This document shows, one piece after another, positions 1 to 40,079 of a DNA stretch of 40,079 bases. This DNA is from Bacteroidales bacterium. Its GTDB lineage: Bacteria > Bacteroidota > Bacteroidia > Bacteroidales > UBA3824. The stretch covers positions 1 through 40,079 of the forward strand of contig JAZUEG010000552.1 of the NCBI GenBank assembly GCA_045640025.1, given 5' to 3'. The number at the start of each line of letters is the position of its first letter. The stretch's first letter is position 1. The notes below the pieces were generated by a model. That model was not told where the DNA came from and did not search any database. It worked only from the letters and a program-made list of their open reading frames with translations. Position numbers and translations under genes: made by a program.

Positions 1-3000
1 ATGCTGCGCGGTGTGCCGCCGTTGAATCTGATTCCGGATTTGGTGTAGCGGACCTCCTTCTTGTCGTGGTTGGCCTTCTTGCGGCCGTCCTTGCCGAAAC
101 GGCCCATCACATTCTTGAAGTACGGGATGTTCTTGTAAAGACGCTCGAAGTTGAGCGATCCGTTAAGTGTGAGGATTCCCGAATTGTTGATGATGTTGCC
201 GTGGTCTATGGTCATTACATCTGATGACATTCCCGATGCCACTTGCAATGGGTCGATACCGCGGTTCCATTCATAGTCGGCATTGTAGATTGCGTTAAGC
301 GATGTCCAGCCGAGGCCCGGAATCTTGTTGACAGGTGTCTGCCAGTTGAGCTTGATGTTCTGGGTGTAGCGTGTATTGTATCCCAGGTCGAAGTAGCGCA
401 TGAAGATGGTGTCGCGGTCGCGGGCCTTCTCGGTTGCGTAGTTGTCGATCTTGCCGTCGGGGTTTACACGGCTCTCGTTATTAGCTGAAAAATCGAGCTT
501 GAGATTCTGCGAGAGCTTGTAGCGGAGCTCGTAGCGGCGAGTCCAGTTGAAATCCTTCCTGTATGTGGGATCGAGGTAAGTATCGTTGGAATTCACGTTT
601 CGGTATTGTATCTGCGAATAGTTGCGGTCTATGTTTCCATTGAAGGCTATCATAGTTGGCAGCAGATAGAAATTGAAATCGCGGATAATGGCGAGATACT
701 TGTTTTTGAGGAAGCCGATCTTGCTGAACGGCTTGTAGTTCTTGGGATTGTAGGTGTAGTTGTATTCCAGAGTAGACTGCAATATCTTCTCGAGCTGGCT
801 CTGCACTGTGATGTCGTGCATGTAATATTCGCTGTAGGCCATACCCGCAGTAAAGTTGGATATGTGGTAGAATGGTTTCTGCTTGGCCTTGGGCTCATCG
901 AGCTTTATCTCCGACGGGTCTTTGTCGGGATTCTGGCGGATGGCTTTCTGGAGGCGCGCGTTCTGCTTGGCCTCGTCGCTGCGGCCTTCCATGTGCACAT
1001 TGGTGAGGTTGAGGCTCTTGCGGCGCTCGTATGTTATGGAGCGGTCGCGCACCTCGTCTTTCTCCTCCTTGGAGAGCAGTGGATCCTTCAATGTGGTATT
1101 GAGCTCGATATCGGGATCCAGCGGATTGTATTTGGGAAGCTCGTAGCTCTCGGAGTATCCGTAATAGAATGGCATTCGCACGTTGTAGTCGCTGTTGAAG
1201 AATTTGCCCAGCTGAACCAGTGTATTCACATCGTACTGATACACAGTTTCCTGATGGCGCTCCTGCACACGCTTCTCTATGCTGCCGAATCCCGGAGTGT
1301 GCATGTATCCTGTCATGGTGACAGTGGCGAGGTCGGCCAGCTGAAGCTCTGCCTTTCCGCGGGCAGCCCATCCGCCCTGCTCGTCAAAATCGGTGAGTCT
1401 CAGCTCATTAACCCAGATTTCGGCTGACTTGGGCATTCCATCGTCTTCCATCACATTGGACGACTGGGCCGGATTTCTTACACCAATCATTATGGTGCGT
1501 ATATTGCTCACATTGGGATTTCCCATTATAGTGATACGGCTGCCGTCGCCGTTCTCCATTGTAAACGGCATGGTGACAGCCACATTGTGACCAAGCTCGC
1601 GTGCGGCATTGTTGCGCTGCTGTTTTACGAGCTGAAGCTGCTCGAATATTATCTCCACATTATTCTGCAATGGCCATACAGCCAGACGGCCGTTGTCGTC
1701 GTCGGCATAGTAGCCCTCGGGAGTCACGGAGATGGGCATCTCGTATTCGTAATAGTTTTCCTTGTAGTCGGAGCCCAGGCGCACAAAGATGTGGAGGTCG
1801 TCGTCGTTGAGGATTTCGCCGGCCTTCTCCTCGGCGTGCACATACATCTTGAGCTTGCGGTACTGGCGGAGATCGAGCATGGCAGTCTTGTATGCTGCCA
1901 CGGCCTGTCCGTCGGGAAGGTTGGTGACATGGAGCGCCATTGCCTTCTCGTCCTGCTCCACTATCTGATTGGTCATGTAGTCGCGCTCGCGCTCTATGCC
2001 CGGAGGCAGCAGATAGTTTACAGGCTGTTTGCTTCCGTTCTCCTCCAGGCCCACGTTGGTGATATCGAGGATTCCCTGGTCGAACTGGGTATCGGTTACA
2101 AATTCTCCGGCCTCGGTCATGGTGGCGTTGTATTTTCGCCAGTCGCCGCGCACGAGGTTCATCTCGGCAAATCGGAGTATGATGTTTTTCTGCGCATTGG
2201 TAAGGTACATACGCAAGAACCTTATCGACTTGAAGTCGGAGATTGCACCCACTGTGCTATCAGGCTCGTAGATAGGCACTTTGAACTGATACCATTTTAC
2301 TACTTCCTGCTCGCCGTTTACGGTTTTCACATTGCTCTCCACGATATCGGTGATGTAGTTGGAACCTATGCGCATATCAGCTGGGCTCAGGTGAACCTTG
2401 TACTGATAGTACGATTCGGTCTCGGAGAGAGTGTTGTCGAGGTTGATATCCTCCACATCGGGATAGCGGTCCTTTATGGTGGAGTAGCTGGAGTTGCCGC
2501 CGAGGTCCGATGAGTTGCCCTCCGATCCGTTGTAATGCTTGTACCCCTCCTCTATCGAGAGGCGCTGCCCGTCGTAGTCGGATCCGCGAAAATAGTGGTA
2601 GTTGTCAGCTGAAGGGTCATTGTATGCCTGCTGATAAGCCTCCGAATCTGTGCCGTACATCCTGGCGATGCGGTCCAGATATTTCTGGTGGAAGATACGC
2701 TCCTCATCGTCGTCAAGACCGTCGAAACCCTTGTCCTGAGCCTCCTTGGCGCCGTTGGTGTTGTCGAAGGCGTTTACGAGGAATGTCTTGGTGGATACCA
2801 CACCCCAGGCCGTGGTGTCTATGTAGCTCTCGTCCATCGGATACGGGATACCATTCTCGAATGATTTTCTGGAATCCTTGAGCACATCCTCGCTCACATG
2901 TCCGAGATTGAAGTAGAGGTCGGCGCCCATGCCTTCCTGCTCGTAGATGAAGGGGTCGAGCATCCAGAATTCCAGATACTCGATGTTGGAAGTCTCGAAA

Positions 3001-5930
3001 TCGGTGGTAGTAAGCTCCCTCATTATACCGCCCCATCTGCTGGAAGGATTATTGAGCTTACCATCGGCATTGATACCAGCTGATATGCCGGTCTCGCCCT
3101 CCACATCAAAGTTGTAAGGGCCTCGCTCCTGAGGATAGTATGCAAGATTAAGCACCGTAAGCTGAGTGCTTATACCGCTGATGGACTGGGCATTTGGGAA
3201 AATCTCGCGCTCATATACAGCGCGTACGTAGTGGTTGCTCTGGTCGTCCTTGGTGATATGGCCCGGAGTAATTCCCGAACTCGAAATAGATGTGCCCTGA
3301 AGGTCGCTCAAAACATTGTACCACGCCAGGAGCGAACGGTTGTAGCCGTAGCGAAGGTCGTTGTTGAGCGATGCCTCGGCAAAACGCTTGGTGCCGCCCG
3401 GTGTGGATGCGAGCACCCACTTGGATAGCGACTTCACGTCGATCTTGGTCTGCGCGCTCTCAAAATCATCTATGTAGCAAGTGCCGGCCTTATCCACGCT
3501 GCGACTGTGGCCCGGGAGAAGCTGCGCAAACTCGCCCTCGAGGCTCAGCTTGCTGTCGGCCTTGGTGGATATCAGCGGAAGCTTGTCGATGATGGTTGTG
3601 AGAAAGGGCAGCGGAGTCGAGTATCTGGTATCGAGTCCCCAGATGGTGTTTTTGATAGGCTCGCTGCCCACCGATACCTTGTTGGTCATGGTTTTCTCGG
3701 AAAGCCTCATCACGGTACCGCCGATGTTGAAATTGTCGCTGAACTGGTAATTGAGGTGGGTACCCATGAGCGACTTGGTGGTGCTGTTGAATGTAGTATT
3801 GCTCTCTACTGATACCAGTATCTTGTTGCCTCCCTGAAGGATAGACTCGTTGACAATCTTGACCGAGCCCAGCAGATAATCCACTACGTAATCGGAGCCC
3901 TCGGTAAGGGTCATGCCTCCGCAGGTAACCTTCACCGAGCCTTCCTCTATGTTCATAGCGTTAAGTGAGATCTCGCTTCCCGAGCTGCTCTTGTACGATC
4001 CGGTAATGTAGAATTTGTCTTTTTCGGCATTCTGCTTGGCCACAGTCTTGGTGCTGTCGTACAGCTGAGGGAATGTGTATTTGGCGGCGGCCGACGGGTC
4101 GTTGATTCTCTCGGCCAGATAGTCGCCGAAAGGTTCCAGCTGAGGGAGATAGATTTTGGCCTTCTCGCTGTTTATCGTTACGCCTTCTATGAAATCGAAT
4201 ACACCATCAGGCATGCGCTCGAGCTTGGTGTTGGCATTGTCGAGGTTGAGCACCTTGATGAGCATCTTTCCGTCTATGTCGCCGGCTTCCAGATAGTTGA
4301 GGTCGGTTCCGGTCTTGTCGTTGCGGTATTTGATCTGAAGGCGGAAGTCCTCGCTCTGCACCTGGTAGGCATTGAGCGAATACACGTTTTTCATCATGAG
4401 CTTCCAGTTGGGGAGCTTGGGCGAGAATGCCGTGCCGCGCAGAAGCTTCAGGATGAGTGTCTCCGATGTATTGATTTCGGTGGAAAACTCTCCTACTTTG
4501 TAGGTCTTGCCCTTGTATGTATATTCGTATGCCACGGCCAGCACCTCGTCGTCCTGCAGTGAAGTATTTAGCGATATGAAACCGAGCTGAGGATTCAGCG
4601 TGTATTCCGACTGCGAGAGCATTCTTGCGTTTCCAATCTTCTCGTAGTCGGTGCCGGTCTCAAAACGTCCGTTCAGTGTGCTTGTTACAGAGTTGATGTC
4701 GCGGATGGCCTTGTAGCTGTTGGTAATGAGGGCGTAGAGAGAATTTGCGCCATTAGCTGGAAAATCCCCTACCGACTTACGGACAGCCGAGCGGTTGTAG
4801 ATGACCTCCGGCTCGCCGAGGTCGAGGAATGCCACCGAGTTTCTGGAATTGTCGGTGGAGAGCTTGGTGTTGGTGACCCAGACCTCTATCTTGGTGATAT
4901 TGATGCCCGATGTAATGGTGGGCAGATTCTGGAGCGCGGTCTCGTAATTGTTGCGGAAGTAGTGGTTGAGGAAGAAGTGGCGGTTGGCCTCATAATCAGA
5001 TGCTTGTATCGAGAATTCCTGCTGAACCGCTCCGGCGTTTACCTCTATGGTTTTGGTTTCGCCTTTCTGCTGCGATAGTACAGCTGATGCCGTCAACCGT
5101 CCGAACTTGAGGTCGGTCTTTACGCCAAAGAGAGTGGTGCTTCCCTGAATGAGTGTGCCGTTGAGCGGCATGGAGACATTGCCGAACTCTATGCGCTGGA
5201 TTATCTCGTCGCTGTGGCCGATGTACTCCACCTTCTGGTCGTTCTCGAATTCGAATGTGGACTCGGTGTTGTAGTTGAGGCCCACCTTCATCTTGTCGCC
5301 GATGGTTCCGGTAACGCCCACCTGGAGTTTCATGTCGAAATCAAACGATACATCGTTTCTCTGTTTCTTGGGCAGGGTAAAGTTGTCTACCTTGCTGATA
5401 TCCACACCCATGGACACCTCCACGTTTCCCTGCGGCTTGATGTCGATGATATTGCTGCCAAACACGCGGTCGAAACCCTGCAAGTTTACATTGATGCGGG
5501 GATTGAGATATCTGCTGAGGCCCGACTGGTTGTTCTTGTCGCTCAGGGTGTAGAGGTCCATCATCTGACGTCGCCAGTATTCCCTGAGCTCTGTGCGGCT
5601 CTGCACCGAGTCGTGCTCCTGTGCCGATATCAGCTGAGGTCTCGATATCTCCAGGTCGCCCACCTTGCGCACGGTGGTGTACTGGCCGGAGGCGTTGTCG
5701 TATCTGGTCTCGGTGGTTATGTTGTCAGGGTCCTTGAGCTGAACAGGGAAATTCCTGCGCTCCCTATTGGTGGGGATGCCCGAATCCGACTCAACTCTTG
5801 GTTTGGCCATCAGCTCCCTATACGGCACAGCATTATCCGACAGGGAGTTGTGGGCTCCCGACGAGAAAAACGAAGCTGCGATAATTGCGAATGCTCCGGC
5901 GAAACCTATAGTTCGGTTAATTTTTTTCAT
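1..5930 (-). CDS. sprA: T9SS translocon / gliding-motility protein SprA (Sov family). The N-terminal ~1976 codons are present and the 3' end runs off the left edge of the window.
   Basis: There is no stop in the window, so it is missing from the ORF track. The reverse complement from ATG 5930..5928 gives MKKINRTIGFAGAFAIIAASFFSS (signal peptide) ...RPQLISAQEHDSVQSRTELREYWRRQMM...IDIKPQGNVEVSMGVDISK...VGLNYNTESTFEFENDQKVEY...IQRIEFGNVSMPL...EANRHFFLNHYFRNNYE...ITKIEVWVTNTK, which I recognise as SprA family. I translated the first ~1.2 kb and the last 60 nt in frame without stops. Every other listed minus-strand ORF in 1..5930 is in a different frame. The long plus-strand ORFs are V/G/L/H-rich antisense shadows. 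The gene starts 4 nt after the ruvA stop, and ruvA-sprA linkage is known in Flavobacterium johnsoniae. Confidence 0.85.
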   Translation of the reverse strand, partial: MKKINRTIGFAGAFAIIAASFFSSGAHNSLSDNAVPYRELMAKPRVESDSGIPTNRERRNFPVQLKDPDNITTETRYDNASGQYTTVRKVGDLEISRPQLISAQEHDSVQSRTELREYWRRQMMDLYTLSDKNNQSGLSRYLNPRINVNLQGFDRVFGSNIIDIKPQGNVEVSMGVDISKVDNFTLPKKQRNDVSFDFDMKLQVGVTGTIGDKMKVGLNYNTESTFEFENDQKVEYIGHSDEIIQRIEFGNVSMPLNGTLIQGSTTLFGVKTDLKFGRLTASAVLSQQKGETKTIEVNAGAVQQEFSIQASDYEANRHFFLNHYFRNNYETALQNLPTITSGINITKIEVWVTNTKLSTDNSRNSVAFLDLGEPEVIYNRSAVRKSVGDFPANGANSLYALITNSYKAIRDINSVTSTLNGRFETGTDYEKIGNARMLSQSEYTLNPQLGFISLNTSLQDDEVLAVAYEYTYKGKTYKVGEFSTEINTSETLILKLLRGTAFSPKLPNWKLMMKNVYSLNAYQVQSEDFRLQIKYRNDKTGTDLNYLEAGDIDGKMLIKVLNLDNANTKLERMPDGVFDFIEGVTINSEKAKIYLPQLEPFGDYLAERINDPSAAAKYTFPQLYDSTKTVAKQNAEKDKFYITGSYKSSSGSEISLNAMNIEEGSVKVTCGGMTLTEGSDYVVDYLLGSVKIVNESILQGGNKILVSVESNTTFNSTTKSLMGTHLNYQFSDNFNIGGTVMRLSEKTMTNKVSVGSEPIKNTIWGLDTRYSTPLPFLTTIIDKLPLISTKADSKLSLEGEFAQLLPGHSRSVDKAGTCYIDDFESAQTKIDVKSLSKWVLASTPGGTKRFAEASLNNDLRYGYNRSLLAWYNVLSDLQGTSISSSGITPGHITKDDQSNHYVRAVYEREIFPNAQSISGISTQLTVLNLAYYPQERGPYNFDVEGETGISAGINADGKLNNPSSRWGGIMRELTTTDFETSNIEYLEFWMLDPFIYEQEGMGADLYFNLGHVSEDVLKDSRKSFENGIPYPMDESYIDTTAWGVVSTKTFLVNAFDNTNGAKEAQDKGFDGLDDDEERIFHQKYLDRIARMYGTDSEAYQQAYNDPSADNYHYFRGSDYDGQRLSIEEGYKHYNGSEGNSSDLGGNSSYSTIKDRYPDVEDINLDNTLSETESYYQYKVHLSPADMRIGSNYITDIVESNVKTVNGEQEVVKWYQFKVPIYEPDSTVGAISDFKSIRFLRMYLTNAQKNIILRFAEMNLVRGDWRKYNATMTEAGEFVTDTQFDQGILDITNVGLEENGSKQPVNYLLPPGIERERDYMTNQIVEQDEKAMALHVTNLPDGQAVAAYKTAMLDLRQYRKLKMYVHAEEKAGEILNDDDLHIFVRLGSDYKENYYEYEMPISVTPEGYYADDDNGRLAVWPLQNNVEIIFEQLQLVKQQRNNAARELGHNVAVTMPFTMENGDGSRITIMGNPNVSNIRTIMIGVRNPAQSSNVMEDDGMPKSAEIWVNELRLTDFDEQGGWAARGKAELQLADLATVTMTGYMHTPGFGSIEKRVQERHQETVYQYDVNTLVQLGKFFNSDYNVRMPFYYGYSESYELPKYNPLDPDIELNTTLKDPLLSKEEKDEVRDRSITYERRKSLNLTNVHMEGRSDEAKQNARLQKAIRQNPDKDPSEIKLDEPKAKQKPFYHISNFTAGMAYSEYYMHDITVQSQLEKILQSTLEYNYTYNPKNYKPFSKIGFLKNKYLAIIRDFNFYLLPTMIAFNGNIDRNYSQIQYRNVNSNDTYLDPTYRKDFNWTRRYELRYKLSQNLKLDFSANNESRVNPDGKIDNYATEKARDRDTIFMRYFDLGYNTRYTQNIKLNWQTPVNKIPGLGWTSLNAIYNADYEWNRGIDPLQVASGMSSDVMTIDHGNIINNSGILTLNGSLNFERLYKNIPYFKNVMGRFGKDGRKKANHDKKEVRYTKSGIRFNGGTPRS
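4748..4758 (-). repeat. Copy of over-represented word AGCTAATGGCG
   Basis: The plus strand reads CGCCATTAGCT. It lies inside sprA in the sense frame GCT-AAT-GGC-G (PANGA). Confidence 0.9.
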
Positions 5931-5934
5931 GTGG

Positions 5935-6534
5935 CTACTTAACGTTTCTTAAAGCAAATTTTATGAGGTCCTCGGTGCTCATTCTCGGGTTGGATGCCAG
6001 AGCCTGGTCTATAGCCTTGTCGGCCTGTCCCTTCTGGTATCCGAGCATTATGAGAGCAGCCAGAGCCTCCTCGCGGTGGGTGCCTGTGGCCTGCACATTA
6101 GCTACGCCATTAGCTCCATCCATCACATCGGCCTTGGCTATCTTGTCCTTGAGCTCTATTACCACACGCTGGGCAGTCTTGGGGCCAATGCCCTTAACCT
6201 TGCCTATCAGCTTGGCGTTTTCCTGGAGGATAGCGGCCTGCAGCTCTGCCGGACTCATCGACGAGAGTATCACCCTGGCGGTATTGGGGCCAATGCCCGA
6301 TACATCTATGAGCATGCGGAATATCTCGCGCTCGCTCTTATCGGCAAACCCGTAGAGCTGCTGAGTGTCTTCCCTCACAACGTGGTGGACATATAATTTT
6401 GCTTTTTCCTGATTCTCGAGCTGAGAATAGGTGTTCAATGATATGTTGATGAGCCAGCCGATGCCGCCGCCATTTTCCACAACGGCGTACGACGGATTGA
6501 GCTCGGCCAAAATTCCTGATATATATTCGTACAT
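5935..6534 (-). CDS. ruvA: Holliday junction branch migration complex subunit RuvA
   Basis: 199 aa. It has the MYEYISG N-terminus, helix-hairpin-helix motifs (VSGIGPNTARVIL, KGIGPKTAQRVVIELKDK) and a C-terminal domain III (EEALAALIMLGYQK). Confidence 0.92.
   Translation of the reverse strand: MYEYISGILAELNPSYAVVENGGGIGWLINISLNTYSQLENQEKAKLYVHHVVREDTQQLYGFADKSEREIFRMLIDVSGIGPNTARVILSSMSPAELQAAILQENAKLIGKVKGIGPKTAQRVVIELKDKIAKADVMDGANGVANVQATGTHREEALAALIMLGYQKGQADKAIDQALASNPRMSTEDLIKFALRNVK
6105..6115 (-). repeat. Copy of AGCTAATGGCG, followed by a second AGCTAATG
   Basis: The plus strand reads CGCCATTAGCT, with a further CATTAGCT at 6096..6103. It lies inside the ruvA linker in sense (GANGVANV). 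Confidence 0.9.
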
Positions 6535-6548
6535 GGTATTATAATTAC

Positions 6549-7169
6549 TTACAGTTCTCCATTCTCTATCCTTATGATGATATCCTCTATCATGCGGTCT
6601 TCCATGGTGGCATCGTATTCGGATTTCAGGTTGCTGCCAAACAGACGTGCAATTCCCTGAAACAGAAACGCGTTGAAACCGCCCTTCAGGTCCTTGAGCA
6701 CCTCGTAGGTAGTGCTTCCGGTCTCGCGGTCCACCAGCTTGATGAGTATTCGGCCCTGGGTGATGCTCAGATGCACAAGCTCGTCCTCAAACTGGGCTCG
6801 GAGCTTCTTCTCCTGGGCTTTCACAAATTCCTTCTGCTCTTTCTCGGTAGGAATCTTCGATATCGAATCGGTAAGCTCGCGATATACTTTCTTGATGAGC
6901 TTGGCGTATGGCCAAACCTTCTTGACATTGTATGTAAGCCTGTCGTAAGCCTGTTTCTGGCGCTTGGTACGCAGGATGAGCTTCGGCTTTATCACTATAG
7001 GATAATGCTGCACCATGAGTATGGTATCATGGTTCTCTATTCTGGCGGCGTAGGTCCTGGCCCTCGATACACGCTCCGGATCCTTGAGCTCATCGCCCTG
7101 GAGTATAATCTGCGCACGGCCGGCCGCCGACATCAAAAACATAATCGCCAACAATAGCAATTTTTTCAT
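6549..7169 (-). CDS. Secreted DUF4294-like protein
   Basis: 206 aa with signal peptide MKKLLLLAIMFLMSAAGRAQ. Segments LSITQGRILIKLVDRETG and FQGIARLFG are recalled as the DUF4294 family of Bacteroidota. Clean ORF upstream of ruvA. Confidence 0.65.
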   Translation of the reverse strand: MKKLLLLAIMFLMSAAGRAQIILQGDELKDPERVSRARTYAARIENHDTILMVQHYPIVIKPKLILRTKRQKQAYDRLTYNVKKVWPYAKLIKKVYRELTDSISKIPTEKEQKEFVKAQEKKLRAQFEDELVHLSITQGRILIKLVDRETGSTTYEVLKDLKGGFNAFLFQGIARLFGSNLKSEYDATMEDRMIEDIIIRIENGEL

Positions 7170-7314
7170 ACTTATTCTCGATTAATTACAATAATCCTAA
7201 TTTATAAAATTTGATACAAAAGTAAGGTAATATCGGCACTTAACAATGTTAAATATTTGTATTTTTGAAAAAAAATCTGAAATTTGCAGGCCTAATAACA
7301 AAAAACACAAAGAA

Positions 7315-8229
7315 ATGATAGCTCCACACCTACATCACGGCGATACAATAGGCATCATAGCGCCCGCCGGCCCCATCAGCGAGGCACAGCTACACAGCGC
7401 CGAGGGCAAGATACTCCATGCCGGATACAAGCCATTGGCAGCTAATGGCGTATTATCACGCAACGGCTATCTTGCCGGCAGCGACGAGGCCCGCGCCCAG
7501 CAGATAAACTCCATGTTCGCAAATCCCGACGTAAAGGCAATTATCTGTGCACGAGGCGGATACGGCACCACACGTATACTGGACCTTCTGGACTACGACC
7601 TCATAGCACGCAATCCCAAAATCATAGGCGGATATTCCGACATCACCGCCCTCACAATGGCCATCTGGAAGAAAACCAACCTCGTGACATTCCACTCATC
7701 AATGCTGGTGCCCGAGGACACAGAATATACGCGAACCTCAATGTGGAATATTTTCAGCCACGGATCCCGCGGATACAAGATACTCTGCGAGCCGCAATCG
7801 GGCGACGGCGTGGTAATGAAAGCCGGCCGCGCGCAGGGCACTCTCATAGGCGGCAATCTTACATTACTGGAGCAGCTGATAGGCACAAAATACGACTACA
7901 CCCTCCACAACAAGATCCTCTTCGTGGAAGAAATCAACGAGCCGCCCTACAAGGTGGACCGTATGCTCACACACATCCGCAACACTAAAAACATGAGCGG
8001 ACTCAAGGGAATAATCTTCGGCAAGATGCAGGGATGCGAGGCCCAGGGCGACAACAGCCTTGCCCTCCAGGAAGTTCTCAACGATTTTGTATCAGGACTC
8101 GATATCCCGGTAGTAAAAGATTTCAGCTTCGGCCACGTAAAATCGCGATGCACCCTTCCCGTTGGAGCCAAAGTGTCTCTTCGCACCGACAAGATGGAAA
8201 TCCGCCTGCTGGAAGACGTGGTGATGTAA
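7315..8229 (+). CDS. ldcA: LD-carboxypeptidase (peptidase S66 family)
   Basis: Motifs GDTIGIIAPAGP, ARGGYGT, GYSDITAL (nucleophile Ser) and FGH near the C-terminus. The ORF opens at 7246, but I prefer ATG 7315 (MIAPHLHHGDTIG...), because a TAnnTTTG-type box (TATTTTTG, 7260..7267) lies inside the longer version. Confidence 0.82.
   Translation: MIAPHLHHGDTIGIIAPAGPISEAQLHSAEGKILHAGYKPLAANGVLSRNGYLAGSDEARAQQINSMFANPDVKAIICARGGYGTTRILDLLDYDLIARNPKIIGGYSDITALTMAIWKKTNLVTFHSSMLVPEDTEYTRTSMWNIFSHGSRGYKILCEPQSGDGVVMKAGRAQGTLIGGNLTLLEQLIGTKYDYTLHNKILFVEEINEPPYKVDRMLTHIRNTKNMSGLKGIIFGKMQGCEAQGDNSLALQEVLNDFVSGLDIPVVKDFSFGHVKSRCTLPVGAKVSLRTDKMEIRLLEDVVM
7440..7450 (+). repeat. Copy of AGCTAATGGCG
   Basis: It lies inside ldcA in sense (AANGV). 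The 19-mer at 7438..7456 is identical at 18 of 19 positions to 9263..9281. Confidence 0.9.
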
Positions 8230-8253
8230 AGAGTAAAGCTTAAAGTGTAAAGT

Positions 8254-9357
8254 TTAAAGACTCTCCTCCCATTCGTATCTTGAATTTCTGCGGCAAGGGA
8301 TGAAGCCAGCCTCGCGGATGGCGATTACCATCTCGTTCTTATCGAGCGAGTAGTTGGCACCGGCCGACGACACCACGTGCTCCTCCATCATTATGGACCC
8401 GAAGTCGTTGGCGCCCGAGTGCAGGCAAACCTGCGCCACGCCCTTTCCCACAGTAAGCCACGAGGCCTGTATATTCCTGATATTGGTAAGCATAATTCTC
8501 GATATCGCAATCATACGGACATATTCGTCGCCCTCAATCCTGGCGAACGCCCCCATCTCCTTCTCCAGGCGAGTGCCTTCGCTCCAGAACGGCCATGGAA
8601 TAAAAGTAATGAAGCCCTCGGAATAGTCAGGCTTGCGGCTCTGAGTCTCGCGCAACGCCACAAGGTGCTCTATGCGCTCGCGCACTGTCTCCACATGACC
8701 GAACATCATGGTAGCTGATGTCGCGAGATTCAGCACGTGCGCCTGATGCATCACCTCCAGCCATTCAGCAGCCGTGCACTTGGCCGGCGATACAATCCTG
8801 CGAACCCTGTCCACAAGAATCTCGGCACCCGCACCCGGCAGGCTGTCGAGTCCCGATTCGTTGAGAGTCTTCAGCGTATCATAATACGAGAGGTTGCTCA
8901 CCTTGCTCAGATAAGCCACCTCCGCCGGACCCAGGGCATGAAGTATCAGCCCGGGAAACTCACGTTTCAGCTCCGAAAAAAGACCAGTATAAAAATCGAG
9001 CCCCATATCCTTGTTCATGCCGCCCTGGAGCAGAATCTGGCGTCCTCCGGCAGCGAAAAGCTCATTAATCTTCTGCTTGTACTCATCCATCGTAGTTACA
9101 TAAGCATCAGGAGCATTCTTGCTTCTCGAAAAATTACAGAACTTGCATCTTGTGGAGCAGATATTCGATAGATTGATATTGCGGTCTATTATCCAGCCCA
9201 CCTTCTTGCGGTCGGCCTCGGGGCGCAACTTGTTCTTGATCTCATTGGCCACATAGCTCAGTGCAGCTAATGGCGCATTATTATACAAATACTCGCCCTC
9301 GTCCACAGTGAGGGGTTCCTGATTCAATGCTCTTGAAAGTAATTCTTCGATATTCAT
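8254..9357 (-). CDS. Radical SAM enzyme of the CofH/MqnC/MqnE family (menaquinone biosynthesis via futalosine)
   Basis: Starts at MNIEELLSRAL (ATG 9357). It has the CxxxCxxC cluster motif NICSTRCKFCNF, followed by ILLQGG, GAEIL, ATMMFGHVE and HSGANDFGS. The 81-codon upstream extension in the ORF track (to 9600) overlaps the divergent neighbour and looks non-coding. Confidence 0.75.
   Translation of the reverse strand: MNIEELLSRALNQEPLTVDEGEYLYNNAPLAALSYVANEIKNKLRPEADRKKVGWIIDRNINLSNICSTRCKFCNFSRSKNAPDAYVTTMDEYKQKINELFAAGGRQILLQGGMNKDMGLDFYTGLFSELKREFPGLILHALGPAEVAYLSKVSNLSYYDTLKTLNESGLDSLPGAGAEILVDRVRRIVSPAKCTAAEWLEVMHQAHVLNLATSATMMFGHVETVRERIEHLVALRETQSRKPDYSEGFITFIPWPFWSEGTRLEKEMGAFARIEGDEYVRMIAISRIMLTNIRNIQASWLTVGKGVAQVCLHSGANDFGSIMMEEHVVSSAGANYSLDKNEMVIAIREAGFIPCRRNSRYEWEESL
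9265..9275 (+). repeat. Copy of AGCTAATGGCG
   Basis: It is antisense to the radical SAM gene, which reads GCG-CCA-TTA-GCT-GCA (APLAA). Confidence 0.9.
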
Positions 9358-9380
9358 GGCTGCTGTAATAAAATTTGGGA

Positions 9381-9407
9381 CAAATTTACAAAAAGTTTGT
9401 AAATTTG
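9381..9407. promoter_or_regulatory. Perfect 12-bp inverted repeat containing two outward-facing TAAATTTG (-7 type) boxes, giving divergent back-to-back promoters
   Basis: CAAATTTACAAA (9381..9392), aag, TTTGTAAATTTG (9396..9407). Each arm read outward contains TAAATTTG, which matches the Bacteroides sigma-A -7 consensus TAnnTTTG. There are 23 nt between each box and its ATG (9357 on minus, 9431 on plus). Confidence 0.5.
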
Positions 9408-9430
9408 TAACCAAATAAAAAAAACAAGAG

Positions 9431-10165
9431 ATGCTTAAAAAATTTGCACTATTAGCTGCCACAGTAACAATGCTGCTGACAGCATGCGAAAACCAGAGAC
9501 CGCCGCTCTCGCAGACCCAATGCGCACAGGCGATATTCGAGATACACCGCGCCGACGCCATAATGACCCTGAAAGGCCTGAGCGACAGCAATCTAAACAA
9601 CGATTCGCTGTCGTACTACAACTACGTATTCGCCAAACTGGGAATCAGCCGCAAGGATTTTCTGGATGCAATACGCTGGTACATCAACCACCCCGAAAAA
9701 TACAAGAGCGTATACCGGGAGGCCATCAAGATAGCCAGCCAATACGAGCAGAGCGAGCGCGCAAGATACGAGATAAACACCGAGCGCGAGCCCAACGACA
9801 TCTGGGACATGAAAAAGAACTGGAACCTTCCGCTCGACGGCGAAAAAAATCCGATCTCGTTCAATATCAAGGCCAACGGACCGGGCCTCTACACACTGGG
9901 CGCCGACATCACGTATTACAAGGACGACCAGACCATAGAGCCGGCCATGACCCTGATAGTGGAATACGAGGACGGCACCATAACCCGCAACTCGGTAATC
10001 GACATACTGAAAGACGGCAAGGAACGCCACATAGAGGTAATGCTGGAGGCCGATTCCAGCAAAAGAATCAGCTGCCTGCGCGGCTGGGTGCTCGACCACT
10101 CGAGCGAGACCGAGAGCAAGCACATCGACTGCTACAACATTACCCTGAAGCGAACCAAAGAATAA
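9431..10165 (+). CDS. Lipoprotein, DUF4296-like
   Basis: 244 aa with a lipobox (LLTAC). The N-terminal helix segment QCAQAIFEIHRADAIM resembles DUF4296 lipoproteins. No catalytic motifs were recognised. Confidence 0.6.
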   Translation: MLKKFALLAATVTMLLTACENQRPPLSQTQCAQAIFEIHRADAIMTLKGLSDSNLNNDSLSYYNYVFAKLGISRKDFLDAIRWYINHPEKYKSVYREAIKIASQYEQSERARYEINTEREPNDIWDMKKNWNLPLDGEKNPISFNIKANGPGLYTLGADITYYKDDQTIEPAMTLIVEYEDGTITRNSVIDILKDGKERHIEVMLEADSSKRISCLRGWVLDHSSETESKHIDCYNITLKRTKE

Positions 10166-10168
10166 TAA

Positions 10169-10891
10169 ATGGAGAAAACCGAAGCCATAGTACTGCACGT
10201 CTCCAAATTCGGCGACAACAAGCTGATAGTGAACACATTCACCAAGCAGAATGGCAGAATGTCGTTTTCGGTGGTGATACCATCATCGCGCAACAAGGCC
10301 TCTGCCCTGCCCTACTGTCAGCCGCTATTCCAAAACGAGATAGAGTATACTGGAGCTAATGGCGCGGGAATACGCAAGGCCAGCAAGATAACGCCCAGCC
10401 GCACGTATTCCACCATACCATTCAGCATAAGCAAAACCGCCGTGGTAATGTTCTTAGCTGAGATGCTGTCGAGAGTACTCTCCTACTCCGAGGAAAACGA
10501 GATAATGTACGAATACATAGCCACCAGCCTAAAGATACTGGACCAGCCGGAATACAGCGGAAAAAACTTTCACCTGAAATTCCTGATGCAGCTGGCCAAG
10601 TACATGGGATTCTATCCCGGCAACAGGTATTCGGAAAACCGGCCGAGTTTCGATCTCGCCCGGTCGATGTTTGTGGAAGACAACATTGGAGTACCGCATC
10701 TGATAAGGCCGCCTTACGGCAAGATTTTCAGCCAGATGCTTGACACCGACATTATCAGCTGCGAAAACATCGACATCAGCGGCATTGAAAGAAGCTATCT
10801 GCTGGAAAAAATAATAGAGTATTACGCCTACCGCTTCGACAACCTGAGCAACATACGAAGCCTGGACGTACTGCAAAGCATTTTTCACTAA
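10169..10891 (+). CDS. recO: DNA repair protein RecO
   Basis: 240 aa. It has the N-terminal OB-fold pattern MEKTEAIVLHVSKFGDNKLIVNTFTKQNGRMSF, typical Bacteroidota RecO length and the C-terminal ...RSLDVLQSIF. It begins 4 nt after the upstream gene. Confidence 0.8.
   Translation: MEKTEAIVLHVSKFGDNKLIVNTFTKQNGRMSFSVVIPSSRNKASALPYCQPLFQNEIEYTGANGAGIRKASKITPSRTYSTIPFSISKTAVVMFLAEMLSRVLSYSEENEIMYEYIATSLKILDQPEYSGKNFHLKFLMQLAKYMGFYPGNRYSENRPSFDLARSMFVEDNIGVPHLIRPPYGKIFSQMLDTDIISCENIDISGIERSYLLEKIIEYYAYRFDNLSNIRSLDVLQSIFH
10354..10364 (+). repeat. Copy of AGCTAATGGCG
   Basis: It lies inside recO in sense (GANGA). Confidence 0.9.
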
Positions 10892-10924
10892 AGAGAATAT
10901 TAAAAATAAATAAAGAATACAAAC

Positions 10925-11383
10925 ATGAAAATGAACTTAGTAATCGGACAGGGCATTGGACCTGCCAAATTCGGAATGACCGAAGAAGAGATCGTAGACC
11001 TTTTCGGAAAACCAGACGACAGAGAGGTAGAGGACTACGGCGACGGCAAAACCCTCACCCTATTCTACGACACAATGATGACAGACTTCAGTTTTGAGCT
11101 CGACGAAGACGAAGACGGCAACGACCTCTACAAGCTGAGCTCGATACTATGCGTAAATCCCGAATACACTCTCGACAACAAGATAAAATTCGGAGACAGC
11201 GAGGAGCAGTTCATCAAATACACCCACAACCTCAAGGCCGCCGACCCTCAGGTGGAAATAGACAACGAGACCAAGGAAAGAATCCTCTACTTCGACGATC
11301 TGAGCCTGATGGCAATTTTTGACGACGAAGGCCTTTCCACCATCCAGATAGGCTACTGGGAAGAGGAAGACGAAGATGAATAG
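10925..11383 (+). CDS. Hypothetical hyper-acidic small protein
   Basis: 152 aa with no signal peptide. It is D/E-rich throughout and ends in an EEEDEDE tail. Clean ORF in a gene-dense co-directional run. Confidence 0.55.
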   Translation: MKMNLVIGQGIGPAKFGMTEEEIVDLFGKPDDREVEDYGDGKTLTLFYDTMMTDFSFELDEDEDGNDLYKLSSILCVNPEYTLDNKIKFGDSEEQFIKYTHNLKAADPQVEIDNETKERILYFDDLSLMAIFDDEGLSTIQIGYWEEEDEDE

Positions 11384-11425
11384 CCATCAGCTATACTAAA
11401 GATTAAATATAAGACTCAAAAGCCA

Positions 11426-13096
11426 ATGAAAATCAAAAAAATATTCAAAACGGCAATAGTTGGATTTATGGCGCTTATAGTCGCCATTTGGCCAGCTAAC
11501 AGCCATGCTCAGGAGTTCAACGACGACGATGATTTTGAGCTGATAAAGAATCTCGAGATTTTCCACACGCTGATGCAGAATGTAAGGATAATGTATGTAG
11601 ACGAGGTATCGAGCGGCGAGCTTATAAAGACCGCCATGGACAAGATGCTGGAATCCATCGACCCATACACTGTATACTATCCCGAATCGCTGGTGGAGGA
11701 CGTGAGATTCATGCACACCGGAGGATACGCCGGTGTAGGAATAGAGGTGGCCAAGATAGCTGATACATACACAGTGACATCCGTAATCAAGGACACCCCG
11801 GCCGACAAGAGCGGAATCCTGATAGGCGACATAATAACCGCCATAAACGGAAGCAGTCTGGATGGCAAAAACCACGACGAGATGGAGATTCTGCTGAAAG
11901 GTCAGCCCGGCACCAATGCCAACCTATCGATACTCCGCGGCGGAAAAGCGATGAGTCTCCAGATGAAACGCGCAATCATACAGATTCCGAGCGTAACATA
12001 TTACGGAGAGATAGCGCCCAAGACCGGATACATCAACCTGTCGAGCTTCACCCAGGACTGCGGAAAAGAATTCAAGGACGCATTCATGAAGCTGAAAACC
12101 GACAAGAAGATAGAGAAACTCGTAATAGACCTTCGCCACAATCCCGGAGGACTTCTCATAGAGGCTGTCAACATAGTAAACCTTTTTGTAAACAAAGGCG
12201 AAACGGTTGTAGATATGCGCGGTAGAGTATCCGAGTGGAACAAAGTCTTCAAATGCGAGAACGCGGCCCTCGATACCGAAATCCCCATCGTAGTATTGGT
12301 AAACAGCAACTCGGCATCAGCTGCAGAGATAGTATCAGGCGCGCTCCAGGACCTGGACCGTGCAGTGGTGATAGGCGAAAAAACCTACGGCAAAGGCCTC
12401 GTGCAGTCCACCAAGGATTTAATCTACAATTCCAAGATGAAGATCACTACTGCCAAATACTACATACCATCGGGCCGATGCATCCAGAAACTCGACTATT
12501 CCAACAAGGACTCGTTGGGCAAGGCCAGCACGATAACCGAATCGCAGTACATGACATTCAAGACAAAAAATGGCAGACCTGTAAAGGATGCTGGCGGTAT
12601 AATGCCCGACATACTTGTCAGTAGTGACACAATGTCATACTTTGTGGAAAATTTGCTGAACGAAAATATCATCTTCAACTACGCCACAGAGTACCGGCAG
12701 AAACACAGCGAGGCCATCAGCCCCGAAGAATTCAAAATCTCTGATGCCGACCTCATGGACTTCAAGAAATGGGCCGGACAATCGATCTACAGTTACGAAT
12801 CGCCCATCGACAAGAGCCTGAAGACCCTGGAGCAGCAGATAAAGCAGGAGTATCCGGAGGCCGACGCGAAAAAAATGCTATTGGCTGTACACACCGAGCT
12901 GATGGCCAGGAGAACGGCAGAATTCGAAACTTACAAAGAGCAGATACGCCTTGCCCTGGGCTCCGAGATCATAAAAAGGTATTACTACGACAACGGAGTA
13001 ATACGCTACACACTGCACAACGACCCGTTTGTAGCCAAAGGCCTTGAGATACTCGACAACGCAGTTCTCTATCAGAAGACTTTGTCGGGCAAATAG
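11426..13096 (+). CDS. S41 family C-terminal processing (tail-specific) peptidase with PDZ domain
   Basis: 556 aa with an N-terminal signal/anchor. The PDZ segment is GVGIEV...VIKDTPADKSGILIGDIITAING. The S41 core is DLRHNPGGLL, NSNSASAAEIVSGALQD and GEKTYGKGLVQ. Confidence 0.88.
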   Translation: MKIKKIFKTAIVGFMALIVAIWPANSHAQEFNDDDDFELIKNLEIFHTLMQNVRIMYVDEVSSGELIKTAMDKMLESIDPYTVYYPESLVEDVRFMHTGGYAGVGIEVAKIADTYTVTSVIKDTPADKSGILIGDIITAINGSSLDGKNHDEMEILLKGQPGTNANLSILRGGKAMSLQMKRAIIQIPSVTYYGEIAPKTGYINLSSFTQDCGKEFKDAFMKLKTDKKIEKLVIDLRHNPGGLLIEAVNIVNLFVNKGETVVDMRGRVSEWNKVFKCENAALDTEIPIVVLVNSNSASAAEIVSGALQDLDRAVVIGEKTYGKGLVQSTKDLIYNSKMKITTAKYYIPSGRCIQKLDYSNKDSLGKASTITESQYMTFKTKNGRPVKDAGGIMPDILVSSDTMSYFVENLLNENIIFNYATEYRQKHSEAISPEEFKISDADLMDFKKWAGQSIYSYESPIDKSLKTLEQQIKQEYPEADAKKMLLAVHTELMARRTAEFETYKEQIRLALGSEIIKRYYYDNGVIRYTLHNDPFVAKGLEILDNAVLYQKTLSGK

Positions 13097-13239
13097 AGAA
13101 TAAGGCCCATGACGGGCACAAAATAAGGCGACCGCCACGATTTAACCCAAAATGTGAAATATTCTTAGAATCAAAAGATTATTCACGATAGCAAATATAA
13201 ATTACAAAGAAAAAAGTTGTAAAAATATTCGCTTAAAGT

Positions 13240-13272
13240 TTTGCTTTATATAATTTTTTTTTCATAACTTTG
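13240..13272 (+). promoter_or_regulatory. Putative Bacteroidota-type promoter (-33 TTTG / -7 TAACTTTG)
   Basis: TTTG at 13240..13243, then a 21-nt spacer, then TAACTTTG at 13265..13272. It sits 43 nt upstream of ATG 13316 in an AT-rich 219-bp spacer. Confidence 0.35.
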
Positions 13273-13315
13273 GGCAGTGAAAGTTTTTGGTATAATTTAA
13301 CTATCACATTAAGTT

Positions 13316-13705
13316 ATGAGAGCAAAACTATTGATGATGTTCGTAGCGATTGTTCTTATTGCCAGTGCTTGTCAAATAAAGAGAGAAATGCTAACATTAG
13401 ACATCCCCTCCATTACCATCAAGGAAGTCAACGTTATCAATTCTGACAAGGGCAAGGTAATCTGCTACACAATTAATCTTTATTCGCCTTCATCGCTTAG
13501 TGAGTTTGTTGCCATACCAAATATCGCAACAGATGAGGAGGATGAAATCACCACCTTCAAGTTCGACAACCACACACGCCGGGCTACAGTTTACTATTTT
13601 CTGCCAGTATCTGAGATGGTAAACCCAGATGAGGTAAGCATCCGCTTCTTGCTTAATAACTCAACAACCGAGGTAAGCAACATGGCACTATTTTGCTCAC
13701 TCTAA
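13316..13705 (+). CDS. Hypothetical small lipoprotein
   Basis: 129 aa with signal peptide plus lipobox (LIASAC). No recognisable domain. Low GC. Confidence 0.5.
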   Translation: MRAKLLMMFVAIVLIASACQIKREMLTLDIPSITIKEVNVINSDKGKVICYTINLYSPSSLSEFVAIPNIATDEEDEITTFKFDNHTRRATVYYFLPVSEMVNPDEVSIRFLLNNSTTEVSNMALFCSL

Positions 13706-13821
13706 CGCGATTTTGGTAAAAAAATAACTTAAAAATTGCAAGTTTGGCATAATTTTTATTACATTATGAAGTAGTAAAATTTAAGATACGAACAGCAATA
13801 AAGACAAAAACTCAATAAGCC

Positions 13822-14214
13822 ATGATAGATCACTTGATTTTAGAGCAGTCGGTAGACACCCCGGGTGTGGATATGGATCCCAACACAGGTGTTTGCGAAT
13901 TTACAGGTAAGTCGTTCCCAGCGGACGTCACTGCATTCTATCAGCCAGTAATTGACTGGATTGATGAATACAGCAAGAATCCTTGTGCAAAAACAGTTGT
14001 AAATCTCAAGTTGGACTATTTCAACACAGCATCGTCGAAGATTCTTCTCGAAATGTTCAACATGTGGGAAACTTTGTACAAAAACGGCAATGATGTTACT
14101 ATCAACTGGCATTACCCAGATGACGATGAGGATATGGAGCAGACCGGTCAGGAATACTCCGAGCTGCTGATGTTGCCTTTCAACAAGATTGGCTACACTG
14201 TACAGTTCTTCTAA
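13822..14214 (+). CDS. DUF1987 domain protein, SiaC-like (partner-switching phosphoprotein)
   Basis: 130 aa. The pattern ...TPGVDMDPNTGVCEFTGKSFPADVTAFYQPVIDWIDEY...NLKLDYFNTASSKILLEMF...VTINWHYPDDDEDMEQTGQEY... matches what I recall of DUF1987/SiaC proteins: an acidic WxYxxDDED segment and a YFNT/S phospho-acceptor loop. Confidence 0.75.
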   Translation: MIDHLILEQSVDTPGVDMDPNTGVCEFTGKSFPADVTAFYQPVIDWIDEYSKNPCAKTVVNLKLDYFNTASSKILLEMFNMWETLYKNGNDVTINWHYPDDDEDMEQTGQEYSELLMLPFNKIGYTVQFF

Positions 14215-14275
14215 TATCCCACAAAACCAAAGATATTTTTTTTGTTTTTCCTTGTACGTTTGATTTTTGAGTAGT

Positions 14276-14305
14276 AAGACCGGCCTAAGTGCCGGTCTTT
14301 TTTTT
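14276..14305 (+). terminator. Rho-independent terminator after the SiaC-like gene
   Basis: The stem is AAGACCGGC (14276..14284) paired with GCCGGTCTT (14291..14299), with a 6-nt loop followed by a T-run. Confidence 0.75.
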
Positions 14306-14325
14306 ATTTTGCACAAAAAAAAATA

Positions 14326-14356
14326 TTTGGTTTTATGCCAATTATAAATATATTTG
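14326..14356 (+). promoter_or_regulatory. Putative promoter of the first PP2C gene (-33 TTTG / -7 TATATTTG)
   Basis: TTTG at 14326..14329, then a 19-nt spacer, then TATATTTG at 14349..14356, with 25 nt before ATG 14382. Confidence 0.5.
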
Positions 14357-14381
14357 CAGTTTAGCTAATAACACTTGAAAT

Positions 14382-16613
14382 ATGAGAAAACATATAGACA
14401 TAAGGAAATTATTACTAAAAGGCGGAATATTGATGCTGTCTGCGTCATTATTCATACCAGCGTGCAAACCTCCCGATGATGAGTTTGCCACTCAGGTAGC
14501 CCAGAGCAAGCATGTTAATTTCAGTTCCGACGATTTACACAGCCGTAATACCAATCTCGACTCTCTATATTTTGCCTACAACGAGGCCATGCAGCAGGCA
14601 AGGCAGTACAACGATGAAACGGCATTAGCTAAAATATACCACAAGTATTACGACAGCTACCTGCAGCGCGGAATGCTTCAGGAAGCCTACAACTACGCCG
14701 ACAGTATCGACAAACTTGGACTGCGAACCGAAAACATCTACATTCAGGCCCGCGGATATCTCGATCTCTGTATAATACTGGCCAGGATGAACAACTACTC
14801 CATAGCCAGCAAAAACTATTTTGAGGCTTTGGGAATATATGCGAGACTGGGCGACACTGCCAACATGGCACGGACATTCCTGGCCATGGGAAATGCAAGC
14901 TACAATGCAATGGTTTACGATTCGGCTGCGGCATATCTCGACAGGGCAACTGGTCTCACAAAGATGATGAATCTCGACATGGAGTTTGCCAGGACTTTAG
15001 CCTACAAGGGTGAGATGGAACTGCAGAAATTCACCAGCGACCTCGCAAATCCCGACATCAGCCTAATAAGGAAAAGCAAGGAATTGCTCGAAGCTGCCAA
15101 AAACCTAAACCAGAAAGCTCCAAACCACAATACCGAAGAGATTGTAAATCTTGCGCTTACCGAAACAAATTATTTTCTGGCGCAAGGCATTCCAAACCCG
15201 ATGGCAAGGCGCGACCTCCAGAACAATATACTCGAAAACATCGACAACGCTCTGGAATACTCAAATTTCAGCAATCAGCCCGAAAAAGCCAAACTGCTCC
15301 GCCTGATTCAGGTAAACACATTGGTAGACCTGAACAGAATAGCCGAAGCCAAGGAGATTGTGGAATTAATCCACCAGCAATCGATTGAGGATTCGGCCTA
15401 CATCCATCAGGAGGCATATTACACCACCAAGGCAGTAATAGCAGAAGCCGAAGGCAAATATCAGGAGGCAATGGTTTACGGCAAGAAGGCAAGCCTCTAC
15501 AAGAGCAGTCAGAACATCAACGACGACTCGTACACAAAAAGCCTTCAGCTGGCCCGAAACCAGAGCCAGGGCGAAAAAATGCGCGCCAAGATGGAGATAC
15601 GCGGTCAGCAACAAGCCAAACGCACAATTACGATGATTGGCGTGATAGTATTGCTTTCGATAACGATAATCACCATCCTCATCTACCGGAACTTGCGCAG
15701 AAGCAAAATTCTCAACGACAAGATAATGGCGCAAAACGATGAGATAAAAATCATAAACAACGAGGTAACCAAGCAAAACAAGGAAATAACCGAAGGCATC
15801 AACTACGCAAGCCTCATACAGACGGCTATTCTGCCAAGCGAGGAAAAAATGCAGAACATCTTCGGCGACCACCTTGTAATCTACAAGGCCAAGGAGATTG
15901 TATCAGGCGATTACTACTGGAGCTACGAGACAGCACGACAGAAACTCATTGCCGTTTGCGACTGTACAGGCCACGGAGTGCCGGGCGCAATGCTGAGTAT
16001 GCTTGGTATCAACATACTGGAGCACGCCACTAGGAGAATTTCTTTCCAGCCCAAGACCGCATCTGAGATTCTGGACGATGCGCGCACCGAGTTCAAGAAA
16101 ATTCTCAACCAGACACACTACTCAGCCAAGGGAGCCAAAGACAGCATCGACATGGCGATAATAGTATACAATAAGCCTACACGCACTCTTGACTACGCCG
16201 GAGCACAGCGTCCGCTATACATAATACGCAACGGCGAGCTGATACGGTACAAAGCCGACCCGATGCCGATTGGAGTATACCCGATAGAGAAAGAGCATTT
16301 CACAAACCACATGGTGAAACTGGAAGAAGACGACTACATCTACATGTTCTCCGACGGAATACAGGATCAGTTTGGATGGATGGCCGAAAGACCTGTTCCA
16401 TCGTCGTTCTCATCCAGACGACTAAACGAAATGCTTCTCCAAAACTATCAGAAGCCATTCAGCGAGCAGAAGGAGATAATACTCCGCGAAATAGAGAATT
16501 GGAAAAAAGGCAAAAACAAAACCCAGAACGATTGCGCTCAGACCGACGACAACGTGATAATAGGCCTGTCGATGCGCAACATCCTATCCACCGATCCCAA
16601 ATACAAAGCTTAG
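14382..16613 (+). CDS. Membrane sensor phosphatase: lipoprotein-type signal, TPR-like extracytoplasmic domain, TM helix, coiled coil, PP2C/SpoIIE phosphatase
   Basis: 743 aa. It has the lipobox LFIPAC and about 390 aa of helical TPR-like repeats. The TM helix is ITMIGVIVLLSITIITILIY. The PP2C motifs are IVSGDYYW, DCTGHGVPGAMLSM, DSIDMAII, FSDGIQDQFG and TDDNVIIGL. Confidence 0.85.
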   Translation: MRKHIDIRKLLLKGGILMLSASLFIPACKPPDDEFATQVAQSKHVNFSSDDLHSRNTNLDSLYFAYNEAMQQARQYNDETALAKIYHKYYDSYLQRGMLQEAYNYADSIDKLGLRTENIYIQARGYLDLCIILARMNNYSIASKNYFEALGIYARLGDTANMARTFLAMGNASYNAMVYDSAAAYLDRATGLTKMMNLDMEFARTLAYKGEMELQKFTSDLANPDISLIRKSKELLEAAKNLNQKAPNHNTEEIVNLALTETNYFLAQGIPNPMARRDLQNNILENIDNALEYSNFSNQPEKAKLLRLIQVNTLVDLNRIAEAKEIVELIHQQSIEDSAYIHQEAYYTTKAVIAEAEGKYQEAMVYGKKASLYKSSQNINDDSYTKSLQLARNQSQGEKMRAKMEIRGQQQAKRTITMIGVIVLLSITIITILIYRNLRRSKILNDKIMAQNDEIKIINNEVTKQNKEITEGINYASLIQTAILPSEEKMQNIFGDHLVIYKAKEIVSGDYYWSYETARQKLIAVCDCTGHGVPGAMLSMLGINILEHATRRISFQPKTASEILDDARTEFKKILNQTHYSAKGAKDSIDMAIIVYNKPTRTLDYAGAQRPLYIIRNGELIRYKADPMPIGVYPIEKEHFTNHMVKLEEDDYIYMFSDGIQDQFGWMAERPVPSSFSSRRLNEMLLQNYQKPFSEQKEIILREIENWKKGKNKTQNDCAQTDDNVIIGLSMRNILSTDPKYKA

Positions 16614-16623
16614 ACACATATCC

Positions 16624-16658
16624 AAGAGACGCATTGCAGGATGCGTCTCTTTTTTTTT
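16624..16658 (+). terminator. Rho-independent terminator between the two PP2C genes
   Basis: An 11-bp perfect stem, AAGAGACGCAT (16624..16634) paired with ATGCGTCTCTT (16641..16651), has loop tgcagg and a T-run to 16658. It lies 11 nt after the TAG stop at 16611..16613. Confidence 0.85.
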
Positions 16659-16667
16659 GGCTCAAAA

Positions 16668-16700
16668 TTTGGTGTGATTTTTATATATAAATTACCTTTG
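16668..16700 (+). promoter_or_regulatory. Putative promoter of the second PP2C gene (-33 TTTG / -7 TACCTTTG)
   Basis: TTTG at 16668..16671, then a 21-nt spacer, then TACCTTTG at 16693..16700, with 21 nt before ATG 16722. Confidence 0.45.
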
Positions 16701-16721
16701 CCTGTATTAAACAAAAAATCA

Positions 16722-19037
16722 ATGCATCGAAAAAAGACTTATTTTATATATGCAGCAATAGCCATAGCGTTATCATCATCGTGTCAGCATCTGGAACTCT
16801 CAGACTCCACTGAAGACCACGGTGTAGATACCATAAACCTTGCCCGTGTGGATTGGGTGGCGCACAACAAATACGACCTCGATATGATGATAATGGCGGA
16901 AGGACAGAAACTGTTGCACTCTCATAACAAAAACGACGTGGTAACCGAAGCCCAGTGTTTCAACAATTTGTTTTGGGTAAACTACATTAACGGTAGAACC
17001 ATCGACGCATACCGAAACGGCCACGCACTCGTGCTCATGGCCGACTCGCTGAAAAACATCTACATGCTCGGACAGGCTTATCACAATCTCGGCGTGGTAT
17101 CGGGAGCCATGAACAATCCATCGATAGCAGGCCGAAATTTCAACGAATCGCGGTTAGCCTTATCCGAGGTCGACAACCAGCTGGGAATAGCCTCCATGAT
17201 GCTCGATAAGGCCAAAACGCACTATGAATCGGGCATTTTCGATTCTGCCAAAGTAGCACTTAATGGAGCTAATACAATACTGAACAAGCTCAACAACCGC
17301 GAAATGCTTACCAGATACTTTGCATATTCTGGCGAGATGGAGCTATACCGCTACATCAACAACAAAGTAAATCCCGATTACAAATCTCTGGAACTAAGCA
17401 TCCAGCTTCTGGAAAATGCACAAAACATTCAGGAAGGCCAAACAGAATACTTAGATTACTTAATCAACGCATGTCTCGGGTTGGCCAACTACCATCTCGC
17501 CATTAGCGAACCAAATGAAAAAAAACGTGCCAATCTCCTGGACACTTCGCTCGCCTACATCAACAAGGCAATCCCTATAGTGAAAATAAGCAGAAACCAG
17601 TCTCAGCTGAGGGAGCTGACACTGAGCAAGATGGATGCACTGCTCCGGCTAAACAGGAACAACGAGGCAATGGATTTTCTAAGCGAGATGGAGCAACTGC
17701 AAGAGCATGGCGATACAAGCTACTTGCTTCTGGCCACCCAATACGACCTCCGCGAGATAATAGCACGCCATAATGGAAAGTATCAAGAAGCGTATGAATA
17801 TCAGACTCTTGCCCAAAAGTATCTGGAGACATTGAACAACGAAAGAGAGGCTTTCAAGATATCGCTGATAATGGCGCGCACGCTGAATACCGATGAGCGA
17901 AACAGAGCCAAGGCAAACCTGATGGAGATAAAGGCCCAGACCAGAATACGTAACCTCATAATAATGATAATCTTTTTGGTGATGGTTTCAGTTTTGGTAA
18001 TGGTGATAGTAATCAGGCGAAACTACCATAAGGCGAAGAAACTTAACAGCACCATCGTGATGCAGAACGAGGAACTCCTGATAAACAACCAGATGCTCGA
18101 GAAATTCTCGCAAACCATCAACTCTCAGAACAAGGACCTGAAATCCAGCATCAACTACGCCAGCCTTATCCAGAAGGCGATACTGCCCAACAGGGAGAAG
18201 ATGGAATCGGTTTTCGGAAAGTTCGCAATGTATTACTCGCCAAGGGACGTGGTATCAGGCGATTTTGTCTGGGTACTCGAGACACCGAGATACAAACTCC
18301 TTGCCGTGGGCGACTGCACAGGTCACGGAGTGCCAGGCGCGATGCTCAGCATGCTCGGCACATCGATACTCACGCAGGAAACAAGGCATCAGGAAGAGCG
18401 ACACTACACTGCCGGCGAGATTCTCGACCGCGTGAAGAACACTTTCAAGAAGCTGTTGAACCAGACCAGCTACGAAAGCAACCAACCTCACGACAGCATC
18501 GACCTCGCCCTCGTAATGTTCGACAAACAAAGCACCGAGATGCAGTTTGCAGGCGCGCACCGTCCTTGTCTCATAGTTAGGGACAAAGAGATAATAACAA
18601 TCCGCGAGGACATAATGCCTATTGGAGTTTTCATAAATGAGAAGGAGCATTTCACCAACAACAGAATGGAGATGCAGGAAAACGATATCATCTATCTCTT
18701 CTCCGACGGCATTCAGGATCAGTTTGGATGGAAAGAGGGCAAGAACCGCTCATTGGCATTCTCATCAAAGAGACTGAAGGAGACAATCCTGCAAATCCAC
18801 GAGCTCCCCTTCCAGAAACAGGAAGAAGCATTGGCAAACATTCTCGCCGATTGGCGGAAGCCCAAAGTGGAGGATTTCGAGGTTCAGCCCCAGACCGACG
18901 ACAATGTTCTCGTGGCAATCAGGGTAGGAAACGTACTCAACCAAAAACGCACCGAAAATAACGGCCTACAGGACGAAGTCCTGCCCCCCCCCGATAACTT
19001 TACCATCCCAATAGCAAACATCCCGAAACAAGCCTAA
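16722..19037 (+). CDS. Paralogous membrane sensor phosphatase (TPR-like sensor, TM, coiled coil, PP2C/SpoIIE)
   Basis: The ORF opens at 16641, but that ATG lies inside the terminator stem. I prefer ATG 16722 (MHRKKTYFIYAAIAIALSSSC, lipobox). The TM helix is LIIMIIFLVMVSVLVMVIVI. The PP2C motifs are VVSGDFVW, DCTGHGVPGAMLSM, DSIDLALV, FSDGIQDQFG and TDDNVLVAI. By eye the catalytic domain is about 60% identical to the upstream paralog, while the sensor domains are much more diverged. Confidence 0.85.
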   Translation: MHRKKTYFIYAAIAIALSSSCQHLELSDSTEDHGVDTINLARVDWVAHNKYDLDMMIMAEGQKLLHSHNKNDVVTEAQCFNNLFWVNYINGRTIDAYRNGHALVLMADSLKNIYMLGQAYHNLGVVSGAMNNPSIAGRNFNESRLALSEVDNQLGIASMMLDKAKTHYESGIFDSAKVALNGANTILNKLNNREMLTRYFAYSGEMELYRYINNKVNPDYKSLELSIQLLENAQNIQEGQTEYLDYLINACLGLANYHLAISEPNEKKRANLLDTSLAYINKAIPIVKISRNQSQLRELTLSKMDALLRLNRNNEAMDFLSEMEQLQEHGDTSYLLLATQYDLREIIARHNGKYQEAYEYQTLAQKYLETLNNEREAFKISLIMARTLNTDERNRAKANLMEIKAQTRIRNLIIMIIFLVMVSVLVMVIVIRRNYHKAKKLNSTIVMQNEELLINNQMLEKFSQTINSQNKDLKSSINYASLIQKAILPNREKMESVFGKFAMYYSPRDVVSGDFVWVLETPRYKLLAVGDCTGHGVPGAMLSMLGTSILTQETRHQEERHYTAGEILDRVKNTFKKLLNQTSYESNQPHDSIDLALVMFDKQSTEMQFAGAHRPCLIVRDKEIITIREDIMPIGVFINEKEHFTNNRMEMQENDIIYLFSDGIQDQFGWKEGKNRSLAFSSKRLKETILQIHELPFQKQEEALANILADWRKPKVEDFEVQPQTDDNVLVAIRVGNVLNQKRTENNGLQDEVLPPPDNFTIPIANIPKQA

Positions 19038-19231
19038 AAAGTGGCAATTTCGGGGTATTTTGTTTTTTTTATGAAAATCTCAAAGAGGATAAGAGAAATA
19101 AAAGTTTTTTTCGAGCGAAGCGACCAAACAAAAAAAACAATATCCCAATTTCCTTGAATCATTTCGTCCAATTACTCAGTAAACGAAATCTCATCAAAAG
19201 GAAATCGGGATATTATTATTAAAAAATCTTT

Positions 19232-21118
19232 CTAATTTTCTGACTCACAAATATTTGAATCGTTTTCGGCTGATTCTTTGGATTCCGACAAATCGTGCAG
19301 AATTTCCTCATCTGGATGAAAATGTTGGTAAATCTTCACTGCCTTGCCAAGATCGACCACTTTTCGGAGCTCGATGATGGGAAGTTCCGAAATTTTGTTG
19401 ACCGAGCCGAAAGTTGTGAGAAGTTTTCCGATGGTCTTGTCGCCGATGCCAGGAATATCCTCGAGCACCGAATGAATCATTCCCTTCGATCTCTTGTTTC
19501 GGTGGAAGGTGATTCCGAAACGGTGGGCCTCGTCGCGGAGATGCTGGACAACTTTCAGAGTCGGCGAAGTCCTGTCGAGATATAGAGGTATCGGATCGTT
19601 AGGATAAAAAATCTCCTCCAATCTTTTGGCAAGACCAACAACTGTGATTTTGTTTTCCAGACCCAAAGCCTGAAGAGTTTCAAAAGCGCATCTCAGCTGA
19701 CCCTTGCCACCATCTATAATTATCAACTGCGGAAGTTCCTTGCCTTCCTCGGAAAGACGTTTGTATCTGCGATAAACCACCTCGCGCATTGTGGCGAAGT
19801 CATCGGCGCCTACCACGGTCTTCACATTGAACAATCGGTAATCCTTCTTGAAAGGTTTGCCATTCCTGAAAACCACGCAACTTGAAACAGGGTTAGTACC
19901 CTGAATATTCGAGTTATCGAAACACTCAATATGACGTGGCTCCACCGAAAGCTGAAGATCCTCCTTCATGCGTTTCATCAGGTTATTTGTGGAGGCATCG
20001 GGATCCACGAGCGAACGCTGTCGCTGTTGCTGATCCATAAACAAACGGCAATTCCTGAGCGACCAATTCAAGAGCTGTTTCTTGTCGCCAGTCTTGGGAA
20101 CAGTAATCTTGAAATTTTCAAACTCGAAATCAATCTCCATAGGCAGTATCAGCTCCTGAGCCTCCTCGCCGATATTGAGTTCCGAGAAATGAATATCCGT
20201 GATAGTGGTGGTGAGAATGTCAACTGGGTCCTCCTCTACCCTATCCTTGATCTCGCGGGTAAAGGAACGGATTATCGTGCAGTTGCTCACCTTCATGAAA
20301 TTCACGTAATAGTAATCGTCGCGCTCGTCCTTCAGGATTGTATAAACCTCCACCGTATTGAAAACCTTCACCGAGATCACATTCTTGGCGTGGTAATTAT
20401 CGAGCACGTCGTATTTTTCCTTTATCAGCTGGGCCTTCTCGAATTCCAGATTCTCGGCAAGTTGCATCATCTGCGCACGCATCGCGCCAAGCACGTCGCC
20501 AGTTCTGCCACTTAGAATCTTCCTGATATTCTCGATATACGAATTGTATTCGGTTTTCGAGACCTTGCCTATACATGGCGCACAGCAATTCTTGATATGA
20601 TAATCGAGGCAAACCTCATGCTTGCCGGCCTGCACATTGCTCTCCAAGAAGACTGTTCGGCAGGTGCGTAGCTGATACAGGCGTCGGAACATCTCAAGAA
20701 TCTCCTTCATCTGAAAGACCGAAGTGTAAGGCCCGAAATATTGCGCGCCGTCTTTAAGCTTGGTCCTGGTAAAAAACACACGAGGAAAATCCTCCTTGCT
20801 GATGCAGATCCAAGGATAAGTTTTATCATCCTTCAGCAGAATATTGTACCTCGGCTGAAACTTTTTTATGAGTTTGTTTTCCAGCAGAAGCGCATCAGTT
20901 TCGGTATCCACGCAAATATGGAGCAGGTCCTTGATATGCTTTACAAGAATCGCAGTCTTGCCCACTTGATTCTTTTCGCGGAAATAACTTGACACTCGAT
21001 TCCGCAAATTCTTGGCCTTGCCCACATAAATTACAGTGCCGTTCTCGTCGAGAAAATTATAAACTCCCGGCGAAAGCGGCAATGTTTTTACTTTGTATTC
21101 AAGAGATTTTTCATCCAT
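19232..21118 (-). CDS. uvrC: Excinuclease ABC subunit C
   Basis: 628 aa. It has the GIY-YIG N-terminus (PGVYNFLDENGTVIYVGKAKNLRNRVSSYF), a UvrBC-interaction region, an endonuclease V-like domain and a C-terminal (HhH)2 (IPGIGDKTIGKLL). Confidence 0.92.
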   Translation of the reverse strand: MDEKSLEYKVKTLPLSPGVYNFLDENGTVIYVGKAKNLRNRVSSYFREKNQVGKTAILVKHIKDLLHICVDTETDALLLENKLIKKFQPRYNILLKDDKTYPWICISKEDFPRVFFTRTKLKDGAQYFGPYTSVFQMKEILEMFRRLYQLRTCRTVFLESNVQAGKHEVCLDYHIKNCCAPCIGKVSKTEYNSYIENIRKILSGRTGDVLGAMRAQMMQLAENLEFEKAQLIKEKYDVLDNYHAKNVISVKVFNTVEVYTILKDERDDYYYVNFMKVSNCTIIRSFTREIKDRVEEDPVDILTTTITDIHFSELNIGEEAQELILPMEIDFEFENFKITVPKTGDKKQLLNWSLRNCRLFMDQQQRQRSLVDPDASTNNLMKRMKEDLQLSVEPRHIECFDNSNIQGTNPVSSCVVFRNGKPFKKDYRLFNVKTVVGADDFATMREVVYRRYKRLSEEGKELPQLIIIDGGKGQLRCAFETLQALGLENKITVVGLAKRLEEIFYPNDPIPLYLDRTSPTLKVVQHLRDEAHRFGITFHRNKRSKGMIHSVLEDIPGIGDKTIGKLLTTFGSVNKISELPIIELRKVVDLGKAVKIYQHFHPDEEILHDLSESKESAENDSNICESEN

Positions 21119-21151
21119 ACTCCTACCCTATTTTCGTTTCACACGAAACAA

Positions 21152-23005
21152 TTAACGTCCGAGATGAATCAAAAGTGTATTGATATCAGATGGACTCACA
21201 CCAGGAATTCTTGACGCTTGACCGATATTAGCTGGACGGATCCTCGTAAGTTTCTGTCGGCACTCGGTAGATAGCGACTTCAACGATTCGAAATCCATAT
21301 TTTCAGGAATCTTGACATAATCAAGACGGGACAGCTTATCAGCTGTCTGCTCTTCCCTATCAATATAGCCCTGATACTTAAGTTTTATTTCAGCTGATTC
21401 AATTTCATGATGGCTGAACTTTTTCAAGAACGGAAAAACATCCTTGAGTTCCTCGAGAGCCACTTCTGTTCTCAGAACAACAGCACTCAACTTATTGCCC
21501 TGAACCATCGGCTTACCGCCCTTCGATTCAAGATAACCGTTGATTTTTTCACATGAAACAGAAGTCGACTTGCAAAACTCAAGAATCCTTTCTACGTTAT
21601 CAGCCTTCGCTTTGTAAGTCATGTAACGTTCTTCATCAGCCAAACCGATATCAAAACCTCGCTTGGTTAAGCGCTCATCCGCATTATCCTGACGTAAAAG
21701 AATTCTGTATTCCGATCGTGAAGTAAACATTCGGTAAGGTTCATCAACACCTTTGGTTACGAGGTCATCTATAAGAACGCCAATGTAGGCATCCTTCCTC
21801 GAAAGCACCACCTCTTCCCTACCCTGAAAACTCAGCGCAGCATTTATTCCAGCTAATAGCCCTTGACACGCAGCCTCCTCATATCCTGTGGTTCCATTCA
21901 CCTGACCGGCAAAATAACAACCCTTGACAACCTTCGATTCCAAGGTATGAAGCAACTGAGTAGGATCGAAATAATCATATTCAATGGCATATCCAGGACG
22001 GAAAATCTTGCAGTTTTCAAGTCCGGGAATTTTGCGGATGGCGGAATACTGAACCTCAAACGGAAGCGAAGAAGAGAACCCGTTGAGATAATATTCGCAA
22101 GTATCAGTACCCTCCGGCTCCAGAAAAACAGGATGAGAATTCTTATCAGCGAATGTCACAATCTTGGTCTCCACCGACGGACAATACCTCGGCCCAGTTG
22201 ATTTTATAGTTCCATTGAAAAGCGGACTGCGGTCAAAACCCTTCCTCAATTCTTCATGAACCTCTGGATTAGTATAAGAAATATAGCATTCTCTCTGCGG
22301 AAGTTTCTGAATCTTGTGCGCCATATAGGAGAAAGAATCTTCAGCAGAATCGCCAGCTTGTGGTGTCATCGCCGAAAAATCTATAGTTCTTCCATCAATT
22401 CGTGCAGGAGTTCCGGTCTTCATTCTGCCGGTTTTTATCCCAGCTAATAGCAGGGTTTCTGTTAAGCCATGCGCCGGAATCTCACCGATTCGCCCTCCTT
22501 TATATTGATTTTCGCCTACATGCATAAGGCCGTTGAGGAAAGTTCCGGCCGTAATGACAACTTTATTGCATTTGAATTGCACACCAAACACAGTCTCAAT
22601 GCCCACTACCCTACCCTCTTCCACACAAATCTTGCTAACAGTATCCTGCCAGAAATATAGATTAGGAATCTTTTCGAGCTGATCACGCCAGAAAATAGAG
22701 AATTTCACGCGGTCACACTGAGCCCTTGGAGACCACATAGCAGGACCTTTGGAACGGTTCAACATCCTGAACTGAATAGAACTCATGTCGGTAACTATTC
22801 CCGTCAAACCGCCCAAAGCATCGATTTCGCGAACAATCTGGCCTTTCGCAATTCCGCCAATAGCAGGATTGCAAGACATTTGCCCAAACTTCGCCATGTC
22901 CATAGTTATCAGCAAAGTTCTAACGCCAAGTCTTGCCGAAGCTGCCGCAGCCTCGCATCCGGCATGCCCCGCTCCTATCACAATTACATCATACTCTTCT
23001 ATCAT
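21152..23005 (-). CDS. mnmG: tRNA uridine-5-carboxymethylaminomethyl(34) synthesis enzyme MnmG (GidA)
   Basis: 617 aa. It has the FAD motif YDVIVIGAGHAGCEAA, plus MSCNPAIGG, GPRYCPS, AGQVNGTTGYEEAA and the C-terminal IPGVSPSDI. Confidence 0.95.
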   Translation of the reverse strand: MIEEYDVIVIGAGHAGCEAAAASARLGVRTLLITMDMAKFGQMSCNPAIGGIAKGQIVREIDALGGLTGIVTDMSSIQFRMLNRSKGPAMWSPRAQCDRVKFSIFWRDQLEKIPNLYFWQDTVSKICVEEGRVVGIETVFGVQFKCNKVVITAGTFLNGLMHVGENQYKGGRIGEIPAHGLTETLLLAGIKTGRMKTGTPARIDGRTIDFSAMTPQAGDSAEDSFSYMAHKIQKLPQRECYISYTNPEVHEELRKGFDRSPLFNGTIKSTGPRYCPSVETKIVTFADKNSHPVFLEPEGTDTCEYYLNGFSSSLPFEVQYSAIRKIPGLENCKIFRPGYAIEYDYFDPTQLLHTLESKVVKGCYFAGQVNGTTGYEEAACQGLLAGINAALSFQGREEVVLSRKDAYIGVLIDDLVTKGVDEPYRMFTSRSEYRILLRQDNADERLTKRGFDIGLADEERYMTYKAKADNVERILEFCKSTSVSCEKINGYLESKGGKPMVQGNKLSAVVLRTEVALEELKDVFPFLKKFSHHEIESAEIKLKYQGYIDREEQTADKLSRLDYVKIPENMDFESLKSLSTECRQKLTRIRPANIGQASRIPGVSPSDINTLLIHLGR

Positions 23006-23433
23006 TTCACGAAATCTTTATAGAATTTATCAAGATAAAAATCTTCCATTTTATGAATCTCAGCCTCCTGTTCATCGGTCAAATCATCATAACCTACGAG
23101 ATGCATTACGCCGTGGATCATTACACGGAGCAATTCATTTTCGAAACTTACGCCATAAATTTCGGCATTACTTCGTATAGTATCGGCACTGATGAACATA
23201 TCTCCGCTAATGACACTATCTTTCACATAATCAAAAGTGATGATATCTGTATAGTAATCATGATTGAGATATTGCTTATTCACATTTAGCAAATACTCAT
23301 CAGAGCAGAATATATAAGTTACGTTTCCCGTGAAACAGTCCTCGTTTTGAATAGCAAAACCTATCCAATCCTCAAGCTTCTTGATCTCCGGAAGTTCGAA
23401 TTGTACATCCTCAAAATTGAAACTGAAAGCCAT
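23002..23433 (-). CDS. ybeY: rRNA maturation RNase YbeY
   Basis: 143 aa. The metal-site motif is HGVMHLVGYDD, an H-x3-H-x5-D variant. A 4-nt ATGA overlap links it to mnmG. Confidence 0.88.
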   Translation of the reverse strand: MAFSFNFEDVQFELPEIKKLEDWIGFAIQNEDCFTGNVTYIFCSDEYLLNVNKQYLNHDYYTDIITFDYVKDSVISGDMFISADTIRSNAEIYGVSFENELLRVMIHGVMHLVGYDDLTDEQEAEIHKMEDFYLDKFYKDFVK

Positions 23434-23436
23434 AAT

Positions 23437-23832
23437 TTACAATTTAAAAGTCATTTTTATCAATGTTCCACCTTCCAAGAATTCTATCCCGTCCGATAAA
23501 CTCTTGATCAAATATATACCTCGGCCACTAAATTTTAAGAGATTTTCAGGCAAAGTTGGGTCAGGAAGATTTGTAAAATCAAAGCCAAGGCCCTCGTCCT
23601 TGACGCAAATCTCCAGCAATCCATTCCCTACCGTTGCATCCAAAAATATGAATTTGGATGAATCGAGACGGTTACCATGCTTTACCGCATTCACCACAGC
23701 CTCGGTTGTTGCGATAAGAATGTTGCCATAAATCTCCTCGGAGATCTGATTCTCCGAACTGATGGAATCGATAAAATTCTCGGCCAAGATTATATTATCG
23801 ATACTCGTCTGAAAAGATAAAGACTTTTTCAT
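23437..23832 (-). CDS. RsbW/SpoIIAB/SiaB-like serine-threonine protein kinase (HATPase_c, anti-sigma-factor type)
   Basis: About 131 aa from ATG 23832; the track start at 23841 is a GTG. It has the N-box EAVVNAVKHGN, the G1 box KDEGLGFD and the G2 box GRGIYLI. The size and architecture are typical of partner-switching kinases. Confidence 0.75.
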   Translation of the reverse strand: MKKSLSFQTSIDNIILAENFIDSISSENQISEEIYGNILIATTEAVVNAVKHGNRLDSSKFIFLDATVGNGLLEICVKDEGLGFDFTNLPDPTLPENLLKFSGRGIYLIKSLSDGIEFLEGGTLIKMTFKL

Positions 23833-23840
23833 GTGAAACA

Positions 23841-26800
23841 CTAATCTATATTTTGAATGTAATCGTTATACTTGTTTTGATAAAAAAGGTTGAGGTTTAC
23901 GGGCGCAGAATGTATAAATTCCTTAACACCAAAATCCTTCAACTTCAGGTTTAGATTCTGAGAATTGTTGTTCTGAAAATCAAAACCTTGTTTACTTTCA
24001 CGTTTATCGTCGTAATCTTGTTCTTTTTCGGCTTTTTCTAAATCTAAAAGCTTATTGAAGACAAGATTTTGACGCTCTACCAAGCGCTTAGTAATGTTCT
24101 TATTTACAATATCACGCTTGTTCTCATCCATCATTTGCTGGATTTGATTCATCAATTGTTGTTCCTGTTGAGAAACACCTTTGCCATTTTGCATCTCTTG
24201 GAGTTGCTGCATCATCATTTCCTGTTGACGCAAAGCCTCGGCAAGTTGTTGAGAAGACATCTTATCGCCATTCTGTAATTGCTGAAGCATACGTTGAAGT
24301 TGTTGTTTAAGCATCTGTTGCTGAGTCTTCATCTGCTGAGTGCGTTGCTGTCGGCGTTGATTTTCCTTTTTGTTACGGGTTTCAACCGATTCCTCTGAAT
24401 CTTCGCCCTCCTCTCCTTCTTGCTGTTGCTTCTGCATATTGTCTGCAATCTGATCGAAAATCAAGCTCAAATCATTGAAATACGTCAACAAAGTCTGCAT
24501 ATAAGTGGCCACAGAAGAACGTGAACCACTCTCAACTCCCTTCAAAACCTGATTGAATTGAGTATGAATATTATCTATTTTATTATAAACTTCATGACCT
24601 AACTCAGGAGAACGTTTGGCCAAAGCATAAATTGAATCCTGAACCAATGCAAAATCCTTAATTATTGAATTCTGATCACGAAGCAATTCAGTTTGAATAT
24701 AGACAGTTTGCGTATTCAGATTCAAGTTATTAATCAACTTTTCCTGATTAAACGAAATAGCAATCAAATTATCAAGAATTTGACGGATATCATTTAAGTT
24801 TTCTTGACGCTTTTTCTGCTGATTTTTCTTTTTAAGACCGTTCATTTCCTTGGACAAATCCTCCATCTCCTCGGAAGTTTGCTCCATTTGTTGAGAAATA
24901 TTATCACGTCTTTGCTTCTCATTTGTATTTTTTGAGCCATTTTTATTAGATCCTGAATCAGATTTTTGATTGTTTTTGTCGGAATCAGAAGCATTTTGTT
25001 CATTATTATTATTCACTCCAGTATCAGATTTATCATCTTTATTACCGGAATTATTACGATTTTTTTCAGCTGATACATCACTTTTTGAATCAGAATCGTT
25101 GGGATCTGACTCTTTGTTTGAATCCAAATCATTAGATTCGGACCCATTTTTCGAGTCATTATTTCCTGTTTTTTTATCAGCTGATACATTTTCATTGTTA
25201 TCCTCGTCAGCTTTCTGTGAATTTTTATCTGAATTAGACTTATCAAGTGCATCAAAATCAGACTCCAGAGGCTTCAATCCAAGGTCTTTTTCCAAAGATT
25301 CAGTCTCGTTTTTCTGGAAATTAAGCTCGTTTTTAACTTGATCAAATTGCTTTTCCAAGTCTTGAAGATCCAATTTATTATCGCCAAGTTGCTCGTTTTG
25401 CTTCAATAAATCATTGTAACTATCCTTTAATTTATCAAAATCTTTGTTGAAATCCTGCATTTTATCAGATAATGATTCTTCTCTGGAAGACTTATTGAAC
25501 TTCATTTCCTTAGACAAATCCTTATATTTATCAGACATCTGCTTCAAATCGTCACTAAGATTATGTAGTTTGTTGTCGATATTATACATTTTCATCAACT
25601 CGCTGTTGCGGTCAAGCTGTTCTGAAATCTGATTGAAATCAAATTTCAGGTCCTGAATATTATCACGAAGGTTCTTTTCAGTAAGAGAATTCTTCATTTG
25701 CTCAATTTTATCAAGCAATTCCTTAATGTCATCCGACATCAAACTCTCCCACATTTCCTGCAACTGATGCTGTTTATCGAGCAATTCTTGAGATAATTTG
25801 TTATTTAATTGATTCTCGAAAGCATTTTTTGACATATTATCCTGTGAAAGATCATTCATAAGTTCAGATAATTTCTCCTGCTTTTGCATCAAATTATCAA
25901 TTTTGAGTTGTTTTTCCCAATCAGAAATTTGATTATTAGAAGAAATGTTTTTCTGAAAATCATTCAAATCGTTATTTAATTCACGTAAAAGACGTTGGGC
26001 TTCATCAATTTTATCAAAAATTGAAGAGTTCAGATTGTCAACTCGTTCTTGTTTTTCCTCATTTGTAATAGTAGTATAAATAGAAAGTGGGGTTTTAGCT
26101 GACTTAAAACCAGAAATTGCATCGTTATCTTTAACTTCAAAATAATAGGAAACGGACTTAGAAAGATTGCTGAAATCGAAATAATAATAAAAATCCTGGG
26201 AAATTGCTTTACGCAACTCTATATCAGCTGAATGAACATCCTTGGGATTGTTGGAATCAAAATATTTGAAACTCAAGCTATGAAAACCATAATCATCTGA
26301 TATGTGACCGGAGAAGAAAACGCCATTAGCTGAACTTGAATCAACAGCTGAAACTGCCACAATCTGAGGCGAATAGTCAGGCAAAAGATTCACGTGAAAC
26401 AAATTCGAATTCACAGAAAGACCTCCCTCTCCCACTGCTGAATAATAATAATCGAAAGGTTTCAAAGCTTTTGTATGAACCTGAAGATTTTCTACTGCAT
26501 GGTTTACTTCTTGAGCAACGCTATCGCAATAAAAATTGAAAATTGTTGCATGTGAAACATTAAAGGACCAAGCCAAAGTAGAACCAAATGGTGCTGTAAA
26601 GTCACTGAAATTATCAGTAACGATAACATCCAAACCAGTATAGGCAGGAGGATAAATTGTAAGTGTAGAATTAATTATAGTCGGTTTATGAACAACGGAT
26701 ATTTTATGTTTCTCAGATGTAAAATCGAGATAATTGAAAGAAAACTCAATATCCGAAGTAACATTACGCAATGTATAAGAAAAACAATCAGCTGAATCGG

Positions 26801-27515
26801 AGTTCATGCGGACATTAAACTGGTCTGAGCTTATAAAAATGTCTTTCAAAATAGACGGGCCGAAAGATTTTAGGCGAAGAGTAAAATCATCACCATAAGC
26901 ACAATAGAGACTGTCATTCAAAATATCAATTGAATACGGATTCTCAGGAACATAATAAGTAGAATAATTGAGAAATCTTTGAGAACCTTGCGCAAAATTA
27001 CGGTTGAAAATAGAGCCAAACGCAATTAAAATAGCTAAAATTCCTAAGGAAACAAATAAAAACTTTGATGTTTTCCAGAAATTAATAGCATTTACAAAGT
27101 TCAAAGGACTTATTAAAGAAATCTTTTGGTTAATAGCTGCTATCAAAAGATCTGACTGATTGCTGGAATTGAGTTGTAGGATATTGATAAGCAAATCCTG
27201 GGACTCAGGGAAATGATTCGAAATGATTTCAGCGGCTTCTTCCTGAGTGAGGAATGGTATAATTTTCAGAAATTTGAATAGCGGTATTAAAACAAAAAAT
27301 ATAAATATGGAGGCCAATATAAAAAGCAAGAAATAAAAAATTACTGTCTTGGTAAATGGTGACATAAAGGCTACCGATTCCACCATCGAAACAGTGAAAA
27401 AAGAAACTATTGCAAACAATAACGACAATACAAGTCCAATAACAATTCTATTGAGATAGAACTTGTTGACAAAATCGTTTAATTTACCTTCTATGACACT
27501 AAAATTGGACTCCAT
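23841..27515 (-). CDS. Giant membrane-anchored low-complexity / coiled-coil protein (DUF4175-like)
   Basis: 1224 aa. It has N-terminal TM helices (IVIGLVLSLLFAIVSFFTV, VIFYFLLFILASIFIFFVLIPLF, FLFVSLGILAILIAFGSIF), a roughly 300-aa beta-rich domain, long N/K/D/Q/L coiled-coil stretches, an S/D/N/K-rich disordered block and a Q-rich block (QQMKTQQQMLKQQLQRMLQQLQ). The family call is from memory of similarly built Bacteroidota DUF4175 proteins and is tentative. Confidence 0.8.
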   Translation of the reverse strand: MESNFSVIEGKLNDFVNKFYLNRIVIGLVLSLLFAIVSFFTVSMVESVAFMSPFTKTVIFYFLLFILASIFIFFVLIPLFKFLKIIPFLTQEEAAEIISNHFPESQDLLINILQLNSSNQSDLLIAAINQKISLISPLNFVNAINFWKTSKFLFVSLGILAILIAFGSIFNRNFAQGSQRFLNYSTYYVPENPYSIDILNDSLYCAYGDDFTLRLKSFGPSILKDIFISSDQFNVRMNSDSADCFSYTLRNVTSDIEFSFNYLDFTSEKHKISVVHKPTIINSTLTIYPPAYTGLDVIVTDNFSDFTAPFGSTLAWSFNVSHATIFNFYCDSVAQEVNHAVENLQVHTKALKPFDYYYSAVGEGGLSVNSNLFHVNLLPDYSPQIVAVSAVDSSSANGVFFSGHISDDYGFHSLSFKYFDSNNPKDVHSADIELRKAISQDFYYYFDFSNLSKSVSYYFEVKDNDAISGFKSAKTPLSIYTTITNEEKQERVDNLNSSIFDKIDEAQRLLRELNNDLNDFQKNISSNNQISDWEKQLKIDNLMQKQEKLSELMNDLSQDNMSKNAFENQLNNKLSQELLDKQHQLQEMWESLMSDDIKELLDKIEQMKNSLTEKNLRDNIQDLKFDFNQISEQLDRNSELMKMYNIDNKLHNLSDDLKQMSDKYKDLSKEMKFNKSSREESLSDKMQDFNKDFDKLKDSYNDLLKQNEQLGDNKLDLQDLEKQFDQVKNELNFQKNETESLEKDLGLKPLESDFDALDKSNSDKNSQKADEDNNENVSADKKTGNNDSKNGSESNDLDSNKESDPNDSDSKSDVSAEKNRNNSGNKDDKSDTGVNNNNEQNASDSDKNNQKSDSGSNKNGSKNTNEKQRRDNISQQMEQTSEEMEDLSKEMNGLKKKNQQKKRQENLNDIRQILDNLIAISFNQEKLINNLNLNTQTVYIQTELLRDQNSIIKDFALVQDSIYALAKRSPELGHEVYNKIDNIHTQFNQVLKGVESGSRSSVATYMQTLLTYFNDLSLIFDQIADNMQKQQQEGEEGEDSEESVETRNKKENQRRQQRTQQMKTQQQMLKQQLQRMLQQLQNGDKMSSQQLAEALRQQEMMMQQLQEMQNGKGVSQQEQQLMNQIQQMMDENKRDIVNKNITKRLVERQNLVFNKLLDLEKAEKEQDYDDKRESKQGFDFQNNNSQNLNLKLKDFGVKEFIHSAPVNLNLFYQNKYNDYIQNID
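26321..26331 (-). repeat. Copy of AGCTAATGGCG
   Basis: The plus strand reads CGCCATTAGCT. It lies inside the 1224-aa gene in sense (SANGV). Confidence 0.9.
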
Positions 27516-28627
27516 TATTTCTTTGGTAATTTAATAAGCCATTTTTGGGGATCCAGGGTCTCTGAACCCAGCCAAATCTGGAAATTCAACATTGAATGGG
27601 TTTGGTCGGTATCAAAAGAACCAATCTCCTCCCCTTTCTCGATATCATCGCCCTCGTCTACATCCACATCATCAAGACCATTGTAAACGGTGAAATATTT
27701 GCCGTGACGTATTATTACAACGTATTTGCCGGTTGGTAATGTTGTAATTTTGGCAACAACACCATTATAAACGCATTGAACATCAGAATCAGACGGCACG
27801 CAGAAATCTATTCCATCGTTCTTTACGGTTACTTTGTCGTAAACTGGATGTGGTTTTACTCCGTAAGTATTGATGATTACAGCCTTTTTGACTGGCCACA
27901 TCAGATAACCTTTCTGAACCTGGAAAAGTATAGTGCTGTCAGCATTGAAATCCGACGTTATCAGATTGTTGTCAATGATAGAATCAAGATTATTACGGTT
28001 AATTCGTTCTCCTTGACGGTTCTGCTGATTGTTCAGATCGCGGATAATGCGCGATTTGGAAGCCGTATATTGCTTGATGAACGATTCCTCCACTCCTATC
28101 TTGGACGCTAATTGACTCTTTTCACGCTTGTCGTTGTCAAGATCCTGAACCACATTAGCTATCTGAGTCTTAAGATTGTTGATTTGATAAATCTTCTTTT
28201 TGCGATAATCGGCCATCCATTTGATATAAAGGAATCTGCGATAGGTAACATAAAGATTATCAAGCGAAAAAATATCAAATTTTTCGTGAACAAGGCTATT
28301 AAGACGGTAAGCTCTTATCAAAAGATCGGAATAAATGTCTTTTTCATGATCGAGCTGGGAATTCAGGCGTTCGTAATAAACTTCGTTGTTGCGTATGTCC
28401 TTATCTATCTGAACAATCTGAAACTTTATTTTATCAATTATTGCAGCCTTGATATTAAGCTGCTGATCCAGAATATCAATAGACATAAGGGGATCTTTGG
28501 AGTTCTGCAAATCGGTAAGAACAGAATCCAAGAACGAAGATTGCTCCTCAAGCGCAACCTGTGAATATGATTGCGCCTGAAAGCAAGCTAAAACTAAAGA
28601 AAATAATATTTTTATTAACTTTTTCAT
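27515..28627 (-). CDS. EnvC-like murein hydrolase activator (coiled coil plus degenerate M23/LytM domain)
   Basis: 370 aa with a signal peptide and an N-terminal coiled coil. The C-terminal LytM-like fold reads ...HPVYD...GIDF...VVIIRHGKYFTVYNGL...MLNFQIW. The canonical HxH (LHFE) is replaced by LNFQ. The stop overlaps the ATG of the next gene by 1 nt (TAATG). Confidence 0.75.
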   Translation of the reverse strand: MKKLIKILFSLVLACFQAQSYSQVALEEQSSFLDSVLTDLQNSKDPLMSIDILDQQLNIKAAIIDKIKFQIVQIDKDIRNNEVYYERLNSQLDHEKDIYSDLLIRAYRLNSLVHEKFDIFSLDNLYVTYRRFLYIKWMADYRKKKIYQINNLKTQIANVVQDLDNDKREKSQLASKIGVEESFIKQYTASKSRIIRDLNNQQNRQGERINRNNLDSIIDNNLITSDFNADSTILFQVQKGYLMWPVKKAVIINTYGVKPHPVYDKVTVKNDGIDFCVPSDSDVQCVYNGVVAKITTLPTGKYVVIIRHGKYFTVYNGLDDVDVDEGDDIEKGEEIGSFDTDQTHSMLNFQIWLGSETLDPQKWLIKLPKK

Positions 28628-28632
28628 TTAAA

Positions 28633-29460
28633 TTAAAAAGGTTTGTAACTATCTGGAATGCTCAATGGATAAGTCAAAGACTTATTGATATTTACCTTAT
28701 TGATGCTGAAGCCAAGATTATAGCTGTCCATCACAATTTCCATCTCCTTGGGAATAAGATATCCATTGAAATCCTGATAATCGGAATAAGATACAGTTGC
28801 AGTCTTTCCCTGAACAGGAAAAATGAGTTTAGACTGTATCATTCTTTTAATTTCAGTATCAATATTAATAACATTGTCGTAGCGCAAATTCTTAACATAA
28901 TCTGCATTAGGTAATGAATTCAGCTCCAGAGTTTTAGAATTGAGCATCGACATTGAAAATAGAGGCAAATTCTCAATCTTATTTTCTGGGAAAAGAAACA
29001 TTCTATTCATGAAAATAGATTGTAGAGAATTGAAATCAACTGCTATTGGAATCAAATTCCTAACATACTTGTAATCGCCCTTGAAATACTGATTTTTGAG
29101 CTTAACAACAATAAAAACAGAGTCAGTTGTAAACTTGGCTCGGGCAACTTCGATTCCCATTGCCTTCACCTGCATCCAAATCAGAGAATCGGGAGCAATG
29201 CGCATTGTACCCGACAATGTATGATTGAGATCAGGTGATTGGAGTTTCAACTGAAACTGTTCTTCCAATGTCTTGTAATCGTCACGATAATTGTAAACCT
29301 CTTTCGAAATTTTCAAAAGTGATTCATCAACGGTGAATGGTTTTACTGTAACTTCTTGATTAACAGCATTATTATCTGCATTAGCTGACTTCTTCTTGCC
29401 TTTGCACGACATGAACAGAAGCGAAACCATCAAAGCGAATAATACGTATTTTACTTTCAT
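28633..29460 (-). CDS. DUF4292-like lipoprotein (LolA/LolB-like fold)
   Basis: 275 aa with lipobox LFMSC. The sequence pattern and the position between the TPR and M23 genes are as recalled for the conserved Bacteroidota dut-TPR-DUF4292-M23 cluster. Confidence 0.65.
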   Translation of the reverse strand: MKVKYVLFALMVSLLFMSCKGKKKSANADNNAVNQEVTVKPFTVDESLLKISKEVYNYRDDYKTLEEQFQLKLQSPDLNHTLSGTMRIAPDSLIWMQVKAMGIEVARAKFTTDSVFIVVKLKNQYFKGDYKYVRNLIPIAVDFNSLQSIFMNRMFLFPENKIENLPLFSMSMLNSKTLELNSLPNADYVKNLRYDNVINIDTEIKRMIQSKLIFPVQGKTATVSYSDYQDFNGYLIPKEMEIVMDSYNLGFSINKVNINKSLTYPLSIPDSYKPF

Positions 29461-29465
29461 AATAT

Positions 29466-31151
29466 CTATTTTTTACAATTTTGAATTTTTTTGCTTATCA
29501 AAGTAGAATTGCCACCGCGATCTATAGCCTGATTCCAATAGACAACAGCATTGGTGCAATCTCCCGACTTGGCGAATATATCACCAGCCAAGTTATAAAC
29601 ATGATACTTGGAAGAATCCATATTTATAGCTTCCTGGATATCGTCACGAGATTGCTCCAGATTATTGCTTTTAAGATGGAAATACGCTCTAACGAAATAG
29701 AAGTAGTAATTAAGATTAGGATCGTTAGCATAGTGATTTATAATAGATTCGGCATGACGAAGATTCTTGCCGGAATCTATTATAAAATACGCATATTGTA
29801 TTTGTAAATAATAATCATCGATGTGGAAATTCTCGTAGGTCCTGAACCAATCGAAAGCTCCTGAATCACCTTGCAAATAAAGCAAAACGCCATTATAGAA
29901 AGTATAATGCGAATATGAATCAGTGAACATCAATCCCATGTCGATAGAAGTTTGCAAATCATCATTGGCATCCTTCAAACGGCCTAAATAGATATTAGCT
30001 ATTCCATGAAAAAGATAAACTTCCGACATTTCGGGAAAACAATCCAATGCCTGATTTGTTAAATCAAAAAGATCTGGATATTCTTCTGTAATAGTCAAAA
30101 CTTTGAAAAGTCGTTTCCAGATTTCAAAATTAGATTTGTCGACATCGATAGCTGATTTCAAAACTTCGATAGTCTTTTCGGTTTGGTCATTCATCATCAG
30201 GTAAGACGAATAATTCAAGTAAGGCAAAAGATCGCTACTGTATGTTTCACATAAAACTTCGAAAGCCTGACAAATTGAATCGAAATTCAGAGAAATTGGT
30301 CGACTGATTATTTCCTGAAGATTGAGCAATTTTTGTTGAACTGTGAACTCTTCGTCGTTTCTAAAAGACTCGATGAGATTTTCATAAAACAAATCCATCT
30401 TACCACTTGATAAGTACATCAAATTATCGCTTACATATCCAGAGATATTTTTTGAATTTTGCGAGTCAATAATTTTCTGAACTTCCTGAGCATTAGCTGT
30501 TTTGCCATTGCGATCATAGAAATTTTTGAGCTGAAACATTAATCTCAAATCCGATGAATCTGTACGAGAAAGTCGAATAAACTCGACTTCTGCGTTTTTT
30601 AAGTCTTTATTTAGCTCATAAACCATTGCTCGGTTGTTTCCGATGAATAAATCGTATCCAAACGATTTTTCCATTTCATCGAGAACAAAAAGTTTCTCGT
30701 GAAAAAACAAATCTAAACGAAAAGCTTGCAACATCTGAAACCAATCGAGATAATATTCATAGGTTGGAGATTTAGGCAACGAAAGCAATTTGTATTTATG
30801 AAAATTTGAACCATCTCTCCTATTGAAATACAAATCCGACAAAAGTTCAGAATAATAAATATTTTCAGGATTCAGCTTATACGCCTTATTTGCATAATTT
30901 AGCGCGGCCTCAATATCACGCTGAGAATTGTAAATTCTGGCAAGCTGATAATTTGCTACAGAAGATTTGGGATTGATATTCAAGCACTGGTTTAGACAAG
31001 AGACGGCATTCTGAATGTCATTTTTAAGAAGGTAAGTTTCAGATTTTGACAATAAAGATGCGAACTCCACTTCAACCGGTACTTTCTGAGAGTACAAGTA
31101 AGAGGAATTGAAAGTAAAAATAAAAAATAATATTGCTAATCTAAATCTCAT
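29466..31151 (-). CDS. Secreted tetratricopeptide-repeat protein
   Basis: 561 aa with a signal peptide. It has repeated TPR-like units (for example [26 protein letters not shown] and [15 protein letters not shown]). A 4-nt overlap links it to dut. Confidence 0.8.
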
Positions 31152-31588
31152 ACACCAGTATGTCCAAAACCGCCATCTGACCTTACTGTCTCGGATAATT
31201 TTTCAACTACCTGAAACTCAGCTTTTTCGTATTTTGCAATCACCATCTGACAAATACGATCTCCACTGTGAATTGTGAAATCCTGGTCAGAAAGGTTGAT
31301 AAGAATTACCTTGATTTCGCCACGGTAATCAGCATCAATAGTTCCCGGAGAATTAAGCACGGTGATTCCAGACTTGATGGCAAGGCCCGAACGCGGACGT
31401 ATCTGAGCCTCGTAATGTTCTGGCAATTCGATAAATAACCCTGTTGGAACCAAGACTCTCTGCAATGGTTTCAATACGATATCCTCATCGAGATTAGCGC
31501 ACAAGTCCATACCGGCCGAATACTCAGTTGAATATTTCGGCAATGGATTCTTGCTCTTATTTATGATGTTAATTACCATAGTTTTCAA
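31148..31588 (-). CDS. dut: dUTP diphosphatase
   Basis: 146 aa with the dUTPase motifs [21 protein letters not shown] and [10 protein letters not shown]. Confidence 0.95.
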
Positions 31589-31639
31589 TGTTTAAACAGT
31601 TTCTGTGCAAAATATCACAAATACAAAAATAACTAAAAA

Positions 31640-33145
31640 TCATCGCTTTAGCAATTTATTGATGAAATTTTTTAGAGGCTGGAAAAGATTTTCCATCTTC
31701 AAAACCAACAATGCAAAAGATATGATTATCAGAGAGTTGATACATAATGATGCAATCAACTGCATATCATTGGTAAACATAAACACACAATGTATCAATA
31801 CAGCCACTATTGTATATATGATCATTTTCTTGAAATCGTAATCGCATTTCAGATATTTTCTTCCCCATACGAAAGTGATTATCAGCATCACTAGATAACA
31901 CAACACATTAGACCAAGCGCAGGCCACATATCCGAACATCGGTACAAGTATCATATTAGCTAATACAGTGACGATACATCCCGCCAGGAATATATAAATG
32001 CCATAAACTGTCTTGTTGTTGAGCTTGTACCAGAAAGACTGAAGATAAACCATGCCCACAAGCAAGTGACCTATCAAAAGATACGGCACAACATTAAGGC
32101 CTTCCCAATAACTTTCGGATATGAAATATTTTACAATATTGATGAAACCCATTATTCCGACAAATATGAATAACCCAAAGAGCCACAAGTATTTATTTAT
32201 AGTCGCAAACATTGGATTGAAATCCTGACTGTCACGTTTAGAGAAGAAGAAGGGGTCAGCCGCATATCTGAAACATTGTATGAACAATGTCATGAGAACA
32301 GCGATTTTGGTATTAGCCCCATAAATTCCCATCTGACTGCGGATATAAATTTCCGGATCGGAAATTCCATCGGGAACTACGTAGAAAAACTTGATGGCAA
32401 TTCTATCGAAGAATTCGTTTATCATGCCAGCTAATCCAGAAACAATCAGCGGCAACGAATACACGAGCATCTTCTTGAGCAAGTCAAAATCAAAAGTGAA
32501 TTTGGTTTTCAGATACACCGGCAGGAACAACAGGAATGTAATTACCGACGAAACCAAATTGGAAACAAAGATGTATCCAACTCCAAATTCCGGTGAATAA
32601 ATCGAATTGAAAACTTCGTGATTCTGAGCGAGTTTCGGCAACCAAACAATGAAAAACAGATTCAGGAAAATCTGAATCAGAATTCCTATCAGCTTGAAAA
32701 TAGCAAACTTGAGAGGCTTGTTCTGCTGACGAAGCCAGGCAAATGGAATTGATGTAAAGGCATCAAGTCCAAGAATCAAGACAAAATATTTGATGAATTC
32801 CACATGATCGTCGTAATCTATCCAATGCGCGATATTGTCGGAAAAGAGAATTCCAACTAATATGAAAAACGAGCTCGTGGTAAAGAGGGCAGCTGATGCC
32901 GTACTGAAAACTTTCGACGAATCCGGCTCAAGTTTCGAGAAATTGAAGAAGCCGGTCTCCATGCCGTAAGTCAGGAGAATCAGCAAAAACGATACATAAG
33001 CATACAGCTCTACAACCACTCCATATTCGGCAGTGGTGAAATAATATGTATAAAGCGGAACGAGAAGATAATTCAGGATTCGTCCCACTATAGAGCTAAG
33101 TCCGTACACAAATGTCTGACTAGCAAGTTGTTTCAGTTTGCCCAT
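31640..33145 (-). CDS. Oligosaccharide/polysaccharide flippase family membrane protein (MOP/Wzx-like)
   Basis: 501 aa of polytopic membrane protein. The N-terminus MGKLKQLASQTFVYGLSSIVGRILNYLLVPLYT is typical of Bacteroidota polysaccharide biosynthesis proteins. Confidence 0.7.
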   Translation of the reverse strand: MGKLKQLASQTFVYGLSSIVGRILNYLLVPLYTYYFTTAEYGVVVELYAYVSFLLILLTYGMETGFFNFSKLEPDSSKVFSTASAALFTTSSFFILVGILFSDNIAHWIDYDDHVEFIKYFVLILGLDAFTSIPFAWLRQQNKPLKFAIFKLIGILIQIFLNLFFIVWLPKLAQNHEVFNSIYSPEFGVGYIFVSNLVSSVITFLLFLPVYLKTKFTFDFDLLKKMLVYSLPLIVSGLAGMINEFFDRIAIKFFYVVPDGISDPEIYIRSQMGIYGANTKIAVLMTLFIQCFRYAADPFFFSKRDSQDFNPMFATINKYLWLFGLFIFVGIMGFINIVKYFISESYWEGLNVVPYLLIGHLLVGMVYLQSFWYKLNNKTVYGIYIFLAGCIVTVLANMILVPMFGYVACAWSNVLCYLVMLIITFVWGRKYLKCDYDFKKMIIYTIVAVLIHCVFMFTNDMQLIASLCINSLIIISFALLVLKMENLFQPLKNFINKLLKR

Positions 33146-33227
33146 AATAACAAAAATGTGAATATTAACGCAAATTTACAAAAGATAAACCGAAAAAGAA
33201 AATCTGCGCAAACTAAAACTGCAATTC

Positions 33228-34361
33228 CTAAACAAAGAATTCTGAAATTATATAGTCAGATATAAAAATTCCATCAAGATTTAAGTTCACATAATCGCCG
33301 TTAAATGCGAAATAATCAATCAAATCTCTACGATTGAGATTTTTTTCAAAATCTTTGAAATATTTTGCGAAACGCGATTTAATTGTAGGCAGATGAATTC
33401 CCTTTCTTGTGCGTAGACTCAGCATTATGAATTCGTTGTATTGGTCATCAGCTGATAGAATTTCCTTCTCGGAAAACTGCTCGAGATTCTGTATCTGCTG
33501 ACCATACTGCGAAAGTCCGCGCGAATTCCAACCTCGTGAATTGTTGAAATAGGAATGTGCCGATGGTCCAAATCCCAAGTATGGAACAAAATCCCAGTAA
33601 TTGGAATTGTGAAGCGAGTGCATTCCGGGTTTGCAATAGTTAGAAATCTCATAGTGCTGATATCCAAGCGATTCCAATAAATAATGTATCAGCTGAAACT
33701 GCCTTAGGAAAAAATCATCGTCCATTTTCCTAATCTGACCCTTTCGGAGTTTCAGCATAAAAGGCGTATTCTCCTCAATTCCAAGACTATAAGCGGAAAT
33801 ATGTGGTACGCCATTAGCTGCCAAAAAACGAAAACTGCGCTCTATCTCCTGATCGGTAAGTATCTCGTAGCCAAAGATATAATCGGCTGAATAATTGGAG
33901 AAACCGTATTTCTGACAAAGGTCGAGATAGCGCAGATTATCAGATACCGAATGATTGCGCCCAAGATATTGGAGTCCATTATCGTCCATCGCCTGAAAAC
34001 CTGTACTAAGTCGATTGACGAAACCGCTGGATTTCAGCTCATTAAAATACGAATCCACGGCATGCTCGGGATTTATCTCGATTGTGCATTCAATATTTTT
34101 GTTCAAAGTATAGCAATTTTCAATGGTTTGATATATCTTTGCAATATAAGAAAAGGGGAGAATGGAAGGAGTGCCCCCGCCGAAATAAATTGTATCAATA
34201 GTCTGATCCTGAAACAGATATGATTTCATCTCGATTTCGGAAATCAGATTATTCACAAATTTTTCTGCAATAGACTTATCCTTAACAAGCCTTACTGAAA
34301 AGAAATCGCAATATCCGCATTTCTTCTCACAAAAGGGAATATGAACGTAAATACCTGACAT
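33228..34361 (-). CDS. hemW: Radical SAM family heme chaperone HemW / oxygen-independent coproporphyrinogen oxidase-like
   Basis: The start is set at ATG 34361 (MSGIYVHIPFCEKKCGYCDF, the CxxxCxxC motif). It also has YFGGGTPS, the ...HISAYSLGIEENTPF signature and a HemN_C-like tail. The 62-codon upstream extension in the ORF track overlaps the divergent vanZ-like gene. Confidence 0.82.
   Translation of the reverse strand: MSGIYVHIPFCEKKCGYCDFFSVRLVKDKSIAEKFVNNLISEIEMKSYLFQDQTIDTIYFGGGTPSILPFSYIAKIYQTIENCYTLNKNIECTIEINPEHAVDSYFNELKSSGFVNRLSTGFQAMDDNGLQYLGRNHSVSDNLRYLDLCQKYGFSNYSADYIFGYEILTDQEIERSFRFLAANGVPHISAYSLGIEENTPFMLKLRKGQIRKMDDDFFLRQFQLIHYLLESLGYQHYEISNYCKPGMHSLHNSNYWDFVPYLGFGPSAHSYFNNSRGWNSRGLSQYGQQIQNLEQFSEKEILSADDQYNEFIMLSLRTRKGIHLPTIKSRFAKYFKDFEKNLNRRDLIDYFAFNGDYVNLNLDGIFISDYIISEFFV
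33809..33819 (-). repeat. Copy of AGCTAATGGCG
   Basis: The plus strand reads CGCCATTAGCT. It lies inside hemW in sense (AANGV). The 15-mer GCAGCTAATGGCGTA is shared with 7438..7452. Confidence 0.9.
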
Positions 34362-34713
34362 GAAAGAATTTATCAAAAAATACAAATACAGCATCATCTG
34401 GGCTGTAATAATGATGATAGGATGCACGGCCAACGTGAGCAGCGACGATTCAGAGCCCAAAATCCCGTACTTCGACAAGATAGTGCATTTCGGAATTTTC
34501 GGATTGCTCGCTATGCTGGCCACCATCGAGAAAAAAACAGCATCCATCGCAACTCTCTTGGTATGTGCAGCTTACGGAGTTGCCATAGAGCTGATACAAT
34601 ATTTCCTGCCCTGGCGCTCATTCGAGGTGCTCGATATGGTATTCGATACACTGGGAGCCGGAGCAGGAATTATTGCAGCTAATATCTTGATGAAAAAGAT
34701 AATTAGCAAGTAG
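34360..34713 (+). CDS. VanZ-like family membrane protein
   Basis: 117 aa with 3-4 TM helices. VanZ-like signatures are DKIVHFGIFGLL and AIELIQYFLPWRSFEVLDMVFDTLGA. Confidence 0.65.
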   Translation: MKEFIKKYKYSIIWAVIMMIGCTANVSSDDSEPKIPYFDKIVHFGIFGLLAMLATIEKKTASIATLLVCAAYGVAIELIQYFLPWRSFEVLDMVFDTLGAGAGIIAANILMKKIISK

Positions 34714-34716
34714 AGA

Positions 34717-35157
34717 TTACTTTACAGGCATCTTCTCGATACGGCGCTGATGACGACCGCCCTCAAACTCGGTGCCGAGGAATGCCTCAAGAATCTTGAT
34801 AGCCTCGTCCTGCGAGATAAAGCGGGCAGGCATGCTGAGCACATTAGCATTGTTGTGCGAGCGGCCCAGACGGCTGATCTCCTCGTTCCAGCAGAGCGCG
34901 CAGCGGATACCCTGATGCTTGTTGGCAGTCATGGAAATACCATTGCCGCTTCCGCAGATTGTGATACCGAAAGTATCGGGATTGCTCTCCACAGCCTCGG
35001 CGAGAGGATGTGCAAAATCTGCATAATCACAAGACTCGGTGCTGTTGCAGCCAAAGTCCTCAACCTCGTAACCCTTCTTCTGAAGGTAGTCCTTCACGAA
35101 AAGCTTCAATTCGTAGCCAGCGTGATCCGAGGCCATGAACAATTTGTTGATTTTCAT
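34717..35157 (-). CDS. rpiB: Ribose-5-phosphate isomerase B
   Basis: 146 aa with ASDHAGYELK, ICGSGNGISMTANK and GGRHQRRI. Confidence 0.92.
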   Translation of the reverse strand: MKINKLFMASDHAGYELKLFVKDYLQKKGYEVEDFGCNSTESCDYADFAHPLAEAVESNPDTFGITICGSGNGISMTANKHQGIRCALCWNEEISRLGRSHNNANVLSMPARFISQDEAIKILEAFLGTEFEGGRHQRRIEKMPVK

Positions 35158-35198
35158 AATGTTAACTAATTATATTGGTTAAAAAAACATTGTGTATC

Positions 35199-35710
35199 AG
35201 CTAATGTGGACAACTTAAAAAAGCCGTCAAAACATAAGAGACTGAAAATAAAGAGATTAGCAAATTTTACATTTAGTATCATAAGCTAATCATTTTGTTA
35301 TAAATCAGCTAATTACAAGACTTATAAACATGGTGTGTTAATAACACTGTTAATAACTGTTGATAACGCCGCCACCTATGTGGAAAACCGTGACAAAGGT
35401 AAAAATTATCAACAGAAACCAATTAATTTCCACAAAAAATTAACAGTTTGTCCACCGCAAAAACACATCTTCACCATCAGCTGCTTATCCACATCAGTAT
35501 TTCAGCTAATGGCCAGCTAATGTGAATAACTCTTGTAACCGCCAATTATTCAGAAAAATAATCGGCCATGCCAATGTGGATAAAAACACTGCAAATGTGG
35601 AAAACTCAAAAGCCAAAATTAAAGAAAAAAAGTTATCCACAATATCCACACGCAATAAAAAACAATAAAAGAATTAAAAAATAAAAAAATAAATAATATT
35701 AATTTGAAAG
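35199..35710. other. Candidate chromosomal replication origin (oriC): DnaA-box cluster plus AT-rich unwinding tract
   Basis: Perfect TTATCCACA / TGTGGATAA boxes lie at 35485..35493, 35575..35583 and 35633..35641. One-mismatch boxes lie at 35205..35213 (TGTGGACAA), 35358..35366 (TGTTGATAA), 35379..35387 and 35596..35604 (TGTGGAAAA), 35521..35529 (TGTGAATAA) and 35642..35650 (ATATCCACA). Weaker boxes lie at 35426..35434 and 35448..35456. A roughly 90% A+T tract at 35651..35710 abuts the last two boxes. The whole lies in a 559-bp gene-free spacer between divergent rpiB and nadA. Confidence 0.65.
35504..35513 (+). repeat. Copy of AGCTAATGGC (10-mer), intergenic, inside the putative oriC
   Basis: The sequence is AGCTAATGGCC, followed immediately by AGCTAATGTGAATAA (35515..35529), so the word is fused to a DnaA box. 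Confidence 0.9.
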
Positions 35711-35716
35711 AAAACG

Positions 35717-36703
35717 ATGGAAGGAGCTTTGAAACCAACCCTCAAGAACGGACATATCGACATGCCGGTTCCAGAGGGCACAGACCTTAGGGCAGAGATA
35801 GCGAGAATGAAAAAAGAGAAAAACGCTGTAATACTCGCCCACTACTATACTACAGCCGAAGTGCAGGAAGTGGCCGACTACACCGGCGACAGCCTGGGCC
35901 TAAGTCAGCAGGCAGCTAAAACAGATGCCGACATAATCCTCTTTGCCGGAGTGCACTTTATGGCCGAGACAGCCAAAGTACTTTCGCCGAAAAAGAAAGT
36001 GCTGATCCCCGACCTGGCTACAAGCTGCTCGCTGGCCGATTCAGTTACCGAAATGGCCCTGGCCGAGTGCAAGAAAAAATATCCCGACCACACTGTAATC
36101 TCATACGTAAACACAACCGCCGAGGTTAAGGCCCTCACCGACATTGTGGTAACATCCAGCAACGCCGTAAAGATAGTGAGCCAGCTGCCCGCCGACGAGA
36201 AAATAATCTTCGGCCCCGACAAGAACCTCGGCAACTACGTGAAGAAGGTGACCGGCCGCGACGACATGATAATCTGGGACGGCGGATGCCACGTTCACGA
36301 CCATTTCGACGCAGAGGCGCTCCGCAAGCTGAAAGCCGAGCATCCGGCTGCGAAGGTACTCGCCCACCCCGAGTGCAACGAGTCTATTCTCAGCCAGGCC
36401 GACGTGATAGGTGCCACATCAGCTCTCCTGAAAGCCACTTGCGAATTGCCTGATACAGAGTTCATTGTAGCCACCGAGCCCGGCATATTCTACGAGATGA
36501 AGAAACGCAATCCGCAGAAAACATACATTCCCGTGCCCAACGAGAACGGCCACCCATACAATGTATGCCAAAACATGAAGCGCAACAATCTCGTGAAGAT
36601 CTACAACACGCTAAAATACGAATTTCCAGAAGTGGACGTGCCGGAGGCCCTCAGCAACAAGGCCATTAGCTGCATAACACGCATGATGGAAATGAGTAAA
36701 TAA
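35717..36703 (+). CDS. nadA: Quinolinate synthase NadA
   Basis: 328 aa with ILAHYYT, AGVHFMAETAKVL, SYVNTTAEVKA, HPEC and ATEPGI. Confidence 0.93.
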   Translation: MEGALKPTLKNGHIDMPVPEGTDLRAEIARMKKEKNAVILAHYYTTAEVQEVADYTGDSLGLSQQAAKTDADIILFAGVHFMAETAKVLSPKKKVLIPDLATSCSLADSVTEMALAECKKKYPDHTVISYVNTTAEVKALTDIVVTSSNAVKIVSQLPADEKIIFGPDKNLGNYVKKVTGRDDMIIWDGGCHVHDHFDAEALRKLKAEHPAAKVLAHPECNESILSQADVIGATSALLKATCELPDTEFIVATEPGIFYEMKKRNPQKTYIPVPNENGHPYNVCQNMKRNNLVKIYNTLKYEFPEVDVPEALSNKAISCITRMMEMSK

Positions 36704-36725
36704 TCCACATAACACTTTTTTTCAG

Positions 36726-38273
36726 ATGAAAAAGTTTTGTTTGTTCCTTACGGCATTGCTGATATCCACCACATTCTGCATGGGACAAAACCAGATAGTA
36801 GCTAATGGCTACAACAAATTCTACTATCCCGACGGCTCAATATCGTCGGAGGGCACACTCCGCGATGGCAAGCCCGACGGATTCTGGAAGACATATTATC
36901 CAAACGGCAAGCTGAAATCGGCCGGCAAGCGCACCGATTTTCTGCTCGACAGCACATGGGTATTCCTGGACGAGCGCGGCGACACCACAAGCCTCATTAG
37001 CTACAATTACGGCAAGAAAAACGGCTATTCGTGCACCTACGAGACCTTTGCCGACAGCATCAGTCACAACGTGGTAAAGGCCCGTGAGCTATACCGCGAC
37101 GACAAGAGGCAGGGTTACGCCTACTACTACAAGAAAGGCCTTCTGGACAGCGAAATTCCATACAAAGACGACAGAAAGCATGGCGAAGGATACCAATACG
37201 ACAAAAATGGCACTATCGTCGCAGTTTTGACCTATAAATACAACGATCTTGTGGACCGCATGATAATAAACAGAATCGACGAAAACGGTCTAAAACAGGG
37301 CTTTTTCCGCACGTTCTACCCCGACAAGAAGGTCAAGACCGAATGCTACTATAAAGACGGCAAATTGAACGGATATTTCCGCGAGTTCGATCAGAGAGGC
37401 AAGGAAATATCGGCCGTAAGATACATCAACGGCGAGCTTCAGCAGGAGCAGAAGAATCAGCTGGCATCCGACGCATCCGCCGCCAAAGTCAAGATTGAGT
37501 ACAACGACAACGGAACCATGAAAAAATCGGGCGCATACAAGGACAACAAGCCCGTGGGTGTACACCGCACCTACAACAAGGACGGCAAGATAAACGGCGG
37601 ATCGCTCTACGACGACAACGGCATCAAGATAGCCGACGGTGTAACCGACGGCCGGGGACGCGAGCAGGGCAAATGGACCGTATACGACAGCACCGGCGCC
37701 GTAAGGGCCAAGGGCCAGTACAAGAACGGCAAGCGCGACGGACAGTGGTACTTCTACTTCCCCGACGGCAAAACCGAGCAGGAAGGTGTCTACAAGGACG
37801 GCAATCCCGACGGCAAGTGGATGTGGTATTTCCACGACGGCAAAACCCGCCGCGAGGAGCACTTCGCCAAGGGCAAGGAAGACGGCATATACTACGAGCT
37901 CAGCCAGGCCGGCGACACGCTGCAGTCCGGCGAATACATTGAGGGCGAGAAACACGGCATCTGGCGCATGACCACCGGCGATGCCATGGTGGTGGAAAAC
38001 TTCAACGACGGCATTCCCCATGGCGAATACACCATCTACACATTGCCGGGTATGTCTATTCGCGTGCAGTCCAAGTATCTGAACGGCAATCTGCACGGCA
38101 AATTCACCGAATATTACGACGACGGCAAGGTATACCGCGAGGGCCAGTACATGGGCGGCAACCAAAACGGACCTTGGAAAATCTACACCGAGGAGGGACT
38201 CCTGGAAACCACCATCGAGTACCTTCAGGGCGAGATCGTAAAAATAGACGGAGTGGATATGCCCAAGAAATAG
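36726..38273 (+). CDS. Secreted MORN-variant repeat protein (YwqK-like repeats)
   Basis: 515 aa with a signal peptide. It has about 15 or more reiterations of the G-x-x-x-G-x-W-x-x-Y-Y-x-x-G-K pattern (for example DGKPDGFWKTYYPNGKLKS and DGQWYFYFPDGKTEQEG). Confidence 0.8.
   Translation: MKKFCLFLTALLISTTFCMGQNQIVANGYNKFYYPDGSISSEGTLRDGKPDGFWKTYYPNGKLKSAGKRTDFLLDSTWVFLDERGDTTSLISYNYGKKNGYSCTYETFADSISHNVVKARELYRDDKRQGYAYYYKKGLLDSEIPYKDDRKHGEGYQYDKNGTIVAVLTYKYNDLVDRMIINRIDENGLKQGFFRTFYPDKKVKTECYYKDGKLNGYFREFDQRGKEISAVRYINGELQQEQKNQLASDASAAKVKIEYNDNGTMKKSGAYKDNKPVGVHRTYNKDGKINGGSLYDDNGIKIADGVTDGRGREQGKWTVYDSTGAVRAKGQYKNGKRDGQWYFYFPDGKTEQEGVYKDGNPDGKWMWYFHDGKTRREEHFAKGKEDGIYYELSQAGDTLQSGEYIEGEKHGIWRMTTGDAMVVENFNDGIPHGEYTIYTLPGMSIRVQSKYLNGNLHGKFTEYYDDGKVYREGQYMGGNQNGPWKIYTEEGLLETTIEYLQGEIVKIDGVDMPKK
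36800..36809 (+). repeat. Copy of AGCTAATGGC (10-mer)
   Basis: It lies inside the MORN-repeat gene in sense (VANGY). Confidence 0.9.
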
Positions 38274-38298
38274 CGAAACGATTATCTATCAATACAAA

Positions 38299-38345
38299 AA
38301 CGGGTTGCGCCTCAATCATTGGCACAACCCGTTTTCTGTTTTTTT
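38299..38345. terminator. Bidirectional rho-independent terminator between convergent genes
   Basis: The stem is AACGGGTTGCGCC (38299..38311) paired with GGCACAACCCGTT (38321..38333), with one G-T wobble. An A-run lies upstream and a T-rich run downstream. Confidence 0.7.
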
Positions 38346-38374
38346 GTTTCAGTTTTTTTTCAGCTGATGGCAAA

Positions 38375-38668
38375 TTATCTGAGAGCCTTCTCCACGTTTT
38401 CGCGCACTGCCTTCTCCAGCATTCCGCTGAAAGGCAGCACAAAGAATGGGAGTCTTGCCTTTACCACTACGTCGCTCTCATTCACCTCTATGGTTCCCGA
38501 AACATTAATGCCATTGAAAGAGCAGCTGTATTGTCCGGTGTTGCCATTCCAGATTTCTTGAACGTTTTTTACCTGGCTACCGTGCTCGGCCAATAGCCCT
38601 GCCATCATCTGCTTGGTTTTCTCCACTGCCAATTCCTGGCTATGTGCGTGATTTACTTTTACTTCCAT
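38375..38668 (-). CDS. Small protein resembling the polyhydroxyalkanoic-acid-system family (PHA_gran_rgn-like)
   Basis: 97 aa from ATG 38668 (MEVKVNHAHSQELAVEKTKQMM...W.G......F.G..VSG.IEV....V.V...LP.....SGMLEKAVRENVEKAL). The family assignment is from memory of the pattern and is tentative. Confidence 0.5.
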   Translation of the reverse strand: MEVKVNHAHSQELAVEKTKQMMAGLLAEHGSQVKNVQEIWNGNTGQYSCSFNGINVSGTIEVNESDVVVKARLPFFVLPFSGMLEKAVRENVEKALR

Positions 38669-38758
38669 GTTTTTTTTCGTTTTATTGGTTAGTCTATCTA
38701 ATGGCAAATATAATTTATAATTATTATCCAGCCAAATAAATTACGCCTCTCTCCTACC

Positions 38759-39778
38759 CTATTTGAAATATTCCTCCAGAAAATCGGCGAATTTGTTCAT
38801 CCGCTCCTTGCTTATTCCGGGAATATAGTAATAGAGATCCTTGTAAGTATTCATCAGCGAATAAAACAAATATTCCTCTATCATGTTGTTTTTGAGCACA
38901 TTGCTGAAAAAATCCACATAAAAGTCGCTTGCCGTCCTCTCCTCTTCGTCGGGATTTACGGCCACCGACTCGCAAACCTTCTCCAATATGGCAATGCTGT
39001 TTTCTATAAAACACTCAGGATCATCCATTTGCGCATCCTCGTCTGATTCGCATTTTTCCAGCTCAGGCAAAAAAGCCATTGCCCAGTATAGCTGAGTATC
39101 GGTTTCCGAGGCCGTAGTGTCTGTGCTGTATATCACTTCCTGCATGGCGTCGGTCACCTTCCGGGTGTTCTTCATTATATTCTGGATCTTCAGCACGGTA
39201 GTCGGCTTGGGATTCGTAAGTAGCTGAAAATAGTTGGCCAGCAGGCTCTGTACATAGTGCCGCGCCTTTTCCTCATTGATGGCTATTACATAATGCGCAC
39301 CTTGGTTAAGCGGCTCGCATTTTATAGTCTTGTAGAAAATCCTGCCGGCCTCGTTTTTCCTGTTGGGTATATCGTCTATCAGGGCAGCTAATAGCAGGTT
39401 TATCGTGTAGTCCTTCGGGTAGCGCGCCAGGATTTCGCGGTAAAGATTTTCCTCTTCGGCCAGTTTTCCCTGATAGTCGAGCATCCGGCCCTTGATAACA
39501 GCTGCGTCCTTGCTGTATTCGCCCTTTATGGTCAGGCATTCGCCGGAATACTTGTCGGCAAGCTTGTAGTTTCCCAGTTCCACATAGTTTTTTGCGAGAT
39601 TCAGGCAAACCAGTTCCTTGAACTCGTTGGTAGAATACAGGTCGAGCAGAATTTTGTTGCTTTTTACGTATTCTTTCTCGCTCTGCAATTGGAGTGCAGA
39701 CTTCATTTTTTCGCCCGCCGGCTGACTTTTTGCCGTCATAGCGAACAAAATGAGTATTATCGAAATAATCGTTCTCAT
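38759..39778 (-). CDS. Hypothetical secreted helical (TPR-like) protein
   Basis: 339 aa with signal peptide MRTIISIILILFAMTAKSQ. The N-terminal half has TPR-like helices. A 4-nt overlap links it to the upstream HAD gene. Confidence 0.6.
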   Translation of the reverse strand: MRTIISIILILFAMTAKSQPAGEKMKSALQLQSEKEYVKSNKILLDLYSTNEFKELVCLNLAKNYVELGNYKLADKYSGECLTIKGEYSKDAAVIKGRMLDYQGKLAEEENLYREILARYPKDYTINLLLAALIDDIPNRKNEAGRIFYKTIKCEPLNQGAHYVIAINEEKARHYVQSLLANYFQLLTNPKPTTVLKIQNIMKNTRKVTDAMQEVIYSTDTTASETDTQLYWAMAFLPELEKCESDEDAQMDDPECFIENSIAILEKVCESVAVNPDEEERTASDFYVDFFSNVLKNNMIEEYLFYSLMNTYKDLYYYIPGISKERMNKFADFLEEYFK

Positions 39779-40079
39779 TTCAAGTAATTATCTAATTTTT
39801 CGTATAGGTCGTTTATGTTGGTCAGGTGTATGGTTTTTATTCCAGCTGATAGCGCACCTTCTATGTTGTCGGCGCGGTCGTCTATGAATACAGTTTCCTC
39901 CGGATCGATTTTAGCGTCGTTGATTACCCACTCAAAACACTCCAAATCGGGTTTTCGGTTGTTGATTTCGTTGGAATAGTAAATTTTGGTGAAAAGTCCC
40001 GGCCTCCATTTTGAAATTGGCTCTAGATAGTCCACATGAATCTTGTTTGTATTGCTCAATACGTAGAGATTGTATAAGT
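39775..40079 (-). CDS. HAD-superfamily hydrolase (subfamily IA-like). The C-terminal part is present and the 5' end lies beyond the right edge.
   Basis: The frame stays open to the window edge (...LYNLYVLSNTNKIH...). HAD motif II is LSNT, and motifs III/IV are K....FIDDRADNIEGA. The track start at 40059 is a TTG inside the frame. Confidence 0.7.
   Translation of the reverse strand, partial: LYNLYVLSNTNKIHVDYLEPISKWRPGLFTKIYYSNEINNRKPDLECFEWVINDAKIDPEETVFIDDRADNIEGALSAGIKTIHLTNINDLYEKLDNYLK

Follow-up and report, generated by a model that had tools for sequence, protein, structure and literature searches.

The 40,079-nt stretch of Bacteroidales DNA analysed here (the window) carries two coexisting hyper-abundant words, the non-palindromic 11-mer AGCTAATGGCG and a sibling family, (T)CAGCTGA(T/A), both confined to a single small uncultured lineage of gut Bacteroidales. 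Self-labels with this pattern are known from Neisseria, Haemophilus and cyanobacteria; no earlier report of it was found for the phylum. AGCTAATGGCG occurs seven times, against 0.02 expected from dinucleotide shuffles, and the 10-mer AGCTAATGGC ten times (0.10 expected; 0.25 per kb, about one per 4 kb). The 7-mer core AGCTAAT (480–39,392, both strands) is present in 33 copies (6.0 ± 2.2 expected), with a purine at position 8 in 30 of them. The logo reads T-rich (−6 to −3), C (−1), AGCTAAT, R, G, C, G, and the word holds 11–13 nt of information. Shuffling synonymous codons, with every protein sequence and each gene's codon usage retained, predicts 0.11 11-mers, 1.2 10-mers and 10.6 7-mers, and the excess therefore persists under a codon-aware model. 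Perfect, one-mismatch and two-mismatch copies of AGCTAATGGCG stand at 7:7:25, where chance would give 1:33:495. An earlier, sequence-only reading of this DNA had listed the same seven positions, which our recount reproduced exactly. Its two further 10-mers are real, with a third (36,662, minus strand) overlooked, and the large excess it saw in AGCTAAT (about 32 against about 5) stands with slightly corrected numbers.

The excess belongs to double-stranded DNA and is strand-symmetric. Seven of the nine genic 10-mers share one sense frame, (NNA) GCT AAT GGC (G..), encoding Ala-Asn-Gly, while the two antisense ones differ in frame and the remaining 10-mer is non-coding; the several frames described earlier apply to the antisense copies, the other genic ones lying in a single frame. 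Ala-Asn-Gly, itself ~2.5-fold over-represented in window proteins, is spelled GCT AAT GGC (GCTAATGGC) in all seven instances, where codon usage predicts 6% each. Ala-Asn dipeptides are GCTAAT in 20 of 44 cases and Ser-Ala dipeptides TCAGCT in 20 of 55. By frame, AGCTAAT is found 17 times in sense (1.3 expected) and 7 times in antisense (0.5 expected), an enrichment of ~13-fold in both, which makes the apparent sense bias a matter of coding opportunity. No copy uses the stop-generating frame, and the word is also present in non-coding DNA. The uniform spelling, equal enrichment in sense and antisense and the non-coding copies bear out the earlier view that the constraint is on DNA and not on a peptide.

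Where the window has the word, syntenic relatives mostly show spellings such as GCC AAC. The AGCTAATGGCG copy in sprA (4,748–4,758, minus strand; sense frame, Pro-Ala-Asn-Gly-Ala) is the only one of five 11-mers in 1–16,564 common to the sister species L003. In ruvA, a tandem AGCTAATGGCG-T-AGCTAATGTG (6,094–6,115, minus strand) occupies a variable linker (~residues 140–147) between HHH_5 and RuvA_C and is restricted to the window lineage, Ala-Ala-Gly-Thr-Ala-Ser-Ile of L003 corresponding to Ala-Asn-Gly-Val-Ala-Asn-Val. The copy in an LD-carboxypeptidase gene (7,440–7,450, plus strand; sense, Ala-Ala-Asn-Gly-Val) is AGCTGATGGCG in L003 and CAGCAAACTCC in outgroups, and that in a radical-SAM CofH/MqnC-like gene (9,265–9,275, plus strand; antisense, read Ala-Pro-Leu-Ala-Ala) derives from GGCCAACGGCG via three synonymous transitions after the L003 split. 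In recO (10,354–10,364, plus strand; sense), a conserved Ala-Asn-Gly has been re-spelled from GCC AAC GGC to GCT AAT GGC. The 11-mer in the gene for a 1224-aa DUF4175 protein (26,321–26,331, minus strand; sense) lies within a stretch of 34% G+C, where L094 carries CTGCGAATGGCG. At the HemW-like radical-SAM site (33,809–33,819, minus strand; sense), relatives encode Ala-Ser-Arg-Gly-Val (GCATCACGCGGAGTT) and the window Ala-Ala-Asn-Gly-Val. Of the shorter copies, the 10-mer in nadA (36,662–36,671, minus strand; antisense, Ala-Ile-Ser-Cys) is AGCTGACGGC in L093, implying a Val to Ile change, and that in a MORN-repeat gene (36,800–36,809, plus strand; sense) is GCC AAT GGC or GAC AAC GGC in relatives. 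An intergenic tandem, AGCTAATGGCC-AGCTAATGTG (35,504–35,524, plus strand), is missing in L093, L094 and L095; with the ruvA pair it gives two instances of the arrangement AGCTAATGGC(N1-2)AGCTAATGTG, one on each strand. The shared flanks noted earlier around 7,438, 9,263 and 33,807 are correct and reach further, with an exact 18-mer, TTGGCAGCTAATGGCGTA, at 7,435–7,452 and inverted at 33,807–33,824, and 85% identity over the 26 nt starting at 7,438 and 9,263.

Syntenic alignments with L003 (91.5% nt identity), L001/L002 and L093–L095 show changes such as GCCAAC to GCTAAT, without indels. Copies were made in place by point substitution, in non-coding DNA as well as in any frame free of stops, and on both strands. 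Word-creating changes are mostly synonymous, with some amino-acid replacements where conservation is poor; those building the 11-mer hit many positions and include transversions. When L003 was evolved neutrally as a proxy in 3000 simulations, 0.47 10-mers were predicted against five observed, a number that no simulation reached, and 3.9 ± 1.6 7-mers against ten. Gains far exceed what neutral divergence would allow and are directional. L003 bears its own copies at sites that are empty in the window, and L092, a second strain that is 99.0% identical and comes from an independent run, retains the cores it covers. Identical strings of up to 18 nt in unrelated genes might recall planted sequence, an artefact of assembly or basecalling, or dispersed repeats of the MITE/REP type; the sequence-only reading had allowed for a repeat family or an assembly artefact. 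This explanation is scarcely credible and was rejected: the copies arose by substitution within conserved genes, none lengthens its gene relative to orthologues, flanks are unrelated past ~18–26 nt, and stop-generating frames are unused. Both the independent public MAG L003 and L092 speak against it, and systematic miscalling cannot make different precursors converge on one word.

It is very unlikely that the words have no function and simply follow from context-dependent mutation and/or codon-context bias, a general preference for AGCT/CTGA words being strengthened by the avoidance of GATC and CTAG, both strongly depleted in the window. GATC avoidance does explain the rarity of C after CTGAT (1–8% vs 23% in controls), CTGAT is 1.5 times commoner throughout the clade, CAGCTGA neighbours are mildly enriched, and many of the gained copies come from C>T or G>A transitions at the third position of a codon. 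However, a 5–60-fold excess survives within-gene codon shuffles, there are as many perfect 11-mers as one-mismatch copies, a single 11-mer is the common end point of transversions and amino-acid replacements, and the AGCT tetramer itself reaches only ~1.4 times its composition expectation. G+C content of the region shared with L003 is alike (48.9% in the window, 49.7% in L003), indicating no general AT drift. In L096, L097, L099, L100 and 22 unrelated control loci the top word was enriched merely 1.5–3-fold, with the exception of one cyanobacterial locus (L075), where the same method recovered HIP1 (CGATCGC, 64 vs 24).

The sibling family (2,375–39,851, both strands) equals the flagged word in strength and is older. 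It comprises 43 AGCTGAT (~15 expected), 43 CAGCTGA (~11 expected), 14 CAGCTGATA (0.83 expected) and 12 copies of the palindrome TCAGCTGA (expected: 0.65 when dinucleotides are shuffled, 2.1 when codons are), and CAGCTGA is enriched 3–11-fold in four of five stop-free frames. The frequency of AGCTGAT had been entered earlier as a caveat, which was put too mildly. The halves of TCAGCTGA behave as independent: A occupies ~60% of the sides of 36 CAGCTG sites, and on that basis ~12.8 full palindromes would be expected against the 12 present. The window, L003 and L093 all bear this family, at differing positions; between the window and L093 no CAGCTGA site is shared, 12 being window-only and 13 L093-only.

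The rpiB–nadA spacer (35,158–35,716) is the probable chromosomal replication origin, with divergent genes, an AT-rich tract and ten DnaA boxes, three of them perfect. Within it are five AGCTAAT and three AGCTGAT cores (~14 per kb vs 1.9 per kb overall). AGCTAA here abuts TGTGGACAA and TGTGAATAA, and the second unit of the tandem at 35,504–35,524 overlaps the DnaA box TGTGAATAA. An origin at 35.2–35.7 kb defines the leading strand on both sides, and around it the words show no replichore polarity, with 6 leading vs 4 lagging 10-mers, 16 vs 12 AGCTAAT outside the origin, 6 plus- vs 8 minus-strand CAGCTGATA and ~21 vs 22 AGCTGAT. Chi (RecBCD/AddAB) and KOPS/AIMS (FtsK) octamers are likewise short, over-represented words found within genes, some copies here lie in recombination genes, and one 10-mer per 4 kb is akin to E. 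coli Chi; but known Chi and KOPS words are 75–90% co-oriented with replication. A replichore-polar signal is hence extremely improbable, and the Chi-like alternative raised earlier is ruled out.

If the words were sites for an abundant protein that binds DNA sequence-specifically, be it nucleoid-associated, chromosome-organising or replication-regulatory, with weak selection at each site, this would account for high density, both orientations, genic copies and crowding beside DnaA boxes, and 11–13 nt of information is usual for a protein site. We regard this as distinctly improbable, given that positions are not conserved among species sharing the word (0 of 12 CAGCTGA common to L093), that close relatives do without it, that the crowding at the origin is lineage-specific and that weak per-site selection is unlikely to drive non-synonymous changes in ruvA and hemW.

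A methylation-linked iterated palindrome without a role in uptake, the classical idea for HIP1, seems unlikely, although several features suit it. An orphan or restriction-modification-associated methyltransferase would act at AGCT/CAGCTG, a classic palindromic target contained in the 8-bp palindrome TCAGCTGA with its independent halves, and a second enzyme or extended site would serve AGCTAATGGCG; methyl-directed biased mismatch repair would make copies build up, or methylated sites would be selected for, replication control being one example of a role. A species-level switch of favoured word is typical of restriction-modification specificities, the depletion of CTAG and GATC befits a genome shaped by site-specific enzymes, and the eight cores in the spacer recall GATC in E. 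coli oriC. HIPs have been tied to orphan methyltransferases (Elhai 2015; PMC4390886). Against this, single-substitution neighbours of CAGCTGA, AGCTGAT and AGCTAAT are not depleted, which leaves no trace of the precursor depletion that marks very-short-patch repair, and the 11-mer is built by changes at many positions, transversions among them. The crowding at the origin is not conserved, the homologous spacer of relatives holding 0–2 of their own words. Eleven contiguous specified bases also exceed the length of any methyltransferase site known to us.

Our tentative preference is for a word that, like DUS, USS and HIP1, marks DNA as self and accumulates by directional drive. The directional, genome-wide, strand-symmetric accumulation suggests molecular drive acting on some step of DNA exchange that depends on sequence; of the candidates, preferential uptake and/or recombination of word-bearing fragments, possibly read in methylated form, is the likeliest. 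DUS in Neisseriaceae and USS in Pasteurellaceae operate in this way, and for HIP1 of cyanobacteria the same is now argued. A new copy would be passed on more often than the motif-less allele, making the word a species-specific self label, and differences between species could reflect shifted specificity of a reader protein. The evidence comes from ~40 kb of the source genome and, in five related species, ~120 kb. Within the 40-kb window there is no gene for competence, for a receptor or for a methyltransferase. A literature search returned neither sequence-preferring natural competence nor such a hyper-abundant word for Bacteroidota, and to our knowledge no such competence has been described there.

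The sequence-only reading had compared the word with DUS (Neisseriaceae, ATGCCGTCTGAA and dialects) and USS (Pasteurellaceae, AAGTGCGGT/ACAAGCGGT), and the likeness holds in many respects: a 9–12-nt word far above codon-aware expectation, both strands used without replichore polarity, tolerance within particular reading frames of housekeeping genes, perfect copies not outnumbered by one-mismatch copies, independent gains at non-homologous positions and copies in recombination genes (here two of seven 11-mers, in ruvA and recO). Tripeptide over-representation (~2–2.5-fold) and placement at poorly conserved residues are also alike; Findlay & Redfield found USS-encoded tripeptides doubled and so placed (PMC2817400). 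Orientation bias inside ORFs is known for true uptake sequences (PMC2346458). DUS and USS differ in being tied to competence, a receptor and biased uptake, and for the phylum of the window no uptake sequence is known. Other features count against uptake: two different words, one palindromic, in one genome; a preferred word that changes between species only ~9–22% apart, faster than known DUS dialects; a 10–11-mer 3–4 times sparser than the ~0.8–1 per kb of DUS/USS, a density reached merely by the 7–8-mer cores; no terminator-forming inverted motif pairs seen in the window; and the eight cores crowded at the origin, which an uptake model does not predict.

Like DUS and USS, the words are lineage-specific, those of the relatives having CTGA in common. 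Absence from close relatives, named earlier as a point that would tell against the motif, is half borne out: relatives at ~78% identity have no AGCTAAT, yet carry other hyper-abundant words. CAGCTGA reaches 34 copies in L003 (4.4 expected) and 32 in L093 (7.3 expected), while CTGATAC, enriched in all five stop-free frames, is favoured in L001 (17 vs 3.2) and L002 (24 vs 5.9). Relatives further removed lack any such word. These would resemble DUS dialects more than a refutation. HIP1 (GCGATCGC) differs in being conserved across a phylum, where the window words are limited to few species, in being palindromic, unlike AGCTAATGGCG, in its density (up to >1 per kb, vs 0.3 per kb for the octamer TCAGCTGA) and in its reported link to methylation. 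It is argued to boost natural transformation, an effect that depends on methylation (bioRxiv 10.1101/2024.09.10.611283; 10.64898/2026.06.24.733823). As with HIP1, TCAGCTGA is a palindromic octamer whose core is of a classic methyltransferase type, hyper-abundant within genes whatever the frame and varying by lineage, and its abundance is kept while positions turn over.

The 11-mer AGCTAATGGCG is present in seven copies in the window, all where the sequence-only reading had placed them, against 0.02 expected from dinucleotide-preserving shuffles. For the 10-mer AGCTAATGGC, the copies listed in that reading were recovered but its total was too low: there are 10 (0.10 expected from the same shuffles), a minus-strand copy at 36662-36671 having been overlooked. 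The 7-nt core AGCTAAT occurs 33 times (6.0 expected from these shuffles). Maximum-order Markov z-scores dilute long motifs and were uninformative, so synonymous codons were shuffled instead, globally and within each gene, keeping every protein sequence. Under this codon-preserving null, observed counts again exceeded expectation for AGCTAATGGCG (7 vs 0.11), AGCTAATGGC (10 vs 1.2) and AGCTAAT (33 vs 10.6), and also for the sibling words AGCTGAT (43 vs about 15), CAGCTGA (43 vs about 11), CAGCTGATA (14 vs 0.83) and the palindromic octamer TCAGCTGA (12 vs 2.1, or 0.65 with dinucleotide shuffles). Density is 0.8-1.1 per kb for the cores and only 0.25 per kb for the full 10-mer. In 22 unrelated 20-kb loci run through the same pipeline the best 7-mer reached 1.5-3x expectation, with one exception, a cyanobacterial metagenome contig (L075, OGCL01000136.1) that yielded the highly iterated palindrome HIP1 (CGATCGC, 64 vs 24 under codon shuffles), a positive control that validates the pipeline. 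The window and L003, a syntenic locus of a sister species, are outliers in raw word density among about 70 loci; a metagenome scan with NadA gave distant relatives only (60% or less), which served as controls.

The shared flanks quoted in the sequence-only reading are real and longer than quoted: an exact 18-mer, TTGGCAGCTAATGGCGTA, lies at 7435-7452 and, inverted, at 33807-33824, and the 26 nt starting at 7438 and at 9263 are 85% identical. A tandem arrangement, AGCTAATGGC(N1-2)AGCTAATGTG, is present in ruvA and in a non-coding stretch, with one occurrence in each. Perfect copies of the 11-mer number 7, as do copies with one mismatch, and 25 copies have two, where chance gives a ratio of 1:33:495; the 11-mer's logo carries weak additional upstream information (T-rich from -6 to -3, C at -1). 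Several cores also have a T-rich run on the 5′ side (TTTTATTTCAGCTGAT, TTTTTTTCAGCTGAT, TTTATTCCAGCTAATAGC; at 21378, 25054, 38348 and 39830, and at 21843, 22434, 34669 and 39836), which hints that the older word, too, has a weak AT-rich 5′ flank like that of USS, the uptake sequences of Pasteurellaceae.

That the word lies on both strands and in several frames, and that the constraint is on DNA and not on a peptide, had been proposed from the sequence, and both points hold, though most genic 10-mers keep to one frame. AGCTAAT is enriched about 13-fold in sense (17 observed, 1.3 expected) and in antisense (7 vs 0.5) alike, CAGCTGA is enriched 3-11-fold in all but one of the five stop-free frames, and non-coding DNA carries one 10-mer and seven cores; the codon-preserving excess and the spelling of Ala-Asn-Gly, which is GCT AAT GGC in all seven cases where codon usage predicts 6% each, point the same way. 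Ala-Asn is spelled GCT AAT in 20 of 44 cases and Ser-Ala TCA GCT in 20 of 55. Because frame-resolved enrichment is equal in sense and antisense, the word is a feature of the DNA duplex, and the excess of copies in the sense frame reflects which peptides are available. Codon-usage or codon-pair bias was rejected, as the excess survives both kinds of synonymous shuffle and antisense frames are equally enriched. An RNA- or translation-level signal, considered because seven of the nine genic 10-mers share one sense frame, was rejected because this 7:2 bias is the coding-opportunity ratio (1.3 vs 0.5 expected, 17 vs 7 observed); Rfam and tRNA scans found no Rfam family or tRNA in the window. The hidden-stop (‘ambush’) idea, suggested by CTGA or CTAA in every word, fails because antisense copies, which provide no such stop, are equally enriched.

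Syntenic alignments show how the copies arose. Over window 1-16564, L003 (contig JAZQPB010000156.1) is 91.5% identical in nucleotide sequence; identity to the window is 75-82% for L001 and L002, and 65-80% over 25.7-40 kb for L093, L095 and L094, the last of which comes from the L002 genome (GCA_045597465.1). At orthologous sites length is unchanged in L003, L001, L002 and L093-95, and only the spelling differs. The window reads GCT AAT GGC where relatives have GCC AAC GGC (recO, 10354) or GCC AAT GGC (MORN gene, 36800), and AGCTAATGGCG where relatives have GGCCAACGGCG (three synonymous transitions, antisense in a CofH/MqnC-like gene, 9265) or L003 has AGCTGATGGCG (ldcA, 7440). Elsewhere the protein changes: Ala-Ser-Arg-Gly-Val of relatives is Ala-Ala-Asn-Gly-Val in the hemW-like gene (33809), and Ala-Ala-Gly-Thr-Ala-Ser-Ile of L003 is Ala-Asn-Gly-Val-Ala-Asn-Val in the ruvA linker (6094-6115). 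A dispersed repeat (REP, MITE or IS remnant), earlier named as an outcome that would undo the finding, did not materialise: there are no insertions and no repeat family, and similarity stops within about 18-26 nt; repeats or artefact are accordingly given almost no weight.

In the 16.5 kb common to both, the 10-mer occurs five times in the window and once in L003. When the L003 sequence was evolved neutrally with the observed substitution spectrum (3000 runs), 0.47 copies of the 10-mer were expected and no run reached five; for the 7-mer, 3.9 +/- 1.6 were expected and 10 observed. A by-product of context mutation is improbable; word-creating substitutions affect many positions and include transversions. 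L003 also has copies of its own where the window has none (L003:2397 and L003:19671), so the process has been active in both sister species, and all four cores covered by a second strain (L092; 99.0% identical) are retained there. The words are thus DNA-level, strand-symmetric and lineage-specific, have accumulated directionally by substitution, and sometimes override weak protein constraint. Biased short-patch repair left no signature, given these varied substitutions and the finding that none of the words’ single-substitution neighbours is depleted. A general drift towards AT in this lineage was rejected because the stretch in common with L003 has the same G+C in both, and so was a general GGCC-to-AGCT conversion, GGCC being equally abundant in all relatives.

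At some sites several neighbouring bases were replaced together. At 33810-33819, six of 10 core bases differ from L093-95, and in the ruvA tandem five of 10 differ from L003 (13 of 29 with flanks) against a background divergence of 8%; for new copies generally, support for raised divergence around them is weak (P = 0.04 overall, 0.19 without the ruvA site). These sites leave room for another account, to which we give a small share of probability: instead of serving as uptake signals, the words would record an active process of sequence-specific conversion or ‘writing’. Near-matching DNA would be overwritten with an 11-13-nt word, with a specificity changing between sister species; templated patch-repair, some oligonucleotide-directed mechanism or biased gene conversion of a new kind would be examples. 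It is kept in view because flanks in two unrelated genes, read in opposite senses, converge on a longer string (85% over 26 nt), and because the 559-bp origin spacer acquired eight cores in a single lineage.

AGCTGAT had been entered as a caveat to the flagged word; it is indeed frequent, and proved central. The family (T)CAGCTGA(T/A) ranks top in three genomes: the window (43 vs 11), L003 (34 vs 4.4) and L093 (32 vs 7.3). Its positions turn over, as counts by site indicate: window and L003 have 14 in common, two window-only and seven L003-only, and window and L093 have none in common, 12 window-only and 13 L093-only. L001 and L002/L094 have no AGCTAAT and little CAGCTGA; there, CTGATAC and CTGATGC are enriched 4-10x in all five stop-free frames. 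No comparable word was found in the more distant relatives L096, L097, L099 and L100 (NadA 84-68% identical), and by the word counts of relatives the phenomenon is limited to a small subclade, with the preferred word shifting between species. Of the layers, the 11-mer is the most recent, and its skeleton AGCT-R-AT is common to the older word. A cooperative palindrome was rejected, since TCAGCTGA halves and ATYAGCTRAT combinations occur at the frequency predicted by independence.

The 559-bp rpiB-nadA spacer (35158-35716) is very probably oriC, because it has 10 DnaA boxes (TTATCCACA; three perfect, seven with one mismatch) within about 450 bp, an AT-rich tract (35640-35710) and diverging genes, and because the cluster is kept in three relatives (L093, L094 and L095; 558-559 bp, 9-12 boxes); no dnaA gene lies near it. 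Around this origin the 10-mer is divided 6 leading to 4 lagging and AGCTAAT 16 to 12, and CAGCTGATA is found six times on the plus and eight times on the minus strand. A Chi-like signal, among the alternatives offered by the sequence-only reading, would be expected to switch orientation here, and the words show no such switch, which excludes Chi-, KOPS- or AIMS-type function; a polar signal of any kind is extremely unlikely in view of the leading/lagging counts. The spacer holds eight cores in the window lineage alone; a conserved role of the words in oriC was rejected, as origins of relatives lack their own words. In a more distant relative (L097/L098; NadA 80% identical) an inversion of the dut-nadA segment, which holds rpiB, vanZ, radical-SAM, DUF481 and flippase genes, has separated rpiB from nadA; the origin spacer has therefore been rearranged or moved in that lineage.

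Like the uptake sequences of Neisseriaceae (DUS) and USS, the words are short and far above composition and codon-usage expectation, at about one per kb for cores although not for the full 10-mer; they are strand-symmetric, without replichore polarity, lie in several reading frames and also in non-coding DNA, arise by point substitutions in resident genes, and have related but different counterparts in related taxa. The Ala-Asn-Gly tripeptide is itself in excess (7 observed, 2.8 expected); true uptake sequences roughly double the tripeptides they encode, at poorly conserved residues (Findlay & Redfield, PMC2817400), and their orientation bias within ORFs is known (PMC2346458). Unlike in Neisseria and Haemophilus, no terminator-type inverted pairs are seen in the window: a repeat scan detected overlapping palindromes (e.g. 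ATCAGCTGAT, ATTAGCTAAT) but no closely spaced inverted motifs separated by a loop, in a window whose 95% coding content gives this test low power. The sibling TCAGCTGA resembles HIP1 in being a palindromic octamer whose great abundance does not depend on codon usage, whereas the flagged AGCTAATGGCG is asymmetric. HIP1 has been linked to an enhancement of natural transformation that depends on methylation (bioRxiv 10.1101/2024.09.10.611283; 10.64898/2026.06.24.733823; Elhai 2015, PMC4390886). A purely methylation- or repair-linked palindrome is unlikely here, though it comes ahead of the other alternatives. Binding sites of an abundant DNA-binding protein are less probable again.

By comparison with these systems, the sole well-understood process that would produce such a signature is a molecular drive in which DNA uptake or recombination is sequence-biased. 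We therefore rank first, tentatively and at somewhat less than even chances, that the words are a self-marking word of the DUS/USS/HIP1 kind, on the strength of the drive signature known from DUS and USS and the resemblance of the palindromic sibling to HIP1. Against this stand the lack of competence or reader-protein evidence among the window genes (no competence, pilus or receptor gene among its 30), the presence of two words in one genome, the very fast replacement of the preferred word between species, the comparative sparseness of the full 10-mer and the crowding of cores in one lineage’s origin spacer. Probability left over after the named readings goes to something not yet conceived. 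Membership of the DUS/USS family is not claimed, as its defining features (competence, biased uptake) are functional and the present words are known from sequence alone. Genomic behaviour is the same as for DUS, USS and HIP1; the phylum and sequences are new, as are two words together and turnover at species level, and our literature search found no report of these words or of uptake-type words in Bacteroidota.

To our knowledge, hyper-abundant self-marking words have so far been described in two proteobacterial families (DUS, USS) and in cyanobacteria (HIP1), and their spread is still debated. If the self-marking reading is true, uncultured gut Bacteroidales would be a third, independent case. 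A natural time series is available in the sister species (91%, about 80% and about 70% identical), whose words range from a young 11-mer and an older palindrome to a different word or no word at all, and this makes gain rates, protein costs and the responsible gene(s) accessible by simple comparative genomics. Should the words mark self DNA for uptake or recombination, a dominant gut phylum in which transformation has, as far as we know, barely been studied would exchange genes sequence-selectively and have species barriers. The words also distort codon usage and k-mer signatures (they spell about one third of Ser-Ala and nearly half of Ala-Asn dipeptides), and could therefore act as lineage barcodes in metagenome binning.

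Other words exceed codon-aware expectation in the window: TAATGGCG (13 vs 2.7, including GATAATGGCG four times), CGACAAGA (15 vs 3.2), TTGCCGTC/GACGGCAA (13 vs 3.7, in part from MORN repeats at 37719-37847), CGACATCA (10 vs 1.4) and GCTGATATCCA (4 vs 0.07); CAGCTGATGCCG occurs three times (5081, 12316 on the minus strand and 32890). CTAG is near-absent (8 on both strands, about 100-300 expected) and similarly rare in close relatives, and GATC and GTAC are at 0.42 and 0.57 of Markov expectation, which suggests strong site-specific pressure (restriction/modification or repair) on palindromic tetramers.

The window has 30 genes, including sprA, ruvA, ldcA, recO, uvrC, mnmG, ybeY, dut, rpiB and nadA; this greedy set omits a plus-strand VanZ-like ORF (34360-34713) called in relatives. 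No methyltransferase gene is present in the window. The nearest matches in public data come from animal faeces, as metagenome-assembled genomes or contigs, the lineage being known from metagenomes only. The 339-aa TPR protein had no exact match in the indexed collections and RpiB matched just one 987-bp contig, so these collections do not contain the source genome. G+C drops from about 52% (1-9 kb) to 33-35% (23-33 kb), across housekeeping genes (DUF4175, M23 peptidase, DUF4292, TPR, dut), and returns to 53% at 36-38 kb; a chimeric assembly was rejected because L093-95 show the same trough in the same place, which is therefore a conserved regional feature. At 9431-10359, a minus-strand ORF (9593-10198; 201 aa, no Pfam hit) overlaps plus-strand ORFs 9431-10165 and 9484-10359 and the recO start (10169), giving competing gene calls. 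A partner-switching-like set comprises a SiaC-family phosphoprotein (13822-14214), an RsbW-like HATPase_c_2 kinase (23437-23832) and, in tandem, two SpoIIE/PP2C phosphatase paralogues (14382-16613 and 16641-19037; segments 71-79% identical, spacing 2352 nt). The second paralogue is absent or highly diverged in L003, and carries few motif cores and three near-miss words (TGATAATGGCG twice, CGCTAATGGCG once).

Follow-up and report, generated by a model that had tools for sequence, protein, structure and literature searches.

Replication origins in Bacteroidota and other bacteria

In Escherichia coli, oriC lies in the spacer between gidA and mioC, unlinked to dnaA, and contains 13-mer repeats, IHF and Fis sites, and GATC sequences under SeqA control. 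The same species has the datA and DARS sites, which hold three to five DnaA boxes, have no unwinding module and do not fire. In Bacillus subtilis a basal unwinding system (BUS) has been described, and such systems are predicted in 85% of bacterial origins (PMC8287927; PMC6669920). They consist of tandem DnaA boxes, of which the upstream one is nearer to consensus, followed by a short GC cluster and then the unwinding side; the modal distance from the better box to the unwinding side, GC cluster included, is 10–13 bp (PMC8287927). The BUS table of Pelliciari et al. 2021 is based on DoriC origins, which were chosen from Z-curve asymmetry plus boxes (PMC8287927). For the Bacteroidota, the origin of Prevotella intermedia OMA14 was found at a GC-skew transition, away from dnaA, and the authors call this common in the phylum (PMC4755523). 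The oriC of Cytophaga hutchinsonii supports plasmid replication, in agreement with the DoriC prediction (Xu et al. 2012, via PMC3531139), and it is the one Bacteroidota origin known to have functional proof. It is still routine to rotate genomes of the phylum so that they begin at dnaA, and to depict oriC as if it were located there (e.g. PMC5771137).

The locus described here is the spacer between rpiB and nadA, at positions 35158-35716 of a 40,079-nt stretch from a Bacteroidales bacterium (GCA_045640025.1 JAZUEG010000552.1:1-40079), which as a whole is called the window. Very probably, this spacer is the oriC of an uncultured rumen Bacteroidales bacterium, the origin at which DnaA initiates replication of the chromosome. 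A first-pass annotation of the window had proposed as much, and the proposal is now supported by conservation of the boxes, by a nadA-proximal module that recurs phylum-wide, by the coincidence of that module with DoriC/BUS origins, by an unstable AT tract that is a probable DNA-unwinding element (DUE), and by the lack of a dnaA gene nearby. The origin is homologous to DoriC/BUS origins of other Bacteroidota; it is itself ordinary, and knowledge of the mechanism is unchanged by it. What is gained is an origin coordinate for an uncultured rumen Bacteroidales lineage, which serves coverage-based growth-rate estimates (peak-to-trough), the orientation and rotation of MAGs, and oriC vectors.

Genomic setting

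The features of the region, with positions counted from the first letter of the window, are as follows.

34717..35157, minus strand: rpiB (ribose-5-phosphate isomerase B), left flank; Pfam LacAB_rpiB, E=6.8e-59
35158..35716, unstranded: candidate oriC, the whole rpiB-nadA spacer; 559 bp, 29.7% GC, with spacer length and box positions conserved
35191..35213, minus strand: rpiB-proximal box pair, 35191-35199 TGATACACA (2 mismatches) and 35205-35213 TTGTCCACA (1 mismatch)
35198..35521, plus strand: octamer CAGCTAAT, four copies, at 35198, 35306, 35503 and 35514; two abut DnaA boxes
35336..35387, minus strand: group of minus-oriented boxes, 35336 and 35348 (2 mismatches each), 35358 TTATCAACA and 35379 TTTTCCACA
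35406..35456, plus strand: plus-oriented boxes, 35406 TTATCAACA (1 mismatch), 35426 and 35448 (2 mismatches each)
35485..35493, plus strand: perfect DnaA box TTATCCACA
35521..35529, minus strand: DnaA box TTATTCACA, 1 mismatch
35575..35604, minus strand: box pair, perfect box 35575-35583 and 35596-35604 TTTTCCACA, 21 bp apart
35633..35650, plus strand: tandem DnaA boxes TTATCCACA and ATATCCACA with zero gap; the perfect box is distal to the AT tract
35651..35653, plus strand: CGC, a short GC cluster between the tandem boxes and the AT tract
35654..35710, plus strand: predicted DNA-unwinding element, A-rich on the top strand, 57 nt, reaching almost to the nadA ATG
35717..36703, plus strand: nadA (quinolinate synthase), right flank; Pfam NadA, E=2.6e-119

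The identities of rpiB, nadA and the MORN gene beyond nadA are confirmed by Pfam. Transcription of rpiB runs away from the spacer, and close relatives have the same left neighbour. As had been annotated, the minus strand carries twelve of the thirteen genes between 19.2 and 35.2 kb. Other products encoded in the window are SprA (the T9SS translocon), whose gene adjoins ruvA, and DUF4292 and DUF4294, all of which fit Bacteroidota, and mnmG/gidA lies 12 kb to the left of the spacer. The best matches of the NadA protein are metagenomic proteins of at most 93% identity, the first match with a name being 'MAG: Bacteroidales bacterium', and an exact look-up has no identical copy on record. Among species-representative genomes, a yak-omasum Bacteroidales MAG comes closest, at 78%.

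The ORF listing contains no ORF of 80 aa or more inside the spacer. With covariance models, no Rfam family reaches its gathering score in the window, and 35000-35900 gives only a chance microRNA match (E=0.73); ahead of nadA the Rfam results include neither the NAD+ riboswitch (nadA motif) nor another cis-regulatory RNA, and the 40-kb window has no tRNAs. The spacer had been called the only long non-coding stretch of the window, which could not be confirmed, as 9600-10169 has just overlapping ORFs without a significant family match. An apparently ORF-free stretch of 2.3 kb, at 2.9-5.2 kb, turned out to be an artefact of the ORF listing and was discarded: a minus-strand sprA of more than 1982 aa, which extends beyond the window, covers it.

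No dnaA or dnaN had been noted in the window, and the scanned ORFs indeed give no Pfam match to either, with a DnaA tblastn search likewise empty. The probe for this search, domains III-IV of E. coli DnaA, matched PDB DnaA chains at 8e-100 to 1.5e-55, and with the same probe no dnaA was found within 10 kb of nadA in 88 related loci. The dnaA gene sits elsewhere on the chromosome, as is usual for Bacteroidota. A dnaA-unlinked origin is thereby borne out, but because this state is the published norm of the phylum (PMC4755523), the oriC reading, while very probably right, is less unusual than the first-pass annotation implied.

DnaA boxes in the spacer

The spacer contains three perfect DnaA boxes, 10 boxes when up to one mismatch is allowed, and 17 with up to two. 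A first-order Markov null on the spacer's own composition (29.7% GC, 5000 runs) gives means of 0.005, 0.19 and 2.5 boxes for these classes, and none of the 5000 runs reaches the observed counts. The ten boxes with at most one mismatch are clustered within 446 bp, and again 0/5000 null runs have as many. In the whole 40-kb window there are 21 such boxes, a number reached in 0/100 whole-window shuffles, and 10 of them fall in the spacer, that is, in 1.4% of the sequence; no other 559-bp segment of the window approaches this density. The spacer is also a box cluster by the rule of Mackiewicz, which as quoted in PMC7561715 asks for at least three boxes with a mean spacing below 100 bp. All three perfect TTATCCACA boxes annotated earlier, at 35485(+), 35575(-) and 35633(+), were found again. 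The six annotated one-mismatch positions (35205, 35358, 35379, 35521, 35596 and 35642) also stand, with a seventh added at 35406, and the additional two-mismatch boxes that had been mentioned number seven, bringing the total to 17.

Some of the boxes form regular groups. Boxes 35358 and 35379 are 21 bp apart, like the pair at 35575..35604, and the members of each of these minus-oriented pairs therefore lie on the same helical face. A 31-nt direct repeat, D1, pairs the 35358/35379 unit with 35575-35605. The group at 35336..35387 is conserved in relatives, and within 35406..35456 the four-way alignment described below shows little or no variation in the blocks TTATCAACA and TT(T/A)TCCACAA. At the other end of the spacer, the rpiB-proximal pair faces an AT-rich stretch at 35158-35190, and its box at 35205 is kept in relatives. 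As this AT tract is 33 bp long and 35141-35190 has rank 11 for duplex instability in the stability scan of the window, the rpiB-proximal boxes with 35158-35190 were demoted to a secondary candidate for unwinding.

A BUS-like module next to nadA

The tandem boxes at 35633-35650 are oriented toward the AT tract, as in BUS, and the distal one is nearer to consensus. The perfect box ends 12 bp before the AT tract, because the second box (9 bp) and the CGC cluster intervene, and this lies within the BUS spacer of about 10-13 bp (at most 16) with a GC cluster. The arrangement is the most frequent BUS layout of PMC8287927, with the tandem boxes, their order and their orientation toward the unwinding side all present. 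In the first-pass annotation the 60-bp tract at 35651-35710 was put at about 90% A+T, and the count is 53/60, or 88%. Its suggested role as a DNA-unwinding element has gained ground from a nearest-neighbour stability scan of 50-bp segments, where 35654-35703, which begins 3 bp from the tandem boxes, is the weakest 50-bp duplex of the whole 40 kb (-47.0 kcal/mol vs a window mean of -67.6, sd 5.75). The blocks CAATAAAAA, directly after the tandem pair, and AAAAATAAAAAAA within the tract are invariant in four genomes. The AT tract at 35654..35710 would serve as the DUE and also contain the nadA promoter.

One part of a textbook BUS, the DnaA-trios, is absent. The strand convention was fixed from the supplementary table of PMC8287927, in which modules are written 3'-AATAGGTGT...GAT-5', the complement of TTATCCACA, and trios were counted as present where at least three NAN (consensus 3'-GAT-5') follow one another, within 16 nt, on the complement of TTATCCACA. 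Beside the tandem boxes the complementary strand reads 3'-GCG TTATTTTTTGTTATTTTC-5' and is T-rich, so that within 16 nt there are no three in-phase A's and hence no three consecutive trios. Homologous loci do have them, namely L086 (GAT AAT AAT GAT), L002, L003 and 20 loci of Chitinophagia, and the origin is therefore BUS-like by homology and no strict member of the class. A second module, at 35546-35583, fits the published rule on paper, as 13 nt of GC-rich sequence separate a perfect minus box from the trios AAT AAA AAG. It was rejected, because the segment is not conserved in the relatives L081-L083, unlike the invariant nadA-proximal module.

From the layout we infer how initiation would proceed at the spacer. 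DnaA would bind to three consensus and at least seven near-consensus boxes that span about 450 bp, some of them paired on one helical face. From the tandem pair at 35633-35650, a DnaA oligomer would be directed past the CGC cluster onto the AT tract at 35654-35703, where the weakest duplex would open and the helicase be loaded. Replication would then be bidirectional, with the leftward fork co-directional with 12/13 genes from 19.2 to 35.2 kb and the rightward fork passing through nadA.

Conservation in close relatives

Contigs of close relatives were chosen by NadA identity: L082 (93%), L081 (92%), L083 (84%), L086 (72%) and L087 (68%). All five keep the order dut-...-rpiB(-), spacer, nadA(+)-MORN, with a box cluster in every spacer. 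The length of the spacer is 558-560 bp in L081, L082 and L083, where the box positions are also conserved, and 545-594 bp in L087 and L086. For a phylogenetic footprint, the window was aligned with L081, L082 and L083 (NadA 84-93% identical). In this four-way alignment 70% of the box columns are invariant vs 28% of the remaining columns (Fisher p=9e-14); the sequence between the boxes has diverged, while the four genomes show no change in the boxes or in the 9 nt that begin the AT tract. The tandem pair is invariant in L081-L083 except for a C to A change at box position 6. Loss of the boxes from syntenic spacers had been named in advance as an outcome that would count against an origin, and the boxes were found in place. 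By this alignment, the box array is under purifying selection in the syntenic spacers of close relatives.

One relative, L084 (80% identity), provides a natural rearrangement of the region. Here the block from a polysaccharide-synthase gene to rpiB is inverted, and nadA is left with a 95-bp spacer that is free of boxes. The boxes are found instead in the 1.1-kb spacer between dut and rpiB, which has 12 of them, three perfect, with tandem boxes, an AAC spacer and an AT tract at the dut end. As the array has been retained without nadA, it is a self-contained unit and not simply a nadA operator. A second box cluster was found neither within -35/+4 kb in the window nor, for those close relatives that keep the ancestral gene order, within +/-10 kb of nadA.

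Linkage to nadA across the phylum

A wider set was assembled by a NadA-alignment scan and comprises 80 Bacteroidota nadA loci from species-representative genomes, none of them from Cytophagales. In many of the 80 loci the densest box cluster is directly upstream of nadA. Over the 750 bp that precede nadA, boxes with at most one mismatch number 0.53-0.84 per 250 bp vs about 0.08 elsewhere, an aggregate enrichment just upstream of the gene of about 7-10-fold. When only the other spacers of 300 bp or more in these loci serve as the reference, box density is 3.88 per kb upstream of nadA vs 0.57 per kb. The module itself, in the 170 nt before the nadA start, is present in most loci of Bacteroidia, Sphingobacteriia and Chitinophagia; it was not found in the Saprospiraceae, Lewinellaceae and Rhodothermales loci among those compared. 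Its order is a box, a degenerate second box, two to four G/C, a repeat with 3-nt periodicity and then AT-rich DNA, as in 'cccc TAA TAG TAA TAG', 'gcc TAT CAT CAT CAT' and 'gac TAA TAA ACA ATA AGA'; the clusters gccc, cccc, gcc and gac of other loci are equivalent to the CGC of the window. A strict BUS pattern, defined as a box (up to 2 mismatches) followed after no more than 16 nt by three or more repeats of (NTA), lies upstream of nadA in 20/86 loci, where its frequency in the rest of this DNA (0.0085 matches for an equivalent interval of 370 nt) would give about 0.7 loci.

The left neighbour of the spacer varies by class. It is rpiB in 12/48 distant loci, a SurA-like PPIase in 16/48 (Chitinophagaceae), and an FAD-binding aspartate-oxidase-like gene, presumably nadB, in 12/48 (Sphingobacteriaceae). 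In practical terms, nadA with the box/BUS module upstream of it is a landmark for oriC in much of the Bacteroidota. A full-text search for oriC with nadA or quinolinate synthase found no paper describing such linkage, and both the phylum-wide link between nadA and oriC and the enrichment of the octamer CAGCTAAT described further below may be undescribed so far. A more encompassing history is possible and is put forward tentatively: oriC would have been tied ancestrally to nadA in Bacteroidia, Sphingobacteriia and Chitinophagia, with the module always toward the nadA promoter and a class-dependent left neighbour (rpiB, nadB or surA-like), and in the present lineage the trios would have decayed to an A-tract and a lineage-specific, 13-fold over-represented octamer, CAGCTAAT, would have become concentrated about 18-fold in the origin beside the DnaA boxes.

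Comparison with described origins

The closest counterparts are DoriC origins of the phylum that are part of the BUS table. For Chitinophaga pinensis DSM 2588 (ORI93020100) the table gives 3'-CAAAAGTGT ATAAGTGT CGG GATTATCATCAC-5', and for Niastella koreensis GR20-10 (ORI95030423) 3'-AATAGGTGA TTAAGTGT CGG CATTATCATTAT-5' (PMC8287927). The complement of the C. pinensis core has an exact match in a Chitinophaga genome, 80 bp upstream of nadA (L055, 9899-9921), and that of the N. koreensis core in N. populi, 58 bp upstream of nadA (L030, 9927-9943). Thus the nadA-proximal module is the oriC of a curated database in Chitinophaga and Niastella. Prevotella ruminicola 23 (ORI93030288) is another DoriC origin with BUS (PMC8287927, supplementary table). 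What the spacer shares with the DoriC/BUS origins of Bacteroidota are tandem boxes in the orientation of TTATCCACA, a short GC cluster, an AT-rich unwinding side, and the separation from dnaA. The differences are that in those origins clear trinucleotide repeats (GAT TAT CAT... on the bottom strand) take the place of the AATAAAAAACAATAAAAG found here, that their second tandem box starts 8 nt after the first, compared with 9 here, and that their left neighbour is a SurA-like PPIase instead of rpiB.

The oriC of P. intermedia OMA14, also from the Bacteroidales, is similar in its length of about 0.5 kb, its multiple DnaA boxes and its distance from dnaA, and was placed at a GC-skew transition by whole-chromosome skew and Ori-Finder (PMC4755523). 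The incC BUS of the B. subtilis oriC (Richardson 2016, 2019; Pelliciari 2021, 2023) resembles the module in its orientation-dependent tandem boxes beside the unwinding side, with the distal box nearer to consensus and a spacer of about 12-13 bp, and both origins have further upstream boxes in either orientation. The B. subtilis origin has consensus 3'-GAT-5' trios and lies between dnaA and dnaN, whereas here trios are not recognisable and dnaA is not adjacent. With the E. coli oriC the locus shares a dnaA-unlinked position in a spacer between divergent housekeeping genes, a T-rich strand 5' of the TGTGGATAA box, and mnmG/gidA nearby. Neither the 13-mers nor the IHF/Fis sites nor the GATC/SeqA control of E. 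coli were identified here.

Strand asymmetry and competing explanations

Strand asymmetry is the weakest part of the case for oriC. Between 6 and 40 kb the GC skew of the window is negative, to the left of the spacer as well as to its right, where only 4.4 kb remain, and no switch is visible inside the window. In the two closest relatives the cumulative skew is still falling up to +8.7 kb. The left/right values in four close relatives are -0.016/+0.013, 0.001/0.002, -0.081/+0.033 and -0.009/+0.050, so right-flank skew is at least equal to left-flank skew in all four, which is the direction expected of an origin, with a small size. When GC3 skew is regressed on strand and side of the gene for 1059 ORFs of distant loci, the side effect is +0.040 +/- 0.005 with the polarity of an origin, the standard error being too small because ORFs from related genomes, many of them orthologues, were treated as independent. 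In 25/56 loci the cumulative skew has its local minimum no more than 1.5 kb from the nadA start, vs about 9 expected if minima were spread evenly over 12 bins. In L084 the minimum is at the relocated origin, which was dropped as independent evidence, since an inverted block flips the skew by construction. In this lineage, genes left of the origin show a strong leftward bias; orientations are mixed to the right of nadA in close relatives and also in distant loci, where only 40% of left-flank ORFs point away from the cluster.

It is therefore worth considering whether the spacer could be a locus that binds DnaA and is not an origin, either a titration or recycling site like datA or DARS or a DnaA-controlled divergent promoter of rpiB and nadA, with the true oriC elsewhere. 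This is unlikely. A skew switch is indeed not visible in the window or in the two nearest relatives, both promoters must lie in the spacer, and the phylum-wide link to nadA could in principle be regulatory. However, 17 boxes, a module of tandem boxes and GC cluster, and the weakest duplex in 40 kb exceed what a promoter or titration site needs, and relatives have clear DnaA-trio repeats at the homologous position. The module also equals the DoriC origins of two Chitinophagaceae species that were selected by whole-genome asymmetry, and L084 retains the array after its separation from nadA. As to datA and DARS in particular, the likeness consists in a DnaA-box cluster outside dnaA; a small cluster with no unwinding element is not what is seen here, with 17 boxes, a DUE, and homologous sites that are DoriC origins, and an assignment to this type was rejected.

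A relic or secondary origin would differ from this in being derived from the ancestral Bacteroidota oriC and still binding DnaA, with initiation moved elsewhere in this lineage. The decay of the DnaA-trios to an A-tract in this subclade would fit such a history, and so would a local skew that is flat or negative on both sides. It is nevertheless very unlikely, because a decaying relic is not expected to keep its boxes unchanged, and in four genomes neither the boxes, with the tandem pair among them, nor the 9 nt at the start of the AT tract vary, although the sequence in between has diverged; nor is there a second box cluster to take over, within -35/+4 kb here or +/-10 kb in close relatives with the ancestral order. 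Chance matches, which an AT-rich motif in a spacer of 70% A+T might suggest, are refuted by the 0/5000 composition-matched runs that reach the counts, by the footprint in the four genomes and by the 0.57 boxes per kb of other long spacers vs 3.88 upstream of nadA.

An over-represented octamer

The octamer CAGCTAAT occurs 20 times in the window vs 1.5 expected, with no shuffle above 5, and CAGCTGAT occurs 24 times. The density of CAGCTAAT in the origin is about 18 times that in the rest of the window. The octamer is lineage-specific: its copies in the origin are not common to the nearest relatives and are absent from the origins of L081 and L083. Its concentration in the origin is reminiscent of GATC in the E. 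coli oriC, or of an uptake-type sequence. A role as a KOPS-like polar motif was rejected, as strand use to the left of the origin is balanced (8 minus vs 6 plus). Relative to genes the copies take either orientation, usually keeping GCT in frame, and comparison with orthologues shows that they arose via synonymous and non-synonymous changes. The tetramer AGCT is almost absent from two related genomes.

Neighbourhood of the proposed origin

On the side opposite nadA, the proposed origin (the nadA spacer with the DnaA-box cluster) is flanked in Sphingobacteriaceae by a FAD-binding aspartate-oxidase-like gene and in Chitinophagaceae by a SurA-like PPIase gene. The former is found at L004, L007, L008, L010, L012, L017, L018, L020, L024, L027, L045 and L051, from the series of 80 Bacteroidota nadA loci. 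It is presumably nadB, and the Sphingobacteriaceae origin would then lie between two divergent NAD-biosynthesis genes, nadA and the putative nadB. In other phyla mnmG/gidA is a classic origin-proximal gene, and in the window it is found 12 kb from the origin, on the left side. The gene for primase, dnaG, is located ∼5 kb to the right of nadA in four of the close relatives, where its transcription runs toward the origin:

21152–23005 (window), minus strand, mnmG/gidA
14819–16816 (L081), dnaG
14949–16970 (L082), dnaG
14972–17002 (L083), dnaG
14917–16944 (L087), dnaG

L084, a relative in which the box array has been moved away from nadA, carries a 5.3-kb inversion (4591–9905) with one endpoint at most 95 bp from the nadA start. 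The entire origin was moved to the opposite side together with the genes from rpiB to the polysaccharide synthase, and the orientation of these genes with respect to the origin is therefore preserved. Here the origin spacer has been enlarged to 1.1 kb by AT-rich repetitive DNA.

Over-represented and avoided words

The window is rich in a lineage-specific octamer. Across its whole length CAGCTAAT occurs 20 times, where 1.5 copies are expected (100 shuffles, maximum 5), and CAGCTGAT, which has the palindromic core ATCAGCTGAT, occurs 24 times; a longer version, CAGCTAATGGCG, is also present. Four copies are found within the origin (at 35198, 35306, 35503 and 35514), a density ∼18-fold that of the remaining window. 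The octamer was not found in the origins of the nearest relatives, and in L082 a different word, CAGCTGAA, is over-used (19 copies). Relative to genes it occurs in both orientations, and the codon that it places in frame is mostly GCT (Ala). Comparison with the orthologues in L081 and L082 indicates that copies were gained through synonymous and amino-acid changes alike, and for this reason the octamer appears to be a word at the DNA level, for example an uptake-, HIP- or methylation-type sequence.

AGCT has a frequency of 5.3 per kb in the window; L001 has no such site in 14 kb, and L084 has only 3 in 21 kb. This scarcity in the L001 and L084 lineages suggests avoidance of AluI-type restriction.

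Other features of the window

The left end of the window is occupied by sprA, which encodes the type IX secretion translocon, with ruvA directly upstream:

3–5948, minus strand, sprA (SprA Pfam match, E = 1.8e-190)
5935–6534, minus strand, ruvA

The sprA ORF is longer than 1982 aa and continues past the left end. The segment from 2.9 to 5.2 kb appears to be non-coding because the ORF listing omits sprA; this reading was rejected, as the segment lies inside the minus-strand sprA ORF.

G+C content is very uneven across the conserved chromosomal genes (1–40079), being ∼52% over sprA (1–9 kb), 33–35% over the DUF4175, M23, DUF4292 and TPR genes (23–32 kb) and 45–53% over nadA and the MORN gene, a left/right contrast that recurs in the relatives.

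Further regions of the window are:

9600–10169, 570-bp stretch between an MqnC-like radical-SAM gene and recO
13822–19037, plus strand, SiaC-family phosphoprotein gene, then two large SpoIIE-type phosphatase genes
23437–23841, minus strand, HATPase_c_2 anti-sigma-like kinase gene, near the SiaC/SpoIIE-type genes

The only ORFs covering the 570-bp stretch overlap one another and match no Pfam or NCBIfam family significantly, and the stretch has no DnaA boxes; it could represent a second long spacer or else a small gene specific to this lineage. Together, the SiaC-family, SpoIIE-type and HATPase_c_2 genes look like a partner-switching signalling set.
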